Shown: piece by piece, positions 1 to 64,000 of the stretch
Position numbering within the stretch: position 1 is the first letter of the stretch
Layout of the letters: each line of letters starts with the position of its first letter
Assembly (NCBI GenBank): GCA_010405405.1
Contig: MU004233.1
Location: 571,835 to 635,834 of the forward strand
Source: Microthyrium microscopicum
Taxonomy: Eukaryota
Direction of reading: 5' to 3'
Length of the DNA: 64,000 nt
Translations under genes and position numbers: made by a program
Notes under the pieces: generated by a model
The model's input: only the letters and a program-made list of their open reading frames with translations
Told to the model about the DNA's origin: nothing
Databases searched by the model: none

Positions 1-1200
1 GAATTCTAATAGGCTTAATAGCTATATATAACTATAGTAATAAGGAAGATATATTAATTATTAATATAGAGTTTTTAAGGTTTATAAGATTTAAACCTAC
101 TCTAATTATTTTATATAATATCTTAGTAGAAAGTAAACTACTATAGAGCTAGAAGCTTTAGTTATTATATACCTATAGAGAAATTAATAGTAGAAGGAGT
201 AGTTTTAACGTTAAATTAGCTAAAGTAAGTAGTTTTTAAAAAGGCTTAGAACTTACTTTTAAAGCTTTATAGATACCTATTACTCTTAATTAAGTCTATA
301 GAATAGTATATAGTAAGTACGTTATTTAGAACTATATAATAACTCTCTACTATTAGATAATACTAATGCTATATAATAAGGTTAGAGTCTTAATTATTTA
401 TACTAACCTAGGTATTTAGAAACTTAATAAATATCTATAAAATTAACTAAATATATAATAATATTAACTTAAGCTTTTACTTAGTACTAAGTTACTAACT
501 ATACTAAATAGATAGAGAATAATAAGTATTATTTAATCCTAGTTCTTTATTATCCTCTTTACTACTTAATAGATTACTAATCTAGCTAGGTAAAGAGTAA
601 GGATTAGTAAGTAAACTAGAGTTTCTAGGCTATAGTAAGATATTAATAAATAATAATAGTAGTAACGTTAATATAGAAGGTAAACTAGATAGCTTTTTAG
701 ACTAAAATTACTATTATAGCTACGTTAAAGATATTAATAATTATATTACGAAACTAAGTAGCTTACTAGTATTAGGACTATAATAAGCCTAATACTTAGA
801 ACTAGTATAATACTTTTAAGTAGACATAGTAAAAATAAATAATAAAGATAAAGAAGATAAGTAAGTAAATATAGAAATAAACGTAATAGTATATATAGTT
901 ATAGAGATAATATAGTTTAAAAAGGATATATTCTTTTATATAAAGTTAATAGGGCCCTTACTAAAACTCTATAAGAGTTACTTAGACGTAGTAAGTTACT
1001 TTAAAATTACGCATATCCTAAAATATCTAATTAGCTAAGGGCAAACCTAGTTCTATATAGGATAGCTAGGGACACTTAGTTAGCAAAAGCCAAAGGCTCT
1101 CTAACTAAGCAGGGAGCTAAAGGCGACCTATTTTTGAAGCAGCTTACTACGTCTAAGAAACTAAGATAACGTACACGGAGGGAAAATAATTCTATACCCG
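1..1200. mobile_element. RIP-degraded repeat/transposon relic (family not identifiable)
   Basis: Extremely AT-rich with abundant TpA/TAG/TAA and scarce CpA/TpG, no long ORFs, grading into normal composition at ~1.1-1.3 kb. Matches the known signature of repeat-induced point mutation in ascomycetes. Confidence 0.75.
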
Positions 1201-1958
1201 ACAAATATCTCACGTATGCTTTCAGTCTAATAAAAAACTGGGGTTTCCGGCGCTTTATCAAACATCGTTCTCTCAGCTTTTGTTATCTAGACTGCCTAAT
1301 CATTGCAGGGAAAACATGGTTCGTTTTGTGAACAATTCAAGACAGAAAAGACAGCTACGCTATGGCTCATGCCCGTCTTGATTACATCAGAAACTGAAAG
1401 TATGAATCAATCTACCTGCCTGGCAAGCGATTAAGCAGTACTTCGAGCTTTAACGGCCATCCAGGGACAAATTTGTGGAGCACATAAGAGGAATGGTTGC
1501 TTTACAGTAGGCCAAATCATCATCCAGATGCGACAGGCCTTACGGTAGAATCCTACATTCTCTTTGACATGTAAATCAGCTTGCTCAATAAAAATAATGA
1601 TCTTAGTGCCCTTGGGTAATCAGGTGGGTGCAACGACAAGTCTACCGATATCTGCATTTGCTTTGACGGAATGAGTATGAGACTGGATAAACAACAACTT
1701 CAGTGTGGCTGCAGACGCTAACATTGATATTACATACAAACAGCCGTCCCTTTCCCGCCAGGCTTGAGGATATGACAAAGCCCAGCATCACAACCTGATA
1801 CATGACTTGCCCACATGCTGCAGTTCATAAAGCTTTTATGCTGTAATCGCCACTGAATCCAGCATGCAAGAGTGTTCCCAGTCGACTCTTTGGCAACATG
1901 ATGCGCAGCAGGCAGATGCACAACTTTCGCTCTGGCGCGACCAAGTATCCCCATCCGA

Positions 1959-3086
1959 TCAAAATGAGGAAGAGATTTGAGCGGTTGGGGTCTCAATTGA
2001 TGTACCCGAGATCGCTGGCGAAATGGTATCGGGATTCATCTCAAAGTATTTGACCGCGATCTCGAAATCCTCAGCTTCTCCTCCATCTTTCTTCTCAGCC
2101 GTGAACTCCATGTTTTCAAACCGGAGAGTCACAGCCCTATGTATCTTTGCGGTCCATCTAGAGAATGTAGGCAGCTCAAACATACATTTGAAGAAAATTC
2201 GAACTGTAATGTTGTCTCGGCTCTCGTGGCCCCGAATGACTGGCATGATTCCATGACCTTCGGTGTCAGGGAAGTGGAACTCGTGAATGACAATCGTCAA
2301 GTGCTTGAAATGCACTTGCGTCTTATCTCCATATACCTCAGGGTCCCAGTCATTTTGCGAGACACCAGACAATTGTGGCCGGAAAACCGAGTTGACCACG
2401 GATTTCATCATACTTATGCAACGTGAGAACAACAACCAATCCAGGATCTCATTATCCGTCGATGGCTTAGCTTGGTAATCTGCAGCCGTACGAAGATCAT
2501 AAGCCGTGAACGACGAGGGCCCTTGATGCAATTTGGAACGCGGTTCTGAACGCAGCAGGTCCAGATCTCCAGGCTGTAGCTTGATATTGGCCGTTAATGA
2601 AGCGTAAGGCACCAATGAGTTTTCTTTCAATGGCAATGCACAAGGTAGCTGGGTCCAGCTCAGCTGGGACGTTATTTTAGTCCGCCTCAAGACAGATCGA
2701 TTGAGAAACGTGAGTCTGAAATGAAGAGCCGCAGGCTGAACGATGTGGAAATCATCGAGCATGCTTGACATTTCTTTTGAAGTTTGTCTAAGGACTGTCT
2801 CGTTTGCAACGGGCAGGTCGGTTGACAGTCGCGCTTCAGTAAAATGCTCGCCGTAACTGTTAGTTATTCTCAGGAGTGTCTTCACTCGCATGCCGCTCGG
2901 GATGCTAGAGTTGTTGATCGCTGCTTTTACGATAATGACCTTGATCTCCGCAGGAAGACGGGACCATAATTCAGGTTCCTGATTATTAGACGCTACGAGG
3001 TGGACAATTTGGCTTGTAGTCGCGCTGTCTGTATTTTCGCGTTCGTCAGCGAGGGACGCCTGAGTCGATTGTTCTGCGGGAGCCAT
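1959..3086 (-). CDS. Hypothetical protein with N-terminal F-box-like motif
   Basis: 375-aa ATG-initiated ORF with LWSRLPAEIKVIIVKAAI, resembling fungal F-box-like LxxLPxEI motifs. Lacks the other motifs of the P1-P12 family. Confidence 0.6.
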   Translation of the reverse strand: MAPAEQSTQASLADERENTDSATTSQIVHLVASNNQEPELWSRLPAEIKVIIVKAAINNSSIPSGMRVKTLLRITNSYGEHFTEARLSTDLPVANETVLRQTSKEMSSMLDDFHIVQPAALHFRLTFLNRSVLRRTKITSQLSWTQLPCALPLKENSLVPYASLTANIKLQPGDLDLLRSEPRSKLHQGPSSFTAYDLRTAADYQAKPSTDNEILDWLLFSRCISMMKSVVNSVFRPQLSGVSQNDWDPEVYGDKTQVHFKHLTIVIHEFHFPDTEGHGIMPVIRGHESRDNITVRIFFKCMFELPTFSRWTAKIHRAVTLRFENMEFTAEKKDGGEAEDFEIAVKYFEMNPDTISPAISGTSIETPTAQISSSF

Positions 3087-3332
3087 GTTGGGTTTGAGCT
3101 GTTTTTGTGGAAAAGGTTGACAAGAGATAGATGATTGTCGTCTATGGAGTCCAACTGGGCTTTGGGAGTGGGTTGGATGATGAGGAAAGAAGATGGGGAG
3201 AGAATGAAGAACTGCGCGAGCCTGCTATGCTTTATTCTCTCAGCCTTCGAGCGGAGTGACTTCGCGTACAGGTGTTTTTAGGTGCCGAAGTCTGGCAGTG
3301 AAGCTCATATTCTAAACATTTCGTAGCGCATA

Positions 3333-3664
3333 CCGTAAGAAAGCAGCGAATTGAGCGCAGTGAAGCCATTAAGGTTCTACTAAATAGGGTAGGCGCTCAA
3401 AGGGGCGTCGAAAATACAGAGTTCATAAGCTATGATTTTCTACTCAACCTTTCAAAGATTGAAAACAGCAAGATTTTAAGCGATTTTAGTCTAGATTTTC
3501 GACGAGATCTATAAGGTTATAATAACAATTTTACTTACTAAATTTTAAGCATTTTTCTACGCCAAAAGGGAAGAAAATTAGAGAGATAGACGGTATATAG
3601 AAACCTCACAAAAACGCTAAACCCTTCCACATTTCACTGCGCTCAACTCGCTGCTGTCTTACGG
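3333..3664. mobile_element. MITE-1, Tc1/mariner-like non-autonomous element (TA TSD)
   Basis: 32-bp terminal inverted repeats (CCGTAAGAAAGCAGCGAATTGAGCGCAGTGAA / TTCACTGCGCTCAACTCGCTGCTGTCTTACGG, 2 mismatches), TA on both sides (3331-3332, 3665-3666), AT-rich interior. Confidence 0.85.
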
Positions 3665-3923
3665 TAAACTTATAGAGGTGACTCCCGGCACTTGTAACCT
3701 GACTAGGTACCTAGATAGTCACTGCCCATCGCCTCCACCTGAAGTCACCTGCGGGTGTATCGAGGTGCCGGTTGGTGAACGCTTGACCTTGACTAGATGT
3801 GATGGTACAACGCTGGTATCTGGGTAATAGGAACGGCCAGTGTATTCATTTGACCGAACTAAGCTCCCTCCATTTAGCAAACACTTATATGTACCTACCC
3901 TCCAAGTCGGAATTTTTACCATC

Positions 3924-4003
3924 AGGCTGAGTGCAAGGCTGAGGACAAGGCTGAGGACAAGGCTGAGGACAAGGCTGAGAACCAAGCTGAAGCAAGGCTA
4001 GAA
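3924..4003. repeat. 12-bp tandem repeat (AAGGCTGAGGAC-like, ~6-7 copies)
   Basis: Directly visible; produces the spurious LSLV-repeat ORF at 3719-3985. Confidence 0.85.
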
Positions 4004-4360
4004 CATCACAAAGAAACCATATATATGGAATAACAAAGAATACATAAAACCAGCGCTAAAATGCCATCTATTGTACGTCTATAATGCTACAAATAACGAA
4101 CTTCGTAAAAACGTCCCTCCAATCCAAAAACAACACACGCCCGCATCGCCAGCAAAATAATTCCAATGTGGGTATCAAGTGCCAACATAACGCGGTCCAT
4201 ATACCATGCGAGAGTACACACACAAGCAACACAAGCAACATCCATTCACAGGACACATCGGTAGCACACGCCAAGAGCACACATCAAAAGTAATACCACC
4301 CCCGACAGGAGACATGCCAATGCCAGCCCCATACACCCATCATAATGCATCGAATATCCA

Positions 4361-7230
4361 TCATGAAGCCGACTTTACTACCGGCGATGGTGATGGGTCA
4401 CTGCTCTTATCAGCGTCCCTAACCAGCGTTGCAGTAGATTCCGACCTCAGCGAAGGTTTGGCCAGCGCAACTTTACTCAACGCCTTATCGATCTTCGTCA
4501 CAGTCTCCTCGTCTGTCGGCGGAGTCGAAGGGGGATGCGTAGTAGGCGCGCTTGACACCGAGCTCATCCTTCTGCGCAGAGGATCTAGATATGATTCCAG
4601 TAAAGCTTTGAGCGTCTGGGGTCTATTGTTATCATTAGTATGTAATTCAGCAAGATGGGGTGCACATTTCGTGTGAGATAACTTACCGAACCGGTTTGGC
4701 CAAATAATCATTCATCCCCGCATCAATACACTTCTCCCGATCACCTTGAATCGCACTAGCCGTCATCGCGATGATGAGGATATCACGCACATTGATATCT
4801 CGATGCCGTCTGATTTCGCGGGTAGCATCATATCCATCGAGCACGGGCATTTGTACATCCATTAAACACACATGATAAGGTCTACCCGTACTCGAAGCAA
4901 GTTCAAGCGCCTCGATCGCCTTACGACCGTTGGCAAATGCATCACAGGAAAAGCCAAGTCGCTGCACGAACGAGATGGCGATTTTCTGGTTGATCATGTT
5001 GTCTTCCGCTATACACACGCGCAGCTCCTCGCGTGGGACTGTAGAGATGTCGGCGAAGTAGTGCGAAGAGGGCGTTGGTGGATCAGAGTTGAGGACGCGC
5101 GGTGGTGACTGATGGGGTGGATAGAGGGGGAAGGAAGTTGGTTGGGAACCTGGGCTGATTGGACCGGGACTGATGGGGAGACCTGGAGAGGGCGTAGCGA
5201 GGTTGGCGAGATCTTCTTTTGTGGCTTTGGGGAATTTGATGGTGAAGCTGACTTTTGTGCCTTGGCCTGGCACGCTGTCAAGCCAGATGCTGCCGCCCAT
5301 GAGACTTTCGACGAGGGCCTTGCAGATGCTGAGACCGAGACCGGTGCCGCCAAAGCTGCGGGAAGAATTGCTTTCGACTTGGCTGAAAGGCTGGAAAAGC
5401 TTAACGCGTTGTTCTTCCGGTATACCAATGCCGGTATCTTGAACGGTGACGGTGATGGAGATAGAGTCGGCATCTTCTTTGACAGGCACAGCGCGAACGG
5501 TAACACCGCCTTTAGATGTGAATTTGTAGCTGTTACTGAGGAGATTCATCAGAATTTGGTGGAGTCTCATTGAATCTCCAATGAGTAGCTGATCTGGATT
5601 AAGCTGTAAATCCAAATCCGTCTTGAGGCCCTTCTGGTTATTCTGAAAGCTCAGTGCTCTCACAACCTCTTTAATGACGGTTGAAAGATCAAGCGGATCC
5701 TTCTTTACACTCATCTTGCCTGCGTCCAATTTCGTGTAGTCTAGCAAGTCGTTGATAACCGCAAGAAGCGTATCGGCGCAGATTCTGATGTTGTCTGTGT
5801 ACTCTATTTGTCTGGTGGTAAGGCTTGTCGCTTTCAGCAACTCGCTCATGCCGAGAACACCGTTGAGTGGTGTGCGCAATTCGTGAGAAACATTGGCGAG
5901 AAACATGGACTTTGCTTTGGAGGCTTCTTCTTTGAGTCGCATGTTGTGCTCTGCGTCAGCTTGGGCGTCCTTAGCTTTGACCTCAGCAGCGCGTGCGAGA
6001 CCCAATGCTTTACGTTGAACGCCAACCATCGCCGCATTCTCAGCGCTGACCTTTTCAATCTTCTTCAGCACCAAGGCATTGGAAAGCGAGATGGAAATTT
6101 GGTTGACAAGTAGACGTAAGACCGTCAAGTTGCGCTCCGTGAATTTGTTCGGCGGTCCTTCAACATAGATCGCTCCAAGGAGTTTGTCGCCTCCATGAAT
6201 AATAGGCAGAGAAATGACCGCTTTGCCGCCAGGATTCTTGTCCAGGTATGATCGCGAGACACTAGAGAAACGATCATCCTCCAGCAGATTCTGAACAAAC
6301 ACAGCTTCCTTGAACCGGAGCACATACTTTGTGACATGCAATGCAAGAGCCTTGTCAATTTCTTCAGTCTCCATACTAATGCCCTCTGGAAAAGTCTGAA
6401 CACCATCAGGCGTACCAATCGCAGAGACGATGTATTCGCGACGGTCATCCTTGATGACAACACCCACTAGGTCAGCGGTCGAGATTTCTGTTATGATCTC
6501 AGCCATCTTGCCCATGAGTTTATCAATGCGCAGTTCAGAAGAGAGCAGTTGACTGGATTCGAGAATGCTCGCAAGGTCGATCATATCCAAACCCATGCCT
6601 GGAAACTCGTTGTGAAGGAGAGGATCCTCTTGTTGGGCAGCGTCAGCAGCCCAAATCGTGCCTACTCGGAAACTTCCGGGGGGTTTGATCCCTTCTTAAA
6701 GAGGTTAAGAAGCCAAAATGCTGCAAATGGCGCTAGAGCTCAGCAAAAGCGACTAACGCAGGATTTTTGCTGAATTTTGGCTTCGGGAGAGGCTTTCTCT
6801 AACCTCTTTAAGGATAGCTTTGACTATCCTCTCTTGGCCTTTAGTTTGACTGGTTTAAAAGATACCGCTAGACTAGCTCACTCTTGTTCTAAAAATCAAG
6901 GAGGCTTGCTCTAAGCATAAGAGGCTCACGCTAAGGCTCTTTCAAGTTTAGCGACTACTTTTCGGATACAGTATTTTGGCAGCGGATGAAGGGCTGCTGA
7001 CGCTCCCCGTTTAGGTGATCTTTGTTCGTTTGGATCGCCTTGAGGGGCATCTGGTTGAAGCCAGGCTTCAGTCCGAGCTTCATTGTTCATCAAGGTGGCC
7101 TCTCCTTGTGGGAGCTTAAATGTGGGACTCGCGAGTAGTGACATCATACATGTCCGTCTGGCACCCGGTATCCACGGCATGGGCTTTGTTATCCTGCAAT
7201 ATCTGCGGGTACTTATCTTCAGAATAAAGA
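4361..7230 (-). pseudogene. 5'-truncated hybrid histidine kinase (GAF-HisKA-HATPase-REC, group X/Chk1-like C-terminal half), interrupted by MITE-2
   Basis: H-box FLANVSHELRTPLNG, N-box QILMNLLSNSYKFT, G-boxes DTGIGI/GGTGLGLSI, receiver LMDVQMP, GAF starting GLDMIDLASILESSQ. An intron near 4620-4686 joins the last exon (stop at 4361). The frame continues upstream across MITE-2 (EARTEAWLQPDAPQ) but the gene is cut off at the helicase 3' end. Confidence 0.85.
6635..7008. mobile_element. MITE-2 (GGG termini, 3-bp TSD GTT, PIF/Harbinger-like) inserted in the kinase ORF
   Basis: 18-bp TIR GGGCAGCGTCAGCAGCCC / GGGCTGCTGACGCTCCCC (1 mismatch), GTT at 6632-6634 and 7009-7011. Removal restores ...QRSPKQEDPLLHNEFPGMGLD in frame. 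Confidence 0.8.
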
Positions 7231-7271
7231 CCTCGCAAAGGTTGATCTTGCATCCCGATTGATTAATGAAT

Positions 7272-10200
7272 TTATTTCTTTTTGTATGGAACAATTGACG
7301 TCTCCTCGTCATCTGTAAACACTTCCTCAAAACGACCAGACTCTCCAGCCTCATCAATAACCTCAATTCCCGAACCAGCCTTTGCTTCAAAGAACAGCTT
7401 CAACGCATCGGCAACATTGCCATTTGCAATAGTCATGTATCTTGTCGCGTCTTGTGGAGTAGCATCCCGAGCTTTTTTCATGAACAGCATTGTCTGATTT
7501 GCGATCCATTGCTTGATCCAAGCAGCGTCCATTTTCTTGGGAGCAGACTTTGGATCTCTGACTGGAGGAGCAGGAGCTCTGCCGAATGAATCATTCGCTT
7601 GTTGGAAGGCTGTGGCTATCTCTTGTTCGGAAGCTTCGAAATTTGACCGGGCGATTTTGCATGAAGTATCTTTTATCAAGCATCCATCAATCTTGGCGTG
7701 ATCATATAGTACGGACCAGCCATTGCCCTCGCGCAGATTCTTGCCATCGCAGAAGCGCTCAGCACTGAGAACAATTCGCGCTATATATAGATTAGAGACT
7801 GGTCATTATTAGATATCAAAAGGAACATACCAGTTTTGGTTCGTGACAAGCCAACGTTGAATCGCCGTCTATCAGCACCCAGGAAACCCATTGATTCAGT
7901 AGGCTTCGCAGCTCCACCCATTGTGACTAGATCTACAAGCCCTATAGCTGATTCTTTGCCTTGACTGCTATCCACTGTGAGAACTTGGATACCATCCATA
8001 CTTGGACAGGAGGCAAAGATTGCTTTGAGGAACTTGACTTGATCTTTGTAGAAGCACAAGATTTGAATGTCACTGGGCTTGATGGAGAGCTGCGAACCTT
8101 GAGGAGCCGCATGATGAACAAGACCCCAAGCAATTCGACAAATGATATGAGCCGAATGAGGATTGAAGCGGGACATGTTACCAGTTCTTTGAGATGAGCC
8201 AAACTTGAAACCTGGCCGAGAGGTGAGACCGAGAATGAGAGCATGTAGAGGGCGGCCAAAGTGCTTGGTCATGAAGTCGAGGATGATATCATCCAGTTTG
8301 TGCTTGGGCGCGCAGTTGATCAATTGGTTGTCATAGCAGACCGCATTGCAAACTTTGGAGATCTCTGGATGCATGCGATATTGTCGTGTAAGCATGACTA
8401 CAGCAGGGTATCTCAATTTGACCACTCTCTCTAACCATGACATGATGCCTTGAGCTCTGAAAGGATTGAACTTGGCGGTAAGTGTGGGAGGAAGTTGCTC
8501 AGGATCACCAACAATCATGACTCGATCAAGTTTGCTGTCCTCATATGATGCGGCGAGAAGGATCGGAGCAATCAAGTCAACCTCTAGTGATTGCGAAGCC
8601 TCATCTACTAGTATCTGATGAGGTCTTGAACCGCCGCTCAATAGACCCAGTGCGCTAGCCGCAGTCATGTAAATGACTTTGGCTGAAGTGAGAAGTTCTT
8701 TTTTGAGGTTGCGAAGCAGTTTGGTGAGCAATTTTCGAAGGTCTATCAAATGTTAGTATCAAAATTCAATGAATGGAGTTTATCATCATATTTACCAAAG
8801 TGAGTGGATTCGTCTTCCCTTTCTTGTCTCGTAACACTGAGAATGCGGTTGCGAATGTCTCGCACTTTTTTGAGATCGGCCACTAGATGTTTTTCTGGTC
8901 CATTGCAATAAGCTCGGTTGTTCAAAAGCGTGAGTCTTTTCTTGATGGCCTCATTCAATGACATCATTCTGTTGGCTGGTAGATCAATTGAATTGGCGAA
9001 GAAATCACGAGAGAGCTTTGCGTTGGAATTTCCAGAGTCATCATCATTGTCAGCACCCCACAAACCCGAATCATCCTCCTCGAGCAAGGCTTCTATGTGC
9101 GATTGACGCACGCGATAGTATCCGTCTGGATTACTATCACCGAGCCGCTCGCAAGCCTTGGCAACCTGAACATCAAGAGGAACGTTGGCTGCGCAAATTA
9201 CCCAAGTGGTGCGTTTGCATTTGACGCCAAGCTCAACGATGGCTTCGGTGACTGTTGATTTGCCAGTACCAGGAGGACCAACAAGCGCAGAGAATTTGTT
9301 TTGAGCGAAGGTCTGTATAGCGAGCTTTTGTTCCGGATTGAATTTGCGGCCAGGGGGACGACTGTCGACGAATGATTCAAATTGCGGCTTTGTGCAGAGA
9401 GATTGTCCAGAGATTTTGCTTTCACGTGCGACTTTCTTGATATCGTGGGCCAGCAACAAGTCTCGCCAAAATCGAAGATTGCTTGAAATTGGGCGAAAGA
9501 ACAAATTGCAGACCTGCAGTTGCGCGGACAACAAGCGGCGACCGAAATGACCGAAATGGAAATCGGCTTCCTCCCAGGTATCATCCTCGGTAGTCAAGAT
9601 TTGACCACCACCAGATTCTGGGCGACGAGCCGAAACCGCGCAGTTGCATTGCCTAGATTTGAAGCCATCGGGAACAGCAATGACATTGCCAACCCAAGTT
9701 TCCTCGCCAATATCTTTGTCTAGAGTGATTTTAATGGTGACCAATTCGCCGATATCTGGTAGATGAGCTTCGGTGTTGACTGCGAGATCTTCAATGTCGT
9801 CCACTTCTTTGTCATCCGTTTTTGTTGATGGTATGACTAGATTGAGTAGGATGCCCACATTTCTTGTACCTCGAGCTTCGTCTTTGATGATCATACACTT
9901 TTGCTTGCCGTTGAAATAGTTCTCTGCACAACCCACAGTTGACAACTCCTCATACATTTGACAGCCAAGAGTTCTAGAGACGTACTCTCGCCCATCTATC
10001 ATAGATAAAAGTGGCGAAACACTACCGAACTTGGCGCCCTCCATGGAAAGAATTTGCAGAAGAGGTTCCGAATGAAACCCCTTGTTTCGCTGAGCAAAAG
10101 CTTGTTGAATCCATTTCGGGTAGCGCTGATATCGCGAGACTTCGAAATTGATTGGGAGGATCTTGGTGCCATCATCTGAAAGATTGAGACCGAATTCTTC

Positions 10201-11260
10201 GAGCCATGGCCAGTATGACGGACGCTGTTCTGGGACGGAGAGGAAGCGATTCAGAGTATGAACAATTTGGTGTCCATTGCTTGCAGCGACAATTACGCTC
10301 AGCTTATTTCCCTTTTTCGACAGAGCGCCAACGAACTTGTCCACCTTATCTCGAGCCAACTGGCCCAACGTAAAGTCAGGAACGGTTTTTTCGATGGGCA
10401 TAGTATGATCTATGATGGTGTATGAATCGGCTCGCCAACGGAGGTGACGATGGCTTTGGGGCTTGAAGTCTCGAAACGCCTGCGGCAACTCGCATTTGAT
10501 GACACTGGAGACATCGAGGTACTCTAGCTCTATGATGTTGTCCGAGAATGTATAGGCTCCGCGAGGTGATACTGGTGCTGTGCCTTGGACATAGGAGTAT
10601 GGCACAATTGGTCGGACTGTATCAAGACGATTGAGGTCCTCGTCTCTGTAAGCCTGGAAATAGATCTCGACTCGCTGTTCCATATACTTTGCTAGGCCTT
10701 CGAAATCTTTCGAACCAGCGAAAGGATGAGCGCAGACCTCTAGGCGAAATCCCATATTGATTGGATTTCCTTGGATTCCGAAGATTACCGGTTGAGCTAC
10801 ATCGTCGAAGAGCGTGGCTTGAACTCGTTCTTGTGGATCTAAGACCAGTGCGCGACACTTCCAGATTTCGACATGCGACTGATGGCTCTGCAAGTCCAGT
10901 GGTTTTTGGCTTCTGGAAGTCGGGAAGTGATGCACAAAAGCCCATGAGTCGAGTGGATCAGTGGCTACAACAGTTAGTTTTTGGTTCTCTAATAGTAAAG
11001 TATTTAGCCTTACCAAGTGAAGCCGCGGAAGTCATTGTTGGTGGTGGAGGTTGCGTATGGATGTTGCCACGACCGGAGCCGCGTCCACCGCCGCGAACAA
11101 TTTGTTGCGAATGTTGTCCTCGTCCGGATGGTGAAGGTGGAGGTGGAGCGTTGATTTGGCGCTGACCTGTTGGTACAGCTCTGCCCCGCCCGGTTGATGA
11201 AGGTGGAGGAATGGGGTTGTGGCTTTGATTGCCTCGAGGTCGATGAGGGAGGTGAGACAT
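7272..11260 (-). CDS. UPF1/DNA2/NAM7-like superfamily 1 helicase, 4 exons
   Basis: Q motif NPEQ, Walker A GPPGTGKS, DEASQ, GDPEQLPP, QYRMHPEI, TVDSSQGKE, RFNVGLSR. Canonical introns at ~10965-11013, ~8743-8795 and ~7781-7830 join the ORF-track fragments. RG-rich first exon MSHLPHRPRGNQ. Confidence 0.85.
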
Positions 11261-11268
11261 CTTGATGG

Positions 11269-11457
11269 TGAGAAAATGGAACGAAGTGACCGAAGCCGCA
11301 ACGTGATTAACTCGGATGAGAAAATTGAGCGAAGTGACCGAAGCCGCAACGCGATTAACTCGGGTGAGAAATAAAGCAAAGTGACCGAAGCCGCAATGCG
11401 AATAACTCGAAGGAAAGAATGAGAAACGAAGTGACCGAAGCCGCAACGTACTCGGAA
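11269..11457. repeat. Four-copy ~45-55 bp imperfect tandem repeat (core AAGTGACCGAAGCCGCAA) immediately upstream of the helicase ATG
   Basis: Units begin TGAGAAA and carry an invariant 18-nt core in all four copies. Confidence 0.9.
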
Positions 11458-12158
11458 TGCTAGAGGGATGTGCAATGTGCACATACAAGAACGAAAAAGC
11501 GTGTAGTAGAAAAACTTCAGTCGAAATCTAGCAAGGTCCAATACCTGGAGAGAGAAGAAGTAGATTTAGGCGGGCACTTTGCAAATATCGAGATAACGCA
11601 CACCAAACGCACAGACCTTGATTAGAAAGCAAACATTGAATTGCACCTATACACGTGCTAGGCGCCTTTTGTTGTTGCCTGTTTTCGAAGAGAATTAGGA
11701 AAGAGTGTTGTTGGGTGGGACTGGAGTGTTCAAAGGCAAGAGCGACGCAGCTTGAAGGCAAGTGCGAGCCTGGTCGTCAGCCTTGCGAGCCATACGGCTG
11801 AAATGATGGTCATGACCAATCAGATAATAAACATTTTACAGGGGGGTGGATCAACAGCCCGAGGTCTACATCAGGTGCTGTAGGCAGGGATCAGGCTCGC
11901 CTTTTCATGACATGATTGGCCGGAAGAACAAATGGCTCACATTTTTATGCAGATCAGAACACTGAACATGACTAGAAATACTTAAGAAATTGATTCGAGG
12001 GAAGAGAGACTCTCCAACCATGTTATGTACTGCTTACACGAGCCACATATGCAATTTCCACCCTGCGCCCAACTGCATTACCTCTCGAGCAACCCAAAAT
12101 GTCTACACCATACAATTTGACACGCGTCAATGAATCCTGCCATTCTCCTTCCGACGAT

Positions 12159-13544
<1,386 letters not shown>

Positions 13545-14933
13545 ATTGAAATGTGGGAAAACGAGTAAGTAGACAAAAAGAGACTAAGTTGAGCAGGAAG
13601 ACAATGAGATGGAAATGGATGAAAGGAGATGAAGAGCTTCAGTTGTTGTGTCTGAAGGCTGCAGCTTGGTGACGATGGCGAGAGAACAGAGACAGTGACG
13701 GGAGCTTGGTGCTTGGGGGGTGATGCAGGGTCAGCAGGGCGGGCGGGTGGCTCCTGCTGCTGCACAGGCAACGCCTTCCTTGCCAGAGGCGAAGCACAAG
13801 CGCTGTATCACATTCTGCCTAGTCAGTGGCAATATTTGCCTGTCTTTGGTTAGCACTGTAACGTTAGTAGTCCCATGACAGTTTATCAGTCCCAGCTTTT
13901 CGGGCCGATATATCACAGCATTCGGGAACCCGATCCTTGTCGACGACTCCATCTCTAACTTCATTCCATTGTTTGCTGGGAAAATCACCTTTATACATGA
14001 CAATATTTGTGCTCAGTTGCTACCTACCTACTTATTTGTGCTCTGCTGGTGGGGCATGACCAGATAAGTTGACCCAGCCACATGACTTCGCTGTGTCATT
14101 TCTTGGGTCATTTCAGTCAAGAGGACTCTCTTACATCTCCCCTACACTTTGGCTATCGTCAAGTATACATATATTTAATACTATGCATCGTTCAGGTTTA
14201 CTAGCCATAGCCATAGCGGCTTCTTGTTGTAGTGACGCTTTAGATAGCTTCTGCTACCTGCCTACCTATATACACTCGACTGAGCGACTAAATATTTCGC
14301 GCGCTCTGACAACTATAATGTATCCCGCCGTAACGTCGAAAGAAGAGACGAGTTCTCAACGCCAGGGCCCGGAGGTTTTGCACGCCGGGAATGGAAGCAC
14401 GTAGCGATAAACATGAAGGTATCGTTCTTGTTAGGGGCACATTGGTTCGCTTGTTCGCCATGAGATCTTGATCTAGACTACGTGCACCTGAGAATTCTTG
14501 AGGTGGACTCGAAAAGAACCTTCTATATGTCCCTCACGCACCTAGAATGTAGGCGCCCAAATCGAATTGTAGGTTCTCAGCTTGAGCCAATGAAGCTAAG
14601 CTGTTTTGGAGGACTTGCTCATCGCTTCTCACCCCTACCATCTCTGAGCTTCATTCCAAAACTCATTCAGTAAACCTCATGGAGTTCACCGGCTTCCCTC
14701 GCACTTAGCTAATTTCATCACTCGCCTTTGGCATTTGAAGCTTCCGTCACTCTGCGCTACCGGCCCGCATTCACCATGCTTCTGGCTAACCCCTTCATTT
14801 GTTGCTATATAACTTCTCTACGCCTCTTACAGACCTCCATCGCCTTCCACGCCGCACACAAAATCATACCACGCTTTGCTATCAGCAGTTTGACCACAAG
14901 TACTCGCCCACTCTTCCGCTACCAAGCACGATC

Positions 14934-16886
14934 ATGTTACCAAGCATATCGCAAGCCTTAGCTCCGCCGGCGAGTGCCATGGAAGATACCACTCGCCTCA
15001 TCAATTGGCTCTCCAGAGCTCCTGGCGAGATCTCGGAACGAATACTTCTCGAGGTGTTCCACCCATTGGAGCCATTTGAGAACGACCAATTTGGAGAACA
15101 GCTTGCACAGTTTCAAAAGCAGATACAAGCGGCCGCTTCTTTCATCTCATGCTCTCCGCAGCTTCTTCAAGTCTTATGGGATATTCGCGGAAAACTTGCT
15201 CAAGCTCTTCTCACCTATCCTGCGGCCACACTTCTCCCAATGCAGTATCATAGGCCTGTTGAAAACGTTGCGACTCTTATGACAACTTCGAAGCCTGATC
15301 AGCAGTTCTTCATTCCCGATCTCAGATACTACACTGACCCTTTCTCGCTTTTCCTGCTGGACTCCACCAATCGCTCCACTGATCAGTCCATCGCTCACTT
15401 CAAAGTTGCTGCTGGCAGCTCACAACTGGCGAGTCTCATCACAAAGGTTGTGACAGAAAAGCCGACGATTTCTTCAATCATCATCCAATCCTCCTTAATG
15501 CCCACACCATCGTTCTTCGCCGAAGATCAAACCCTGCGACTTCAACATCGTTTGACCATGGCCATTTTTCGGCTTCATTTCTACGTTGCAATGACCAGAT
15601 GGACTCCAAAACTTTCCGACCAGGAAATTATCTACTGGTTATTTGACAACCCCCCGCAGGAACCTGAACTTCATGGACATGGAACACGAAGTCTCAGTAA
15701 GGAAGAAGTCCAAGAGGTACGGATCATTGTGAAATGGATAAGATATTTACATGGTCGGTTTTCGCATCTCCAACCCGCCAACGGATCTTTTGGAGTCATT
15801 GGACGGATTCTCCAATCAGATCTTGTCAAGTCGCTTTTTGGACCCAGTGTCTCAGTCTCAAGCCCACTCCGACCTCAAGAAGCTTCGCAATGGTCGGAAC
15901 AAGATCATTACCAGCTGCCCTTTTCTCAAAAGCTTCGGCCAGACATGCCACTAATAGATAGATTCGAAGACGATGTTGAAAACGAATTGGAGCTTGGCAA
16001 TAGATGGTCTCGCCTTGAGTACCCGAATGATGGCGACTTTCCTTTCGAGCTCTGCGAAATTGCTACAGATCGCCAGACCAAAGACTACAACCGAAATGTC
16101 GACGTTTGTATTCATCGCTTCTTTCCGGTTATCGATGCCTGCACTGGAAAGTATAAAGGCCAACACAGCGGAATCAAGCCCATCAACATTAATCGCACAG
16201 AACGAGCTGAGAACCTCCTTGAGTGGTGTGACAGAGGGTAAGTTCTTTCTGCGCTACAACACCTTCAATCTTTTCATCACCAAAGTCTCGTCATTAAATT
16301 TCTGCATATCATGTCGTGGCAATCTGAGACCACTTATGTGCTCTATTGTTAAGTCAAAGTATAATATGGCTCTGTCAGAGTCAGATCACCTCTTCTTCCC
16401 AGAGCCCATCCCCCTCCCAGCACAACATACTTCTCCAATCGCTTGCTAACAAATTCCAGTTATCATGATACTTTACATCAGGCGTCCTTCGACTCTCTAC
16501 CTGGTTGGAAGATCATCAAAAGAACCGTTGAAAAGCGCTTCAGCCTGCGCTTGGACCGCTACAAGCACTCCCAGTGTTTTGCCGTTTCTTGGAGCAGTCG
16601 TGGAATTGGTTGCCAATGCTTTAATCGCTGGACTTGGCCTTCCTTTCTCCCAATGAAACGTCCGAAGAGCCTTTCCCCTACAATTCACCAGCTACTCGAC
16701 GCAGAGCAGAAGGCTTTTAACAAACGTCAGCATACTCTGGAGATAGGATGGGGATTAGCGAAGCGCGACAAGAGATATGAGTGTTATCCGCAGGGCTACG
16801 ATACGTATAGGCAACCTTCGGGCATGTTGGTGGACGAGGTTGAGGATGATGATGAAGACCTATGGCAGGCTTTCGTTAGTTCGTAG
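14934..16886 (+). CDS. Array paralogue P1 (F-box-like, uncharacterised)
   Basis: LSRAPGEISERILLEVF, HRLTMAIFRLHFYVA, CIHRFFP, LLDAEQ..RQHTLEIGWG. Intron 16238-16459 joins the two ORFs in frame. Confidence 0.8.
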
Positions 16887-18272
16887 GATTGTCAATCCTT
16901 GTGGACTTTGTAGATACAGACACACTTGCAGTCAATAGATAGAAAGTTTTTCACAATCAAGCAAGTATGATGAAGTTAGTCCTTTTCTGAAGGCCTGTGG
17001 GGGTCATCCAGGTCATCACGCGGGGATAGAGAAGATGGTTTCCTAGCTGATTTCTTCTGGCTTCAAATGCCAGCAAACTTTGGAGCATGCTTGGGGAATG
17101 GTGCGTGACCACTCGGGCAACAAATCTATGCTCCACGCTTCGATCCACATTCCTCGTTCAAGTACATGCTGCGGAGCGAAGACGAAAATAGTGTTGCAAA
17201 CTGGTGGTGTTTTGCCGTTCCTTCGAAAGCATGCTGATTGCGAAGGGCTTGACATTCAAAGGCAGGCTTGTAGTCAGTATCCACCCACACGGGTACCCCG
17301 GATAGATAGTCATTATAAAGTGACAAAACTACATTTCAAGCTTGTCGCGAGACTGCGAGATTGAGCATAAAGCATCGGCTGGGCAAGACGGACGTCGTAC
17401 CCTCATGTTCTTCGTCTAATGTCATGCTGCCACCTATTTTCTACGTGTCCTCTTCACATCATGTATGTAAATATATATACATATATATCTATCCGCTACT
17501 GAGAATAAGGATTTTATTGTTGGAACTTTTATATAACACACTACCTGCTAGCAACGAAAGCGGAGACAACAATTTCAAGGGGTCCTAGGTTCTCTAACTC
17601 TTTAGCGTTGTCTTTTTTTTGATCAACTTGTCCTTTAGAAGGGCAATTCATACTGACGTGACGTTTGTTTGGTAATATAAGATACTGCGGAAATTAAAAG
17701 TGTTCGACGACTCTCTGTCCGTTTTCCTTGCGTTGCTGCTCTGTTTCTCATAAGCTTCAGAAGTCTAGAATACTGGATATCGGTTGGCTCAGTGGCCAAT
17801 AGATACCTACCTCCTGAGGTAGGTAGAGAATGATATCAATTATGTTATTTCTAGTATCTGCCAAACTTCACATGCCTCCTGCTATAAATTGTACGCTAGA
17901 ACATTTTTGATGATGCCGCGTCGTCACTTCCTTCATAATCTTCAGGCTGGGGCCGACCACGAGAACTCACCTGCATCTGTCAAGTTTCTCTCCTCTCCTT
18001 TGTAACCATCTCGCCACTACGACTACGATTCATATTCCTTCACATCCTCAGAGTGGTACAACCGTTTATGAAACTGCGCGATAGACAAGATCTACAAACT
18101 GCTCAACATCTAAATACAACAAACCGCGAGAAAGAATAATCGATAATTTCACTTCGACCCTTTACCGATAGCCGTAGTGCTTTCCAACGAGAAGCCCGAG
18201 TCGCTCTTTCGTATAGACGCTTCAGCTCTTCATCCTTCCTTTAAAGCGCTCTTTACCCCATCAAAGGTCGAC

Positions 18273-20133
18273 ATGCCTTCCCAAACTGCGCCATCTTCGG
18301 TCTCGGATCCCAGTAAACCGCTATGCTCACGGCTTTGCAACACTCCAATAGAGGTTCAAATGAACGTAATTCGACAATGTTTTTACCACTACGAAGCATT
18401 TCCATGGAGTCCGCACAGTTCGTTTCATGCGGAGGGTGTGTTCCGACGACAAATCCACTCCGCTTTTGCTTTCATCACATCCTCTCCTATCCTCATGTCG
18501 GCTCTTTGGGAAGCGCGCCAATATGTGGTCGAAGCATGGCTTACGTACCCACCTGGTACTTTTCTGCCTTCAGAATGCGAAAAGATAACATCTACCGTTG
18601 TACTGCTCCAAAAGATGTCTGATGGTTGTGCTCTGCAAGTGTGGTTGAACCCGACGACCAGGAAGAAACGAGTTTGTCAAATGATAATGGATCGATGTGT
18701 GGAGTACTGGAAACCCTCGGTTAGAAGCCTTCCCATGTTAGAGGTAGGTCCCCCAAGCCCAAACTGTCAAGTACAACAAGCTATCAACGCATCTGGTGGC
18801 TCTCATAGTCCCCGTCGTCGTTCGAGTGCTATGGTTCCCACTATACGCAATGGTCTCCTGACCACATTTTATGATGTCGCCGCAAAAGGAATTTTTGGCA
18901 CCTTGAAGTCTAGCCGCTTTCGTGTCCATCTGGTTATCTCATACTCATCGAATATAGGTTATGATTGAAGCGTTCAGACTGGGCAGACTAGTCTGTCGGC
19001 TCGCGCTCGATCGCCCTGCGGTTTGTGGCATAATTCTCAATTCTCGCATAATGCCTATGCCCTCGAAGTGGGCTGAGGACAAACCGATTGTTCTCGGTCA
19101 TTGCATGACCCGAGCTGTTATACGATTACAGCTACTCGTGGCGCTGATCACTCGACTCCCGTTTCTATCTCCGGATGAGCTTTTTTGCATCTGGGATCTC
19201 CAGGATTGCCACGATTCCCACCCTACGCGACACATTGACATTTTGCAGATCGATGACGTGCACATCATGATTCGATGGTTTCAAGCTTTTCATCAGCTGT
19301 GCCAAGAAGGAAAAATGCTGGACTCTGGCGCAGGCGTGGCTGGAGCGATTCTTTCCACAAAGCTTCTGAAGTCGTTGTTCTCACCCTGCCAGCCGAAACT
19401 TCTCAACGCGGTGCATGGAAGCAATTGGTCCGAGACTCTGCATCACGAACTACCTTTCGCCGGACCCCTCAATCCAATGAGGACTCTGGCAGATTATTTA
19501 CAGTACTACCTGGCTGGCTACCTTGGCGGTAACCTGGACCAACATGCAAACGACCATAATTCAATTTCTCGCAGATTGCGGGATTGGCCATTTAGAATTT
19601 GTACCCTCCACCGGTATTGCATTCATCGATACTTTCCGGTTGTCGACGAAATCACTGGAAACCCGAAACCGCAGCATAGTGGCATCAAGCCTGTCTACAA
19701 CATACGACGTAAACCACTTCGTCCTCGAGCCGCACCAAGTCCTCAACCAACCTTAGATCTGTTCGAGGGATGGCGGAGCATTGAGACGAAAGTCCAAAAG
19801 CTGTCTCCTATTAGCCCACTTTCTGTTCGACCTACATACTGCCGCAAATGTAGATCTTGGTATCGACGTTACTGGGCGACATGTTGCCGTCGCTACACCT
19901 GGAGTCAGCAGCGGCTCTTTATTCCAGCTGGAGCTTCTGCCATTCTGAGAAATATACTGACCAAAGAACATGACACGGCACGTTTGATGCAAATGCCTCT
20001 GGATCTTTGCTGGGGAGTTGATCCTCTCAAACCCTCTCCCTCCGGTCCTTACTTTGCCTCTGCCGAATTCGTCAACGGTGCATACCCTCCTGGACTGGAC
20101 ACTTTCTTTGAGCTCGACACGTCGAGACCTTGA
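18273..20133 (+). CDS. Array paralogue P2
   Basis: LCNTPIEVQMNVIRQCF, HCMTRAVIRLQLLVA, CIHRYFP, QMPLDLCWG. Intron 18744-18957 is in frame. Confidence 0.8.
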
Positions 20134-20930
20134 CGACTAGAACATGCGATGTTTGCCATCGAGGGATATGGCGCTTACGCCGTTTGATCTCTTCCAATTG
20201 TCCAGTGCGGATGTTTTATTCGCTGATTGCCATGAGAAACAATATCGTTTCCTCGTCAATACATCATGCCGTCTTTTCTTCGTGTGTTCAAGGTCGCGAA
20301 TGCCAGCCGCGAAAAGCAACAGGCACTTCTATCGATTCGGAACATACCTTGAAGACGGAATTCTCGTATTTAGCTACCAAAAACCGAAGCATTAGAAATT
20401 CAGACGTACTTCTGGTTGTTCCCGAGCTTAACAAGGGGAGGGTTACTTCAATGCTGACTTATGATGGTTGACAAACTCATTCAATCGACAAACTGTTCCA
20501 ATAATCAGATGATTCTTCTTATTGACATCTGAATCGTGATGATCTCATAAAATGTTTGACCTCCAAGTCTGATTTCGTTTAGCAAACTGATATCACAATC
20601 TGCTTCCTTTGTCATACTTCATATTTTTCAAATTGCTATAATGAGAAAGCAGCTCGCTCTATTTGTGCTTGCCTCATGTAAGGTTCTTTAATACTTAGCT
20701 TTTGGCATCTACAAGACTAGGTGTCTTCGTTCACTTTGAGACATCATAGGTAGTGGTTTCCTTGAGAACTTGAAGCCGAAATCCAGAATACTCACTGCTC
20801 TTGCAGACTTTCCAGATCTCCCTACCATTGAACAGCGTCGAGTGAACAGCGTCGAGGTGATTGACATATTACTTGAAGCTCTTAACTCCTGCTTTCGCTT
20901 GTGACACACTCAGACTTCCTGAGATCCAAT

Positions 20931-22628
20931 ATGAATTCATCACCACGCCCTTTGGATGACATGGCATTCATTGCTTTGTTATCTCGAACTCCAGTTGAGA
21001 TACAAATGCTAGTTCTCCGCGAATGTTTTCCACCATTTGAGCCGTACGAGCATGACCGAGAAGGATTCATGATTGACGATTTCAAATATCAGGTACAAAG
21101 CGCGCTTTCACTAATGAGCTCTTCTCCGCTCCTTTTGTCGGTTCTCTGGAGTGGAAGAAACTATCTTTGCACGTCAATTGCGATGTACCCCAGAGGGTAC
21201 CTCATTTCAGCGGAATATGAACCTTTGGCACATCTGACCTCACTGATCCTGACCGCTTCTCCGACAACTGCGGCCGACTTTACCTCGGAAGATTTTGGAA
21301 GTGGCCAGCCATCATTGTTCGGAAAATTCGTTGCTGCTCATATTGGCGATCACTCTCTGGAAAAGTCCCTTGCTTACGTAGATTCGGTCATTGAGGCTGT
21401 CTCACTTGGAAAATCGATTGCCAAGGTGATTTTAGATTACCCGCATGTTGGGTCAACGTACAGGTGTTTTGGTCAGCCAATTCGTAGTCACTTCACAGAA
21501 GACAAGCCAGTTGTTGTGACGCATCGCATCACCCGAGCGATCTTCCGAATTCAGCTTTATATCGCAATGACACAATGGGGCACCAGGCTCACGGACAAGC
21601 AAATCATTGATTGGACGTTTTTCAGCAATTTTATGCCTCATGCAACTTTATTTCACCGCTATTCTCAAGTTCGGGAGGTTTTAGAGTTGCTGGAATGGCT
21701 GCAATATCTACACATCCGCTTTGCAACGCCAAAGTTCATGGATGGCACAGGTGGTACCCTTCGCACAATTCTTTCAAGCAGGTTGAACGGATCACTCAAC
21801 AGGAGTCCCATCCCGGCTCCAAGGATACAGAACTCTGATGAACAACAGCCAAGATTCTCAACGGTGACTGATCGCCTTCATATTGAGCTTAGCAAATACA
21901 CAAAGAAGATTCGTTCCCTTTTCATTCCACCTCCGCATAGAAACCAGTTAGAATGGCCATTTGAGACTTGCCCAATTTCAAACATTCGCGGGACATCCGG
22001 TCACCTTGTGGGTCCTGGCCACTACTGTATTCATCGATATTTTCCGGTAATCAACAAGCGTTCAGGAAAACCAAAAGGTCCTCATGGAACTACACCTCCC
22101 ATCATAATCAATCGAGGTTCGCGATCGATACAAGAGCCCGAGGATGTCATTATTTCTGCACGAGACTTTGCATATCAACCGACATTTGATGGCTTTCTCG
22201 GATGGCAAGATATCAATACCCACGTGCAGGAAAGATTTGTGCTGAAAACGGCCCAGTATAAGCGTTGGATCAAAGTCCAAGGCCTAGAGTCATGGCCTGA
22301 TCAGCGTTATGGGAAGTTTGCCTGGTTTTACATGAAGCCTTTTAGACCACCTGAGCTGTCCTTGTCCCCTGCCTACCATAAGATACTCGACTTGGAGTTT
22401 GCCACTGGTATAATGCGCCAAAAGGCGCTGGAAGTGGCTTGGGGAGTTGATCACTTGGGAAAGTTCGCATCTGAAGGCTACCACGCTGGCCCTGATAGGT
22501 TTGAAGCGGTAGAGAACAGCGTAGACTCGACCCGCGATCGGTGGGATAGACCGCACTGGACGAGATCGAAGAGTTTATATGGGCTTGGAGAAAGGGACGC
22601 TGCTGGTGAAAGCGAGCCTCCATACTGA
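20931..22628 (+). CDS. Array paralogue P3 (single open frame)
   Basis: LSRTPVEIQMLVLRECF, HRITRAIFRIQLYIA, CIHRYFP, ILDLE..RQKALEVAWG. Confidence 0.85.
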   Translation: MNSSPRPLDDMAFIALLSRTPVEIQMLVLRECFPPFEPYEHDREGFMIDDFKYQVQSALSLMSSSPLLLSVLWSGRNYLCTSIAMYPRGYLISAEYEPLAHLTSLILTASPTTAADFTSEDFGSGQPSLFGKFVAAHIGDHSLEKSLAYVDSVIEAVSLGKSIAKVILDYPHVGSTYRCFGQPIRSHFTEDKPVVVTHRITRAIFRIQLYIAMTQWGTRLTDKQIIDWTFFSNFMPHATLFHRYSQVREVLELLEWLQYLHIRFATPKFMDGTGGTLRTILSSRLNGSLNRSPIPAPRIQNSDEQQPRFSTVTDRLHIELSKYTKKIRSLFIPPPHRNQLEWPFETCPISNIRGTSGHLVGPGHYCIHRYFPVINKRSGKPKGPHGTTPPIIINRGSRSIQEPEDVIISARDFAYQPTFDGFLGWQDINTHVQERFVLKTAQYKRWIKVQGLESWPDQRYGKFAWFYMKPFRPPELSLSPAYHKILDLEFATGIMRQKALEVAWGVDHLGKFASEGYHAGPDRFEAVENSVDSTRDRWDRPHWTRSKSLYGLGERDAAGESEPPY

Positions 22629-23413
22629 TCCAATCTTTAAGAGATCAATTGAAGACATCAGCTTCTACGTTTCATCTAAAAAGAGCCTTGATACCTTTAC
22701 GAGTCTCTACTGTGAGACTCCTGTAGAGCATTTCAAGTTACCATCATGTATATCGGTGATGACCATCTGGGAGGGATTATAGAAAAAACCTCTCAAAGTC
22801 ATATATACACCTCCCGCAATCTCAAATTTCTATATACATCTTCTGTGAGGAAGAAGCCTCTCAGTGTTGCTTCCGTATATGCCATCAGATAACGACCAGA
22901 TTGTTTGATTTTGTAAAGAGCTTCACCTGAAATCACCTCGCATACTTCACCTGAATCTATTTCACTATTCCGCAGAAGGATCTTTCACCTGGCTACTCTA
23001 TCATGTGGACAGGCTTTCGCCTGGTTGGACAATGCTCATGTTCTTTACGCTAATTGCTGAGCTTGACATCCATCACGTATCGCATATTTTGTTTCCGCCT
23101 TTTCCAATCTTCATCCGCCACCACCACGCACTTGCGCCGCTTGACATCACAGCCAGCCCGCCGTCTCCAACTCGCTTTCCATTTAGCCAGCCGCTAATCT
23201 GTGCTCTGCTCTTTTGTCTCGAATCTCTCACTCACGGCAGTATTGTTTCTTTTTGCGATTTGCTGCGAGCTATTTGGGCTTGACGGGAAGTTTTTAATCT
23301 CAGACCAAGCGCGTGCCTTCTATCGCTGCTCTCAGCGATAGTCGAGGGCTCAAAATCTACCAGACATCAGCACCGAGTCGCCTAATCACGTCGGATCGAT
23401 TTGGCACTTCATC

Positions 23414-25615
23414 ATGTATCGATCGCGCGTTGCCCCAATTGTTTCGAAGACTTATGCTCGATCAAATGACCCGCTCTACACCTCAACACGCCCACTTGAG
23501 TGGCTGTTCAAGGAAGCTCCAATTGAGATAGCTCTACGCATTCTAGAAGAATGCTTTCCTGTTTTCGACGAACAAGTTTGCTACCCAGACGGAAAGCTCT
23601 ACGGCATCAAATCAAAAATGCGAACAGCTTTCGCTACGCTCGCAGCCTCTCCACATTTTCTCGAAATAACACAGGTAAGCATTACTCTGAGGATATATCA
23701 TGGGCCAATTTACCATGTCGGCAATTGCCAAGATCACACTCATCGCCGCTACCTAACAGGTATGGTCGTTGTGGCTACCGCAGTACCAATGTGGACCAGG
23801 CGCAACGTAAATTTCAGTTACTGTCCAGCCCAGAGGCAATTGAGTAGCTACGAGGCCTGCTCAACTTACGTTCGGCGATTACCTCCCCCTTAACATATTC
23901 TTCAACGTATTCTTCAGGTTAACAGCCGTCTAACATCAACCAGGGGCCACTTCCCGAGTCGCTGCTCCGCTCATGGACAAGCTACTCCACGGGAGGATTC
24001 TTCCTTGCTGCAGATACTGAGGGTATAGTCGAGACGAGCATGACGTTGCTGACTACTACATCTGATGTGAATTTCAGCATGTTTGAAGATATACCCGTCT
24101 GTCTAGGAATGGATAGCTTTGGATCCTACATCCGCGACTTCTGGTAAGTTCTTCAACACATAGTCCCTTTCTCCATGGGAGAACGACTTGGTACTTCCAA
24201 TATTCTGCGGTCATAGCATGATAGGCCTGTGGCGATCTTACGCAAGCCGAAAACACATTGCTTCATTTCGAAAGATGGCCTTACTCTCCCGGTGCCCTTT
24301 CTCGAAATATCTTACCCATTGCCCAAGTCCCGACCTTGTTGACAATCTTTCGCTAACAATGTAAAGTTATTACCAATCGCGCTCGTCCTCGGAAATTCAA
24401 GTTCATATCAAACTTGTCATCGAGGTTTTGAATCTTGGGCACCTCTTGGTCAAGGTTATTCGGGAGCAGCCTTCTATCTCTACCTTGGTGACGCAGTCCA
24501 CCATCATGCCAGCAGCGACCTATTCCGACGAAGACCAATTTCTTCTGCTGGAGCATCGAATATTGCGTGCTGTCGCTCATTTGCAGCTATACATCGCGAT
24601 GAAGAATTGGTCGTACGGCTTTTCGCGCCGGGAGATCATATACTGGCTTTTTGTTCGCCCACACGGTTGTGAACCACTGGAAGAGTCTGGTATTCACTAC
24701 GCAGACACGAAAATCGTTCTTCATTGGATGCAATATTTACACAAATTGTTTTCCAAGCTCCAAGTCAACGAGAATACTGGCGGCGTCTTTCAAGCCATCT
24801 TCCGAACAGAGGTGATGAAATCGCTTTTCAAGACCACACTAGGCAATGAAGGTCACGATTTGAAGTCATCTGGCAGCCAATGGTCTGAAGAACTCCATTA
24901 TGAACTCCCTTTTGCCAACAGTCTAACGCGATCCTCCATGAGCGTGGCCGATGGATTATGCGATGACATAGCCATTTATCTGGAAGATGCCGCGGGCTAT
25001 TCTTGCTTCACTAAGCCGTACCGAGCAGACCTGGCATATCGAGAGTCTCACGATTTTCTCATTGAAGAATGTGAAGCTTCACGTCGCCGCGACCGGCGAT
25101 CATGTCTGTCTAAGTACCCAGACGAGTACTGTCTCCACGAGATCTGGCCTCTCATTGACAAAACTACTGGAAAATATAAGGGTCAGCACCGTTTGATTTC
25201 TCCAGTGAACCTCCCTGAGGAATGGGAAAGTTATGGTGCGCAACAGTGGAGTAGTAGTACTCAATCCTTATGGACCCTGGGTCATTACCCACGATGGCGA
25301 GCGATTACTCCGACAGTAATCCAGCCATACACCCTCCTTAGAGACCCTCACATCTTTCCCCGGTGTTTCCGATGCTTTGACCGTCGTTGGGAATCTCGAT
25401 ACCACCAGTGCTCATGCATACCAGGCTTATGGCTCATTCTTCAGCCAGAGCGTCCTCACAATCTTTCGCAAGTTCTCCATCAGATGATCGATGCCGAGAT
25501 ACGCTCGTCTCGACTTTGTCAAACAACACTTGAGGTGATCTGGGGAATGGAAAAGCCTCGAGAAGGTTGTACAGGCGCATATGGACCTGGGATTGAGGTT
25601 GGACGGGGCGCTTGA
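23414..25615 (+). CDS. Array paralogue P4 (multi-exon, internal exons uncertain)
   Basis: FKEAPIEIALRILEECF, HRILRAVAHLQLYIA, CLHEIWP, MIDAE..CQTTLEVIWG. Donor sites GTAAGC ~23674 and GTAAGT ~24144. Confidence 0.7.
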
Positions 25616-26276
25616 GGGACTATTCGTTGCCTGGGATCTCCTCTAAGGGATCCGTTCTGACTCTGTGACTGTTTTTTAAGCTCCTGGAAGCCAAAGGTTT
25701 TGACGATACTTTGATATCCTTGAGCCATCATTCTTATTCTGTATCTATAGACTTTGAACAGCAGGGCCTGCACATAGAATTGAATTAATCATATGAACCA
25801 CACTTCCTCTCTTCTGAGCCTGTTGCTTCTACCTGGAATTCACATTAGAAAACCCAGGCGGGCTAGAACTGCGCGTAATTGTCTTTAAAAGCCAGTCTCC
25901 ACCCAGTCACGCCTGTTGTCTGAAGTCGTGGAGTTCAAACCCAAGAGTTCGCTGTAGTTGGCTGTCGCGCGAAAGAGGTACCTGCCTTATGGGTGATCTC
26001 TACCTCACCCGTTGTCTACTGAACAGTTCTGAGTCTAGCTCACCTCGTGCTCTGGTTATTCCTACCTCTATCTTGTCAGTTGTCAAACTTGCAAACTCAT
26101 AAACTCACAAACTCACAAACTTCTGATTGTTTAGACCTTCTTCCTCCCTCACTCTTCGACCTCTTAATCTCGCTGACCCTCAACTTCCTTGGAAGAACCT
26201 CCGCTTTCTTCTTAGTACCAGACGATAATCTTGGGCGAATCTTCGCTACTCTCATGTCACTTTCAAATCTCTTCTC

Positions 26277-26372
26277 GCCATCGCTCACTCGTTACCATCG
26301 CTCACTCGTTACCATCGCTCACTCGTTACCATCGCTCACTCGTTCCCATCGCTCACTCGTTCCCATCGCTCA
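26277..26372. repeat. 18-bp tandem repeat (CCATCGCTCACTCGTT(A/C), ~5 copies)
   Basis: Directly visible, in the degenerate 5' region of P5. Confidence 0.9.
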
Positions 26373-26733
26373 CCTTACCCCTAACACTACCTCCATACTG
26401 CCATATCATTCAAGCAAAATAGATTTGGCACCAAAATACATTGCTGTCTGCGCTCAGCGAATAGCACACAAAATCGTGCTACACCACTGTTATTCTCAAC
26501 AGCCTGCCGAATGTTACAACCTTCCCTTTATCCATACGTCCGGCTGCCACAGCTCTATTCTCGCCGTAATTAAGCCCAAACACCTTACGTCCTCTTTGGG
26601 GACAGAACGAGTGAGCCGTTCTGACGACGATTTTCATTGATGACGATGGCTGCCATAACACTTCTGGAAGAGCGACAACTTTAATTACCATTGTGTTCGA
26701 GGATCTGATGTAAGTTCTCTAAGCTAATGGGAC

Positions 26734-27943
26734 TTGAAGCAGTTTGTCCACGCAGAGATTGCTACAGAATCTTTGCTGCTTGGTCGACTGATGGCCAAGC
26801 TAATACTGGAACGTCTAAGGATCTGCAAGATGGTCACGGAGTCTTCCCTTATGCCACAAGCCGGTTACTGCTTTCATGAAGATCATTTCGTTCTTCTCAC
26901 TCATAGACTTACGCGGGCGACTCTCAGACTTCAACTATATGTTGCTTTGACCAAATGGAACGGGTTTTTGAGCGCCCAAGAGATCAACTTCTGGACATTT
27001 GCTAAGGAATTTGTCAATGACGAATATGCTGTGGACCTTCATCAAACTGAAGATGTTGGACCCGTTGTGGAGTTGCTTCAATTTCTTCACGGTCACTTCT
27101 CACACCTGCAAGCGGCAGACGGAGGAAATGGAATAATCTCTCAGATTTTATTGAGTAGGTTACTGAGCTCATTGTTTGCAGGCTGTCCTGCAGCAAAGAG
27201 TTCTCAACTTCGCAGAGAAGAGCGGTCAAAGTGGTCCTTCGAGCTTGACGCTGAGTTGCCATTTTGTCAACCCCAACCGATTTTGACGCTCGCAGATCAT
27301 CTGCAGTTTGACTTGGCTTCATCCTTCGCAGAGTTCCATTCTGAAATGGATTTCTGGTCCTACTACGATTGGCGAGATTGGCAAGATTGGCCATTCAAAC
27401 CCTGCCCAGTTTATATAGATCGCAAATGGGGAGGAAACAAAAACACAGGCATGCATTGTATTCACCGTTACTTTCCCGTTATCAGCAAAGTTACTGGGTC
27501 CAAACAGGCTCTCATAGCCTGATTTGCCCTCGTAGTACTATTAAAGGCATATCTCAGCGCTTTGAACCTTTGCCAATCTTGATCTCAGCTCGAGACTTTA
27601 CCCTCCAGTAAACATTTCATTCCCTGGTCGGCTGGCATGCCATTGAAACAACAGTACACAATCTTTTCACGCTCGACCTCGGGAAAAGAGGCTGCTGAAG
27701 TCAGAATCGCTGGTCTGATCGGTATACGCGATGTGATCGCCCTGAGCACAAGCTTCGGTGCGAACCTGAGCTTCGAATTCGCCCACATGGTCTATCTACT
27801 TGCCTCCGCAAGATGCTTGATGCTGAAGCACGCGGATTCCATCTACGCCAGGCAACTTTAGAGGTGTGCTGGGGTTTGAACAACCTGAAGAGGGGTTCAC
27901 AGGCGGGTATGCTCCAGGATTTGATACTTTTGAGAAAACGTAA
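26734..27943 (+). pseudogene. Array paralogue P5, pseudogene
   Basis: HRLTRATLRLQLYVA, CIHRYFP and MLDAE..RQATLEVCWG are present, but there are frameshifts near 27500 and 27875, an in-frame TAA at 27609-27611, and no recognisable F-box-like start. Confidence 0.75.
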
Positions 27944-29177
27944 GGCCTTTTGCGGCCATGCCAAATCAAGTACGCCGGTTCGGCTTCCGTGACTTTGATG
28001 GATAATTGCCACACGCAACGCGGGCCTCTCGTCTGTTGGAAAGCGACACCTTTCTGACTTGAAATTCCGCCAAATAATGGTTCTTCCTCATCTTACACAT
28101 TCCCTTTATGCTAGCTCCTATGTCTATCACACAACGGCAGCTTCGAATCACAAGGACATTGGTCGACAATAACTGCTTGATCTTTCGTGATGCTGGAAGC
28201 TGAGAGGGTACCTTACAGCTATTACTGCATTTAAACACACCAATTGTATGTCTCGCTAATCAAATATAGCGCCAGATGTGGATGTTTCGAGATGTTACTT
28301 CTTCATTTTATAAGAACGGTATTCAATAGGGTCGTGGTTCACGTATAACTCCAACGAGCTGCTTCCACTTGAGCGCTCAAGGACGTTAGCTTCGTTCATT
28401 TTATTGTTATAACAACTCCCGTTGAGGCGAAACCTTCCAATCAGTCGAGTTTAGCTTAAGCTTCTTATATTCACGACCAGTAACGAAACACCCTTATTCA
28501 CTTCTATTGATCTAGCGGTCTCGTTTGTCATCAAGCCCTTCCAGGCTAGGAGAAAGAACTTGAAGCAATCGTCAAGATGCTTGTCTTAGCAAGATGAAAT
28601 GTAATGTGGTCATTCTTCAAGAAGCAGGCTCGATGGTATGCAGCCGCTTACTTGATAACCTGTGTGGGTGACCGCCTGGGGGCTCCTTCCCGACTATCAA
28701 AGCCCAACTTCGCAACTTCCTAGGAGGTACCACAACTCATAACTGCACCTCATATAAATCGTGAGTGATTGTAGCAACATTTCACCTCATAAAGCATTTC
28801 ACTCGCTCAGCCTCTCAAAGATTATATAATCGCATCCCTGAACATGTGCTTAAAGCTTTCTGCACTCTATGATAATATTCTGCACCACCCAAGTTTGCAA
28901 ACCGTCTCTCTACCCTTTCTCATTAAATCTCCATCTTCTGCGTTACATTCAACTCTGCAAGCTTTTATATTTTTCTAGCCGCCTCCGACGTTGCTCGAAA
29001 TTCAAACAGAGTTTGATCGCCGAAAAAACCTAAAATTGCTTTCATCCACTGCCATCTTCACATAGCGTAGCTCTACGACTACAAGTTCTACAACAACACA
29101 ACGTGTACCTAGAGCAAATTGCAACATCAAGATCACCACAACAACACCCAGTATTCTCATAGGATTCCTGCTTCATC

Positions 29178-31708
29178 ATGTTTCCGACCAAAATTACGCC
29201 CATGATCTCTTCACAATACACCCGACCCGAAAGCAATGTGGACCTCCCGCGGCTGCTTCAATGGTCGTTTCGAGAGGCGCCGATTGAGATCACATTAGAC
29301 ATTCTCGAAAAATGTTTTCCTCCGTGCCCACAGGTATATTATAAAGGGAACCGTCTCTTAAGCCACAAGCATGAGCTTGCACCAGAAACACAATCCGTAT
29401 TCGCTGTGCTCGCGACTTCACCGGATTTTCTGGCCGCTGTGCAGGTAAGTCTTCCTCCCTATGGACATATAAACCTTGAGTCATCGCTACGTAGCGTGAG
29501 GATCACCCCTAGTTCTGAGACCTTGCTAGCTGGCCTTTTGTGGTACATCGTATTGGAAGCATTCACTAATAGATTCCAGAGTCCATCGATTTCCAAGTCA
29601 CTGCTAGCGACATGGGAGACCTATTCATTTGGCCATCTGGTTCCTGGTGTATGCGAAGCCATGATTAGAACAGCTACAGTCATCATGAAAACAGCTCAAC
29701 CGGAGGAGGTGCTGCGCTTTGATCCCGATACTTACCAGGACAATGATGACTGGTTCGATGAATTTGGATACTTCCTCGACACATACCGGTAAGTCTACCC
29801 CTCACGTCGCAATATAACACCTACTCTATGAGCTTCGCATCAATGAATTTTACTCTACTAGTTCTATACTGATGCTTCTAGGCCATACACGGATGCTCCG
29901 CGTCGCTCCGTCTCACAGCTTTCTCACCACGCTGAGCTTGCAATCGAACTTTCTACTCTTACCAACTTCTCAATCAAGCTAATTCTCGAATGTCCTTCAA
30001 TTTGCAGCATCATCACAAGATCTTGTTTGATCCCACCAGCCGAGTACTCGAAAGAAAACCAGACAATGCTACTCCAACACCGCATATCGCGAGCTTTTGC
30101 GTATCTTCAGCTATACGTTGCGATGTCACGCTGGAAGCCTGAGCTCTCGGACAAGAAGATCATATACTGGCTTTTTGCTAACCCCATGGGATACAATTAC
30201 CGCGCGATTGATGGCCATCAATCTGAAGATGTCAAAACTGTTCTGGAATGGCTTTGCTACCTAGAGGAACGCTTTTCGTCGGCGGGATCACTACAACATT
30301 CCAGTAACATCCTCAAGCCGATTTTGTCCAGCAAACTAGTGAGATCACTGTGCAGTATTGAGCTAGATGAAGCTATCCTCAAGACACAAGAGCCTGAGAG
30401 TCAGTGGTCATCAGAGCTACATTATGCACTCCCATTCGCTACCACGCTCCGACCCGCTATAACCCTTGCCGAACGTCTAGAGGACAGCATGAAGAAACAT
30501 TTGAAGCAAGCCTTTGCGCTTGTTAAGGGAGCCGGGTGGTACAATATCGAATGGCGCAACTCGTCAGACTTACCCTTCGGTCTCTGTGAGGCTCCCGAGT
30601 ATCGGTGTCCTACTGATGGGCAAGCGCGACAGGCGATGTATTGTCTCCATCAGATCTGGCCTGTCATCGACAAACACACCAAGCATTACAAATGCCAAGA
30701 CAGCGCCATCGCTCCAACAAACGCAATCATCGACCCTTGGTACAAGCCTTACAACTCGAAAGTCTGCTACCAAGTAAAGCTTGCCTGGTTCGGCTGGCAC
30801 ACTCGGCTTTCTATTGTCCATCAGCCATATCTTTTGATAAATAGAGTTGATTCCCTCCGCGGGTGCCGTCGATGTGACATTTCCCGGGAATGGGAGAACA
30901 GGTATGTGAAGTGTTCGTGCCAGCGGAGGCTACGATGGCATCTGTATGACGGCTCATAACGGCCACCCTGGCCACTTCACCAAAATCCAAAATCTAAAAA
31001 TCTATATGTTCACAAATTAGTTATTTACACCACAAAGAGCCCAAATTTGAGGATTCTAAAGAAGCCAAATAGTAAGTTGAATTTTTCTGCATTTTTGGGA
31101 TGTCTAAAAGTATTATATCTTTATGTTTTGACGCGAGGAGTGGGACTTTATAATTGTTGATATTTTTTGCTTTTTGATAAAAAGTGGAGCTTGACGAGGA
31201 TGCCCTTTTGCTCACTAAGTAGTTAGTAGGGTCTGTCCCTAAGTTAGTGAGGTAAGCGCCCTTAAATTAGCGAGTCCTTTATGCTCCAAAAATGCCAAGA
31301 AAAGATCATATTTCTTGAATTAAAGATTAGCTTCAACAATTATAATTAAATAGACTTTTCTAGCTCTTAAAAATTAAGTAAAAATCAACTTGCTATTTGG
31401 CTTCTTCAGAATGTCTAAATATGTGCTAGATTTGGTATAATAATTGCCTTTACATTTCTGTGTTTGTTGTACTTTTTGGTTTTGGTGAAGTGGCCAGGGT
31501 GGCCGTTATGAGCCGTCATAATCTGGCGCAAAGACCACGCGCCCCTTGGAACCCTTCTGCTGCTCTCAACCGCTTGATTGACGCTGATATGCAAGCACGA
31601 AGTCTCTGTCAACAGACGCTGGAAGTGGCCTGGGGATTGGAGCGGCCGAAAGAAGGGTTCACAGGAGCTTATTGTCCTGACCATTTTTATGCGTCGTCCT
31701 CGTCTTAG
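29178..31708 (+). pseudogene. Array paralogue P6, disrupted near its 3' end by MITE-3
   Basis: FREAPIEITLDILEKCF, HRISRAFAYLQLYVA, CLHQIWP. The C-terminal LIDADMQ..CQQTLEVAWG lies after the insertion. Confidence 0.75.
30945..31520. mobile_element. MITE-3, 576 bp, 41-bp perfect TIR, 5-bp TSD ATCTG
   Basis: TIR TATGACGGCTCATAACGGCCACCCTGGCCACTTCACCAAAA at both ends, ATCTG at 30940-30944 and 31521-31525, further imperfect inverted similarity internally (~31045-31087 vs ~31380-31420), AT-rich interior. Confidence 0.92.
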
Positions 31709-32837
31709 GAAAAAGAAACAGTGATTAGGTTCTGAAGTTCGAAAGAAGAGCTTGATGGTTGCGGTTCTATAGGACACTGCAGAAGTTGAATTTGTTCATA
31801 CTAATTGACTTCGAGCCTTCGATTTTCTCCTCATTTCCAAGTGCCTCTATGTAATTCTTGATTGATAGTGAACTAGACATAATGTACACTACCTATCAAC
31901 CACCAGATTCTCTTCTGTGTTTGCACTATAGGTTCCAGACTATATGGTAAGTTACATTACATGACCACGCGCTTTGAAGCGAGCTGCTAGCCACCCAGTT
32001 GAGATGGAACGTCGGCTGGCGATCGGGATTTGTTGTCTCAAGGCGCCCGTTTTGAAAATAAATAAAGATGGGAAAAGATGTCGCTAACTGACGACTTGCT
32101 AACCTTTCCATATTAGTACATTATTGGAGCTCAATGTCCCGGCTTCATCATGAGACAACAGATTGATTGAGGTCTAGAAAGATAACCACATTTTGATTGT
32201 AATTTCCTGTAGATTCCTCGCGACACGGCGATCAGGAAGTGCATAAATTGGTCTCGAACATGACAGGCCGACAGCACTTATAGGTTTTTCCAATACCTGT
32301 CCTGCTTAGCATATACTCTACAAGGTACATTCTCTCCCAGTTGAGGATGCGTCCTGTTCCTCGTGCCATGGATTCAGGCACGAACCTATATCGAGCGTGT
32401 GAGGTAGGAGCAAGCGGAACAATCCATTGCGGTCCATGATCAACCTTCAGCTCGTCCAATCCAGTGTAGTTATCGATCGAGGCCATTCGTGCCTTCCCCG
32501 TTGCTCTTACCAAAGTCTAAGTTCACCTCCATCAAACACTTCCACCACTCTTCAACCACCTCAAGGTATTTTTCAGGTCACTGCCCAGTTATATTGTTTC
32601 CATAAAAGGCATAATGAATTTTTAGAATGTGACGATTTACGCAATCCCACTACACGCCCATTTCACCTACCCTTCAGCGTCTCCATCAACCCTACTGTCC
32701 GCTGACTATCGCATTAATTGATCTACCCTTCAAGCCAGAAATATCGGTCATTTTCTACCTTGTCAGAATTGCTTCATCCTCAAAAGACAAACGTTCATTC
32801 TCAGAGAGTGCCAGTTTGCAAACTTTGCTACCCAATC

Positions 32838-35308
32838 ATGGCATCTTCTTCAATCGCCAATCTCGATCCCGCGCGACAGTTCTGTTACAATCTTAATCGA
32901 TTACCTCTGGAAGTGCGCGAATTGATTGTTCTGGAATGCTTCCCTACGTATCGACGTTCTGATGGCATTAGTCGAAATGTGTTCGAAGCATCTGTCACTG
33001 CAGCTTTCAACATGGTTATGTCCACAAAATCCCTTTTCGAAGCTTTCGAGCTCGCGCGCACCAAGATAGCAGAAGCCTTTCATACCTACGAACAAGCTCG
33101 TATGAATGTTGGTACTTATTTCTTCATCACGAGTGTTACCGCATTCGCTAGCACGGAAGGACCAATGGAGTCTTCAAAATCTGTTCCCACTGGGACCGCG
33201 GCGGTGGCTCTGATGCGTCTTGAAGGTTATCACCGAGTTTATTATTCACGTGAACCTCTCTTGGAGAATGACAACCAAGGCAGCCTTGCGCTGATGAGAC
33301 TCCTGGATCTTTCTATGGATACTTTCAAGGTTGCGATGGCTATTACTCGACTTCTAGATAATGCGCCGGATCTAAGCGCCGAGTTAGGCCAGATTGTTCC
33401 TCAAAGTCATCGATATCTTGCCACACCGAAAGCCGACCGCGACACCATAATCATCAACCGGATCACTCGTGTCTTGCACCATATCCAGCTGTTCGTCGCA
33501 ATCAAACGTTGGCTGCCTAAGGATACTGACGACGATGTCATTCAATCAGGCGTTGAAGCCGTTATGAGACGATCACATCGTTATCAAGGTCTCCTTGAAG
33601 TTAGCCACACATTATGTTTGATGAGATTTCTTCAAAGTCTAAGTCTAGAAGCAAACACATTTGGCAATACGAAGTAAGTTTTCCAGCATCTCGAGGCATA
33701 TCTTGGACACACCCACGGCCTCCCAAGCTCTTTTTGGCTCCCAACGTATGGTATTCATGAAGCGCATTGGGGGGTTGCGCTGAAGAAATCACATGGTCTA
33801 TCAGCGCGTGTGAGCTCAAAAAAGCACTATTTGTTCAACACTAATAAGAATTAGCAATCCATCAGTTTCAAGATTACTGAAGATCATCTCGGAGTCAGAG
33901 ATCGTTGGACAAATCCTTCAGCGAACGCTTGACGCAGTTCCAATTTCGGCTCCTGTTGGCCAGTCTTCGAATGCGTATCTGCCAGATCTTCCAGAATCTG
34001 TAGACTATACCTCTGCCAACATAGCGACTCGCATGCGAAAAGACTCCAGCATGTATATCCACAATTTTGTTGGCTCTCGTCTAAAGTACTTTTCGGCCGA
34101 GTTCTACAATCTGGGTACTGCCTTTTGCGGCGCATGTAACGAAGATGGCCCGAATTACCATCAACGACGCCAGCTGCACATTCATGACTATTATCATCCA
34201 TTAGACAGCAATGGCGATGTCAAGGTAGGTTTTCAAGACACAACAAGTTCCCTAACGAACTCGATAGCTCCAAGGCCATTGCTTCCTACCGAGTCCAATC
34301 GAAAGAAAGCTTTGAAGAATCTGTATACTGACAAATATAGGCATCAGCCCAATTACGGCCGCTTAGATCCCCTCGACGCTTCGGCGAGAATCTCCAGCCG
34401 CTTCTTCAGGTGACTTTCGATGCCATGCATATGTTGGAGTGGTGGGGTACTGGAGAGGTTCATTCTGTCAAGCGACCATACTTCATCAAAAAAGCCCGCC
34501 GTGACTACTGCAGCTCTATGAGATATGCCGAACAATGTCAACCCCTGCGACCTCGCCGGGAGGATTGCTCTCAAGCTCTGAACACCATATATGACGCTGA
34601 AAAAAAGGAGTATCGTCTGACCCAAAAGAGTCTGAATTGGGAATCTACGGTAAGCTCCCTAAATCCTGAACGCCGAAGATAATGGCAACCTCCTATGACA
34701 CCCAAAACATGTGATATTTATAATCATACGCCATCGTTGCCAAGATATATTTACCACACTGTCCCAAATCGCCATCTCTTCCCTACGCCACGTTTTGACA
34801 ACTCTATCTAACACGTTTCTAGGACGGTGGTGGCTGGAACCGGCGCAACATCATTGCTGAAAGCTGGGATGAGGTCAAAGTCCGCTGGATCACCGAAGAG
34901 CTCTACGAATTAGTCTGCCCCGATGAGGATACTACACAACCTGGCACAGACATTCGCACGCTAGAATTTGCTCATGTTTTTGCAGTCGAGGCTAGCGATG
35001 ACGATGAAGACTCGCAATCAGGAAATACTGGCGATGACTATGTCGACTATGGCGAATACTGGGTCCCAGACTATGGCGCTTGGGCAGACGATGACGCATA
35101 TGAAGACTGGGCTAATCCTTGGGGTGCTTGGGGATCGGACAGCGATGATGATATTAACGGAGCAGGCTTTCCTGTATGGGGAGGACGCGGACGAGGACAA
35201 TTTCGAGCCTCATTTCGCGGGCGAGGACAAGCTCTAGGACAGGGCGGCGGAGGACGGGGTGGTCAAGGTGCTCCGCGTCGGGGCCAACCCGATGCAAACG
35301 GCTGGTAA
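32838..35308 (+). CDS. Array paralogue P7 (multi-exon) with acidic WG/GW- and RG-rich C-terminal tail
   Basis: LNRLPLEVRELIVLECF, NRITRVLHHIQLFVA, HIHDYY, IYDAEKKEYRLTQKSL. Last exon 34823-35308 is open after intron ~34650-34822. The middle region 33.7-34.45 kb is not fully resolved and may contain frameshifts. Confidence 0.65.
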
Positions 35309-36052
35309 ACTAGGAAATACTTCCTTACGACGCCGGCATCATAACATCAAAGGTTTGACCACTTGTGGTTTGGTCGGGATACGGCTCAGTGACTTATCGC
35401 TATAAAGGGCCTCTATTTTCTTGACTAGATCCAGCAAGTAAGAGTAGAAAAGAATGTTTTAAACTTCGACAAAAGAGTTTATTGCTTGGATGTAGATTTC
35501 ATGACAGTATCAATCGTACTACTAACTATGGTGAATGATTGTCTGGGTCTCATAAAGCGGGATACTTGGATGATGAGTTCATGAATACTGCTCGCAAGGC
35601 TTGCTATAACGCTTATTGAAGTAGGCTGTTTGATGACCATCGAGTATGTTATACTTGATACAAGAAGCATCGGCCAAGGATAAAAATCGGTTTGAGTTTC
35701 CAAAAGCTAACCATATGTGCACACGTTACATCCCAATGAGAAATTCCTCTGAGGGCAAATGAGCATACTTACGAAGTACGTAGGTCTTGATTACTGACGC
35801 CGCTATTCGATGAAGAAATTTGATAACTTCTTTCGTTATACGAGTAATTTGACCATGTCAGTTGATTTGAGAGTCTAACCGAAGTAGCTCATGTTTGGAG
35901 CAATGATCCTCTGACATCCCACAATATCCAATACTTAGCCTTTCCCAATCTGTTGCAGACAAAAATGTCTCAACATCCTCCAGGCATTTGATCCTCTTCA
36001 GTCCAGATGTCGAACCTAGGTACTCTTCCAGCAGTACACAGACCAAGATTAC

Positions 36053-37624
36053 TTACCCTTCTAACCCCTTCTTGAATCCCTTAGCCACGGTGATGAGGCA
36101 ATAAAGCATAACTCCCGCCCCCACGGCACTTCCAATTGACAAAATCCGTTGAGCCCGTCCATCCGACGTTATTTGTGCTTTCGTAATGCGATGTAGGAAG
36201 GCGGATGATGAGCTTCTAGAGACTTCAGCCCTTGAACCACGACCGCGATGTAACGTATAATAGAATCTACGAAGTGCGGACTCTTCATTAGCCCGTAGCA
36301 GCCAGGAATGAATCAGATCGTGCTGTCTATATCTTTGCTTTTCTTCTCGACGGTCTCTCTTTCTCCAGCCAACATGTTTTTTCGGTGGCAGCGGCTCAAT
36401 ATGAATTAGACTCGTCCCAAGGACAAGTCTATCGCTGTTGCTTGTGCGCTCAAAGTACTCGTGGATGCATGGCTGGCGTGGGCCAGGTGCACTCTTGTTC
36501 TGCAGATTGTTTACAGCACAAAATGGTTCGCCAATCTCATGGAAGCGCGTTGGCCGCATCACCGGGTTATGAGCGTGTATGGACCAGATCCAGTGGCTCT
36601 GATCAATCGGTATTCTGCGGATGTAGGAAGCCTTGTCTAGCTGGATTTTGCTTGCCAAGTCTCTATAGACCATGCTAGCGGTTTCACCAGCGCTCGTCAA
36701 AGGGGGGGCATTGATTTTGGAGAACAGTGCTTGGACAACCGGTGAAGCTATGATCGTATAAACATGTCGACTTGGAGAGGGAACTTTGCCATTGCTCCCT
36801 ACCCCCTTGAGAGTTCGACGCGTTTGTTCGGACAGATGGACTGTACGGAAGAAAACTATCAAAGCCATCGTATACGCCAGGTCTTTCTCGGTTGTAACTT
36901 TTCCACTTCTGACCAGCGTGCGGACCATGAATTCCTCGATCAGATCATCATGGACGGGATGTCCGGATAGCCATTCACGTACAGCAACGTAAAGCTGCAG
37001 ATGTTGCACAGTTCGCATCGCTCTATTGATGACTACCATGGCCCGATCAGATGCAGATGGGAATTGTTTTCGTGTAGGTATGAAGTCATCAATCAGACAT
37101 GCGCATAAGCTTGGAGCAGTCTCCGTCAGCTCAAGCACGGCGTATGAAATTGCAGAAGCCTCATAGTATAAGTCGAAGAATTTGTCGTAAGGTAGAGAGT
37201 TCCAATCAGGAGATACAAGCTTTCTCAAGACTGTGCATCTCTCATCAAGACCAGACAGTCCTTTCAATCTATTGAAGTCGTCAAGATCGAAAATCGGCTT
37301 CAAGCTCGCCTTAGCAGCGATCTTGGTAAGATCCGCGTAGAAGCCCAAATCGATTCTGTCAGCTTTAAAACTGTTGAACGACTCTATAAGCCATTTGCTT
37401 TCCATCATAAGAACAGCCCTTAAGCAAGGCGTGGCCAGAATCATCTGGAACGTACTGGAGATTTCCTTCTCAAATGTGCAGAGCTCAATCATCATCTCGT
37501 CAGGGCTGAAGGGCTGTAGGGAATAATGAAGAATTTTGATAAGGAGTTCATTAGGTAGTCGGTTAAGGTTGGCGGCCAGCCGGTCCACTAGAACTGCACT
37601 GGCGTTGTCTTTGAGAGCAGGCAT
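36053..37624 (-). CDS. Array paralogue P8 (inverted; may have a further short 3' exon)
   Basis: LNRLPNELLIKILHYSL, NRAMRTVQHLQLYVA, GEPFC..CIHEYF. 523-aa ORF ending at a GTAAGT donor-like site. Confidence 0.8.
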   Translation of the reverse strand: MPALKDNASAVLVDRLAANLNRLPNELLIKILHYSLQPFSPDEMMIELCTFEKEISSTFQMILATPCLRAVLMMESKWLIESFNSFKADRIDLGFYADLTKIAAKASLKPIFDLDDFNRLKGLSGLDERCTVLRKLVSPDWNSLPYDKFFDLYYEASAISYAVLELTETAPSLCACLIDDFIPTRKQFPSASDRAMVVINRAMRTVQHLQLYVAVREWLSGHPVHDDLIEEFMVRTLVRSGKVTTEKDLAYTMALIVFFRTVHLSEQTRRTLKGVGSNGKVPSPSRHVYTIIASPVVQALFSKINAPPLTSAGETASMVYRDLASKIQLDKASYIRRIPIDQSHWIWSIHAHNPVMRPTRFHEIGEPFCAVNNLQNKSAPGPRQPCIHEYFERTSNSDRLVLGTSLIHIEPLPPKKHVGWRKRDRREEKQRYRQHDLIHSWLLRANEESALRRFYYTLHRGRGSRAEVSRSSSSAFLHRITKAQITSDGRAQRILSIGSAVGAGVMLYCLITVAKGFKKGLEG

Positions 37625-38390
37625 GACTCTAGTACAAATCGGACTAGATGTTGTCTCTTGTCTGTAGTAGTTTTGCGCTGTAGCGTATTCTTTGTGAAGC
37701 GTTCGTCTTCTTCGTAGGTCAAAATCGTTGGCTGACTAATGCCTGAAATAACAGAGAAGCAGTGATGCCAGGATACAGCAGTATTGGTTAAGCAGGCAAA
37801 CCGACAGCAAGAAGATCTGAGTTGATGGCTGTAGGAGGCTGGTAGACAGGTGGGTAAATGAGCATCAGAACATGGGAACATTTATATCTACAAAGAATTC
37901 AGCAACATGCGAAGCGAAGTGACTAGCCGGTTAGTTATTGTTTGAACCTGGTAACGTGCGCACAGGGGCAGCTCAAGCATACCTAGGTGGAGCGCAATAG
38001 CATATGCGAAGTCACTGACACGTTCAGGTGGACATTGAGGTAGCATTAGTCTTGAAATGATCATCAGAATACAGAAAGGTTTAACTAAATCGCCTGGTGA
38101 AGTAATTCAAGCATGGAATATTGTGCCTCTCCTCCGTAGCAAAAGCACTATCATGACTCCGTAGTGAAGTTGTGGAATAGATGACTGGAGCTTGAAAAAT
38201 ATTAGGAAAATTACGCATTATCTGGGTTCTCAATAACAGGCCATGACAACTCAAGAGCAAAGCTATAACAGAATATTCATAATCAGTGCCTCTAGTGAGT
38301 GTGAGAACCCCGTCCGTCGAACACATGACTCTTGCTGCAAAGGAAACAGGTTCACAGACCTTTTGTCAGATCCTGTGAAAGGTGAGGTAC

Positions 38391-40270
38391 TTAGTTCTCA
38401 AGAAAATGCAATGCTTCCCGCTGGGAAGAATCGCACATAGAATGGTAACCATGTCCATAGTAGAAATGAAAATTCTGCCATGGAGCGTAAGATTTAGGGT
38501 CGTAGACCAAATCCTTACCCCAAGCCAGATCCGAAAGCTTACGCTGACCAAGTTTCGAGTGTTTGGCTCTAGCATCCTGCATGCGACTGAGCGACATAGA
38601 TGGCTGATCTCTCGAGAATAGAGGCTGATTCAAGGCACTGACACTCGTTCCTTGGTCAGCCCAGGCTGAGGCATGCCATGGAAAATCACCTGGCTGATAG
38701 ATGTACCGCCACTCTTTCCAGTTCGAAAGCTGTTTGAATACGGTCTGTCTCCGCGTCAGGTCTCTCGTCGAGGGTCGCAATCTACCAGGTCGAGGCTTCC
38801 GAAACTCCATTTGACCAGAATCAAGTACTAGTCTCGCAGTGGTATTTGTACTCAAGTAGTATTCGTGAATGCAAGGCTCGCGTCGCGTCGGCGGTTTGTC
38901 GTAATGCCATCGTATGGACAGATTATAACGGTCGCAAAACGATTCTCCCGTTTCTAAGAAACGATTTGACACTTCGGTTTGGTAGCTGTCGTCCTTTGGT
39001 CCACCAAGCCGATGAACGTAGGAGGCTGGATCAATTCGAAGTCTATCCGCGACAGTGTGGTACTCTTTTCTAAACACTCCTTCAGCATCTGGTAGAAGCA
39101 CAGGCTCTGGAGTCAGGAATAGAGAGCTTATCAGTGCGCTTGAAGCAATTGTATGCGCGTAAGGATTGTATTCCGGTACTTCAGAGCCTTCAGCCATCAA
39201 CTCTCGGATATTCTGGGCTTTTTCCTTTGCGACGATGTCGTGAAAGAATTTGAGCAACGCAAAGGTGTGAAGGGGATCCTTATAGCTGCCAAACATGTCC
39301 GTGTAACGCAGCATATCAAACACTAATGCTTCGATGCGGACATCTGCCATGCGGCCTCGAAGCCAGTGGCGAAAAGCCTGTAAAGTGTTAACAAATGATT
39401 CAATGGCAGGTTCAGGGTTAGCACAAGCGTTGACAAGAATATATGGAATCTGGCGTCGAGATCCTATCCCCAAGAACTTACTTATGGAGATGACCAAGAG
39501 ATACCATAGATACCACTCGATAATTTGCACCCAGTATGCGTTTTTCGAGGGAGAAAACTTACGAGGTAAAGCTGAAGGTGTTGAACGACTCGCATTACTC
39601 GATTGATCACAACCGAGACATGATCGACGGAACACGGAAACTCCTTGGGCGCCGGTAAGAAGTTTTCTCCAAGCTGAGTGCAAAGTTCCGGCGCTGTCTC
39701 TGCAAGCTCAAGGACTGCAAAGGCAATGTTGTAGGCTTCTCTGTAGAGATGCGTAAAATGAGTGTGTCGAATACTGTCGGAAGTTGCCGCGAGAAGAATA
39801 GTCAACGGAAATTGACATGTCTTGACTTCTAAGAAATTGAGTTCTAGATCTGGTTTTGAGGAAGCAACAGCGGCGACGAGTGCAATGTATCCATAAGTGC
39901 CAAGTTCGATCGCCGATTGTCGATAGCTAGCGAAGGATGTTGCTAAGAATTTGTTGTCCATCAGAAACGCGGCGCTCAATGAAGGAATAGCTAGAGTCAT
40001 CTGAAAAGCAGCGGCAATGCATTTCTCGAATTTATACAACTCGAACAGATCGGCCCAAGGAGCTTCCTCGTATTTGCTCACTCCTGGGCGCCATATTTCG
40101 TATTCTTGCTCGCTCGCATGGTGTTGAATATAGCCATAGCTATCGACCGAAGCGGGAGCAAGGGGAAAGCAGTGGCGGATTATCTGTATAACTATCTCTG
40201 GCGGCATGCGGTTGAGATTTTTGACGAGGCGTCTCTCCTCAATGGCGTTATGATACTGTGATGGCGCCAT
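38391..40270 (-). CDS. Array paralogue P9 (inverted)
   Basis: LNRMPPEIVIQIIRHCF. Intron 39378-39562 gives QHLQLYL|AFRHWL, matching P8 QHLQLYVAVREWL. GESFC..CIHEYY and MQDAR..GQRKLSDLAWG. Confidence 0.8.
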
Positions 40271-41071
40271 TACTTTGATTCCTGTACGGGCAAGAGACTG
40301 CAGCTCAATAGTAGTTGCTGGGGTGTAATCGTGGTTTTGGATTGGTAGAGAGGTTGTAGCATGTAGTGAGAATGATTAGAATATCAACAAGATTGTAAAA
40401 GGTTTTCTTGATATCTTCGAGCTCTGCTTAGTGAAAGGCAAAGTGACCTAAGACTCGACCTCAGAAACTTGGTATAGGTGCAGGTATCTGCTTGACGTGA
40501 AGAGCGAAATCAACTAGTACTAGAAAGATACCTCTGAGGCCAGGGAAAAGTGAAATGTTTGAGAGCATCATGACCCGCAAAATGTGGGCAAAGAATTGAT
40601 CAGATCATGCCGTGTTGAAGATTTGTCTGGAAACATTAGATACCTACTTAGTGTTTGAACATGAGAATTGTTTGAATAATGTAGAGAATAGGCTCAATTC
40701 ATCAGTATTGAATGTGACCGGCCGGGTTGTCTTCGTGCCCAGTGAATTTATAGTATGTTTGACATCGCTCACACACTTATACTCTACAATTTGCCCAAGT
40801 ACGCCTACTGAAGATCAACATCACATTGGTTGCACCTGCCACTCTGGCGTTAGATGTCCCTGACTATATTTCTTGAGGAAGTCACACACCACATAATATC
40901 TGAGGCAGCAACGATTGCTCCTACTGTATCAGGCAATCGAACCAATGGCTAATTCGAAAATTCAAAGCTTGAAAAGTTCTCACTCCAAGGAACTTTGACT
41001 CTACTCAATTCTTCTGCCTCGGACTTTTGATTGCTCATATCTTAACCTCCAATTGAATACTGTCCGACGTC

Positions 41072-43201
41072 ATGGCTTCCAAAAGCCTCAAACATCTTCC
41101 CTTCTGCCGAGCACTTGACAGACTTATTCCTGACCTTCAGACCCAGATTCTGCGATTGTGTTTCGTGCCCATGTCTGCACTGCAAATTCAGCGACCCGAC
41201 AACAGCGATGACAATGAGGCCGCGGACATATACAAGGCCTTGGAAGTCCTTCTTTCTGCGCCGCTTCTACTAGAGACCTTCTGGAAAGATCCACAAATGT
41301 TGTCCAGTTTCCGAACTTACACACCGGGCCGTAGCATAGCGCCTTTTGACTCTACTGCACGTGTCACGATGGCACTACTAACTCACCCGAACATGTAAGA
41401 AATAATCTGCGCCTATTTCGTCTCAGCACCCATGGAGCATTCGAAAGCGAGACTAGCCTTCACTTTACCTGGAGCTTGCTGATCCTCCGTGATTGGTTTC
41501 CTCAGCCATTGCACCTCTCCATGACTAAGTTTCGATCACTTTGTTCACATTCACTGACAATTACTAGGCAAACGGACTACAGATTTGTCGACAAAACGAG
41601 CAAATGGGATGACGACGCCACACATGGGCTTTACTTATCGAGTCCTCGAAAGCTTTCTGTCTATGTTTCCGTCATGCATGAAATCTATATAATGGCGGTA
41701 TCAATTCTACGATTGACTGAAACGGCACCGGAGCTATGCACGGTGCTTTTCCAGTCCAAGATGATGCCGCTTGCCGGCCTACCTAAAGTGGATCAGCACA
41801 CCATTTTGGTCTATCGTCTTCGGCGAGTGCTTCATTCACTCAAGTTTTTCGTGACTGCCTGCGACCTTCATCCTAGATCTATGGTAAGCGGAGCTACACA
41901 AAACTTCCTCGAAATCTAGAATCTGTGGATGTCATGCTGACAGCTCCTAGTTTTTAAACTTGCTAGATGTTCTTCGAGGTATCATTGCTTTGAAGCGCCG
42001 ATATGGTTTTGCTGATAACGAAGAGCCAAACGGGTACGAAAAGGCACTGGTAATTCGATTTTTGCAAGATTTGGATCAGTTACCGCAGGTAGGTCAATCC
42101 GGTCACTCATATATGTTAAGAACGGTCTTGAGTGGCTACGCACGAAGCTGCCGTGCCGTTCGAGGGTTTGATAAATCCGTGACGTTACTATACTTACCGG
42201 CTCCAGAGTATCAAAACGCAGAACGCCGACGTCAATCGCATCATGTCCTCGGATTTGACCCAGAAAATCCTTTTTAGAGCTAAAACGTTGAACTTGGCCA
42301 CAAATACAAAATATGTCAACAAGGATCATCGCCGATTTGCCTACGAGTTTCCCCGCCCGCTATGCGATCAACATATGTGGCCTGAAGCCAATTGGACAGG
42401 CTGGAAACTTCACAAGTGAGATACTTTTACCCTGAACCCCATTCAATAAATGCCTCATTGACGGTTTTGACATTGCACAGGTCATTTTGCATCCATGTCC
42501 TTTTCCGACCTCTATGCGAGGTTACCCATCAACCGAAAGAATCATGCGCTCTCCGACGGCTCCGTGCCAGTTCATATCGGGCGATAACGGCTCCGGCCAA
42601 GAAGAGACAGCTCACCTTCAATGACTTCGCCGCCCAAGGCTGGCGAAATATTGACACAAAATACAGTCAGCGACCCTACTCTGTGTCACACATGTGTGCT
42701 CATCCAGAAGGACACTGTCCATATAGTCGATTCTCGCGACCCCTTTTCAGGCCTCCGGTGAAATATGGTGGCACCGAACATGATCTTGAGTCATTCAGAC
42801 CTGCACTGAGTGGAAGAAGTAAGCTGGAAGTACAGATGAGAGACAAGGAGGATAGCCCTGTGTGGCTGCGCGTGAACTTGAAGCCTTGTTCGGCGCGTCT
42901 GAATGATATCCTTATTGCCGAGGAGACTCAAGCATGGCTCAGCCAAACCACACTACACTGGAATGGGCAAAAGATCAAGCTCCCTACCGCTGACAGTCAG
43001 ATACCCTTGATTCGATATCGTCGAGGTAAAGAACTAGGTCATTTGGAGGTGTTCTTTGTCTCTGACCATATCTTCAAGTTTATGAATGATGAGGACATGC
43101 TTGAGTCAGATATGGGAAGCGCTCCGGTCAGTACGGAGCTAAATTTCAGGCTTGATTGGCAACGAGAGCTGGAGTATGAGACAGCTTTGATGGCCGTGTA
43201 G
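41072..43201 (+). CDS. Array paralogue P10 (multi-exon, possibly degenerate)
   Basis: LDRLIPDLQTQILRLCF, LTETAPELC, YRLRRVLHSLKFFV, FCIHVLF, ILIAEE..SQTTLHW. Splicing not fully resolved. Confidence 0.6.
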
Positions 43202-44307
43202 CCGCGACATAAACGTGGACAATTCACGCAGATTCGAGAAGACTTATTTTGGTCGGAGGAAAAAGAGGGGTTCATGCGCGGCGCGCGTTGCATTTGCAAG
43301 ATCCTAGGTCAGATGAGAACCAATAAGATCTGTTCACAGAGCCCACCAATCCTTGAGCAAAACCTTTGGTCTTGTTGCTGACGGACTCGTCTCACGTAAC
43401 ATGTTACTGCGAGACCATGCGATGACCTGATGTGCATGAGCAATGTTGTGATACAGATAGGCTCCAGAAATCCTAAGAGATGGGTACTTAAATCGTAAAC
43501 CGGACGAATACGACCGCGGTAGTGGGGCTGTTCTTTCTGTACATTTAAGTAATGGAAATAACCCCGTGCAATATAAGCCCTGCCTCTCAACCCACTTTGT
43601 TCAGCTTGACGAACCATGTAGTTGCTACACTGGCACGATTGAATGTATTGTTGGCATGAGGGAATGGAGTCGAGAAATACAAGCGCTAAGCCTTTTTCGT
43701 GCATATGGTTCCTCGCTGCAAGAGTTGCAGGCAACTTGCAGCATATGAGAATCTTATTAGGTCATATTTTCAGGTTTAATCTCCTACATATATTGAAGTA
43801 TCAACGTGTAGCGGGTCGAATCGCTCTGTTCTCATACAGGTAGCTACCTACCTGGTAATACACGCGGCATATCGCGGACAGTTGAAAAGGATCAATCAGT
43901 CTTGGCAAGGCTGAGCACAAGGCTGACGGACAGGGTTCAGCACCTTAAACCAACGACATCTCCTCAAAGCTCAGCAGGTCAACAAACCCCTTTAAATCTG
44001 CAACTCTTGAATATTTCAAGAAAGGAGCGGAGAAGTTGATGGTGGCTGCTACTTCCACATCCATGAGTACAACACTCTAGATATGAATTTTCGAGGAAAA
44101 CTCAGTAATTGAACGGTGTCAGTGTCTTTCACCTACCTAGGTATTCAGGCACTTTTAAAGGACATCCACCAGCAATTAGTTGACAACCGATGTCCTTACC
44201 TCTACCTCCGCATCCTCCTCCTCTGATATTCGAGCTTTTTACCTTGTTTTACAACCAAAACTTATCGAATAGCATCCGCTTTGGATTACGCTGTCGACAT
44301 TAGGATC

Positions 44308-46475
44308 ATGGGCTTTTCGCCAACTTCCTTCCAGGAGCAGAGACAGCTTGCAATTTGTTTGCAACGGTAAGTCAATCTCCTAACTGGCGTGCTCCCATCT
44401 ATTTAAATGGCTCCCACGAAGGCTTCGAATCAACCACCGCTATGTTTTCCATCGCATTCGATAGACTGTGCCACTCTGAGCGCTCTTTATGGTATCTGTC
44501 GCACTCGATAGCAGAGCGTATCATCATATGAGCTACCGCATTCGATGAAATGCGCCAGCCCGAACGCCCTTCGTGGTATTTGACGCGCTCGATGTCGCAT
44601 CATTCCAAGTGGGAGCCATGAGAGTGGATGGGAGCACCCCAGTTCTTTGGTTCATCGGCTTTTCTTCTTCGTCGCACTAATGATCTACAGAATGCCTTTG
44701 GAGGTAACCTGCCAAATTGTCAGATTCCTCCTACCTGTTTGTCATCATCGAACCATTCCTGAGTTTTACGAGGAGCAAATTCAAATGGCTTTCCGAATGG
44801 TGAGTCGTCAAATCTCGACACACGGTGGAAGCTAACTGGACATATTCAGCTGGTGTCTTTACCTACGCTTATGGAAGCCTCCAGACTCGAAATTGGTTCA
44901 CTATTTCTGGCCTTGTCGAGCCACGAAAAACAAAACGTCAAGGTGATGCCCTGGATAGCGACTGTATCGAAGAGTCTTGCCTTTATCAATGGTCCGCCGA
45001 TATTTCATATTCAGCCTTCACTTAGATTTCCCCGTTTTTCATCCGACAAGCTTTCGAATTGGGTTTATGATGCCGAAACGTACCTAGATTCATATTTCGA
45101 AGAGAACGGAAAGATTCAAAGTCCTAAGGAAGCCGAATTGTTGTTGGAGCTCTGCCACGAAGTGTGCCATCCGGCAATACTTATTGTGGAATTAATCAGC
45201 GACTCCCCCGACCTTGGCAATCTGCTTTCTGTCATTCTTCCATCCCACCAGATGGCGAAAGCCGACCGGCATGCGATTGCCTTCTCTCGAATCACAAGAG
45301 CCCTCGTGGAGTTACAAGCCTATATCGTCATGCGCAGCACGCTTGTGCAATTCTCCACGGACCAGATTGATGCTCTGCATGGTAAATACATGGCAGAATA
45401 TGCTGGCCACCATTATAAGCACGCAGATCTCGGAACTTTAGGTGCAAAGCAACGCGTGCTGGCGCTAATGGAATTTCTGACCAGTATTCGTTCTACAATC
45501 TCCCGGACACAATCTCAAATGCACTTGATCGAGCTCATCCTATCAACAAACCTTGTGCGACGGATCACACTGTGTGGGTTGGATGAGTGCTGTCACCCTT
45601 TCGACTCGTGGTTAGGTTATTGCCTCGCCATGTATACTCGTCGATGTCGTGACAAGCCCAACCGGCGGTCTGATGGCCAAGGTCAACTTTCCGGTTGGAC
45701 GGTTCATGTTTGCCACTCACCAGAAAGTAGGAATCCCAAGCATCTATGCATTCATATGCATAGATTTCTTCCACTCGACAAAATCTCGAGGAGATTCAAA
45801 TCATCGGGTCGTCTCTTAAATACACCACGCATCTGGAGTCAGCGCGAGCAAAAGCCCAAGTTCTGCCAGGAGCCCGGACAAATCAGATTTGGTGACTCCT
45901 ATCTCAAGGGATGGAAATGCGACTATCCAGGTCTCAATCCTCGCGTGTGTCGCCGCATGTATCGCTACATACCCAAATGGCCAGCTCGCAGACCTTACGC
46001 CGTCTTACATGCATGTCCGACCATGAGACAGGAAGACCCATGTCGAAGCCATCGTATTTTCCGAGTGAGACCGCCACCACGACACTGTTCCTCAGCACTG
46101 GACGCCATGTTTGACGCGGAGGAAAAGCAAGCTCGATTACGACAATTGCGACTGGACTGGACTTGGGGTCTACAGTCAAAGCACCGATTCGCCAGGTCTA
46201 TGCCAGACGGTGCCATGATTGACCCGGCAGAGGTCAATGTGCCGGTGGTATGGGTGGGACATGACTTGTTTGTCTGGCCAGACGAGCTTGAGGAATACGA
46301 GTATCCTACTTTGTACGAGCGGCCCACATCTCGCACCAGCAGACATTACCCTGTACCTGCCGATGACCTATGCGAACACAAAGACCCTACAGCTCGCGAA
46401 TTTGGGACACTACGATTTCGGTATTGCGATCAGAAACATGAGTCAATGGCACGTGAGCAAGAGAGAAACTTCTGA
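44308..46475 (+). CDS. Array paralogue P11 (3 exons)
   Basis: Introns 44367-44690 and ~44800-44849 give LQR|MPLEVTCQIVRFLL..QMAFRM|LVSLP. SRITRALVELQAYIV, CIHMH and MFDAEE..RQLRLDWTWG. Confidence 0.8.
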
Positions 46476-47028
46476 GAGTGCGGTCTAGAGCTTTGCGGGA
46501 ACATATTTCGGGCGTCTTAAGTCCAGAACACGTAAAATTGATGGTTAAACCCTATATTTGGCTATGGCATAGGCCGGATGACTCTTCTATGCGACATTTT
46601 CTTCCATTCCGCTGTGAACAATTCGACGAGAGGAAGTTAAAACTGGGAATGGGAAACTAAGACAAGGTGCCTGTGTCAGTCAGAAAGCAGAGAAATGACA
46701 TAGAATCACATCATAGGCGTGCAATCCCACCAATGAGCTGTGAAGATTGTGAAATTTCCTCTGCAGCTTGAGTGTTCCAGGATTTATAGTATCATTTAGT
46801 AGCGGCCTACGCCGTTAGTAGCGGAGTTACTTTGCGACAAAATCATTGCTCGGTCATACGAGCCCAGATACAAAGCCCAGCACACTGCTAGATTGCCTGC
46901 AAAACATATTATCAGCTATATTGGTCAGCTCTCTCCATCTGTCGTCGCTAGCACTGAGCCTTCAAGCTTATTCCCTCCTACTCATCCTCTAACTGCATTG
47001 ATATTATCGTACCAGTCTGGCAGTCTTG

Positions 47029-47560
47029 ATGCGTACCACCAAAACGATGAAGGAGCGCGAGAAGGCAGCTCAAAGAGAGGCTGAGCTGTTAGCTCAGATG
47101 GCAGCAAAGTCCTCGCAAAGTTTCTCATACGGTTTGGAACGGTAAGATATCCTGACAGCCCAATCCTCACATTTACCATCAAATCCATTTACCGGGTTTG
47201 GTCATGAAGTTTGAAAACTAAAATGCTTGGTCTTGGTGAAGTTGATATTACGATGTCCAATCTATCAAAGTCTCTTTCTCTTGAATTTAATCAACTTTAG
47301 GCGACCATTAGAATTGATTCACTTGATTATTCGCTTTCTTTCTCCAATCCCACCCTCAGAAAGATTACCGCTTTGGCTCTTCGAGCGCAATTTCCAACGA
47401 AAGATTTAGACAGCATTTCATATGGTAGGTATCTCAAAGCTGCCATCGCGGTAAAGCCATGACGAAGGCCTATACTGACTAATTTATGCTAGGTATTGTT
47501 TTCACAACAGCTCATGCACGCTTCAATCTTTGAATCACGGTGGCTGTTGCGGGCAGACGG
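47029..47560 (+). pseudogene. Array paralogue P12, 5' fragment only
   Basis: GLER|RPLELIHLIIRFLS with the same two intron positions as P11 (47142-47300 and after AFHM), an in-frame TAG at 47407-47409 where P11 has Gln, and truncation before the dynamin 3' end. Confidence 0.7.
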
Positions 47561-47719
47561 CCTCTATCGAATGGTCACTCAGTGCTACACAGACCATTCA
47601 AGTTGAAAGGATATAGCCGAGTAGGGGGAGATAGCTTAGTAAAGTATAAATGGCTCGAAAAAGTTACAGATACAATGTATGGAGAGGAAAACTAAGTTCA
47701 ATTGGTTCTAATCATAACA

Positions 47720-50107
47720 TTAAGAAAGAACTTTCTTCCCTGCTTCAAGATCCAGGATCTTCTTAACGAGAGCCTTTCGTTTTCTTCGCAAAGCATTGTC
47801 TTCACCTGCAATCTCCATTAACTGGTCCTCCTTCAAGCCGGCGACGAACTCCGGAGAGAACAACCTTAAAGGCGACTCTGGACCTGGAATCTGTTAGCTA
47901 ACCTGACGATCAAAGTCCAAAGACTTCAAATTTGCTTGTGAACTTACCTGTGACCAAATAGTAATCCGCAGCTTGCATGCACAGATTATCTGTGAAACGC
48001 TTGCGAGCAACCTTGTAGTAAGACTCGAGGATGTCGTGGACTTCTTGCACAACATGCTGAACGTTGGACATAGATCGAGTCTCCACAATGTCTTCGATAC
48101 GCACAAGCGGGCCTCCACCGTGGGTGTCGCTTGTGAATGATTTTCCTTCAACACTTGCACGAACACGCTTTTGGCGACTGCAGGTGGTTACCAGTCAGTT
48201 CAGATATACTGGTTAAGCTTGTTCGGAGTTTACTTACCTCTTCTGCAAATTGTCGTTGAAGTAGTGGTTCAGTGTCGCGGGAGTGCCTCTCCTCTCAACA
48301 TGCAGCAGGAAACGTACATTTTCCAACGCCTTCTGATACCTCGGGAATAGCCCATCCATAAGAACTGAGAGTAGTCCATCTTGGACACGTCGATCTGGGC
48401 AAACTAAGCCCAACAGAGTCTTAATGAACCTATGCGCCATGCTGATGACGTCTTTGATGTAGCCCATCGCGATAGCTTCCCAATTGGATGATTGTGTCTT
48501 CATTGTCATCGCTAGAAGTGAGCTATCGAACGTGCCCAGCTCGAATCCTCGAGAGCCTTTGTAGACGTTGGTAAGCCATGGTATGATATCGCGGGCAGGC
48601 TCGTTTGGTATGGAGATAGTGTCGGCAGCTAACTCATCCAGCTCATCAAAGTTATCGTGGAAGCGCAGAACGACTTTCTTGGTCGCAAGCTCTTTCGGTT
48701 CATCTCCAGTAGTCTCGACAGACTTTTGGTCAGTTTTCGAATCGTTTTTGAATTGGTATGAATGGCCATGGCATCCAAGGATTGTCGCCACGACTTCATT
48801 GCGATTGACAATGTCTGTCGCGAAACGCAAATTCGGAAATTGATCAAACCAATCACTGCCTACATAATTCGCAGAAAGAGCAGAGTTCACAACTTTCTGG
48901 AAGGCCATGCTGATTTTCATAAGATAATGGATTTGCTGGGCGGCAGTCTCTCTTTCTCCGCCAAGCTCCTCGTGTTCATCGTTTGCCTTTTTGAGCATTT
49001 TATGGATCTCGGATTTGACCTGCAGTGACTGTAAGCAACAAGAATACTTTCAGTATTCTCAACATACCTTAGGAAATTCACTGCGAATTTTGTCGGCGAG
49101 AACTTCTTGCAATCGAACTTGCAGTGCCTCCACGCCAACTCTATCTTTGTCCAAAGTGTTCCAAGGAGCTCGATCCCGGAAAAAGCTCCTCTCAATGTCA
49201 ACCCGATCGCTCGTTCCATCTTCTATGTCCTTTTGGCCAGGATTGCGAAGAATGTACCAGCCCATTTCGAGCTTATGTCGGACGCCTTTGACAAGTTCCA
49301 TGACTGATTTCTCAGCGCCAGAATCGACCAGATCTGGCTTTGTCAAAACTCCAAGAGTTCGAACACCCTCTTCATCAACTTCTTCCGCCATTGTAAGAAT
49401 CTCTTGTGTGGCGATATCGACATTGGCGGGGACGACTGTAAGCATGATAGATCGAGGGTTCGCCATATATCGTTTGACCATGGCTAGAACAGTCTCCTGA
49501 TCTTGCTTCGTTGTCTCACCAGCAGTGGTTTTGCGGAAGATGCCAGGAACGTCGATAACAGAAAACAACTGCTCCGTAGGGCCGCAGATCTCGAGACACA
49601 GAACGTCCTCAGAGAAGGTGCCATGAGTGCCCTTTTGGTCGCCGTGTCCAAGGCCCATGACTTCATGTACCTGTATACACCAAATGCGATGAGCAAAAGA
49701 AGACTAGATAGCCGCTTACAGGTTCTGTCGGCACTTACCTCTTGCATAATCTGTGCGAACTTTGCAGGAGCCAACTCCTCCAAATCGGCCTTGGACCAAT
49801 TTTTGACCTCTTCCTGATGTTGCTCGCTGCTGCCACGGGAAGGAATAATCGAAACAGTGATCATTTTGGTGGGAGCCCGGCGGAATGTGATCTGAGTAGC
49901 AAACCGGGTGCATAGTCCGCTATCACGGGGAAAGGGAAGACCAGTGAGTCCTTCGAGGACGGAACTCTTGCCGCTTGACTGATCGCCAACGACTACAATC
50001 TGAGGAAGTGCAATGTGCTCGCCAACCCCAGTTGCGAAGAGCTTGTCAATTTTCTCCAACAGAATTGGATCAGCCATGTTGTCCATTGTAGGTCTCATGT
50101 CGCCCAT
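47720..50107 (-). CDS. Mx/dynamin-like GTPase (dynamin N, middle, GED)
   Basis: G1 GDQSSGKSS, G2 CTRFAT, G3 DVPG, G4 TKPD, GED-like HDILESYYKVARKRFTDNLCMQA; four short GT-AG introns. Confidence 0.9.
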
Positions 50108-51246
50108 GACTGCAGTTGCTTTGGTTTTGATGGACGTGGGAGAAAAGATGTGAGTTAAGTTAGGAGGTAGATACCGTAACGCTCAGAATTATATGACAAC
50201 AAGGAGGTATTTAACAATTGTCTCCAACAAAGGCCGATTTAAACATTTTAGTTTTCTCTTTGAAAAGCGAGGCAACAATTACTCTAACGGCCACAATCAT
50301 GCGAAATGATTGGCCAGGATAGCTGCATTGAGCACGATAAGGCTGAGCCATCGGTCAGGCTCAGCCCGGCGGCAATGTCCAAATCCTACAATTCTGAGGC
50401 CTCAACTTGTTCCTAAATGATTGTCCGCCAGTAATTGCTATAGAATGAAGCCATAAAAGGCTGTGTTGGGCAATTCACATACGGATAACATCGGGCGTGC
50501 CGCTTGCCGTGTTGCATGAAGTGCCAGGATGCAAGAGGTACACGCCGCACGAAAAGGGAAAGTTTTGCAGATTTTGAGGCCTATGATATCCATGAGCCTA
50601 GTGTAAGCCACGCTCTGGTTTCTCGATAGATCGTAGTCAGTGGTTCGAATGATGGATCCATATGAAATACCCCTTTTTTCAGCCTGGTTGTCGTCGCCTC
50701 AGATGATTCAGCCAACGCTCATGTTGCTCGACATTTCTCATTCTTCTGAAAGCTTTTTTGCCGATCCCCTGTTCGCGTCCCTACTAGGAAGCATATTCTC
50801 TGTACACCATATAGTTTATCAACGCAGTCTAACCGTAACGAGCAACAGACATGGTGTTCAGCGACTTGACAACTGATCATATCCAGGTCAATCTTGGTCT
50901 TCAATCATAAAATCAGAAGCAGCATCAATACTCATCAATTCACCATAAGCATACACTAATACCTAAATCATGCATACCAGCATCCAATAACCCAAGTTCC
51001 ATTCCATACCCAAAGTTCCCATTTCCATACCCATAGTCCGGGGATATCAATCCATACCACTAACTCCAACCACAATACATGACAAAAGAAATACAAGATA
51101 CAAAAAAACAACTCCGCTGCAACCAAAAATCTGGAGGCAAAGACCCACCAAAATCCGATTCGTGAGCCAGAAGCATCTGTCAATACATCCACCCATCTGA
51201 CTCGTTACTAATGTCCCCTCCGTCTCCCAAGGTCATGCCCGAGCAA

Positions 51247-54200
51247 CTAACTCCGCCGACTCTTACGGAGACCAAACTCCTCCGCCTGCAACTGCAGCGC
51301 GACTTTCAAGCTCGCCTCCTCTTCGGGACTTAATTCCACCGCCGGACTCAAGCGTGTGAGGGATGCAGTCCGCTGTTTGATGATTGGAGAAGCACTTTTG
51401 CCAACCGTCGTTGGGGAGGTGGATTTGCCGGTGGAAGAGGATGTGTTCTTGGTGCGTGTGAAGCTTGGCGAGGTTGTCGTCCGTTTTGACGCTGCTTTGG
51501 ACGCAGGTTTGGATGCAGATGGGGCAGGGTTGCTTATGTGTCTGGTGATGGGTTGTTTGGTGGGTAAGGAGGATCCATTGGGCAGTGGTGTGGGTGTTGG
51601 CGAAGCTGGTGGTGCGGCGGATGTGAGGAATGGATCAAGGGGCATGTCTGCTTCTGTCGAGTCCATGTCATCTGCGGCATCGAGAGGATGATGGGCTTCG
51701 ATGGACGTTTCAATGGACGTGGGATCATCGTCGAAGATATCCGAGGCGTCGAGGTCCATGCTATCTTCGCCATCCATAAAAAGTGCTGGATCGAATGCCA
51801 TGGCGTCGGAAGCAAGGCGTTTTGCAAGCGGCTCATCAGCAGCGGCGCCGCTAGATTTGCGCTTGCGGCGGCTCCGGGAGTTGAGCAGAACCATTTGCTT
51901 GTCAGGATCGATCTTGCCAGTCTCATCATGAATGCAGCGGCGCTTGCTTTTCCGGCAGTCCACGCAGGCCTTACCCCAGCGTCGCTTGCCATCGGAGTTT
52001 TGGCTCAACTTGCCCACCAATTCCTTGTCACGAACCTTCGCGACAACACCATCGCCAGGCTGACCACTCGTACTCCCATTAGGAGACGTTGTCGCAAGAC
52101 CAGCTAGAGTCTGTGGGTCGACGTGCTTGCAAGCGATCTTCTTCTCCCTACAGCTTTCGCACACAACCTTCTTCGGACCCAATCGATGGCTAGTACGCGC
52201 TTCTGCGGCGCTATTAGCCCGTCGTTCGGACTTGCGTGGCTCAACTGGAGTGGCAGCAGGTTTATCGGCTTTTTGATCGAGTCTCGTAGGTAGCACTGCG
52301 TCAGGATATGCCCACTCGGGAAGATTCTCGTTACCGCGTTTCCAAGCAACCCAACAAGCAAATCTGCGAGCTAGGTCAAGCGGTTCGCCATATCCCTTAG
52401 GAATGCTGCGCGTCACGGCCTGCTTGCTCTTTTGTGGAATTCCTTCTAATCGATCCAGAGAAATGAGTACTGTTCGGAAGATGAATTTGAGCAGTTCAGG
52501 CCAACCCTCGATTTCGGATTTCGCATAGTATTTGTGATTGAACAACTCCGGATTCGGTGTCGAGTTTTTACCAAAGGCATCAAACTCTTGCCAGATAGGC
52601 GTATCTCGTGGGAATTGGTTACCAGAAAGAAGGTCCTTCTCCACAGTGTCCGGAATCGGATCGAGTTCCAGGTACTTCAGCATGGTATACCACTGGACTT
52701 TTTGGAAGGACGGATATCGGTATTGCGGCGTGACTCCTGTCGTCTTTTCCAGTTCGTTGATTCGCAATTGCATATCGAGGTGTAGTTTCGTCAAGAAATT
52801 ACCGCCAACAACAAGACTATCCTCTGGAGTCCAGACCGAATGAATCCACCCAGAAGGAATAAGCATGGTATCACCAGCCTCCAAGTCAACCCGATAGCAT
52901 TCCTTGGTTTGGTCCGGGAAGAATGTCTCGTTCTGTGCCGGAGAAATACACCAGTCCTCGTACTTCTTCAAGTTCTGTTTCGTTGGAGGAACAAAGAAGA
53001 AGACCTTTTTGCCCTTCAGGACGTGGTAGAACACAGAAGATCCACCAAAGTCAATGTGAAAATCCGTATAGCAATCAGCGACTGACATGAGAACGTAGTA
53101 CTTGACAGCTTTTCGGGTCAAGTCTGTAGCTGGCCATACAGCATCCTGCAAATCTAGCTTCCGCACAACATCCGGCCTTTGTAAAAGTTTCCCCATAGGT
53201 GAGTAAGAGACCTCCAAGCTGATGACGTTTCGAATTGGCTTGTCTCCAGGTGATTCGTAGTAGTCTGCCCATCTCCCTAAAGTCCATTTCTTTCCCTTGT
53301 CGCCTTCTTGAGACTTTACATCAATAACGTTCAGGGGAGCACTGGGCCCATGTAATTCAGCGACGCGACGAACAGTAAGTCCTTCAGGAATAACCATGCC
53401 CAACTTGTCTTGAGCATGATCATTGACTAGTTCTTGAGCAAAATCATCTGCCTCTTCTGATTCCGGGATTTTCAGTTCACTGCCATCTTCAGAGTGATAA
53501 AATACGTTCTGCTCTTGGAATGGCCTGGGATTGAGGGCGCGAGGAACAACAATGGGTTCAGTCATTGCAGGCAAACGTTCCAGGTATTCCAAAGTAATAT
53601 CTTCTGGCGCCATCCGGGGAAATGTCTCCGGGAGAACATATTTAATGTTGCCGTTCTTGAATGCCTTGATGTATCGGTGTTCATGGTTTTCTTCCACGGT
53701 GCTAAAATGACCTTCATTCAAGCTGGAGTAGTCCACGTTCGTGCGAGCCCTGGCGGATTTGCGTACAAAAGTGCTAGGGCCAAACGTTGGCTTGCAGCCT
53801 TCACAATAAAATTTATCAATCAGTTGGATTTCCTTCGTGGTGATGTTGGCACATGCAAAGTGCAACCAATTCTGACAGCCATTGCATTGAAGCCAGTCCA
53901 CACTATCCCCTGTCAGCGAGTTGGCAAAGAATCCGCACCCAAGGCATTTTGTTTCCTCGTCCATTTTGGCGGCCTGGCTGTCCACTGCTTCCTGGGCGTC
54001 TTTGGTAGACAACGAAACATTTGGCACTGATTCGTCGAGCTCCATCTTGTCCGCGTTTGCTTCTACCAAAGGTATAGTATCTACAGCATCTATCGTTGCT
54101 TGGCTATCATCAATCGTTTCGACGGATATTCCGAGGCCTTGGTTTAACATATCAGGGTCCACTTTGACAGATACACTTGATTGTCCCTGTGTAACTTTCG

Positions 54201-55248
54201 ATTCTTCAAGTTCTGACGGTAGGCTTTGCGGCGAGTGTAAAGGGTTCTGCAATCGTGCTTGTGCTTTTGGTGCTTTCCTCTTTTTTGAAGATCGCGGCGG
54301 TTTGGTTAGTTTGGACCTGGTCGCAGAGCCTGCGCCTAGACCATTTATATCAGGTATGGCCATTGTAGCCGATGGATTCTGGTTTTGTGGTGACGCATCG
54401 TCGTCTTCGGGTGGAGTATGAGTTTGCACAGATGATGGTTGAAATGTCGAGGTACCTTCAGCAGGAAGATTCGGTGCCATTAGGTGGGTATCTAGAGAGG
54501 ATGCCTGATAATATCGATCTTGTGACTCCTCGTTCGTGTTGAGCGGCGCGTATGGGATGGATCTGCTCCATATACTACCCGCCGCAGATTCGTTTGGGGT
54601 TCGGGCAGCATCAAGTTGTGGTGTGGGATGGATTGAGCTCCCTGTAGGCGAAGACTGCCCATTGCTTCGAAACAGATTCAGAAGACCTTCCGCGACTTGC
54701 AGCTCTGACGCGTTGTACGAGGTATTTGGCGATTGTTGAGACAAAGTGGTCTCAATCGCGCCTTCCACATTACCACCCCATAACCCCGACGGTAGGTAGC
54801 TTGTCGCTGGCCGCGAAGAGCCAGAGGAGAAGTGATACTGGAACTGATGCGGGGATGGCAAGAGCTCAGAGCGGGCGCGCTTGGAAGGTCGTTCGGAGTT
54901 TGCAGAACTTTCCGCAGTTGCAACGGCTGCGAGGGTATCTATTGGCGAGAGTGGAACCGTTGAGATGCTGTGACGACTTTGATGCCAGGCATTGATAGGC
55001 GGAGGCCTCTGGCCGGCCGTATTGGTATTGGAAGCTCGAGGGCGACGTGTAGCGGGTCGGCGACGTGCATTTCGAGTTTGGAACGGTTGATCGGAGATTG
55101 ACGACGCGCGGGGTAGGGAAAGCGAATCGGCAATTGACTGTATGATCTTCGAGTTTGGCAGGAATTCGATAGCATGAGCTATTGGGGGAGGAGTCGAGGC
55201 ACGAGATTGCTGGTCGATAGAGTCGGGTCGGAATGGGTTGGCAGGCAT
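51247..55248 (-). CDS. JHD1: PHD + JmjC histone demethylase (JHD1/KDM2-like)
   Basis: PHD WLQCNGCQNWLHFAC..FYCEGC, JmjC TDFHIDFGGSSVFYH..GWIHSVWTP, long uninterrupted ORF. Confidence 0.88.
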   Translation of the reverse strand: MPANPFRPDSIDQQSRASTPPPIAHAIEFLPNSKIIQSIADSLSLPRASSISDQPFQTRNARRRPATRRPRASNTNTAGQRPPPINAWHQSRHSISTVPLSPIDTLAAVATAESSANSERPSKRARSELLPSPHQFQYHFSSGSSRPATSYLPSGLWGGNVEGAIETTLSQQSPNTSYNASELQVAEGLLNLFRSNGQSSPTGSSIHPTPQLDAARTPNESAAGSIWSRSIPYAPLNTNEESQDRYYQASSLDTHLMAPNLPAEGTSTFQPSSVQTHTPPEDDDASPQNQNPSATMAIPDINGLGAGSATRSKLTKPPRSSKKRKAPKAQARLQNPLHSPQSLPSELEESKVTQGQSSVSVKVDPDMLNQGLGISVETIDDSQATIDAVDTIPLVEANADKMELDESVPNVSLSTKDAQEAVDSQAAKMDEETKCLGCGFFANSLTGDSVDWLQCNGCQNWLHFACANITTKEIQLIDKFYCEGCKPTFGPSTFVRKSARARTNVDYSSLNEGHFSTVEENHEHRYIKAFKNGNIKYVLPETFPRMAPEDITLEYLERLPAMTEPIVVPRALNPRPFQEQNVFYHSEDGSELKIPESEEADDFAQELVNDHAQDKLGMVIPEGLTVRRVAELHGPSAPLNVIDVKSQEGDKGKKWTLGRWADYYESPGDKPIRNVISLEVSYSPMGKLLQRPDVVRKLDLQDAVWPATDLTRKAVKYYVLMSVADCYTDFHIDFGGSSVFYHVLKGKKVFFFVPPTKQNLKKYEDWCISPAQNETFFPDQTKECYRVDLEAGDTMLIPSGWIHSVWTPEDSLVVGGNFLTKLHLDMQLRINELEKTTGVTPQYRYPSFQKVQWYTMLKYLELDPIPDTVEKDLLSGNQFPRDTPIWQEFDAFGKNSTPNPELFNHKYYAKSEIEGWPELLKFIFRTVLISLDRLEGIPQKSKQAVTRSIPKGYGEPLDLARRFACWVAWKRGNENLPEWAYPDAVLPTRLDQKADKPAATPVEPRKSERRANSAAEARTSHRLGPKKVVCESCREKKIACKHVDPQTLAGLATTSPNGSTSGQPGDGVVAKVRDKELVGKLSQNSDGKRRWGKACVDCRKSKRRCIHDETGKIDPDKQMVLLNSRSRRKRKSSGAAADEPLAKRLASDAMAFDPALFMDGEDSMDLDASDIFDDDPTSIETSIEAHHPLDAADDMDSTEADMPLDPFLTSAAPPASPTPTPLPNGSSLPTKQPITRHISNPAPSASKPASKAASKRTTTSPSFTRTKNTSSSTGKSTSPTTVGKSASPIIKQRTASLTRLSPAVELSPEEEASLKVALQLQAEEFGLRKSRRS

Positions 55249-56058
55249 GATGTTGTGGTGACTGGCGCTTTGAGGAAGCGGCAAGTTCAGCTCGCCAACC
55301 CAAGTTGTGATTGTTAGTACTGTGTATCGCAGCGAGGAGGATTTACAACGATCGGAGAGAGCATAATCTGAAGAGTCCTGACTGATAGGAGGAGCACAGG
55401 TAGGAGCAAGGGCAGGTGGAAGAATGGAGAGTGGTGGGTGTGAACGAGTTGTGGTTGCGGTAGAGCAGCGAGAACGAGTGGTGTTGAAGCTCCCAGTCTA
55501 CCTACTTTGGAGAGGGGACCTTATGTAAGCTGCCAAGCACTGCATACCAGTTGACTTTAACCACACCCGGCCTTTAATACGCAAATTCGAGCCTAAATCT
55601 CACTCATGGATATATTGCAGGCGCTTTCTGAAGCAATCTCCCAGCAATAACTCTTTACTCTGTGTTCATCTACAATGTCATGGTAGGTTTGGAATGGAAT
55701 ATGAGTGAATAATTGGTATTGATTCATGATAAGTGATCTATTCTTTTGCAATTCTCCACACTCGATGCCATATTTTTCGCGAACCGCCTTTCAAGGCGGC
55801 GCTTCTTCTTGGAGACCTTTCCTGCACTAACTCGATGGCCAACTGTTATTGAGAACCTACTACCTGATCAGTTGTCGTAGGTTCTCGCTCCATTCTGCAG
55901 CACGTGGTTGTAGGTCGTCGTATTGGGCATTTGCTGGTCCACGAAAGTTGAGAGAGCTCACATGGCGAAGTATCCAGAATGCGTTGCCTAATTGTATACA
56001 CTGGATTTCAACAAGCAGCCGGTTGGCTTCCGATAGCATGCCAATCTTTTCTGTTTTT

Positions 56059-57087
56059 TCAACCAAGAAGCTTCAATCCACCTTTTTTCTTCTGTTTCTT
56101 ATGTACTCCAGAGTTGGTATTGGCTCCCAAGTAACGACCACCGCCACTGCCTTTCTTGCCCTTGGACGCATCTGGGACGACGGACTTGATCTCGGTAGTG
56201 CTACGTTTGATCAGTACAGGATGACTACCAATATATTTGCCGTTCATGTCTTTGGCAGCCTGGAAATAATCGTCACTGTTGCGGAAGCTCACAAATCCAA
56301 ATCCTTTACTCTTCGAGCTTCTTTTGTCGCGAATGACTTTTGCTTTTTGGACCGACGAGTATTGAGAAAAGGCTTTGAGCAATGAGTCATCCGTAACTTC
56401 GCCAGCGAGATTGCCAATGAATAGACGCGGATGCGCTGGATCCCATTCAAGAAGTGATGGATCCTGCCATGTCTTGCCGCCTCCACTTCGCACAACAGTC
56501 TTTTGAGTCCCATCAGCACCAGACACGACTGCCGCAACACCAGAGTCAGGAGCCGTTGCATTCCCAACATCAATGTTACCTGACGGGCGAGGGCCTAGTG
56601 GGGTGTAATTCGCATTGCCTCCTGCTGCCACCCCATTCTTCGGCGCATTTGGGTCGTCCTTGGAAACGTATGCACTTTGCCATTGCGCGATTTGTGCGTC
56701 AAGATCTGGATCTGGAGCGGCATATGGGCCTGTAGCTTGTGGCGGCGATGCATAGGCACCAGGTTGTGGATATGCGCCCATGGATGGCTGAGCGTAGTAT
56801 TGTCCTGTATAGCCAGATTGTTGGTAACCAGTTGAGGGTACTGGATTCGCTGAAACGGCCGGTGTATATTGTTGTTGCCATCCTGAAGCGGCTGGTTGAG
56901 TCGCAACGGAGCGAGGCATAAAGCTCATGGAGGACGCATAGCCACCGCGACCGCCACCATTTGTATTTCCATTTTTATATGCCGGAAGAGGGTTTGCTGG
57001 CGCAGGAGGGCGGGCGGGTAGTGATGGATGAGTCGATGTCGACTGAGAATTTTTGTTCAGCGGTGGAGGGTTTGGATAGTGAGACAT
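56059..57087 (-). CDS. RRM RNA-binding protein, RBM42-like
   Basis: RSGGGKTWQDPSLLEWDP followed by an RRM (RLFIGNL, KGFGFVSF, MNGKYIGSHP). Confidence 0.85.
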   Translation of the reverse strand: MSHYPNPPPLNKNSQSTSTHPSLPARPPAPANPLPAYKNGNTNGGGRGGYASSMSFMPRSVATQPAASGWQQQYTPAVSANPVPSTGYQQSGYTGQYYAQPSMGAYPQPGAYASPPQATGPYAAPDPDLDAQIAQWQSAYVSKDDPNAPKNGVAAGGNANYTPLGPRPSGNIDVGNATAPDSGVAAVVSGADGTQKTVVRSGGGKTWQDPSLLEWDPAHPRLFIGNLAGEVTDDSLLKAFSQYSSVQKAKVIRDKRSSKSKGFGFVSFRNSDDYFQAAKDMNGKYIGSHPVLIKRSTTEIKSVVPDASKGKKGSGGGRYLGANTNSGVHKKQKKKGGLKLLG

Positions 57088-58389
57088 ATTGGATATGGGA
57101 GGAGAGCGACAAGGCACAGATGTCGGGAAGCTTAAAAGGGTGAAACTTACGTAGCCGACGAAGCAGGTCTAGTTCGCGTACAGTGTCTGCAGATTGACCA
57201 AGACAGCACAGAGAAGTATTGTATGAGACAGGCTCAGCTTGAAGGGGATTGTGATTCTGATGAGGTTGTGGTAGTTGACGGTTTAAGAGAAAGTTGTTGA
57301 GGAAATCAAGTGACAAGTTTGGTGAAAGAAATGCCAAGGCTGGTCAGGTGACCAGGCTCATCTCATCAAGCTTTGACTCCTTAAAATTTTGACCTTAACG
57401 ACAACACCAAGAGTCTTTTGTCACACTTCATTCAAACTGCTATTTTCGGCTTATATCATGGCGACCATCGTGAAATGTCCGTCAGCTACGAGGAAACGGA
57501 CGTACAGTTCATATCAAGAGCTACAGCATCCAAAGTTACAGGCCAGCGGCGCGTCCTGGATATTTGTCAGGCTCACTTCCCTCTCAAGCCGCTAATACGT
57601 CCATGTATGGCATAGAAGTAATCATTTGTTTATCCGAGGACGCAATTTGAGGATATATTGATGTCGCTGGCATGTTGATGTTTTTGCTTTTTCTGGGCTG
57701 GTCACTGGTGACAGCCTTGCGGCCAGCCGGAAACCGCGGGGAAAATGAGGGGCATTTGTTTCCAAACATTCAACATTGAATTCATCGTTGATCTCTTGAG
57801 CATTGAGAATCGAGAACACACCAACTTACTTCTTGTCACTGCTGGTACTCGTCTCTTATGCTATCAAGGAACTGGTAGGCCGGAGGAAGAAATGATTCGT
57901 AATCTATCAAATTCGACTGTCTTTTAGTAGCAGTTAAGCTAGCAATCCAGGTCATAATGCTTACACACATGTTCCCTCCAATGTGTTATGGTATTGTCCA
58001 ATGCTAGACCGTGAAGCAGCCAGGAATATGCACTTGCAAGCGGAAAAGGCTGATAAAGAAACAATTGTATGGAATTAACCACTCAAGCTTCTCACTGACG
58101 GCTAGCTACAGCCTACAGCAGCTTCCGCGGCCTTTAGCAAGGCAAATCATAAGCAAGCATCTCCTTGGTGCTCGTCTGTCATCAATTGATCCATCCTCAA
58201 ACACCCCACTCTCTGCTTGCTTTGCTGCCGTCAAAATATCTGCCCCATATTTCTTCGGCTGCTTTACCCACCTCTTCTTCTCCCTCTTCGTCGTCTTCGT
58301 CATTTACCAACTCATTCCCTTCCTAAACCTATCTCTTCCTTGAGAGATACCTATATAGCCTCCAACCAGCAACAACACATTTCGTAATC

Positions 58390-60384
58390 ATGGCTGAACC
58401 AAAGTAAGCTACCCCACCATGTCTCCGCCTCCTCCGAGCCTCGCATTATCCGCTCAAAAGCTCGTGAGCTTCAAGGCGCGGACACATTGGCTCATGAAAA
58501 TATGCTTGGAGCTTCACCAAGCACAAACCAGAGCTCAATCATACATTACAATGCTAACACTAGCTCAGAGGAGACTTTGGCCTCATTGGCCTCGCCGTCA
58601 TGGGTCAGAATCTAATCCTCAACATGGCTGACCACGGCTTCACTGTTATTGCATTCAACCGAACCGTCGCCAAAGTCGACCGCTTCATAGAAAACGAGGC
58701 CAAAGGCAAATCCATCATTGGTGTACACTCCATCAAGGAGTTTGTCCAAAACCTCAAGAAGCCCCGACGAATGATGATGCTCGTCCAAGCCGGCCAAGCC
58801 GTTGACGACTTTATTGAGCATATCATCACTGGTATAGCATGACTAATCCGACTACTCAAAGACAAGCATGCTAACTGCAGACAGAGGGTGGAGCTGAGCC
58901 TGGCGACATTATCATCGATGGCGGCAACTCTCACTTTCCCGACTCTAACCGACGCGCCCAATACCTTGCGGGAAAAGGCTTCCGCTTTGTAGGAACTGGT
59001 GTTTCTGGTGGTGAGGAAGGTGCTCGTTATGGCCCTTCGATTATGCCAGGTGGTAATGAGGAGGCATGGCCATATGTCAAGGATGTTCTCCAGTCCATCT
59101 CTGCAAAGAGCGACGGCGAGCCTTGCTGTCAATGGGTCGGCGATGGTTAGTCATGATGTCAAATGTGCTTTGACGATTGCTAACAAAGTCTCAGATGGTG
59201 CTGGCCACTACGTCAAGATGGTCCACAACGGTATCGAATACGGTGACATGCAACTCATTTCCGAAGTACTGATCCCATAATCAGAATAACTCGGTTACTA
59301 ATCATTTCAGGCCTATGATATCATGAAGCGTGGTCTAGGCTTGTCCAACAAGGAGATGGGAGATGTCTTTACCAAATGGAACAAGGGTGTGCTAGACTCT
59401 TTCCTGATTGAGATTACCCGCGACATCGTAAGCGACCCAGAATAACTCTTCGGATACCGATACTAATCATAAAACAGATGTACTTTAATGATGACGATGG
59501 CAAGGCAAGGCGCAGCTTTGAACCTACTGATTTTGACATCACTGACTCTTTTTAGCCCCTTCTCGAGAAGATCCTCGATTCCGCTGGACAAAAGGGTACC
59601 GGCAAGGTAAGTATTACAACTAGGTTCGGGAACTGGCCTAACAGCTTGACAGTGGACAGCCATCAACGCCCTCGATCTCGGTATGCCAGTCACCCTGATC
59701 GGAGAAGCCGTCTTCGCCCGCTGCCTAAGCTCCGTCAAGCCAGAACGTGTACGCGCCTCCAAGATTCTCTCCGGCCCTACACCCAACTTCACCGGTGACA
59801 AACAAGAATTCCTCGACAACCTCGAGCAAGCTCTCTACGCATCCAAGATCATCTCATATGCCCAAGGCTTCATGTTGATCCAGGACGCGGCCAAGGAGTA
59901 CAAGTGGAAGCTCAACAAGCCAGAAATCGCACTCATGTGGCGTGGAGGCTGTATCATCCGCTCTGTCTTCCTCAAGGACATCACCAAGGCATACCGTTCT
60001 AACCCAGATCTTGAGAACCTACTGTTCGACAAGTTCTTCACTGACGCCATTAACAAGGCTCAGCCAGGCTGGCGTGACGTTGTCTCCAAGGCCGCAATCT
60101 GGGGTATTCCACTGCCAGCTTTCAGCACTGCGTTGTCTTTCTACGACGGATACCGCACTGCTGATTTGCCTGCCAACCTTCTACAAGCTCAACGTGATTA
60201 CTTCGGCGCCCACACCTTCCTCGTCAAGCCAGAAGCCGCCAACGAAAAGTATCCAGAAGGCAAACATATTCACGGTAAGTTCACCTAGCCCTCCATCATA
60301 TAGCAACACAGAGCTAATAATTCGTCTCTAGTCAACTGGACCGGTCGTGGTGGTGAGGTAAGCGCGAGTACCTACAATGCTTAA
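58390..60384 (+). CDS. GND1: 6-phosphogluconate dehydrogenase, decarboxylating
   Basis: [72 protein letters not shown]; multiple short introns. Confidence 0.96.
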
Positions 60385-61250
60385 GTTGCCATAAAAAAAG
60401 AAGAAAAGTCTGCTGTCATAAAACAACATGTATGTTGCTTGAAAACGAAACAATTCTTTTGGTCACCCTTTTACCTTTTTTCCCTAGCTCTTTCCGAGCA
60501 TTCATTTGCTTCGTTTCCGTTTTATGTGCAGGCCCTCATTCTTTTCTGTGTTAGATAGTCGATGGCCTCTATAGAACGGATCTCGATCGCCCTGGCGCCA
60601 GTACGGTCGACGATAAAAATAAGATCAAGGGTCGGTTGTGAGGAGTGCTGGATGGGAAGGCAAATGGGAGATAGAAATAATTTGATTGCTGTTTATGATG
60701 ATTTTGAGACTGTGATGTGAATTGAGTGCCATGCGAAAGAAATCGTCTGGTCTCTGTGGTAGCCTTTAATTTCGGCCCCTATTGACTCCTTTAGACCCTA
60801 TGTAAACCGCTAGATCTCCAGTATTGAACACAATCCATAAACTTCCTACAAAGGTGGTTTACCCCAAAGACTGCGTTTAGATTTCAAGTGTCCATCGACT
60901 TGGATACTCCTATATTTCGAGCTTGTCTCAAAAAGGTTAGACAAAACATATTACCACCCTAGCGCCCGCTGACACAGCAGGACCCTGGTCTCTGAATTGG
61001 GAACAACTTGAACTCCCCGTTTGCATCTGATCGCCCTACAGAGCGACGCAACATCATCTCCTCCTCTTGAACACTTCTCCCTCCTCTTTCCCCTTCTTGT
61101 CTCTCCTTGGCGGTGCTGTGTGAACAACAATTTCTGGGGCAGCATTACCAGGTGTCTATTTGGGACCTGCCATCTATTACCTGCTGCTCGCGTGCATGCG
61201 TGGATAAAAGTTACGCGCCCATCCGTCGCTCGGGGGCTGTTTCGAGAAGT

Positions 61251-61275
61251 AAGAGCAAGAGCAAGAGCAAGAGCA
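61251..61275. repeat. (AAGAGC)n microsatellite
   Basis: About four tandem hexamer copies upstream of the Lsm12-like gene. Confidence 0.7.
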
Positions 61276-61394
61276 CGAAGCAGAACGGGGTGTGACAGCT
61301 GTTGCTGTAGAACGAAGCATTGGGCCAAAATCGTCCTCGAACATTCCGATAGATACGAATACTGCTTCCAAAACACCAAGGCTGACCCAAGACG

Positions 61395-62228
61395 ATGGAC
61401 CAAAAGCGCAATTCGGTAGTTGGCCGCGTCGCAACTCCAAAAGCTGGCGCTACGGGCGGATTGGGTGCACCTCAAAGCATGACTGAGCTCGACGCTGCCT
61501 TGCCTAAGGCCATTGGAGGCCGGTAAGTTCCAAAGTCACGACACCACTCCTATCAAACTAATATGTCGCTAGCATCCGCCTCACAACCTCCCAACCAAAC
61601 GCTACTTCTCTCGAGGGACTCCTCTTCACCGCCTGCCCAATTACGAACTTGCTCGTCATTAACACTGCTGCCGCGAATGCGCCAGGCGATTTCCACGTTA
61701 TCCCCGTCGCACAAGTCGCCAGCTACCAAATCCTATCCATCAACGACACCACCCCCTCCACCGACGCCACACCCACCATCAGCCGTCCCGAAATGGACGC
61801 CCTGCGCGCCCGCGAGGAAGATACGATTCGTAAGATGAAAGAATATGACAGCTCGCGCGGCAAAGGGGTGAGCAAAGAAGCGCAAGAAGTCTTTGACTGG
61901 TTCCGCCGGACGTAAGAGATTTCACCTCCCCATCTCTGCGGTAACGATGGCACAACTAGCTAACAAATCTCATAGTCTCCCAGTCCGTTGGAATAACCAG
62001 CAAATTGTGGTCAACGATGCTGTTGTCGTGAATCCTCCATACGCTGTTGAGGATTGCCGTGCGCCAAAGGATAAGCAGGCGGCGGAAAGCCAGATTAAGC
62101 GAGTGCTGGAGGGCTTCTATGCGAAGAAAAAGGGTGGTCATGTGGGCAGTAATGCGAATAGTGGTGCGAATACACCTGTGCCGGGCGGAAACCGACCGGT
62201 TCCTGCGTTACCGCGTAAGGGAGGCTGA
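61395..62228 (+). CDS. Lsm12-like protein (Lsm + anticodon-binding AD domain), 3 exons
   Basis: MDQKRNSVVGRVATPK, LEGLLFTACPITNLLVIN..GDFHVIPV, RGKGVSKEAQEVFDWF|LPVRWNNQQIVVNDAVVVNPPY; two GT-AG introns. Confidence 0.8.
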
Positions 62229-63012
62229 TGTTTTGACTGTACAAGCGATCGCATCGCATTATCTGAATGGGATAGCTCTCTGCTTACAGAGGGTGATTGA
62301 GATACCAGGTACTTGCTGTTAGCCGTGGCAAAATCAAATTTGATACCCCTAATTATGCAGCGCCTGTTGCTTCTATGTGCGGCAATCTTTGAATGGCCCA
62401 TACTAACTCTGGAGCGCAACTCATAAAGCTAATCACTAGCGACTTTCGGCACTAGCTTTTGGCAGACTGGAACTGAGCTCTGGTACTGTGGGCGACTATT
62501 GGAGAGGGTCGGTAGCTGAATCCTGAATTTTGTGAGATTAATGTCGGACTCCAGCGAACTGGGCAACCCCTTTGGATTATTAGAAGCTTACTAGAGTAGC
62601 TTATATTTCAAGACTTTACTTATAAAGGGATCGGGAACTAGCTATCAATACTGACTAAAATTGACTATAACTATATATTCCCACAAAAGGCGCTGTCGTA
62701 GTACATTAGGCCAAATGTTAGATTTTTGTCAGAGTATAAAATACCTAATAATGGCAAGATCCGAGCCTGACGGAAACAGGACGAGCTGAATGCCGACCCT
62801 CTCCATTGACCCAACAGAACTTCGAGTATGATTGAAACTATGGGTGCCTAGAAAAAGTCCTCCTTGCACTAAGGTACTTGTAAACAACAATTCCGATACC
62901 TATCTGTGGTCGTGTCTGCGAGCAATTGTCTTCCACAAATTACAAGTACCTCAGGATCTACCACTCGGAATCTTACAACATATCCAGACGCTTACAATCT
63001 CCAACTGTGAGG

Positions 63013-64000
63013 ATGGCCACTACCGGAGATGCCTACTGCCATGCCCTCCACCGTCAACCGGTTCACCAAGATCAACCAGACAGCCTTCGGGTACTCACAG
63101 GTAACAGGACCGTCTGTTGTCTCAACGTATTACCACCGCATGTATGGCTTCGCCTACGAGATCTGGAATTGTGTTTCCATCATTGTGGAAACGATGCATG
63201 TCACTGTGACCAAATGCATCAATGGTGGTCTGAAATCTGCACGTTTCTCTCAGAAAAACTACATCATCATGAGAGATTGCAGTGTATTGAACTAAAGATA
63301 AACTTTGGAGAACACAATACACTGTGGGAAATTGAAAAGCTCCTTTCGTCACTGAAAACTTTCCCGCCCCTTGCCGGTGTTCGATTGGAGGGTGGGACTT
63401 CTCTCACAATGTCCCTGCAAAAGGCTGCTATTCATGGAACGCTTGAAGAGGTCATGAACATTTTCAAGGCATACGGACAGAGGCTCACTTCACCGAGAAA
63501 GCCATCTACGACATTCAGTAAAGGTGGCTCTTTCCCGTTCGAAAGATTGCCCACCGAGATTCAAACAGTGGTTCTATCACACTGCACATTGGTCTGCGCC
63601 CCGAAAAGTTATCCACTATATGCTCTGGCCGACAAATCCTATTCCTGCTGCGGATTTTGTTCGGCAGACCAATGCTTCTGTCGAAGCATAAATCTCGACC
63701 CGCAATGGGTCTCATACTCAACTGCCTGCCAGTGCAGTCCTCCTCGGACATCGCCTTTGTTTGCTGTCAATTCAACCGTACGACGACTAGCATCCGAGTT
63801 ATTCTATGGCCAAAACAAATTCGTATGTGAAGGCACAATGACGACAATATCAGAGCAGATTGACACTGTTAAACCTGTATATCTGGCGCTGATCAAATCG
63901 ATTTCCATTCGTTTAGCACCATCGGGGCACACACCTGACGATGTAAGCATCTACCATGCATCACAACGACAGAAACTACTGGAGCTGTTGCAAAAGATCA
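63013..64000 (+). CDS. Partial hypothetical protein with internal F-box-like motif and Cys cluster (runs off window)
   Basis: Open frame read by hand to the window end: FPFERLPTEIQTVVLSH, CCGFC..CFC..STACQC, PLFAVNSTVRRLASELFYGQNKF. True start uncertain. Confidence 0.6.
   Translation, partial: MATTGDAYCHALHRQPVHQDQPDSLRVLTGNRTVCCLNVLPPHVWLRLRDLELCFHHCGNDACHCDQMHQWWSEICTFLSEKLHHHERLQCIELKINFGEHNTLWEIEKLLSSLKTFPPLAGVRLEGGTSLTMSLQKAAIHGTLEEVMNIFKAYGQRLTSPRKPSTTFSKGGSFPFERLPTEIQTVVLSHCTLVCAPKSYPLYALADKSYSCCGFCSADQCFCRSINLDPQWVSYSTACQCSPPRTSPLFAVNSTVRRLASELFYGQNKFVCEGTMTTISEQIDTVKPVYLALIKSISIRLAPSGHTPDDVSIYHASQRQKLLELLQKI

What the first reader, a model, noticed from the sequence alone, without database searches (positions are those of the whole stretch)
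14934..47560. 33-kb tandem array of ~12 highly diverged, uncharacterised F-box-like paralogues
Seen: eleven long copies plus one fragment share ordered motifs. (1) N-terminal LxRxPxE(I/V)xxxIxxxCF followed by an SP-containing helix; (2) (H/N)RxxRxxxxLQLY(V/I)A; (3) C-x(n)-C(I/L)H(R/E)(Y/F/I); (4) DAE-x6-Q-x2-L-x3-WG. The sequence between motifs is very divergent, and intact, frameshifted, MITE-broken and truncated copies are intermixed. Established: F-box motifs recruit substrates to SCF ubiquitin ligases via Skp1, and birth-and-death arrays of such adaptors are associated with genetic conflict in other eukaryotes. Inference: a lineage-specific, rapidly diversifying adaptor repertoire, possibly for defence, non-self recognition or drive. 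I cannot assign the C-terminal region to any named domain.
Basis: partly seen in the sequence, partly recalled or inferred. Interest (0 to 1): 0.88.

Follow-up and report, generated by a model that had tools for sequence, protein, structure and literature searches.

The report
Old orphan tandem gene family, fungus
Eleven very diverged copies of one gene of unknown function lie side by side in a leaf-dwelling fungus; most look intact, some are transcribed, no relatives were found elsewhere, and the proposed F-box identity rests on one short motif.

Summary
The array is real. An HMM iterated from one copy maps 11 collinear paralogues between 14934 and 46475, and nothing outside scores better than E 0.19. 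All four reader motifs occur in order. The twelfth "fragment" (47215-47406) is not supported (E 21).

Three points need correcting:
- **Most "frameshifts" are introns.** All 18 annotated introns have GT..AG ends, and one is confirmed by a spliced cDNA-type contig.
- **Nine copies have full-length models.** Only E (truncated) and F (MITE-broken) are damaged.
- **The duplications are old.** Synonymous sites are saturated (pS 0.76-0.84), while pN is 0.44-0.62.

The genes are already deposited as consecutive "hypothetical proteins" of Microthyrium microscopicum. A profile search of 1.84 billion representatives found only these 11.

F-box membership is not shown. Pfam F-box-like hits 1 of 11 proteins, below cut-off and over profile positions 1-15 of 47 only. 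No F-box structure appears in any of five fold-search lists. Language-model features do point to Ascomycota clusters that partly carry F-boxes.

Verdict: a long-maintained, lineage-restricted family with an F-box-like first helix. Any SCF role is unproven. Interest is moderate.

The parts
14934..16886 (+). Copy A (annotated model P0002, 576 aa). Exons 14934-16238 and 16461-16883, then the stop.
   Evidence: Exact exon map. HMM 1-387 and 383-496. The intron is joined in a 2733-nt contig of run X1 (16236->16459, GT..AG).
18273..20133 (+). Copy B (P0003, 548 aa). Two exons, with an intron at 18747-18960.
   Evidence: X1 contigs lie on the last exon and its 3' side (19419-20425).
20931..22628 (+). 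Copy C (P0001, 565 aa). A single exon, and the only intronless copy.
   Evidence: Used for the AlphaFold2 models.
23414..25615 (+). Copy D (P0004, 575 aa). Three exons.
   Evidence: Its two intron positions are shared with F (alignment columns 121/121 and 200/201).
26737..27902 (+). Copy E, a truncated remnant. Profile positions 130-368 lie in one frame, and positions 400-423 and 435-494 lie in another frame, separated by a stop at 27696-27698. No N-terminal domain was found. The annotated model P0011 is a 243-aa piece (26791-27519).
29178..31708 (+). Copy F (P0008, 548 aa as annotated), broken by a MITE. The family reading frame runs on to 30938, then meets the MITE and a stop at 30957-30959. 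The C-terminal motif resumes at 31511-31672. The annotated 656-nt 'intron' (30774-31429) removes homologous coding sequence and turns MITE sequence into exon.
   Evidence: X1 contig 30773-30952 is continuous across the annotated donor site.
30945..31520 (.). MITE-like insertion: 48-nt terminal inverted repeats (96% complementary) with TA at both ends. It is multi-copy elsewhere.
   Evidence: X1 contigs match the element and run on into other sequence at 30944 and 31529, at depth 28.9.
32838..35308 (+). Copy G (P0009, 666 aa). Four exons and a long acidic, Gly/Arg-rich tail. It has His in place of the otherwise conserved Cys366.
35970..37624 (-). Copy H (P0006, 537 aa). One long exon plus a 14-codon terminal exon.
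   Evidence: It is the only copy with a weak Pfam F-box-like hit.
38391..40270 (-). Copy I (P0005, 564 aa). Two exons, with an intron at 39378-39562.
   Evidence: Sister of H (support 100/100).
41072..43201 (+). Copy J (P0010, 568 aa). Five exons. Its N-terminal motif is a variant (LDRLIPDLQTQI).
44308..46475 (+). Copy K (P0007, 597 aa). Three exons. The N-terminal motif lies on the small exon 44692-44799.
47215..47406 (+). It is not supported as a family member.
   Evidence: The N-terminal profile gives E 21. The full profile does not list it at E<=10.

Best explanation
This is an old, lineage-restricted multigene family of 11 tandem members in Microthyrium microscopicum (Dothideomycetes). 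It is kept by purifying selection and is not a decaying or rapidly turning-over array.

Each intact member encodes an intracellular protein of about 540-670 aa.
- There is no hydrophobic N-terminal signal by eye; this was not run through a predictor.
- A confidently modelled all-helical N-terminal part of about 330 residues begins with an F-box-like/2EXR-like helix (LxRxPxE[IV]xxxI).
- A poorly modelled C-terminal part of about 230 residues carries strongly conserved short motifs: C347...[C/H]366-[IL]-H368, GW, and DAE-x7-Q-x2-L-x3-WG.

Shown here:
- Paralogy of the copies, and two positional clades (A-F and G-K).
- Saturated synonymous divergence with retained protein similarity.
- Canonical introns, mostly at copy-specific positions.
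- One spliced transcript, plus transcript-type contigs on two further copies.
- One MITE-broken copy and one truncated copy.
- No relatives detectable by HMMER in 1.84 billion representative proteins.

Inferred:
- The proteins act as protein-protein interaction adaptors. The helical domain would be the scaffold. The Cys/His-bearing tail would be a metal-stabilised or partner-induced binding region.
- The N-terminal helix is probably a remnant or distant cousin of the fungal F-box-like module. I put that at about 0.35-0.4.
- Recruitment to Skp1/SCF is possible but undemonstrated.
For: PARALOGY AND ORDER
- establish paralogy.
- Tree: clade A-F 100/99, clade G-K 100/99, D+F 96/96, H+I 100/100. 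The two clades follow the gene order along the DNA.

AGE AND CONSTRAINT
- pS is 0.76-0.84 (at or above the 0.75 saturation level) and pN is 0.44-0.62 in all 11 of 11 pairs tested.
- Only 5 short nucleotide matches (21-83 nt) exist between gene regions.
- There are no long direct repeats apart from a 17-nt microsatellite.
- There is no RIP signature: TpA/ApT is 0.51-0.77 and (CpA+TpG)/(ApC+GpT) is 1.25-1.51 in the 11 genes, the same as in the flanks.

INTACTNESS
- 9 of 11 copies have full-length models that map exactly to the window.
- 18 of 18 annotated introns have GT..AG ends.

TRANSCRIPTION
- A 2733-nt contig of run X1 joins 16236->16459 with GT..AG.
- Further contigs lie on B (19419-20425) and on F (29945-30512 and 30773-30952).

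FOLD
- AlphaFold2 on the 11-row alignment: residues 10-333 are helical, mostly at pLDDT 70-92. Residues 334-473 and 494-565 are below 50.
- The N-terminal 120 residues modelled alone have mean pLDDT 73.6 and the same helices.

CONSERVATION
- I280, C347 and H368 are invariant. C366 is Cys in 10 of 11 and His in G.
- P390, S479, Q497 and L500 are in every row that has a residue there. W504/G505 are in 80-90%.

ORPHAN STATUS
- 12 proteins at E<=0.001 out of 1,835,955,588. Eleven are the array's own models and one is a bacterial repeat protein.
- Each of the 10 proteins looked up is a one-member cluster on one 2,849,313-bp contig.

F-BOX-LIKE LEAD
- Atlas feature hits of 0.94-0.97 go to Ascomycota clusters in which 13-23% of members carry F-box or F-box-like. 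The next N-terminal hit, at 0.88, is a cluster with 46% F-box.
- Pfam F-box-like matches copy H at E 0.024-0.11.
Against: - No function is shown for any member. The adaptor and metal-binding ideas are inference from conservation patterns alone.
- No fourth conserved metal ligand was found. Copy C lacks the extra CxxC...CxC cysteines seen in A, B, D and F.
- The C-terminal part may simply be disordered (pLDDT <50).
- Only one intron is confirmed by a joined contig. Run X1 is recorded as 'RNA?', which is a guess, and only 11 of 30 bins of the stretch laid had any depth. The other 17 introns rest on the deposited annotation plus splice-site letters.
- 'No relatives' holds at HMMER sensitivity only. 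The Atlas features suggest large Ascomycota clusters of similar proteins (142, 136 and 52 members at 0.96-0.97). The family may therefore be a fast-diverged branch of something widespread.
- Copies missed by gene callers elsewhere in this genome could not be checked, because no genome is held.
Confidence: 0.6

Rival explanations
1. These are true F-box proteins, whose N-terminus binds Skp1 and brings substrates held by the rest of the protein to an SCF ubiquitin ligase. The array would be a diversifying adaptor repertoire for defence, non-self recognition or drive.
For: - The LxRxPxE[IV]xxxI motif sits at the very N-terminus in 9 of the 10 copies that have an N-terminus.
- Pfam F-box-like is the only domain family hit there, in H at E 0.024.
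- Atlas features for the N-terminal 110 residues of H: the top named cluster scores 0.94 with F-box in 13% of members, and the next scores 0.88 with F-box in 46% and F-box-like in 25%.
- The two best structure rows in that search are clusters carrying F-box-like (96% of members) and F-box (91%), with TM by query 0.55 and 0.47.
- Whole-protein features include clusters with 14-23% F-box-like.
Against: - The Pfam match covers only profile positions 1-15 of 47 and lies below the cut-off (14.9 against 24.3 bits).
- It appears in 1 of 11 proteins and 1 of 7 N-terminal fragments.
- After the first helix, the sequence does not follow the rest of the F-box consensus as I recall it. Instead there is a variable loop of about 13-45 residues.
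- A profile of the family against PDB sequences finds no F-box protein at E<=10.
- Synonymous saturation with retained protein similarity, and 9 of 11 copies with full-length models, argue against fast birth-and-death.
- The Atlas tool states that its scores are leads, and were not measured for parts of proteins.
Confidence: 0.3
2. A selfish or conflict-related cluster, for example toxin-antidote, spore-killer or allorecognition genes, whose members diverge because of antagonistic co-evolution.
For: - Tandem arrangement, extreme divergence and lack of relatives.
- A mobile element sits inside the array.
- F-box arrays take part in toxin-antidote systems of nematodes, according to the abstract listing of PMC13733741; I did not read the paper.
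Against: - The flanks are ordinary core genes: histidine kinase, helicase, aspartyl protease, dynamin-like GTPase, JmjC/PHD, RRM and 6PGD.
- There are no young duplicates.
- No HET, NACHT or known killer domains were found.
- No population data exist to show polymorphism.
Confidence: 0.07
3. Mostly dead genes. The long ORFs would be relics and the gene models would be artefacts of a predictor splicing around frameshifts.
For: - The annotated F model demonstrably splices around a MITE and uses MITE sequence as exon.
- E is a fragment.
- 9 of 18 annotated introns exceed 150 nt, which from memory is long for a filamentous ascomycete.
Against: - At saturated synonymous divergence, unconstrained sequence would not keep open frames of 1.6-2 kb or collinear motifs in 9 copies.
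- All 18 of 18 introns have canonical ends, most with GTAAGT-type donors.
- The 222-nt A intron is removed in a contig.
- Copy C is one uninterrupted 565-codon frame.
Confidence: 0.03

Closest known systems
F-box / F-box-like domain proteins (Pfam PF00646, PF12937), the substrate receptors of SCF ubiquitin ligases
   Same: - An N-terminal position and an L-x-x-(L/x)-P-x-E-(I/V/L)-x-x-x-I first helix.
- A longer, variable region follows that could bind targets.
- The genes occur as a multigene array, as F-box genes do in nematodes and plants (recalled).
   Different: - Only the first 15 of 47 profile positions match, below the cut-off, in 1 of 11 proteins.
- The part corresponding to helices 2-3 is replaced by a variable loop and a long helix.
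- No solved F-box structure appears in the fold-search lists.
- No WD40, LRR, Kelch or other known substrate domain was found.
- Skp1 binding is untested.
Fungal 2EXR family (Pfam PF20150), a fungus-specific N-terminal module with an LPxE-type motif
   Same: The same kind of LPxEI helix. An unrelated ORF at the end of this window (62884-63999) hits 2EXR weakly (E 0.013). It also matches the family's N-terminal profile at that helix (E 0.0024 among 1581 ORFs).
   Different: - None of the 11 proteins or the 7 N-terminal fragments hits 2EXR at E<=10.
- hhalign of the N-terminal alignment against that ORF gives only 10.9% probability.
Unnamed Ascomycota 'hypothetical protein' clusters of the ESM Atlas (142, 136 and 52 members; some clusters have PF27622 DUF8356 in 10-11% of members)
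   Same: Similar length (471-499 aa) and language-model features (score 0.96-0.97, with 202-207 of 256 features shared).
   Different: - HMMER found no detectable sequence relationship.
- The cluster sequences could not be fetched, so nothing could be aligned.
- No 11-gene array is known for them.
Tandem birth-and-death arrays of F-box genes in Caenorhabditis and plants (recalled from the literature; not read here)
   Same: Clustered paralogues, with occasional pseudogenes and transposon insertions.
   Different: Those arrays contain many young, positively selected duplicates. Here every pair tested is saturated at synonymous sites, and most members have full-length models.

Membership tests
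F-box / F-box-like (PF00646, PF12937) | Sequence match to the ~47-residue domain profile above the curated cut-off | tested here: not met
   - 1 of 11 full proteins at E 0.11 (12.7 bits).
- 1 of 7 N-terminal fragments at E 0.024 (14.9 bits against a cut-off of 24.3).
- Profile positions 1-15 of 47 only.
- PF00646 has no hit.
F-box / F-box-like (PF00646, PF12937) | L-P-x-E-(I/L) first-helix motif near the N-terminus | tested here: met
   A loose pattern matches 9 of the 10 copies that have an N-terminus. P21 and E23 are present in 90% of rows.
F-box / F-box-like (PF00646, PF12937) | Three-helix F-box fold resembling solved F-box domains | tested here: inconclusive
   - N-terminal model, pLDDT 73.6.
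- Foldseek best E 1.6.
- VIA-align best Z 7.1 (rmsd 4.4, 92 aligned), to a GST C-terminal domain.
- Second look, best Z 5.7.
- All are generic helical matches.
F-box / F-box-like (PF00646, PF12937) | Binding to Skp1 | not testable with these tools
   No Skp1 sequence could be obtained from the tools, so no co-fold was run.
F-box / F-box-like (PF00646, PF12937) | A recognised substrate-binding domain after the F-box (WD40, LRR, Kelch and others) | tested here: inconclusive
   No Pfam family at E<=0.001 in any of the 11. F-box proteins of the 'other' class also lack such domains, so this does not decide the question.
2EXR (PF20150) | Match to the 94-position profile | tested here: not met
   0 of 11 proteins and 0 of 7 N-terminal fragments at E<=10.
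Birth-and-death tandem array under rapid turnover | Tandem paralogues mixed with pseudogenes | tested here: met
   11 copies, of which 2 are damaged (E and F).
Birth-and-death tandem array under rapid turnover | Young duplicates, or measurable dN/dS above 1 | tested here: not met
   pS is 0.76-0.84 in 11 of 11 pairs, so dS cannot be estimated. pN is 0.44-0.62. The closest pairs are 34-37% identical in protein.
Birth-and-death tandem array under rapid turnover | Copy-number or presence/absence variation among isolates | not testable with these tools
   Only one assembly is visible, and each protein is a one-member cluster.
MITE (TA-flanked, Tc1/mariner-type non-autonomous element) | Terminal inverted repeats, a TA target duplication, small size, no ORF, and multiple copies | tested here: met
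   - 48-nt inverted repeats, 96% complementary, 572 bp between the TAs.
- Contigs of X1 carry the element in other flanks (loose ends at 30944 and 31529).
- The superfamily assignment is from memory.

The most novel reading that the evidence does not exclude
The array encodes a previously unrecognised class of fungal SCF substrate receptors. A minimal, one-helix-conserved F-box would be fused to a new helical scaffold and a Cys/His metal-binding recognition tail. It would have been kept as an 11-gene repertoire for a very long time in one poorly sampled order, and would be distantly related to hundreds of unnamed Ascomycota proteins. If so, it would define a new large family of ubiquitin-ligase adaptors in fungi.
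Probability: 0.15. Interest if true: 0.7.

Novelty: new variant of a known kind. Interest (0 to 1): 0.4.

Why it matters
- **Constraint without relatives.** Eleven paralogues have been kept for so long that synonymous sites are saturated, yet no relative appears in 1.84 billion representative proteins. That is a clean example of an orphan family that is clearly under constraint.
- **A possible handle on unnamed proteins.** If the weak F-box signal is real, the family may help make sense of many unnamed Ascomycota proteins.
- **Intron turnover.** The copy-specific intron positions (17 plausible introns, only two positions shared, one copy intronless) make the array a natural data set for intron gain and loss in Dothideomycetes.
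- **Why interest is only moderate.** This is a lineage-specific family of hypothetical proteins in a sparsely sequenced order. Such families are common, and nothing yet links this one to a phenotype.

Tried and rejected
SEARCHES AND TOOLS THAT GAVE NOTHING
- Word-index homologue searches found only the query itself: whole P0001 (1 hit of 6433 candidates), P0006 residues 1-110 at E<=10 (1 of 56), and alignment A3 at E<=10 (1 of 8000 scored). The last did not even return the other array members, so that tool was uninformative here.
- No whole genome is held, so copies elsewhere in the genome, and synteny, could not be checked.

FOLD SEARCHES
- Whole model: Foldseek has no match at E<=0.001, best 0.058 to the Myo2 cargo domain. 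VIA-align best Z is 5.6.
- N-terminal model.
- No F-box protein is among the rows shown (at most 50 per list). This absence is not evidence against an F-box fold.

PDB SEQUENCE PROFILES
- The best hits were designed helical proteins (E 1e-4) and cyclic-nucleotide-binding proteins (E 0.7). I judged them compositional.

RNA EVIDENCE
- No RNA holder is listed on record. One run (X1, 'RNA?' by guess, share 0.26) was laid.
- Copies C and D and most of E and G had no contig. That is no evidence on their expression.

OTHER TESTS
- RIP as the cause of divergence: indices in the genes equal those in the flanks.
- Introner-like elements: no similarity among the 18 introns at E<=1e-3.
- dN/dS could not be computed because of saturation.
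- Twelfth fragment at 47215-47406: E 21. A possible relic at 17065-17118: E 0.19, not significant.

LITERATURE
- Three searches, of which I saw listings and abstract starts only. None of the 10 listed papers (of 22 that hold the species name) concerns this family by title or abstract start. '2EXR' returned unrelated papers.
- I opened no paper, so I cannot say that the family is nowhere in print. No supplements were looked at.

NOT RUN
- Complex prediction was not used, because I make no binding claim that it could test without Skp1.

Full report
WHAT IS THERE

Reading all six frames from stop to stop shows many long open frames between 14.8 and 46.5 kb. They lie mostly on the + strand, with two loci on the - strand.

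The paralogy is well supported:
- tblastn of the one uninterrupted frame (20886-22628) finds similar stretches at ten other places, with E down to 6.5e-48.
- phmmer against the 1581 six-frame ORFs of the window finds 12 ORFs at E<=1e-3. These include members of the distant group (32718-33674 at 1.2e-9, 36056-37735 at 4.1e-6).
- Four rounds of HMM iteration converge on 24 domain hits, all between 14994 and 46193. They fall into 11 copies whose pieces follow the profile in order.
- With filters off and E<=10, nothing outside the gene models beats E 0.19 and nothing outside the array beats E 0.4.

I label the copies A to K. A-G and J-K are on the + strand, and H-I are on the - strand.

Motif 4 has a 7-residue spacer, not 6.

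The supposed twelfth fragment, probably the ORF at 47215-47406 with '...FRRPLELIHLIIRFL...', scores E 21 with an N-terminal profile. I do not count it.

THE COPIES ARE ANNOTATED GENES, AND MOST 'FRAMESHIFTS' ARE INTRONS

A profile of the window's own pieces (A2) was scored against 1,835,955,588 representative proteins. It returned 12 proteins at E<=0.001. Eleven had E<=1e-30, and one was a bacterial Asp/Thr/Gly-rich repeat protein at 4.9e-6, which I regard as compositional.

The eleven are the array itself:
- They map letter for letter onto the window as 1 to 5 exons each.
- Ten were looked up. Each is a one-member cluster seen on one contig of 2,849,313 bases.
- Nine carry the names 'hypothetical protein BT63DRAFT_...' of Microthyrium microscopicum, with accession numbers between KAF2670854 and KAF2670864.

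All 18 annotated introns have GT and AG at their ends, mostly with GTAAGT-type donors.

One public run (X1, recorded as 'RNA?' by guess) was found and laid on 14934-34900:
- One 2733-nt contig covers copy A and joins 16236 to 16459, skipping 222 nt with GT..AG ends. This is exactly the annotated intron, so copy A is transcribed and spliced.
- Contigs also lie on the last exon and 3' side of B (19419-20425) and on F (29945-30298, 30351-30512, 30773-30952).
- The other bins had no contigs, which says nothing about expression.

DAMAGED COPIES

F carries an insertion of 572 bp between two TA dinucleotides (30945-31520 with them), with 48-nt terminal inverted repeats that are 96% complementary.
- Contigs of X1 match the element and then run into other sequence at both of its ends, so it is multi-copy.
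- The family frame of F continues to 30938 (profile position 453), enters the element and stops at 30957-30959. The C-terminal motif resumes at 31511.
- The deposited F model instead removes 30774-31429 as an intron. This cuts out 62 homologous codons that carry the CxxC...CxC stretch shared with D, and turns element sequence into exon.
- The contig 30773-30952 runs unspliced across that donor site.

E has no detectable N-terminal ~125 residues. Its C-terminal pieces lie in another frame and are separated by a stop at 27696-27698. Its model is a 243-aa fragment.

So 9 of 11 copies have full-length models, one is MITE-broken and one is truncated.

AGE AND MODE OF EVOLUTION

- A maximum-likelihood tree splits the family into A-F and G-K (each 100/99), with D+F (96/96) and H+I (100/100). 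The clades follow position in the array, as expected from local duplication.
- Terminal branches are 0.8-2.1 changes per site.
- Protein identities are 17-37%.
- In 11 of 11 pairs tested, the proportion of synonymous differences is 0.76-0.84, which is saturated. Non-synonymous differences are 0.44-0.62.
- Nucleotide similarity is reduced to five matches of 21-83 nt.
- RIP indices in the genes equal those in the flanks.
- Intron positions are shared only between D and F (two positions). All others are unique, and C has none.

Together this describes old duplicates that have been kept open and recognisably similar. That means purifying selection, not a fast birth-and-death swarm. dN/dS cannot be computed.

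WHAT THE PROTEIN LOOKS LIKE

No Pfam family reaches E 0.001 in any copy.

AlphaFold2 on the 11-row alignment models residues 10-333 of copy C as helices, mostly at pLDDT 70-92. It leaves 334-473 and 494-565 below 50 (mean pLDDT 58.4, pTM 0.59).

The poorly modelled part nevertheless holds the best-conserved columns:
- C347 and H368 are invariant.
- C366 is Cys in ten copies and His in G.
- P390, W425, S479, Q497, L500 and W504-G505 are also strongly conserved.

A Cys-to-His swap at a conserved Cys, plus extra CxxC...CxC cysteines in A, B, D and F, suggests metal binding. But no universal fourth ligand exists, and C lacks the extra cysteines. This is an inference only.

Fold searches with the whole model gave nothing specific. 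Foldseek's best E was 0.058, and VIA-align's best Z was 5.6 with rmsd 3.3 over 78 residues.

IS IT AN F-BOX?

In favour:
- The N-terminal helix reads L-x-R-x-P-x-E-(I/V)-x-x-x-I in 9 of the 10 copies with an N-terminus.
- Pfam F-box-like is the only domain family that touches it.
- The protein-language-model atlas places the whole of C near Ascomycota clusters of 350-500 aa, of which some carry F-box-like in 14-23% of members.
- It places the first 110 residues of H nearest to a cluster with F-box in 13% of members (score 0.94), then to one with 46% (score 0.88). The two best structure rows are F-box-bearing clusters at TM 0.55 and 0.47.

Against:
- The Pfam hit occurs in 1 of 11 proteins (E 0.11) and 1 of 7 N-terminal fragments (E 0.024, 14.9 bits against a cut-off of 24.3). 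It covers profile positions 1-15 of 47 only.
- After the first helix comes a loop of variable length and then a long helix.
- Family profiles find no F-box protein among PDB sequences at E<=10.
- The N-terminal model (pLDDT 73.6) gives only generic helical matches: Foldseek best E 1.6, VIA-align best Z 7.1 to a GST C-terminal domain, and second-look best Z 5.7.

The same LPxEI helix occurs in an unrelated ORF at the window's end, which weakly hits the fungal 2EXR family. The motif is therefore a common fungal N-terminal module, not a signature of this family.

I could not obtain a Skp1 sequence, so the decisive co-fold was not possible. I put true F-box function at about 0.3.

WHAT IT MOST LIKELY IS

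It is a lineage-restricted, long-maintained family of intracellular proteins. Each has a helical scaffold and a conserved, possibly metal-binding tail, and they probably act as interaction adaptors. The F-box-like first helix may be a remnant of, or a distant cousin to, F-box/2EXR modules.

The orphan status is real at HMMER sensitivity. Two things temper it. The atlas leads suggest more distant relatives, and, from memory, Microthyriales is very sparsely sequenced.

The flanks are ordinary core genes: GAF histidine kinase, helicase, aspartyl protease, dynamin-like GTPase, JmjC/PHD protein, RRM protein and 6-phosphogluconate dehydrogenase. The array therefore sits in normal chromosome context.

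VERDICT

- The F-box interpretation is a lead and is not established.
- The 'rapidly diversifying' reading is not supported.
- Novelty: a new, unnamed family showing a known kind of phenomenon.
- Interest: moderate (0.4).

Noticed in passing
window 62884-63999 (+), runs off the window end: An ORF of at least 372 aa with 'FPFERLPTEIQTVVLSHC'. It hits Pfam 2EXR weakly (E 0.013, below cut-off) and matches the array's N-terminal profile at that helix (E 0.0024 among the window's ORFs). hhalign gives only 10.9% probability. It is a different protein carrying the same kind of LPxEI module.
   Followed up: partly
window 30945-31520: A TA-flanked MITE-like element of 572 bp with 48-nt inverted ends. 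Contigs of run X1 show it in other sequence contexts at depth 28.9, so it is multi-copy and present in transcript-type contigs.
   Followed up: partly
window 14934-46475 (introns of the array): Intron positions are almost all copy-specific. Only D and F share two positions, and C has none. Nine of the 18 annotated introns are longer than 150 nt (173-656 nt). The introns show no similarity to each other, so there is no sign of an introner family here. This is possible material for studying intron gain and loss.
   Followed up: partly
window 26261-26390: A tandem repeat of a 17-nt unit (about 7 copies) lies just upstream of the truncated copy E, inside a 205-codon open frame (26023-26640) that has no family similarity.
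   Followed up: no
window 1-2000: G+C is only 0.325 here, against 0.44-0.50 in the rest of the window. This could be an AT-rich repeat or a RIP-affected stretch at the window start.
   Followed up: no
window 48234-50182 (-): A dynamin-family GTPase gene in three open-frame pieces (Dynamin_N, Dynamin_M) lies directly beside the array. The pieces are probably exons.
   Followed up: no
window 7781-11031 (-): Two abutting open frames carry AAA_11/AAA_12 helicase domains (Upf1/Sen1-like superfamily 1 helicase). They are probably one gene.
   Followed up: no
window 32838-35308 (copy G): G has a 160-residue extra tail rich in Asp/Glu and then Gly/Arg (RGG-like) that the other copies lack. It also has His where the others have Cys366.
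   Followed up: no

Follow-up and report, generated by a model that had tools for sequence, protein, structure and literature searches.

The window analysed here, a stretch of 64,000 nucleotides from Microthyrium microscopicum, contains at 14931..46472 a cluster of diverged tandem paralogues, about 11 in number, delineated by tblastn, ORF translations and a family alignment (A2). One member of this cluster consists of four forward-strand exons which, when joined, reproduce letter for letter the 666-aa protein P0001, i.e., the public hypothetical protein BT63DRAFT_477447 of M. microscopicum. Exon 1 (32838..33673) starts with the ATG at 32838 and translates into residues 1-278 of P0001; it encodes the LNRLPLEV motif of the N-terminus together with the greater part of the helical body common to the paralogues, and is 25% identical (E=2e-20) to the neighbouring paralogue. 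Intron 1 (33674..33854, forward strand; GTAAGT..AG, 181 nt) is needed to reproduce P0001, and in the neighbouring paralogue a single ORF runs through the homologous place. Exon 2 (33855..34224, forward strand) is part of P0001 and is 27% identical to paralogue P0002 (E=2e-7). Intron 2 (34225..34340, forward strand; GTAGGT..TACTGAC..TAG, 116 nt) was found by enumerating frame-preserving GT..AG introns and is likewise needed for P0001. The preliminary description of this DNA had feared that an upstream frameshift makes the gene a pseudogene; this is ruled out, since the change of frame is accounted for by intron 2, an ordinary intron, and P0001 is reproduced. Exon 3 (34341..34649, forward strand) is matched at 34467-34640 by residues 435-493 of paralogue P0004 (tblastn, 36.5% identity, E=2.6e-6), and its end is the last conserved family motif (..AE..RL.Q..L..W..), where the family homology ends in alignments A1 and A2.

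The last exon lies beyond intron 3 (34650..34822, forward strand; 173 nt), in which a GTAAGC donor at 34650, a CTAAC branch site about 11 nt before the acceptor and a TAG acceptor at 34820-34822 are all canonical and the phase is 0. Exon 4 is the stop-to-stop ORF 34823..35308 on the forward strand, 161 aa long and reading as it had originally been quoted. It contains no in-frame ATG across its 161 codons, and because the acceptor TAG is itself the in-frame stop that opens the ORF, the exon cannot begin further upstream; it is therefore translatable only as a spliced exon. The earlier proposal of a final exon following a GTAAGC..CTAAC..TAG intron and absent from the ORF track was borne out in full, as the signals are present and the joined exons equal P0001 exactly; exon 4 is already part of the public annotation, and only ORF tracks miss it. 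In codon usage, only frame 0 among the six frames of exon 4 scored positive (+0.243 bits per codon, compared with +0.11 to +0.15 for exons 1-3), and both intron 3 and the DNA downstream of exon 4 scored negative in all six frames. The length of the ORF is weak evidence when taken alone, since shuffles of the window produce about one ORF of at least 161 aa per 64 kb by chance. Public gene model, splice signals, reading frame and codon usage are the grounds on which the 34649/34823 junction rests, and 34823-35308 is a genuine fourth and last coding exon of an annotated M. microscopicum gene.

Contigs of run X1, for which an RNA origin is only a guess, cover the exon 4 region at 34822-35112 and 35184-35385. 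The first of these represents a contig over its entire length; it stops 1 nt from the acceptor, at a single base (G) with which both exon 3 and intron 3 end. A word graph breaks where two upstream contexts exist, and the position of this contig end offers a weak hint, from one study, of splicing between exons 3 and 4. The second contig runs across the stop codon at 35306-35308 and would, if it derives from RNA, mark a likely 3' untranslated region of at least 77 nt (35309..35385, forward strand). Run X1 leaves exons 1-3 and intron 3 uncovered, and neither its reads nor its contigs contained the 34649/34823 joint, which speaks neither for nor against expression or the junction. If intron 3 is retained, the frame runs on for 10 further codons to a stop at 34680-34682, giving a short, tail-less protein (ORF 34341..34682) whose tail length is typical of the paralogues. 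The public model could be wrong at its 3' end, with the protein stopping at this codon and 34823-35308 belonging to the 3' untranslated region or to another transcript; the absence of the joint from run X1, the paralogue-like read-through tail and the chance expectation for ORF length all lean this way. Against it stand gene-like codon usage confined to frame 0 of exon 4, the canonical phase 0 intron and the contig end 1 nt from the acceptor, and we regard such an error as very improbable.

In alignments A1 and A2, identity between the paralogues and this gene is 13-27%. Three of them, located by tblastn at 35973-37624 (P0002, reverse strand), 38394-40270 (P0003, reverse strand) and 44308-46472 (P0004, forward strand), matched P0001 with HMMER E-values of 9e-21, 1e-17 and 1e-11, respectively. 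Among 1.84 billion protein representatives we found three relatives and no orthologue; the three are paralogues from this one contig of M. microscopicum, and none of them has the tail. Judged from these searches, the family is so far found only in M. microscopicum. A word-indexed protein search returned only the query itself with exon 4 (1 of 6081 candidates), with the whole protein (1 of 8000 scored) and with a 13-row family profile, a result of little weight given that the search missed even the known paralogues. Among the titles and abstracts listed in a literature search by species name (8 of 22 papers), none concerned this gene.

In both alignments, colinear similarity to the paralogues takes in the helical body as well as the C-terminal motif. 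Beyond that motif the family diverges: paralogues stop 23-105 residues past it, and in this copy a splice donor directly follows it and exon 4 adds 161 residues, so that the region after the motif ranges from 23 to 164 residues within the family and is also highly variable in sequence. MAFFT had aligned the first part of exon 4 with P0004, which would have implied homology, but a BLASTP comparison of exon 4 with the three paralogues gave no significant similarity, the best colinear stretch reaching E=28. The homology was rejected on this ground, and colinearity with the paralogues was dropped as support for the exon 3/4 junction. For residues 556-666, the ESM Atlas contained no usable feature match, and its structural rows all had a TM of at most 0.28. 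By these comparisons, all of exon 4 is unique to this copy, with no detectable relative anywhere.

Such a distribution is what would be expected of a young and essentially neutral extension, in which a new donor just past the ancestral C-terminus captured a downstream open frame, and the resulting tail is tolerated without a specific partner in a fast-evolving, species-restricted family. An exon entirely without relatives, a region after the motif that differs so widely among paralogues, and the short paralogue-like tail produced by read-through of intron 3 all agree with this account. The account fits less well with the codon usage of exon 4, which is as gene-like as that of exons 1-3 or more so, and with two features of its composition that are described below.

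Exon 4 falls into three parts. Its first 55 codons (34823..34987, forward strand; residues 506-560) are specific to this copy and include 3 W. They are followed by an acidic, aromatic block (34988..35176, forward strand; residues 561-623) with 16 D, 4 E and no K or R, i.e., a net charge of –20, and with 5 W, 5 Y and 1 F. A glycine-arginine block (35177..35308 including the stop codon, forward strand; residues 624-666) completes the protein with 16 G, 8 R, a net charge of +7 and a terminal W. The order originally described, an acidic tryptophan-rich segment and then an RG-rich segment, is therefore the one found. Together, the last 106 residues contain 7 W, 5 Y, 3 F and 8 R. Exon 4 holds 10 W among its 161 aa and the remaining 505 aa of the protein only 4, an eight-fold enrichment of tryptophan (Fisher P=2e-4), and the tryptophans in the tail lie at intervals of 7, 9, 4, 3 and 16 residues, with small and acidic residues around them. 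The only tandem DNA repeat behind the tail is a 9-bp unit present 2.2 times at 35036-35055, and an origin of the tail from tandem DNA repeats was rejected. The eight-fold enrichment of a residue as rare as tryptophan and the sharp split into acidic and basic blocks, which would be unusual for drift in a random frame, count against a neutral origin, and we consider that origin fairly unlikely, while giving it serious weight.

The five WG/GW dipeptides reported for the exon were all counted, and the suspicion voiced with them, that they could be compositional, was borne out: 20,000 shuffles of exon 4 gave a mean of 3.5 (P=0.26), and for the last 106 residues 4 were observed against 3.2 expected (P=0.39). 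The GW/WG count is no higher than composition predicts. RG dipeptides occur at residues 627, 629, 637, 639, 650 and 658 and form two RGRG units. Under the classes of RGG/RG motifs, reportedly set out by Thandapani et al. in 2013, this places the tail in the di-RG class and outside the di-/tri-RGG class, there being a single RGG, at residue 650.

In the AlphaFold2 model, residues 1-300 are helical with a pLDDT of 55-88, and the mean for the whole protein is 52.8. Helices predicted in exon 4 at 512-519 and 522-536 have a pLDDT below 50, and the pLDDT of the tail is 25-37. The latter values are consistent with an intrinsically disordered tail, and they may also reflect a shallow alignment (13 rows, none over the tail) rather than disorder. 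The reading that we favour, albeit with slightly more doubt than confidence, is that the last 106 residues form a disordered, two-block tail that acts as a multivalent, low-affinity interaction module and could be switched by splicing. A strongly acidic block with W and Y, followed by a basic glycine-arginine block, would make up the two blocks of such a module. The RG block may contact RNA or become arginine-methylated, and tryptophan pockets on a partner may receive the spaced tryptophans. Having opposite charges, the acidic and basic blocks could also associate, intra- or intermolecularly, and thereby mask or cluster the protein. With intron 3 retained, the product would be the form that ends 10 codons after exon 3, so that inclusion of the tail could be controlled by splicing. 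Against this reading, the tail occurs in no orthologue or paralogue, which leaves no sign of selection keeping it, and GW/WG adjacency is as frequent as composition predicts.

A partner such as Argonaute could be docked by a tail of this kind. We scored its resemblance to Argonaute hooks by re-implementing the 'dos' score from Table 1 of Karlowski et al., 2010 (PMC2910046), with a drop threshold of 8.6 and a domain cut-off of 6.99 half-bits. Residues 590-666 formed a domain of 38.0 half-bits with 4 motifs and 6 W, which corresponds to the 'medium' class of that study. Exon 4 ranked first of the 51 ORFs of at least 150 aa in the window, the next best scoring 15.6; the paralogues reached at most 7.6, and only 0.25% of exon 4 shuffles attained 38.0. 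Glycine-rich segments are a source of false positives according to the authors of the score, and their Table 2 lists the Arabidopsis RGG RNA-binding protein RGGA (AT4G16830) at 38.9 (PMC2910046). The tail passes the hook threshold at the level of glycine-rich false positives. Tyrosine and phenylalanine, which are disfavoured in known Argonaute hooks according to the same source, make up 7.5% of the tail. Of the WG/GW hook suggested in the preliminary description, the compositional threshold is thus passed (38.0 against 6.99), but the dipeptide count is compositional (P=0.26) and the paralogues have no such tail.

The same suggestion had placed this hook on an 'F-box-like' protein. Pfam was queried with 16 family sequences (the protein itself and each of its 4 exons, plus 3 proteins and 8 ORF pieces from paralogues), and none reached the cut-off for F-box (PF00646) or F-box-like (PF12937). 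The only F-box-like match at E<=1 was to 15 residues of paralogue P0002 (E=0.11; 12.7 bits, where the cut-off is 24.3); this gene gave none at that level. A profile of 8 N-termini searched against the sequences of solved structures returned 5 matches at E<=10, no F-box protein among them. With the whole-protein model as query, no Foldseek match reached E<=0.001, and the VIA search, with a best Z of 5.8, turned up generic helical arrangements only. A separate model of the N-terminal 100 residues had a pLDDT of 81.2; Foldseek again gave 0 matches at E<=0.001, and a wide VIA search gave a best Z of 6.7 with no F-box protein among the 50 rows listed. No F-box protein thus appeared in the four fold-search lists for the whole protein and the N-terminus, which is an absence and not an exclusion. 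F-boxes typically lead with an L-P-x-E-(I/L/V) string, and the 8 aligned N-termini share the consensus LxRxPxEIxxxILxECFPP, in which P23 and E25 of the LxRxPxE(I/V) motif are invariant in 8/8. In the ESM Atlas, 7 of the 30 nearest clusters are named F-box (score 0.90-0.91), a weak, language-model lead in that an F-box is present in only 10-21% of the members of these clusters and the same score is attained by 4-10% of shuffled proteins. The label 'F-box-like' could accordingly not be upheld by Pfam, profile or fold searches, and what remains of it is the short LxRxPxE(I/V) motif and the Atlas lead.

A functional combination of the two elements, i.e., an Argonaute hook on a ubiquitin-ligase adaptor that sends Argonaute to degradation, has precedents. 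The polerovirus silencing suppressor P0 combines a minimal F-box-like motif with GW/WG-like motifs and targets AGO1; the present protein shares the idea of that combination, but P0 is viral and has no sequence relation to it, and the F-box-like motif here is a mere LxRxPxE string. In Arabidopsis FBW2, as described in the available text of 10.1101/2021.03.24.436811, an F-box and leucine-rich repeats in an SCF complex are joined to an unstructured, W-rich C-terminal domain that is required for AGO1 degradation, the degradation itself being demonstrated; the hook predictor detects only part of this domain. Such an architecture therefore exists, and the present protein resembles it in its proposed short N-terminal adaptor motif, structured middle and W-rich, predicted-unstructured C-terminus. 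It differs from FBW2 in having no detectable F-box or repeat domain, and in its RG block, of which there is no description for FBW2 in the available text of that report (10.1101/2021.03.24.436811). The 'dos' domain in the medium class, the spacing of the tryptophans among small and acidic residues and the F-box-named Atlas clusters argue for such a degradation hook in M. microscopicum, but the F-box searches, the low F-box content of those clusters and the scores of shuffles, the compositional GW/WG count, the Y and F content and the lack of an orthologue in which conservation could be seen make it improbable.

The tryptophans could instead dock elsewhere, for example in CNOT9/Caf40 of the Ccr4-Not deadenylase, with the RG block holding RNA, to make an mRNA-decay adaptor. 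Tryptophan pockets of CNOT9 bind disordered W motifs of GW182, and disordered regions of RNA adaptors are described as recruiting Ccr4-Not (PMC5303829, PMC12819147, as far as their available text goes). The same features of the tail, i.e., W spacing, composition and the RG block, would serve here, but there is no specific motif match and Pfam recognises no RNA-binding domain in the rest of the protein, and we rate this a little lower still than the Argonaute hook. Also highly unlikely, in our estimate, is the fullest combination, a fungus-specific adaptor in which a divergent F-box-type helical body with its LxRxPxE start would carry the exon 4 tryptophan hook for Argonaute or Caf40, with RNA held by the RG block and the hook switchable by intron 3 retention, as a fungal counterpart of FBW2. 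Should the tail turn out to function as a hook for Argonaute or Ccr4-Not, it would rank among the rare hooks of this kind in fungi, and the gene would be a member of a young family that acquired its hook through a new exon. At present, the main value of the locus lies in a clean gene model and in a species-restricted tandem family with freely varying C-termini, a small case study of disordered tails added to young genes.

WG/GW Argonaute-binding platforms are known in fungi from fission-yeast Tas3. In common with the platforms NRPE1, SPT5-like and GW182/TNRC6, as treated in the available text of PMC2910046, the tail is predicted to be disordered, is rich in W, G, D, A, S and N and is poor in L, I, M and C. 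Scores above 150 and tens of motifs mark the strong platforms, whereas the scoring domain of this tail has 77 residues and 4 motifs, and the tail also holds Y and F, which the matrix penalises (PMC2910046). A further difference is that half of the scoring domain is the RG block. With the glycine-arginine-rich tails of RNA-binding proteins such as RGGA, the present tail shares C-terminal RGRG units spaced by phenylalanine and glycine runs. Its compositional score is practically that of RGGA (PMC2910046). The block differs from those tails in containing only one RGG and two RGRG in 43 residues, with no RNA-recognition or other RNA-binding domain upstream. Such glycine-arginine-rich (GAR, RG/RGG) tails occur in fibrillarin, nucleolin and Sm D1; here, by contrast, an acidic tryptophan block lies directly before the RG block.

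The open frame at 34823-35308 (+), which runs from stop to stop over 161 codons, is a real and already annotated coding exon (exon 4) of the gene studied. Its translation was identical to the sequence quoted in the preliminary description, and the signals read there for intron 3 are present: this 173-nt intron begins with the donor GTAAGC at 34650, has CTAAC some 11 nt from its end and closes with TAG at 34820-34822. As the same TAG serves as acceptor and as the in-frame stop preceding the open frame, exon 4 cannot start further upstream, and because it has no in-frame methionine codon it is translatable only if spliced to upstream sequence. Searched against public proteins, exon 4 matched a single entry, hypothetical protein BT63DRAFT_477447 [Microthyrium microscopicum] (666 aa), with 100% identity across the entire exon. 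When GT..AG introns compatible with an open frame were enumerated, 34225-34340 (GTAGGT..TACTGAC..TAG) was the leading choice for intron 2, and the four-exon model on the forward strand (32838-33673, 33855-34224, 34341-34649 and 34823-35308) equals BT63DRAFT_477447 letter for letter; thus, the exon described as hidden was missed by the ATG-based ORF track but is present in the public annotation. The feared upstream frameshift proved to be the ordinary intron 34225-34340, and exon 3 behind it shows homology to a paralogue (tblastn, 36.5% identity, E=2.6e-6).

Coding potential was assessed by a simple codon-usage score, for which nine further window ORFs from recognisable genes served as training set. 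In frame 0, exon 4 reached +0.243 bits per codon, against -0.016 to -0.70 in its remaining five frames; exons 1-3 scored +0.11 to +0.15 bits per codon in their own frames, and the score was negative in all six frames both for intron 3 and for the 600 nt downstream. Since mononucleotide shuffles of the window gave a mean of 1.05 ORFs of at least 161 aa, the length of exon 4 is by itself weak coding evidence. Part of the gene is present in one public sequencing run, X1, taken as RNA only by guess, in which two contigs match without differences on 34822-35112 and 35184-35385, the latter spanning the stop codon. Word-graph assembly breaks where reads with two different upstream contexts exist. The contig on 34822-35112 is complete and ends at 34822, where the G, the last intron base, matches the final base of exon 3; in this one study, with RNA only guessed, that end hints weakly at two upstream contexts. 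No 34649/34823 joint was found among the contigs of this single, presumed RNA run, as would be expected if the public gene model were wrong at its 3' end, an explanation that we hold to be very improbable beside the codon usage of exon 4.

Among 1.84 billion representative proteins, HMMER detected three relatives only (E=9e-21, 1e-17 and 1e-11), matching the N-terminal 300-500 residues. Each is a hypothetical protein of the same species, and they lie, under neighbouring accession numbers, on the same 2.85-Mb contig. By tblastn and ORF translations, about 11 family loci lie at 14.9-46.5 kb of the window (14931-46472), the paralogues being 13-27% identical to the gene studied and some split over several frames; at 18.1-20.1, 23.3-25.6, 29.2-31.7 and 41.3-43.2 kb the split is by introns or decay. 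The family has no Pfam match. Common to its members are the motif LxRxPxE(I/V) at the N-terminus, whose P and E are invariant in eight of eight N-termini, a helical body with a ..R.TRA...LQLYVA..W type block, a C..CIH motif and, close to the C-terminus, the last conserved motif, ..AE..RL.Q..L(E/D)..WG... The Cys/His pattern kept in the family, an upstream C and then C-I-H, lies at 34170-34200 in the gene studied, where L-H-I-H stands in place of C-I-H; homologous places occur in paralogues, e.g., within 20886-22628, and several members carry a later C..C...C.C cluster. The pattern could be a metal-binding site, and no known zinc-finger family matched it.

The family's last conserved motif forms the very end of exon 3 in the gene studied, and the paralogues continue past it for 23-105 residues of unrelated sequence. 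Exon 4 showed no significant similarity by BLASTP to the paralogues P0003 (38394-40270, -) and P0004 (44308-46472, +) or to the 20.9-kb paralogue, its best colinear stretch being to P0004 at E=28; colinearity with the paralogues across the junction in MAFFT alignments was rejected, as the BLASTP tests gave it no support. Retention of intron 3 would bring a stop after a further 10 codons, and the resulting end would be similar in length to those of the shortest paralogues. As the simplest history, we infer that a donor arose in this copy directly behind the ancestral end and brought in a new exon of 161 codons. Several paralogues end in short acidic stretches with tryptophan or another aromatic (16365-16886, +; 35973-36014, -; 46300-46472, +), and one C-terminus has a D/E run followed by LWQAF; an acidic-aromatic end is perhaps a recurring family trait, expanded in the gene studied. 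In the convergent neighbour P0002 (35973-37624, -), the last 14 codons lie on a separate small exon after an intron of ~41 nt (35973-36055, -); this exon reads FDIWTEEDQ..., and the hydrophobic stretch before it is a candidate membrane helix.

Within exon 4, residues 506-560 are modelled as two helices at low confidence. The acidic tryptophan-rich segment followed by an RG-rich segment was recovered as first described: residues 561-623 hold 16 D and 4 E with no K or R (net -20), together with 5 W, 5 Y and 1 F, and residues 624-666 hold 16 G and 8 R, with two RGRG and one RGG (net +7), 2 F and 2 W, one of which is the very last residue. Tryptophan is eight-fold enriched in exon 4 (10/161 vs 4/505 in the remaining protein; Fisher P=2e-4). 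The pLDDT of 25-37 over residues 540-666 is compatible with disorder, but no alignment row covers the tail (561-666). Behind the tail, the only tandem DNA repeat is a 9-bp unit repeated 2.2 times. The tail is an acidic-aromatic and RG extension, copy-specific and probably disordered, of one member of a tandem family restricted to this species. Tentatively, we favour a role for it as a multivalent interaction module. A young neutral extension, which would agree with the unrelated paralogue ends and less readily with the tryptophan enrichment, appears rather unlikely.

The caveat that the five GW/WG dipeptides could be compositional was borne out (5 observed, 3.5 expected, P=0.26). The proposed scoring of the tail as a WG/GW hook was carried out with the 'dos' score of Karlowski et al. 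2010 (PMC2910046), re-implemented from its scoring table and algorithm. Residues 590-666 reached 38.0 half-bits, above the paper's threshold of 6.99 half-bits and within its 'medium' class (25-150). This is the highest score of the 51 window ORFs of at least 150 aa (next 15.6; paralogues at most 7.6), and 0.25% of exon 4 shuffles reach 38. The paper names glycine-rich segments as the main false positives, and among its scores is one of 38.9 for an RGG RNA-binding protein. In the present case the RG block accounts for half of the scoring domain, and tyrosine plus phenylalanine, penalised by the matrix, make up 7.5% of the tail. The evidence on an Argonaute hook is divided, the dipeptide count standing against it and the 'dos' score for it.

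Support for the label 'F-box-like' came down to the short N-terminal motif. In Pfam, 16 family queries gave no F-box match in the gene studied, and the single F-box-like match was in a neighbouring paralogue (15 residues, E=0.11, 12.7 bits vs a cut-off of 24.3). When a profile of eight N-termini was run against all solved-structure sequences, the five matches at E<=10 included no F-box protein. The N-terminal 100 residues have a predicted fold (pLDDT 81.2; helices 11-20, 24-34, 46-62, 64-72 and 74-86) for which Foldseek found nothing at E<=0.001 and VIA, with a best Z of 6.7, listed generic helical repeats and GST C-domains; neither list included an F-box protein. By ESM-Atlas features, residues 1-505 lie near Ascomycota hypothetical-protein clusters at 0.90-0.91, a score reached by 4-10% of shuffled proteins; 7 of the 30 nearest clusters are named F-box, which only 10-21% of their members carry. 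The protein could conceivably carry a very divergent F-box. Elsewhere in the window, an ORF at 63538 (+) opens with the string F-E-R-L-P-T-E-I, likewise of the LPxEI type, with no Pfam match at E<=0.001 and no similarity to the family detected.

The proposed concept is known from plants and so is not new in kind: the F-box protein FBW2 requires its unstructured, tryptophan-enriched C-terminal domain for AGO1 degradation, and the hook predictor recognises just one motif of this domain (bioRxiv 10.1101/2021.03.24.436811). If true here, such a degradation adaptor would be new for fungi; with the 'dos' score in its favour and the dipeptide count and F-box searches set against it, we judge an Argonaute hook on a degradation adaptor improbable. 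CNOT9/Caf40 of Ccr4-Not (PMC5303829, PMC12819147) or another partner with tryptophan pockets would be as possible as Argonaute; that the tail is a hook for another partner would fit its tryptophan content but seems quite improbable.

Just upstream of the paralogue cluster, two adjoining ORFs (7781-11031, -) carry AAA_11/AAA_12 domains of Upf1-like superfamily-1 helicase type. The window also holds a hybrid histidine kinase (4683-6695, -; GAF, HisKA, HATPase_c and receiver domains), three ORFs that make up a dynamin-family GTPase gene (48234-50182, -), a 1416-aa ORF of histone demethylase type (51247-55497, -; PHD, JmjC and Jumonji helical domains) and an RRM protein (56059-57168, -). Positions 1-2000, with 32.5% G+C vs 44-50% elsewhere, may be an AT-rich, repeat-mutated stretch.
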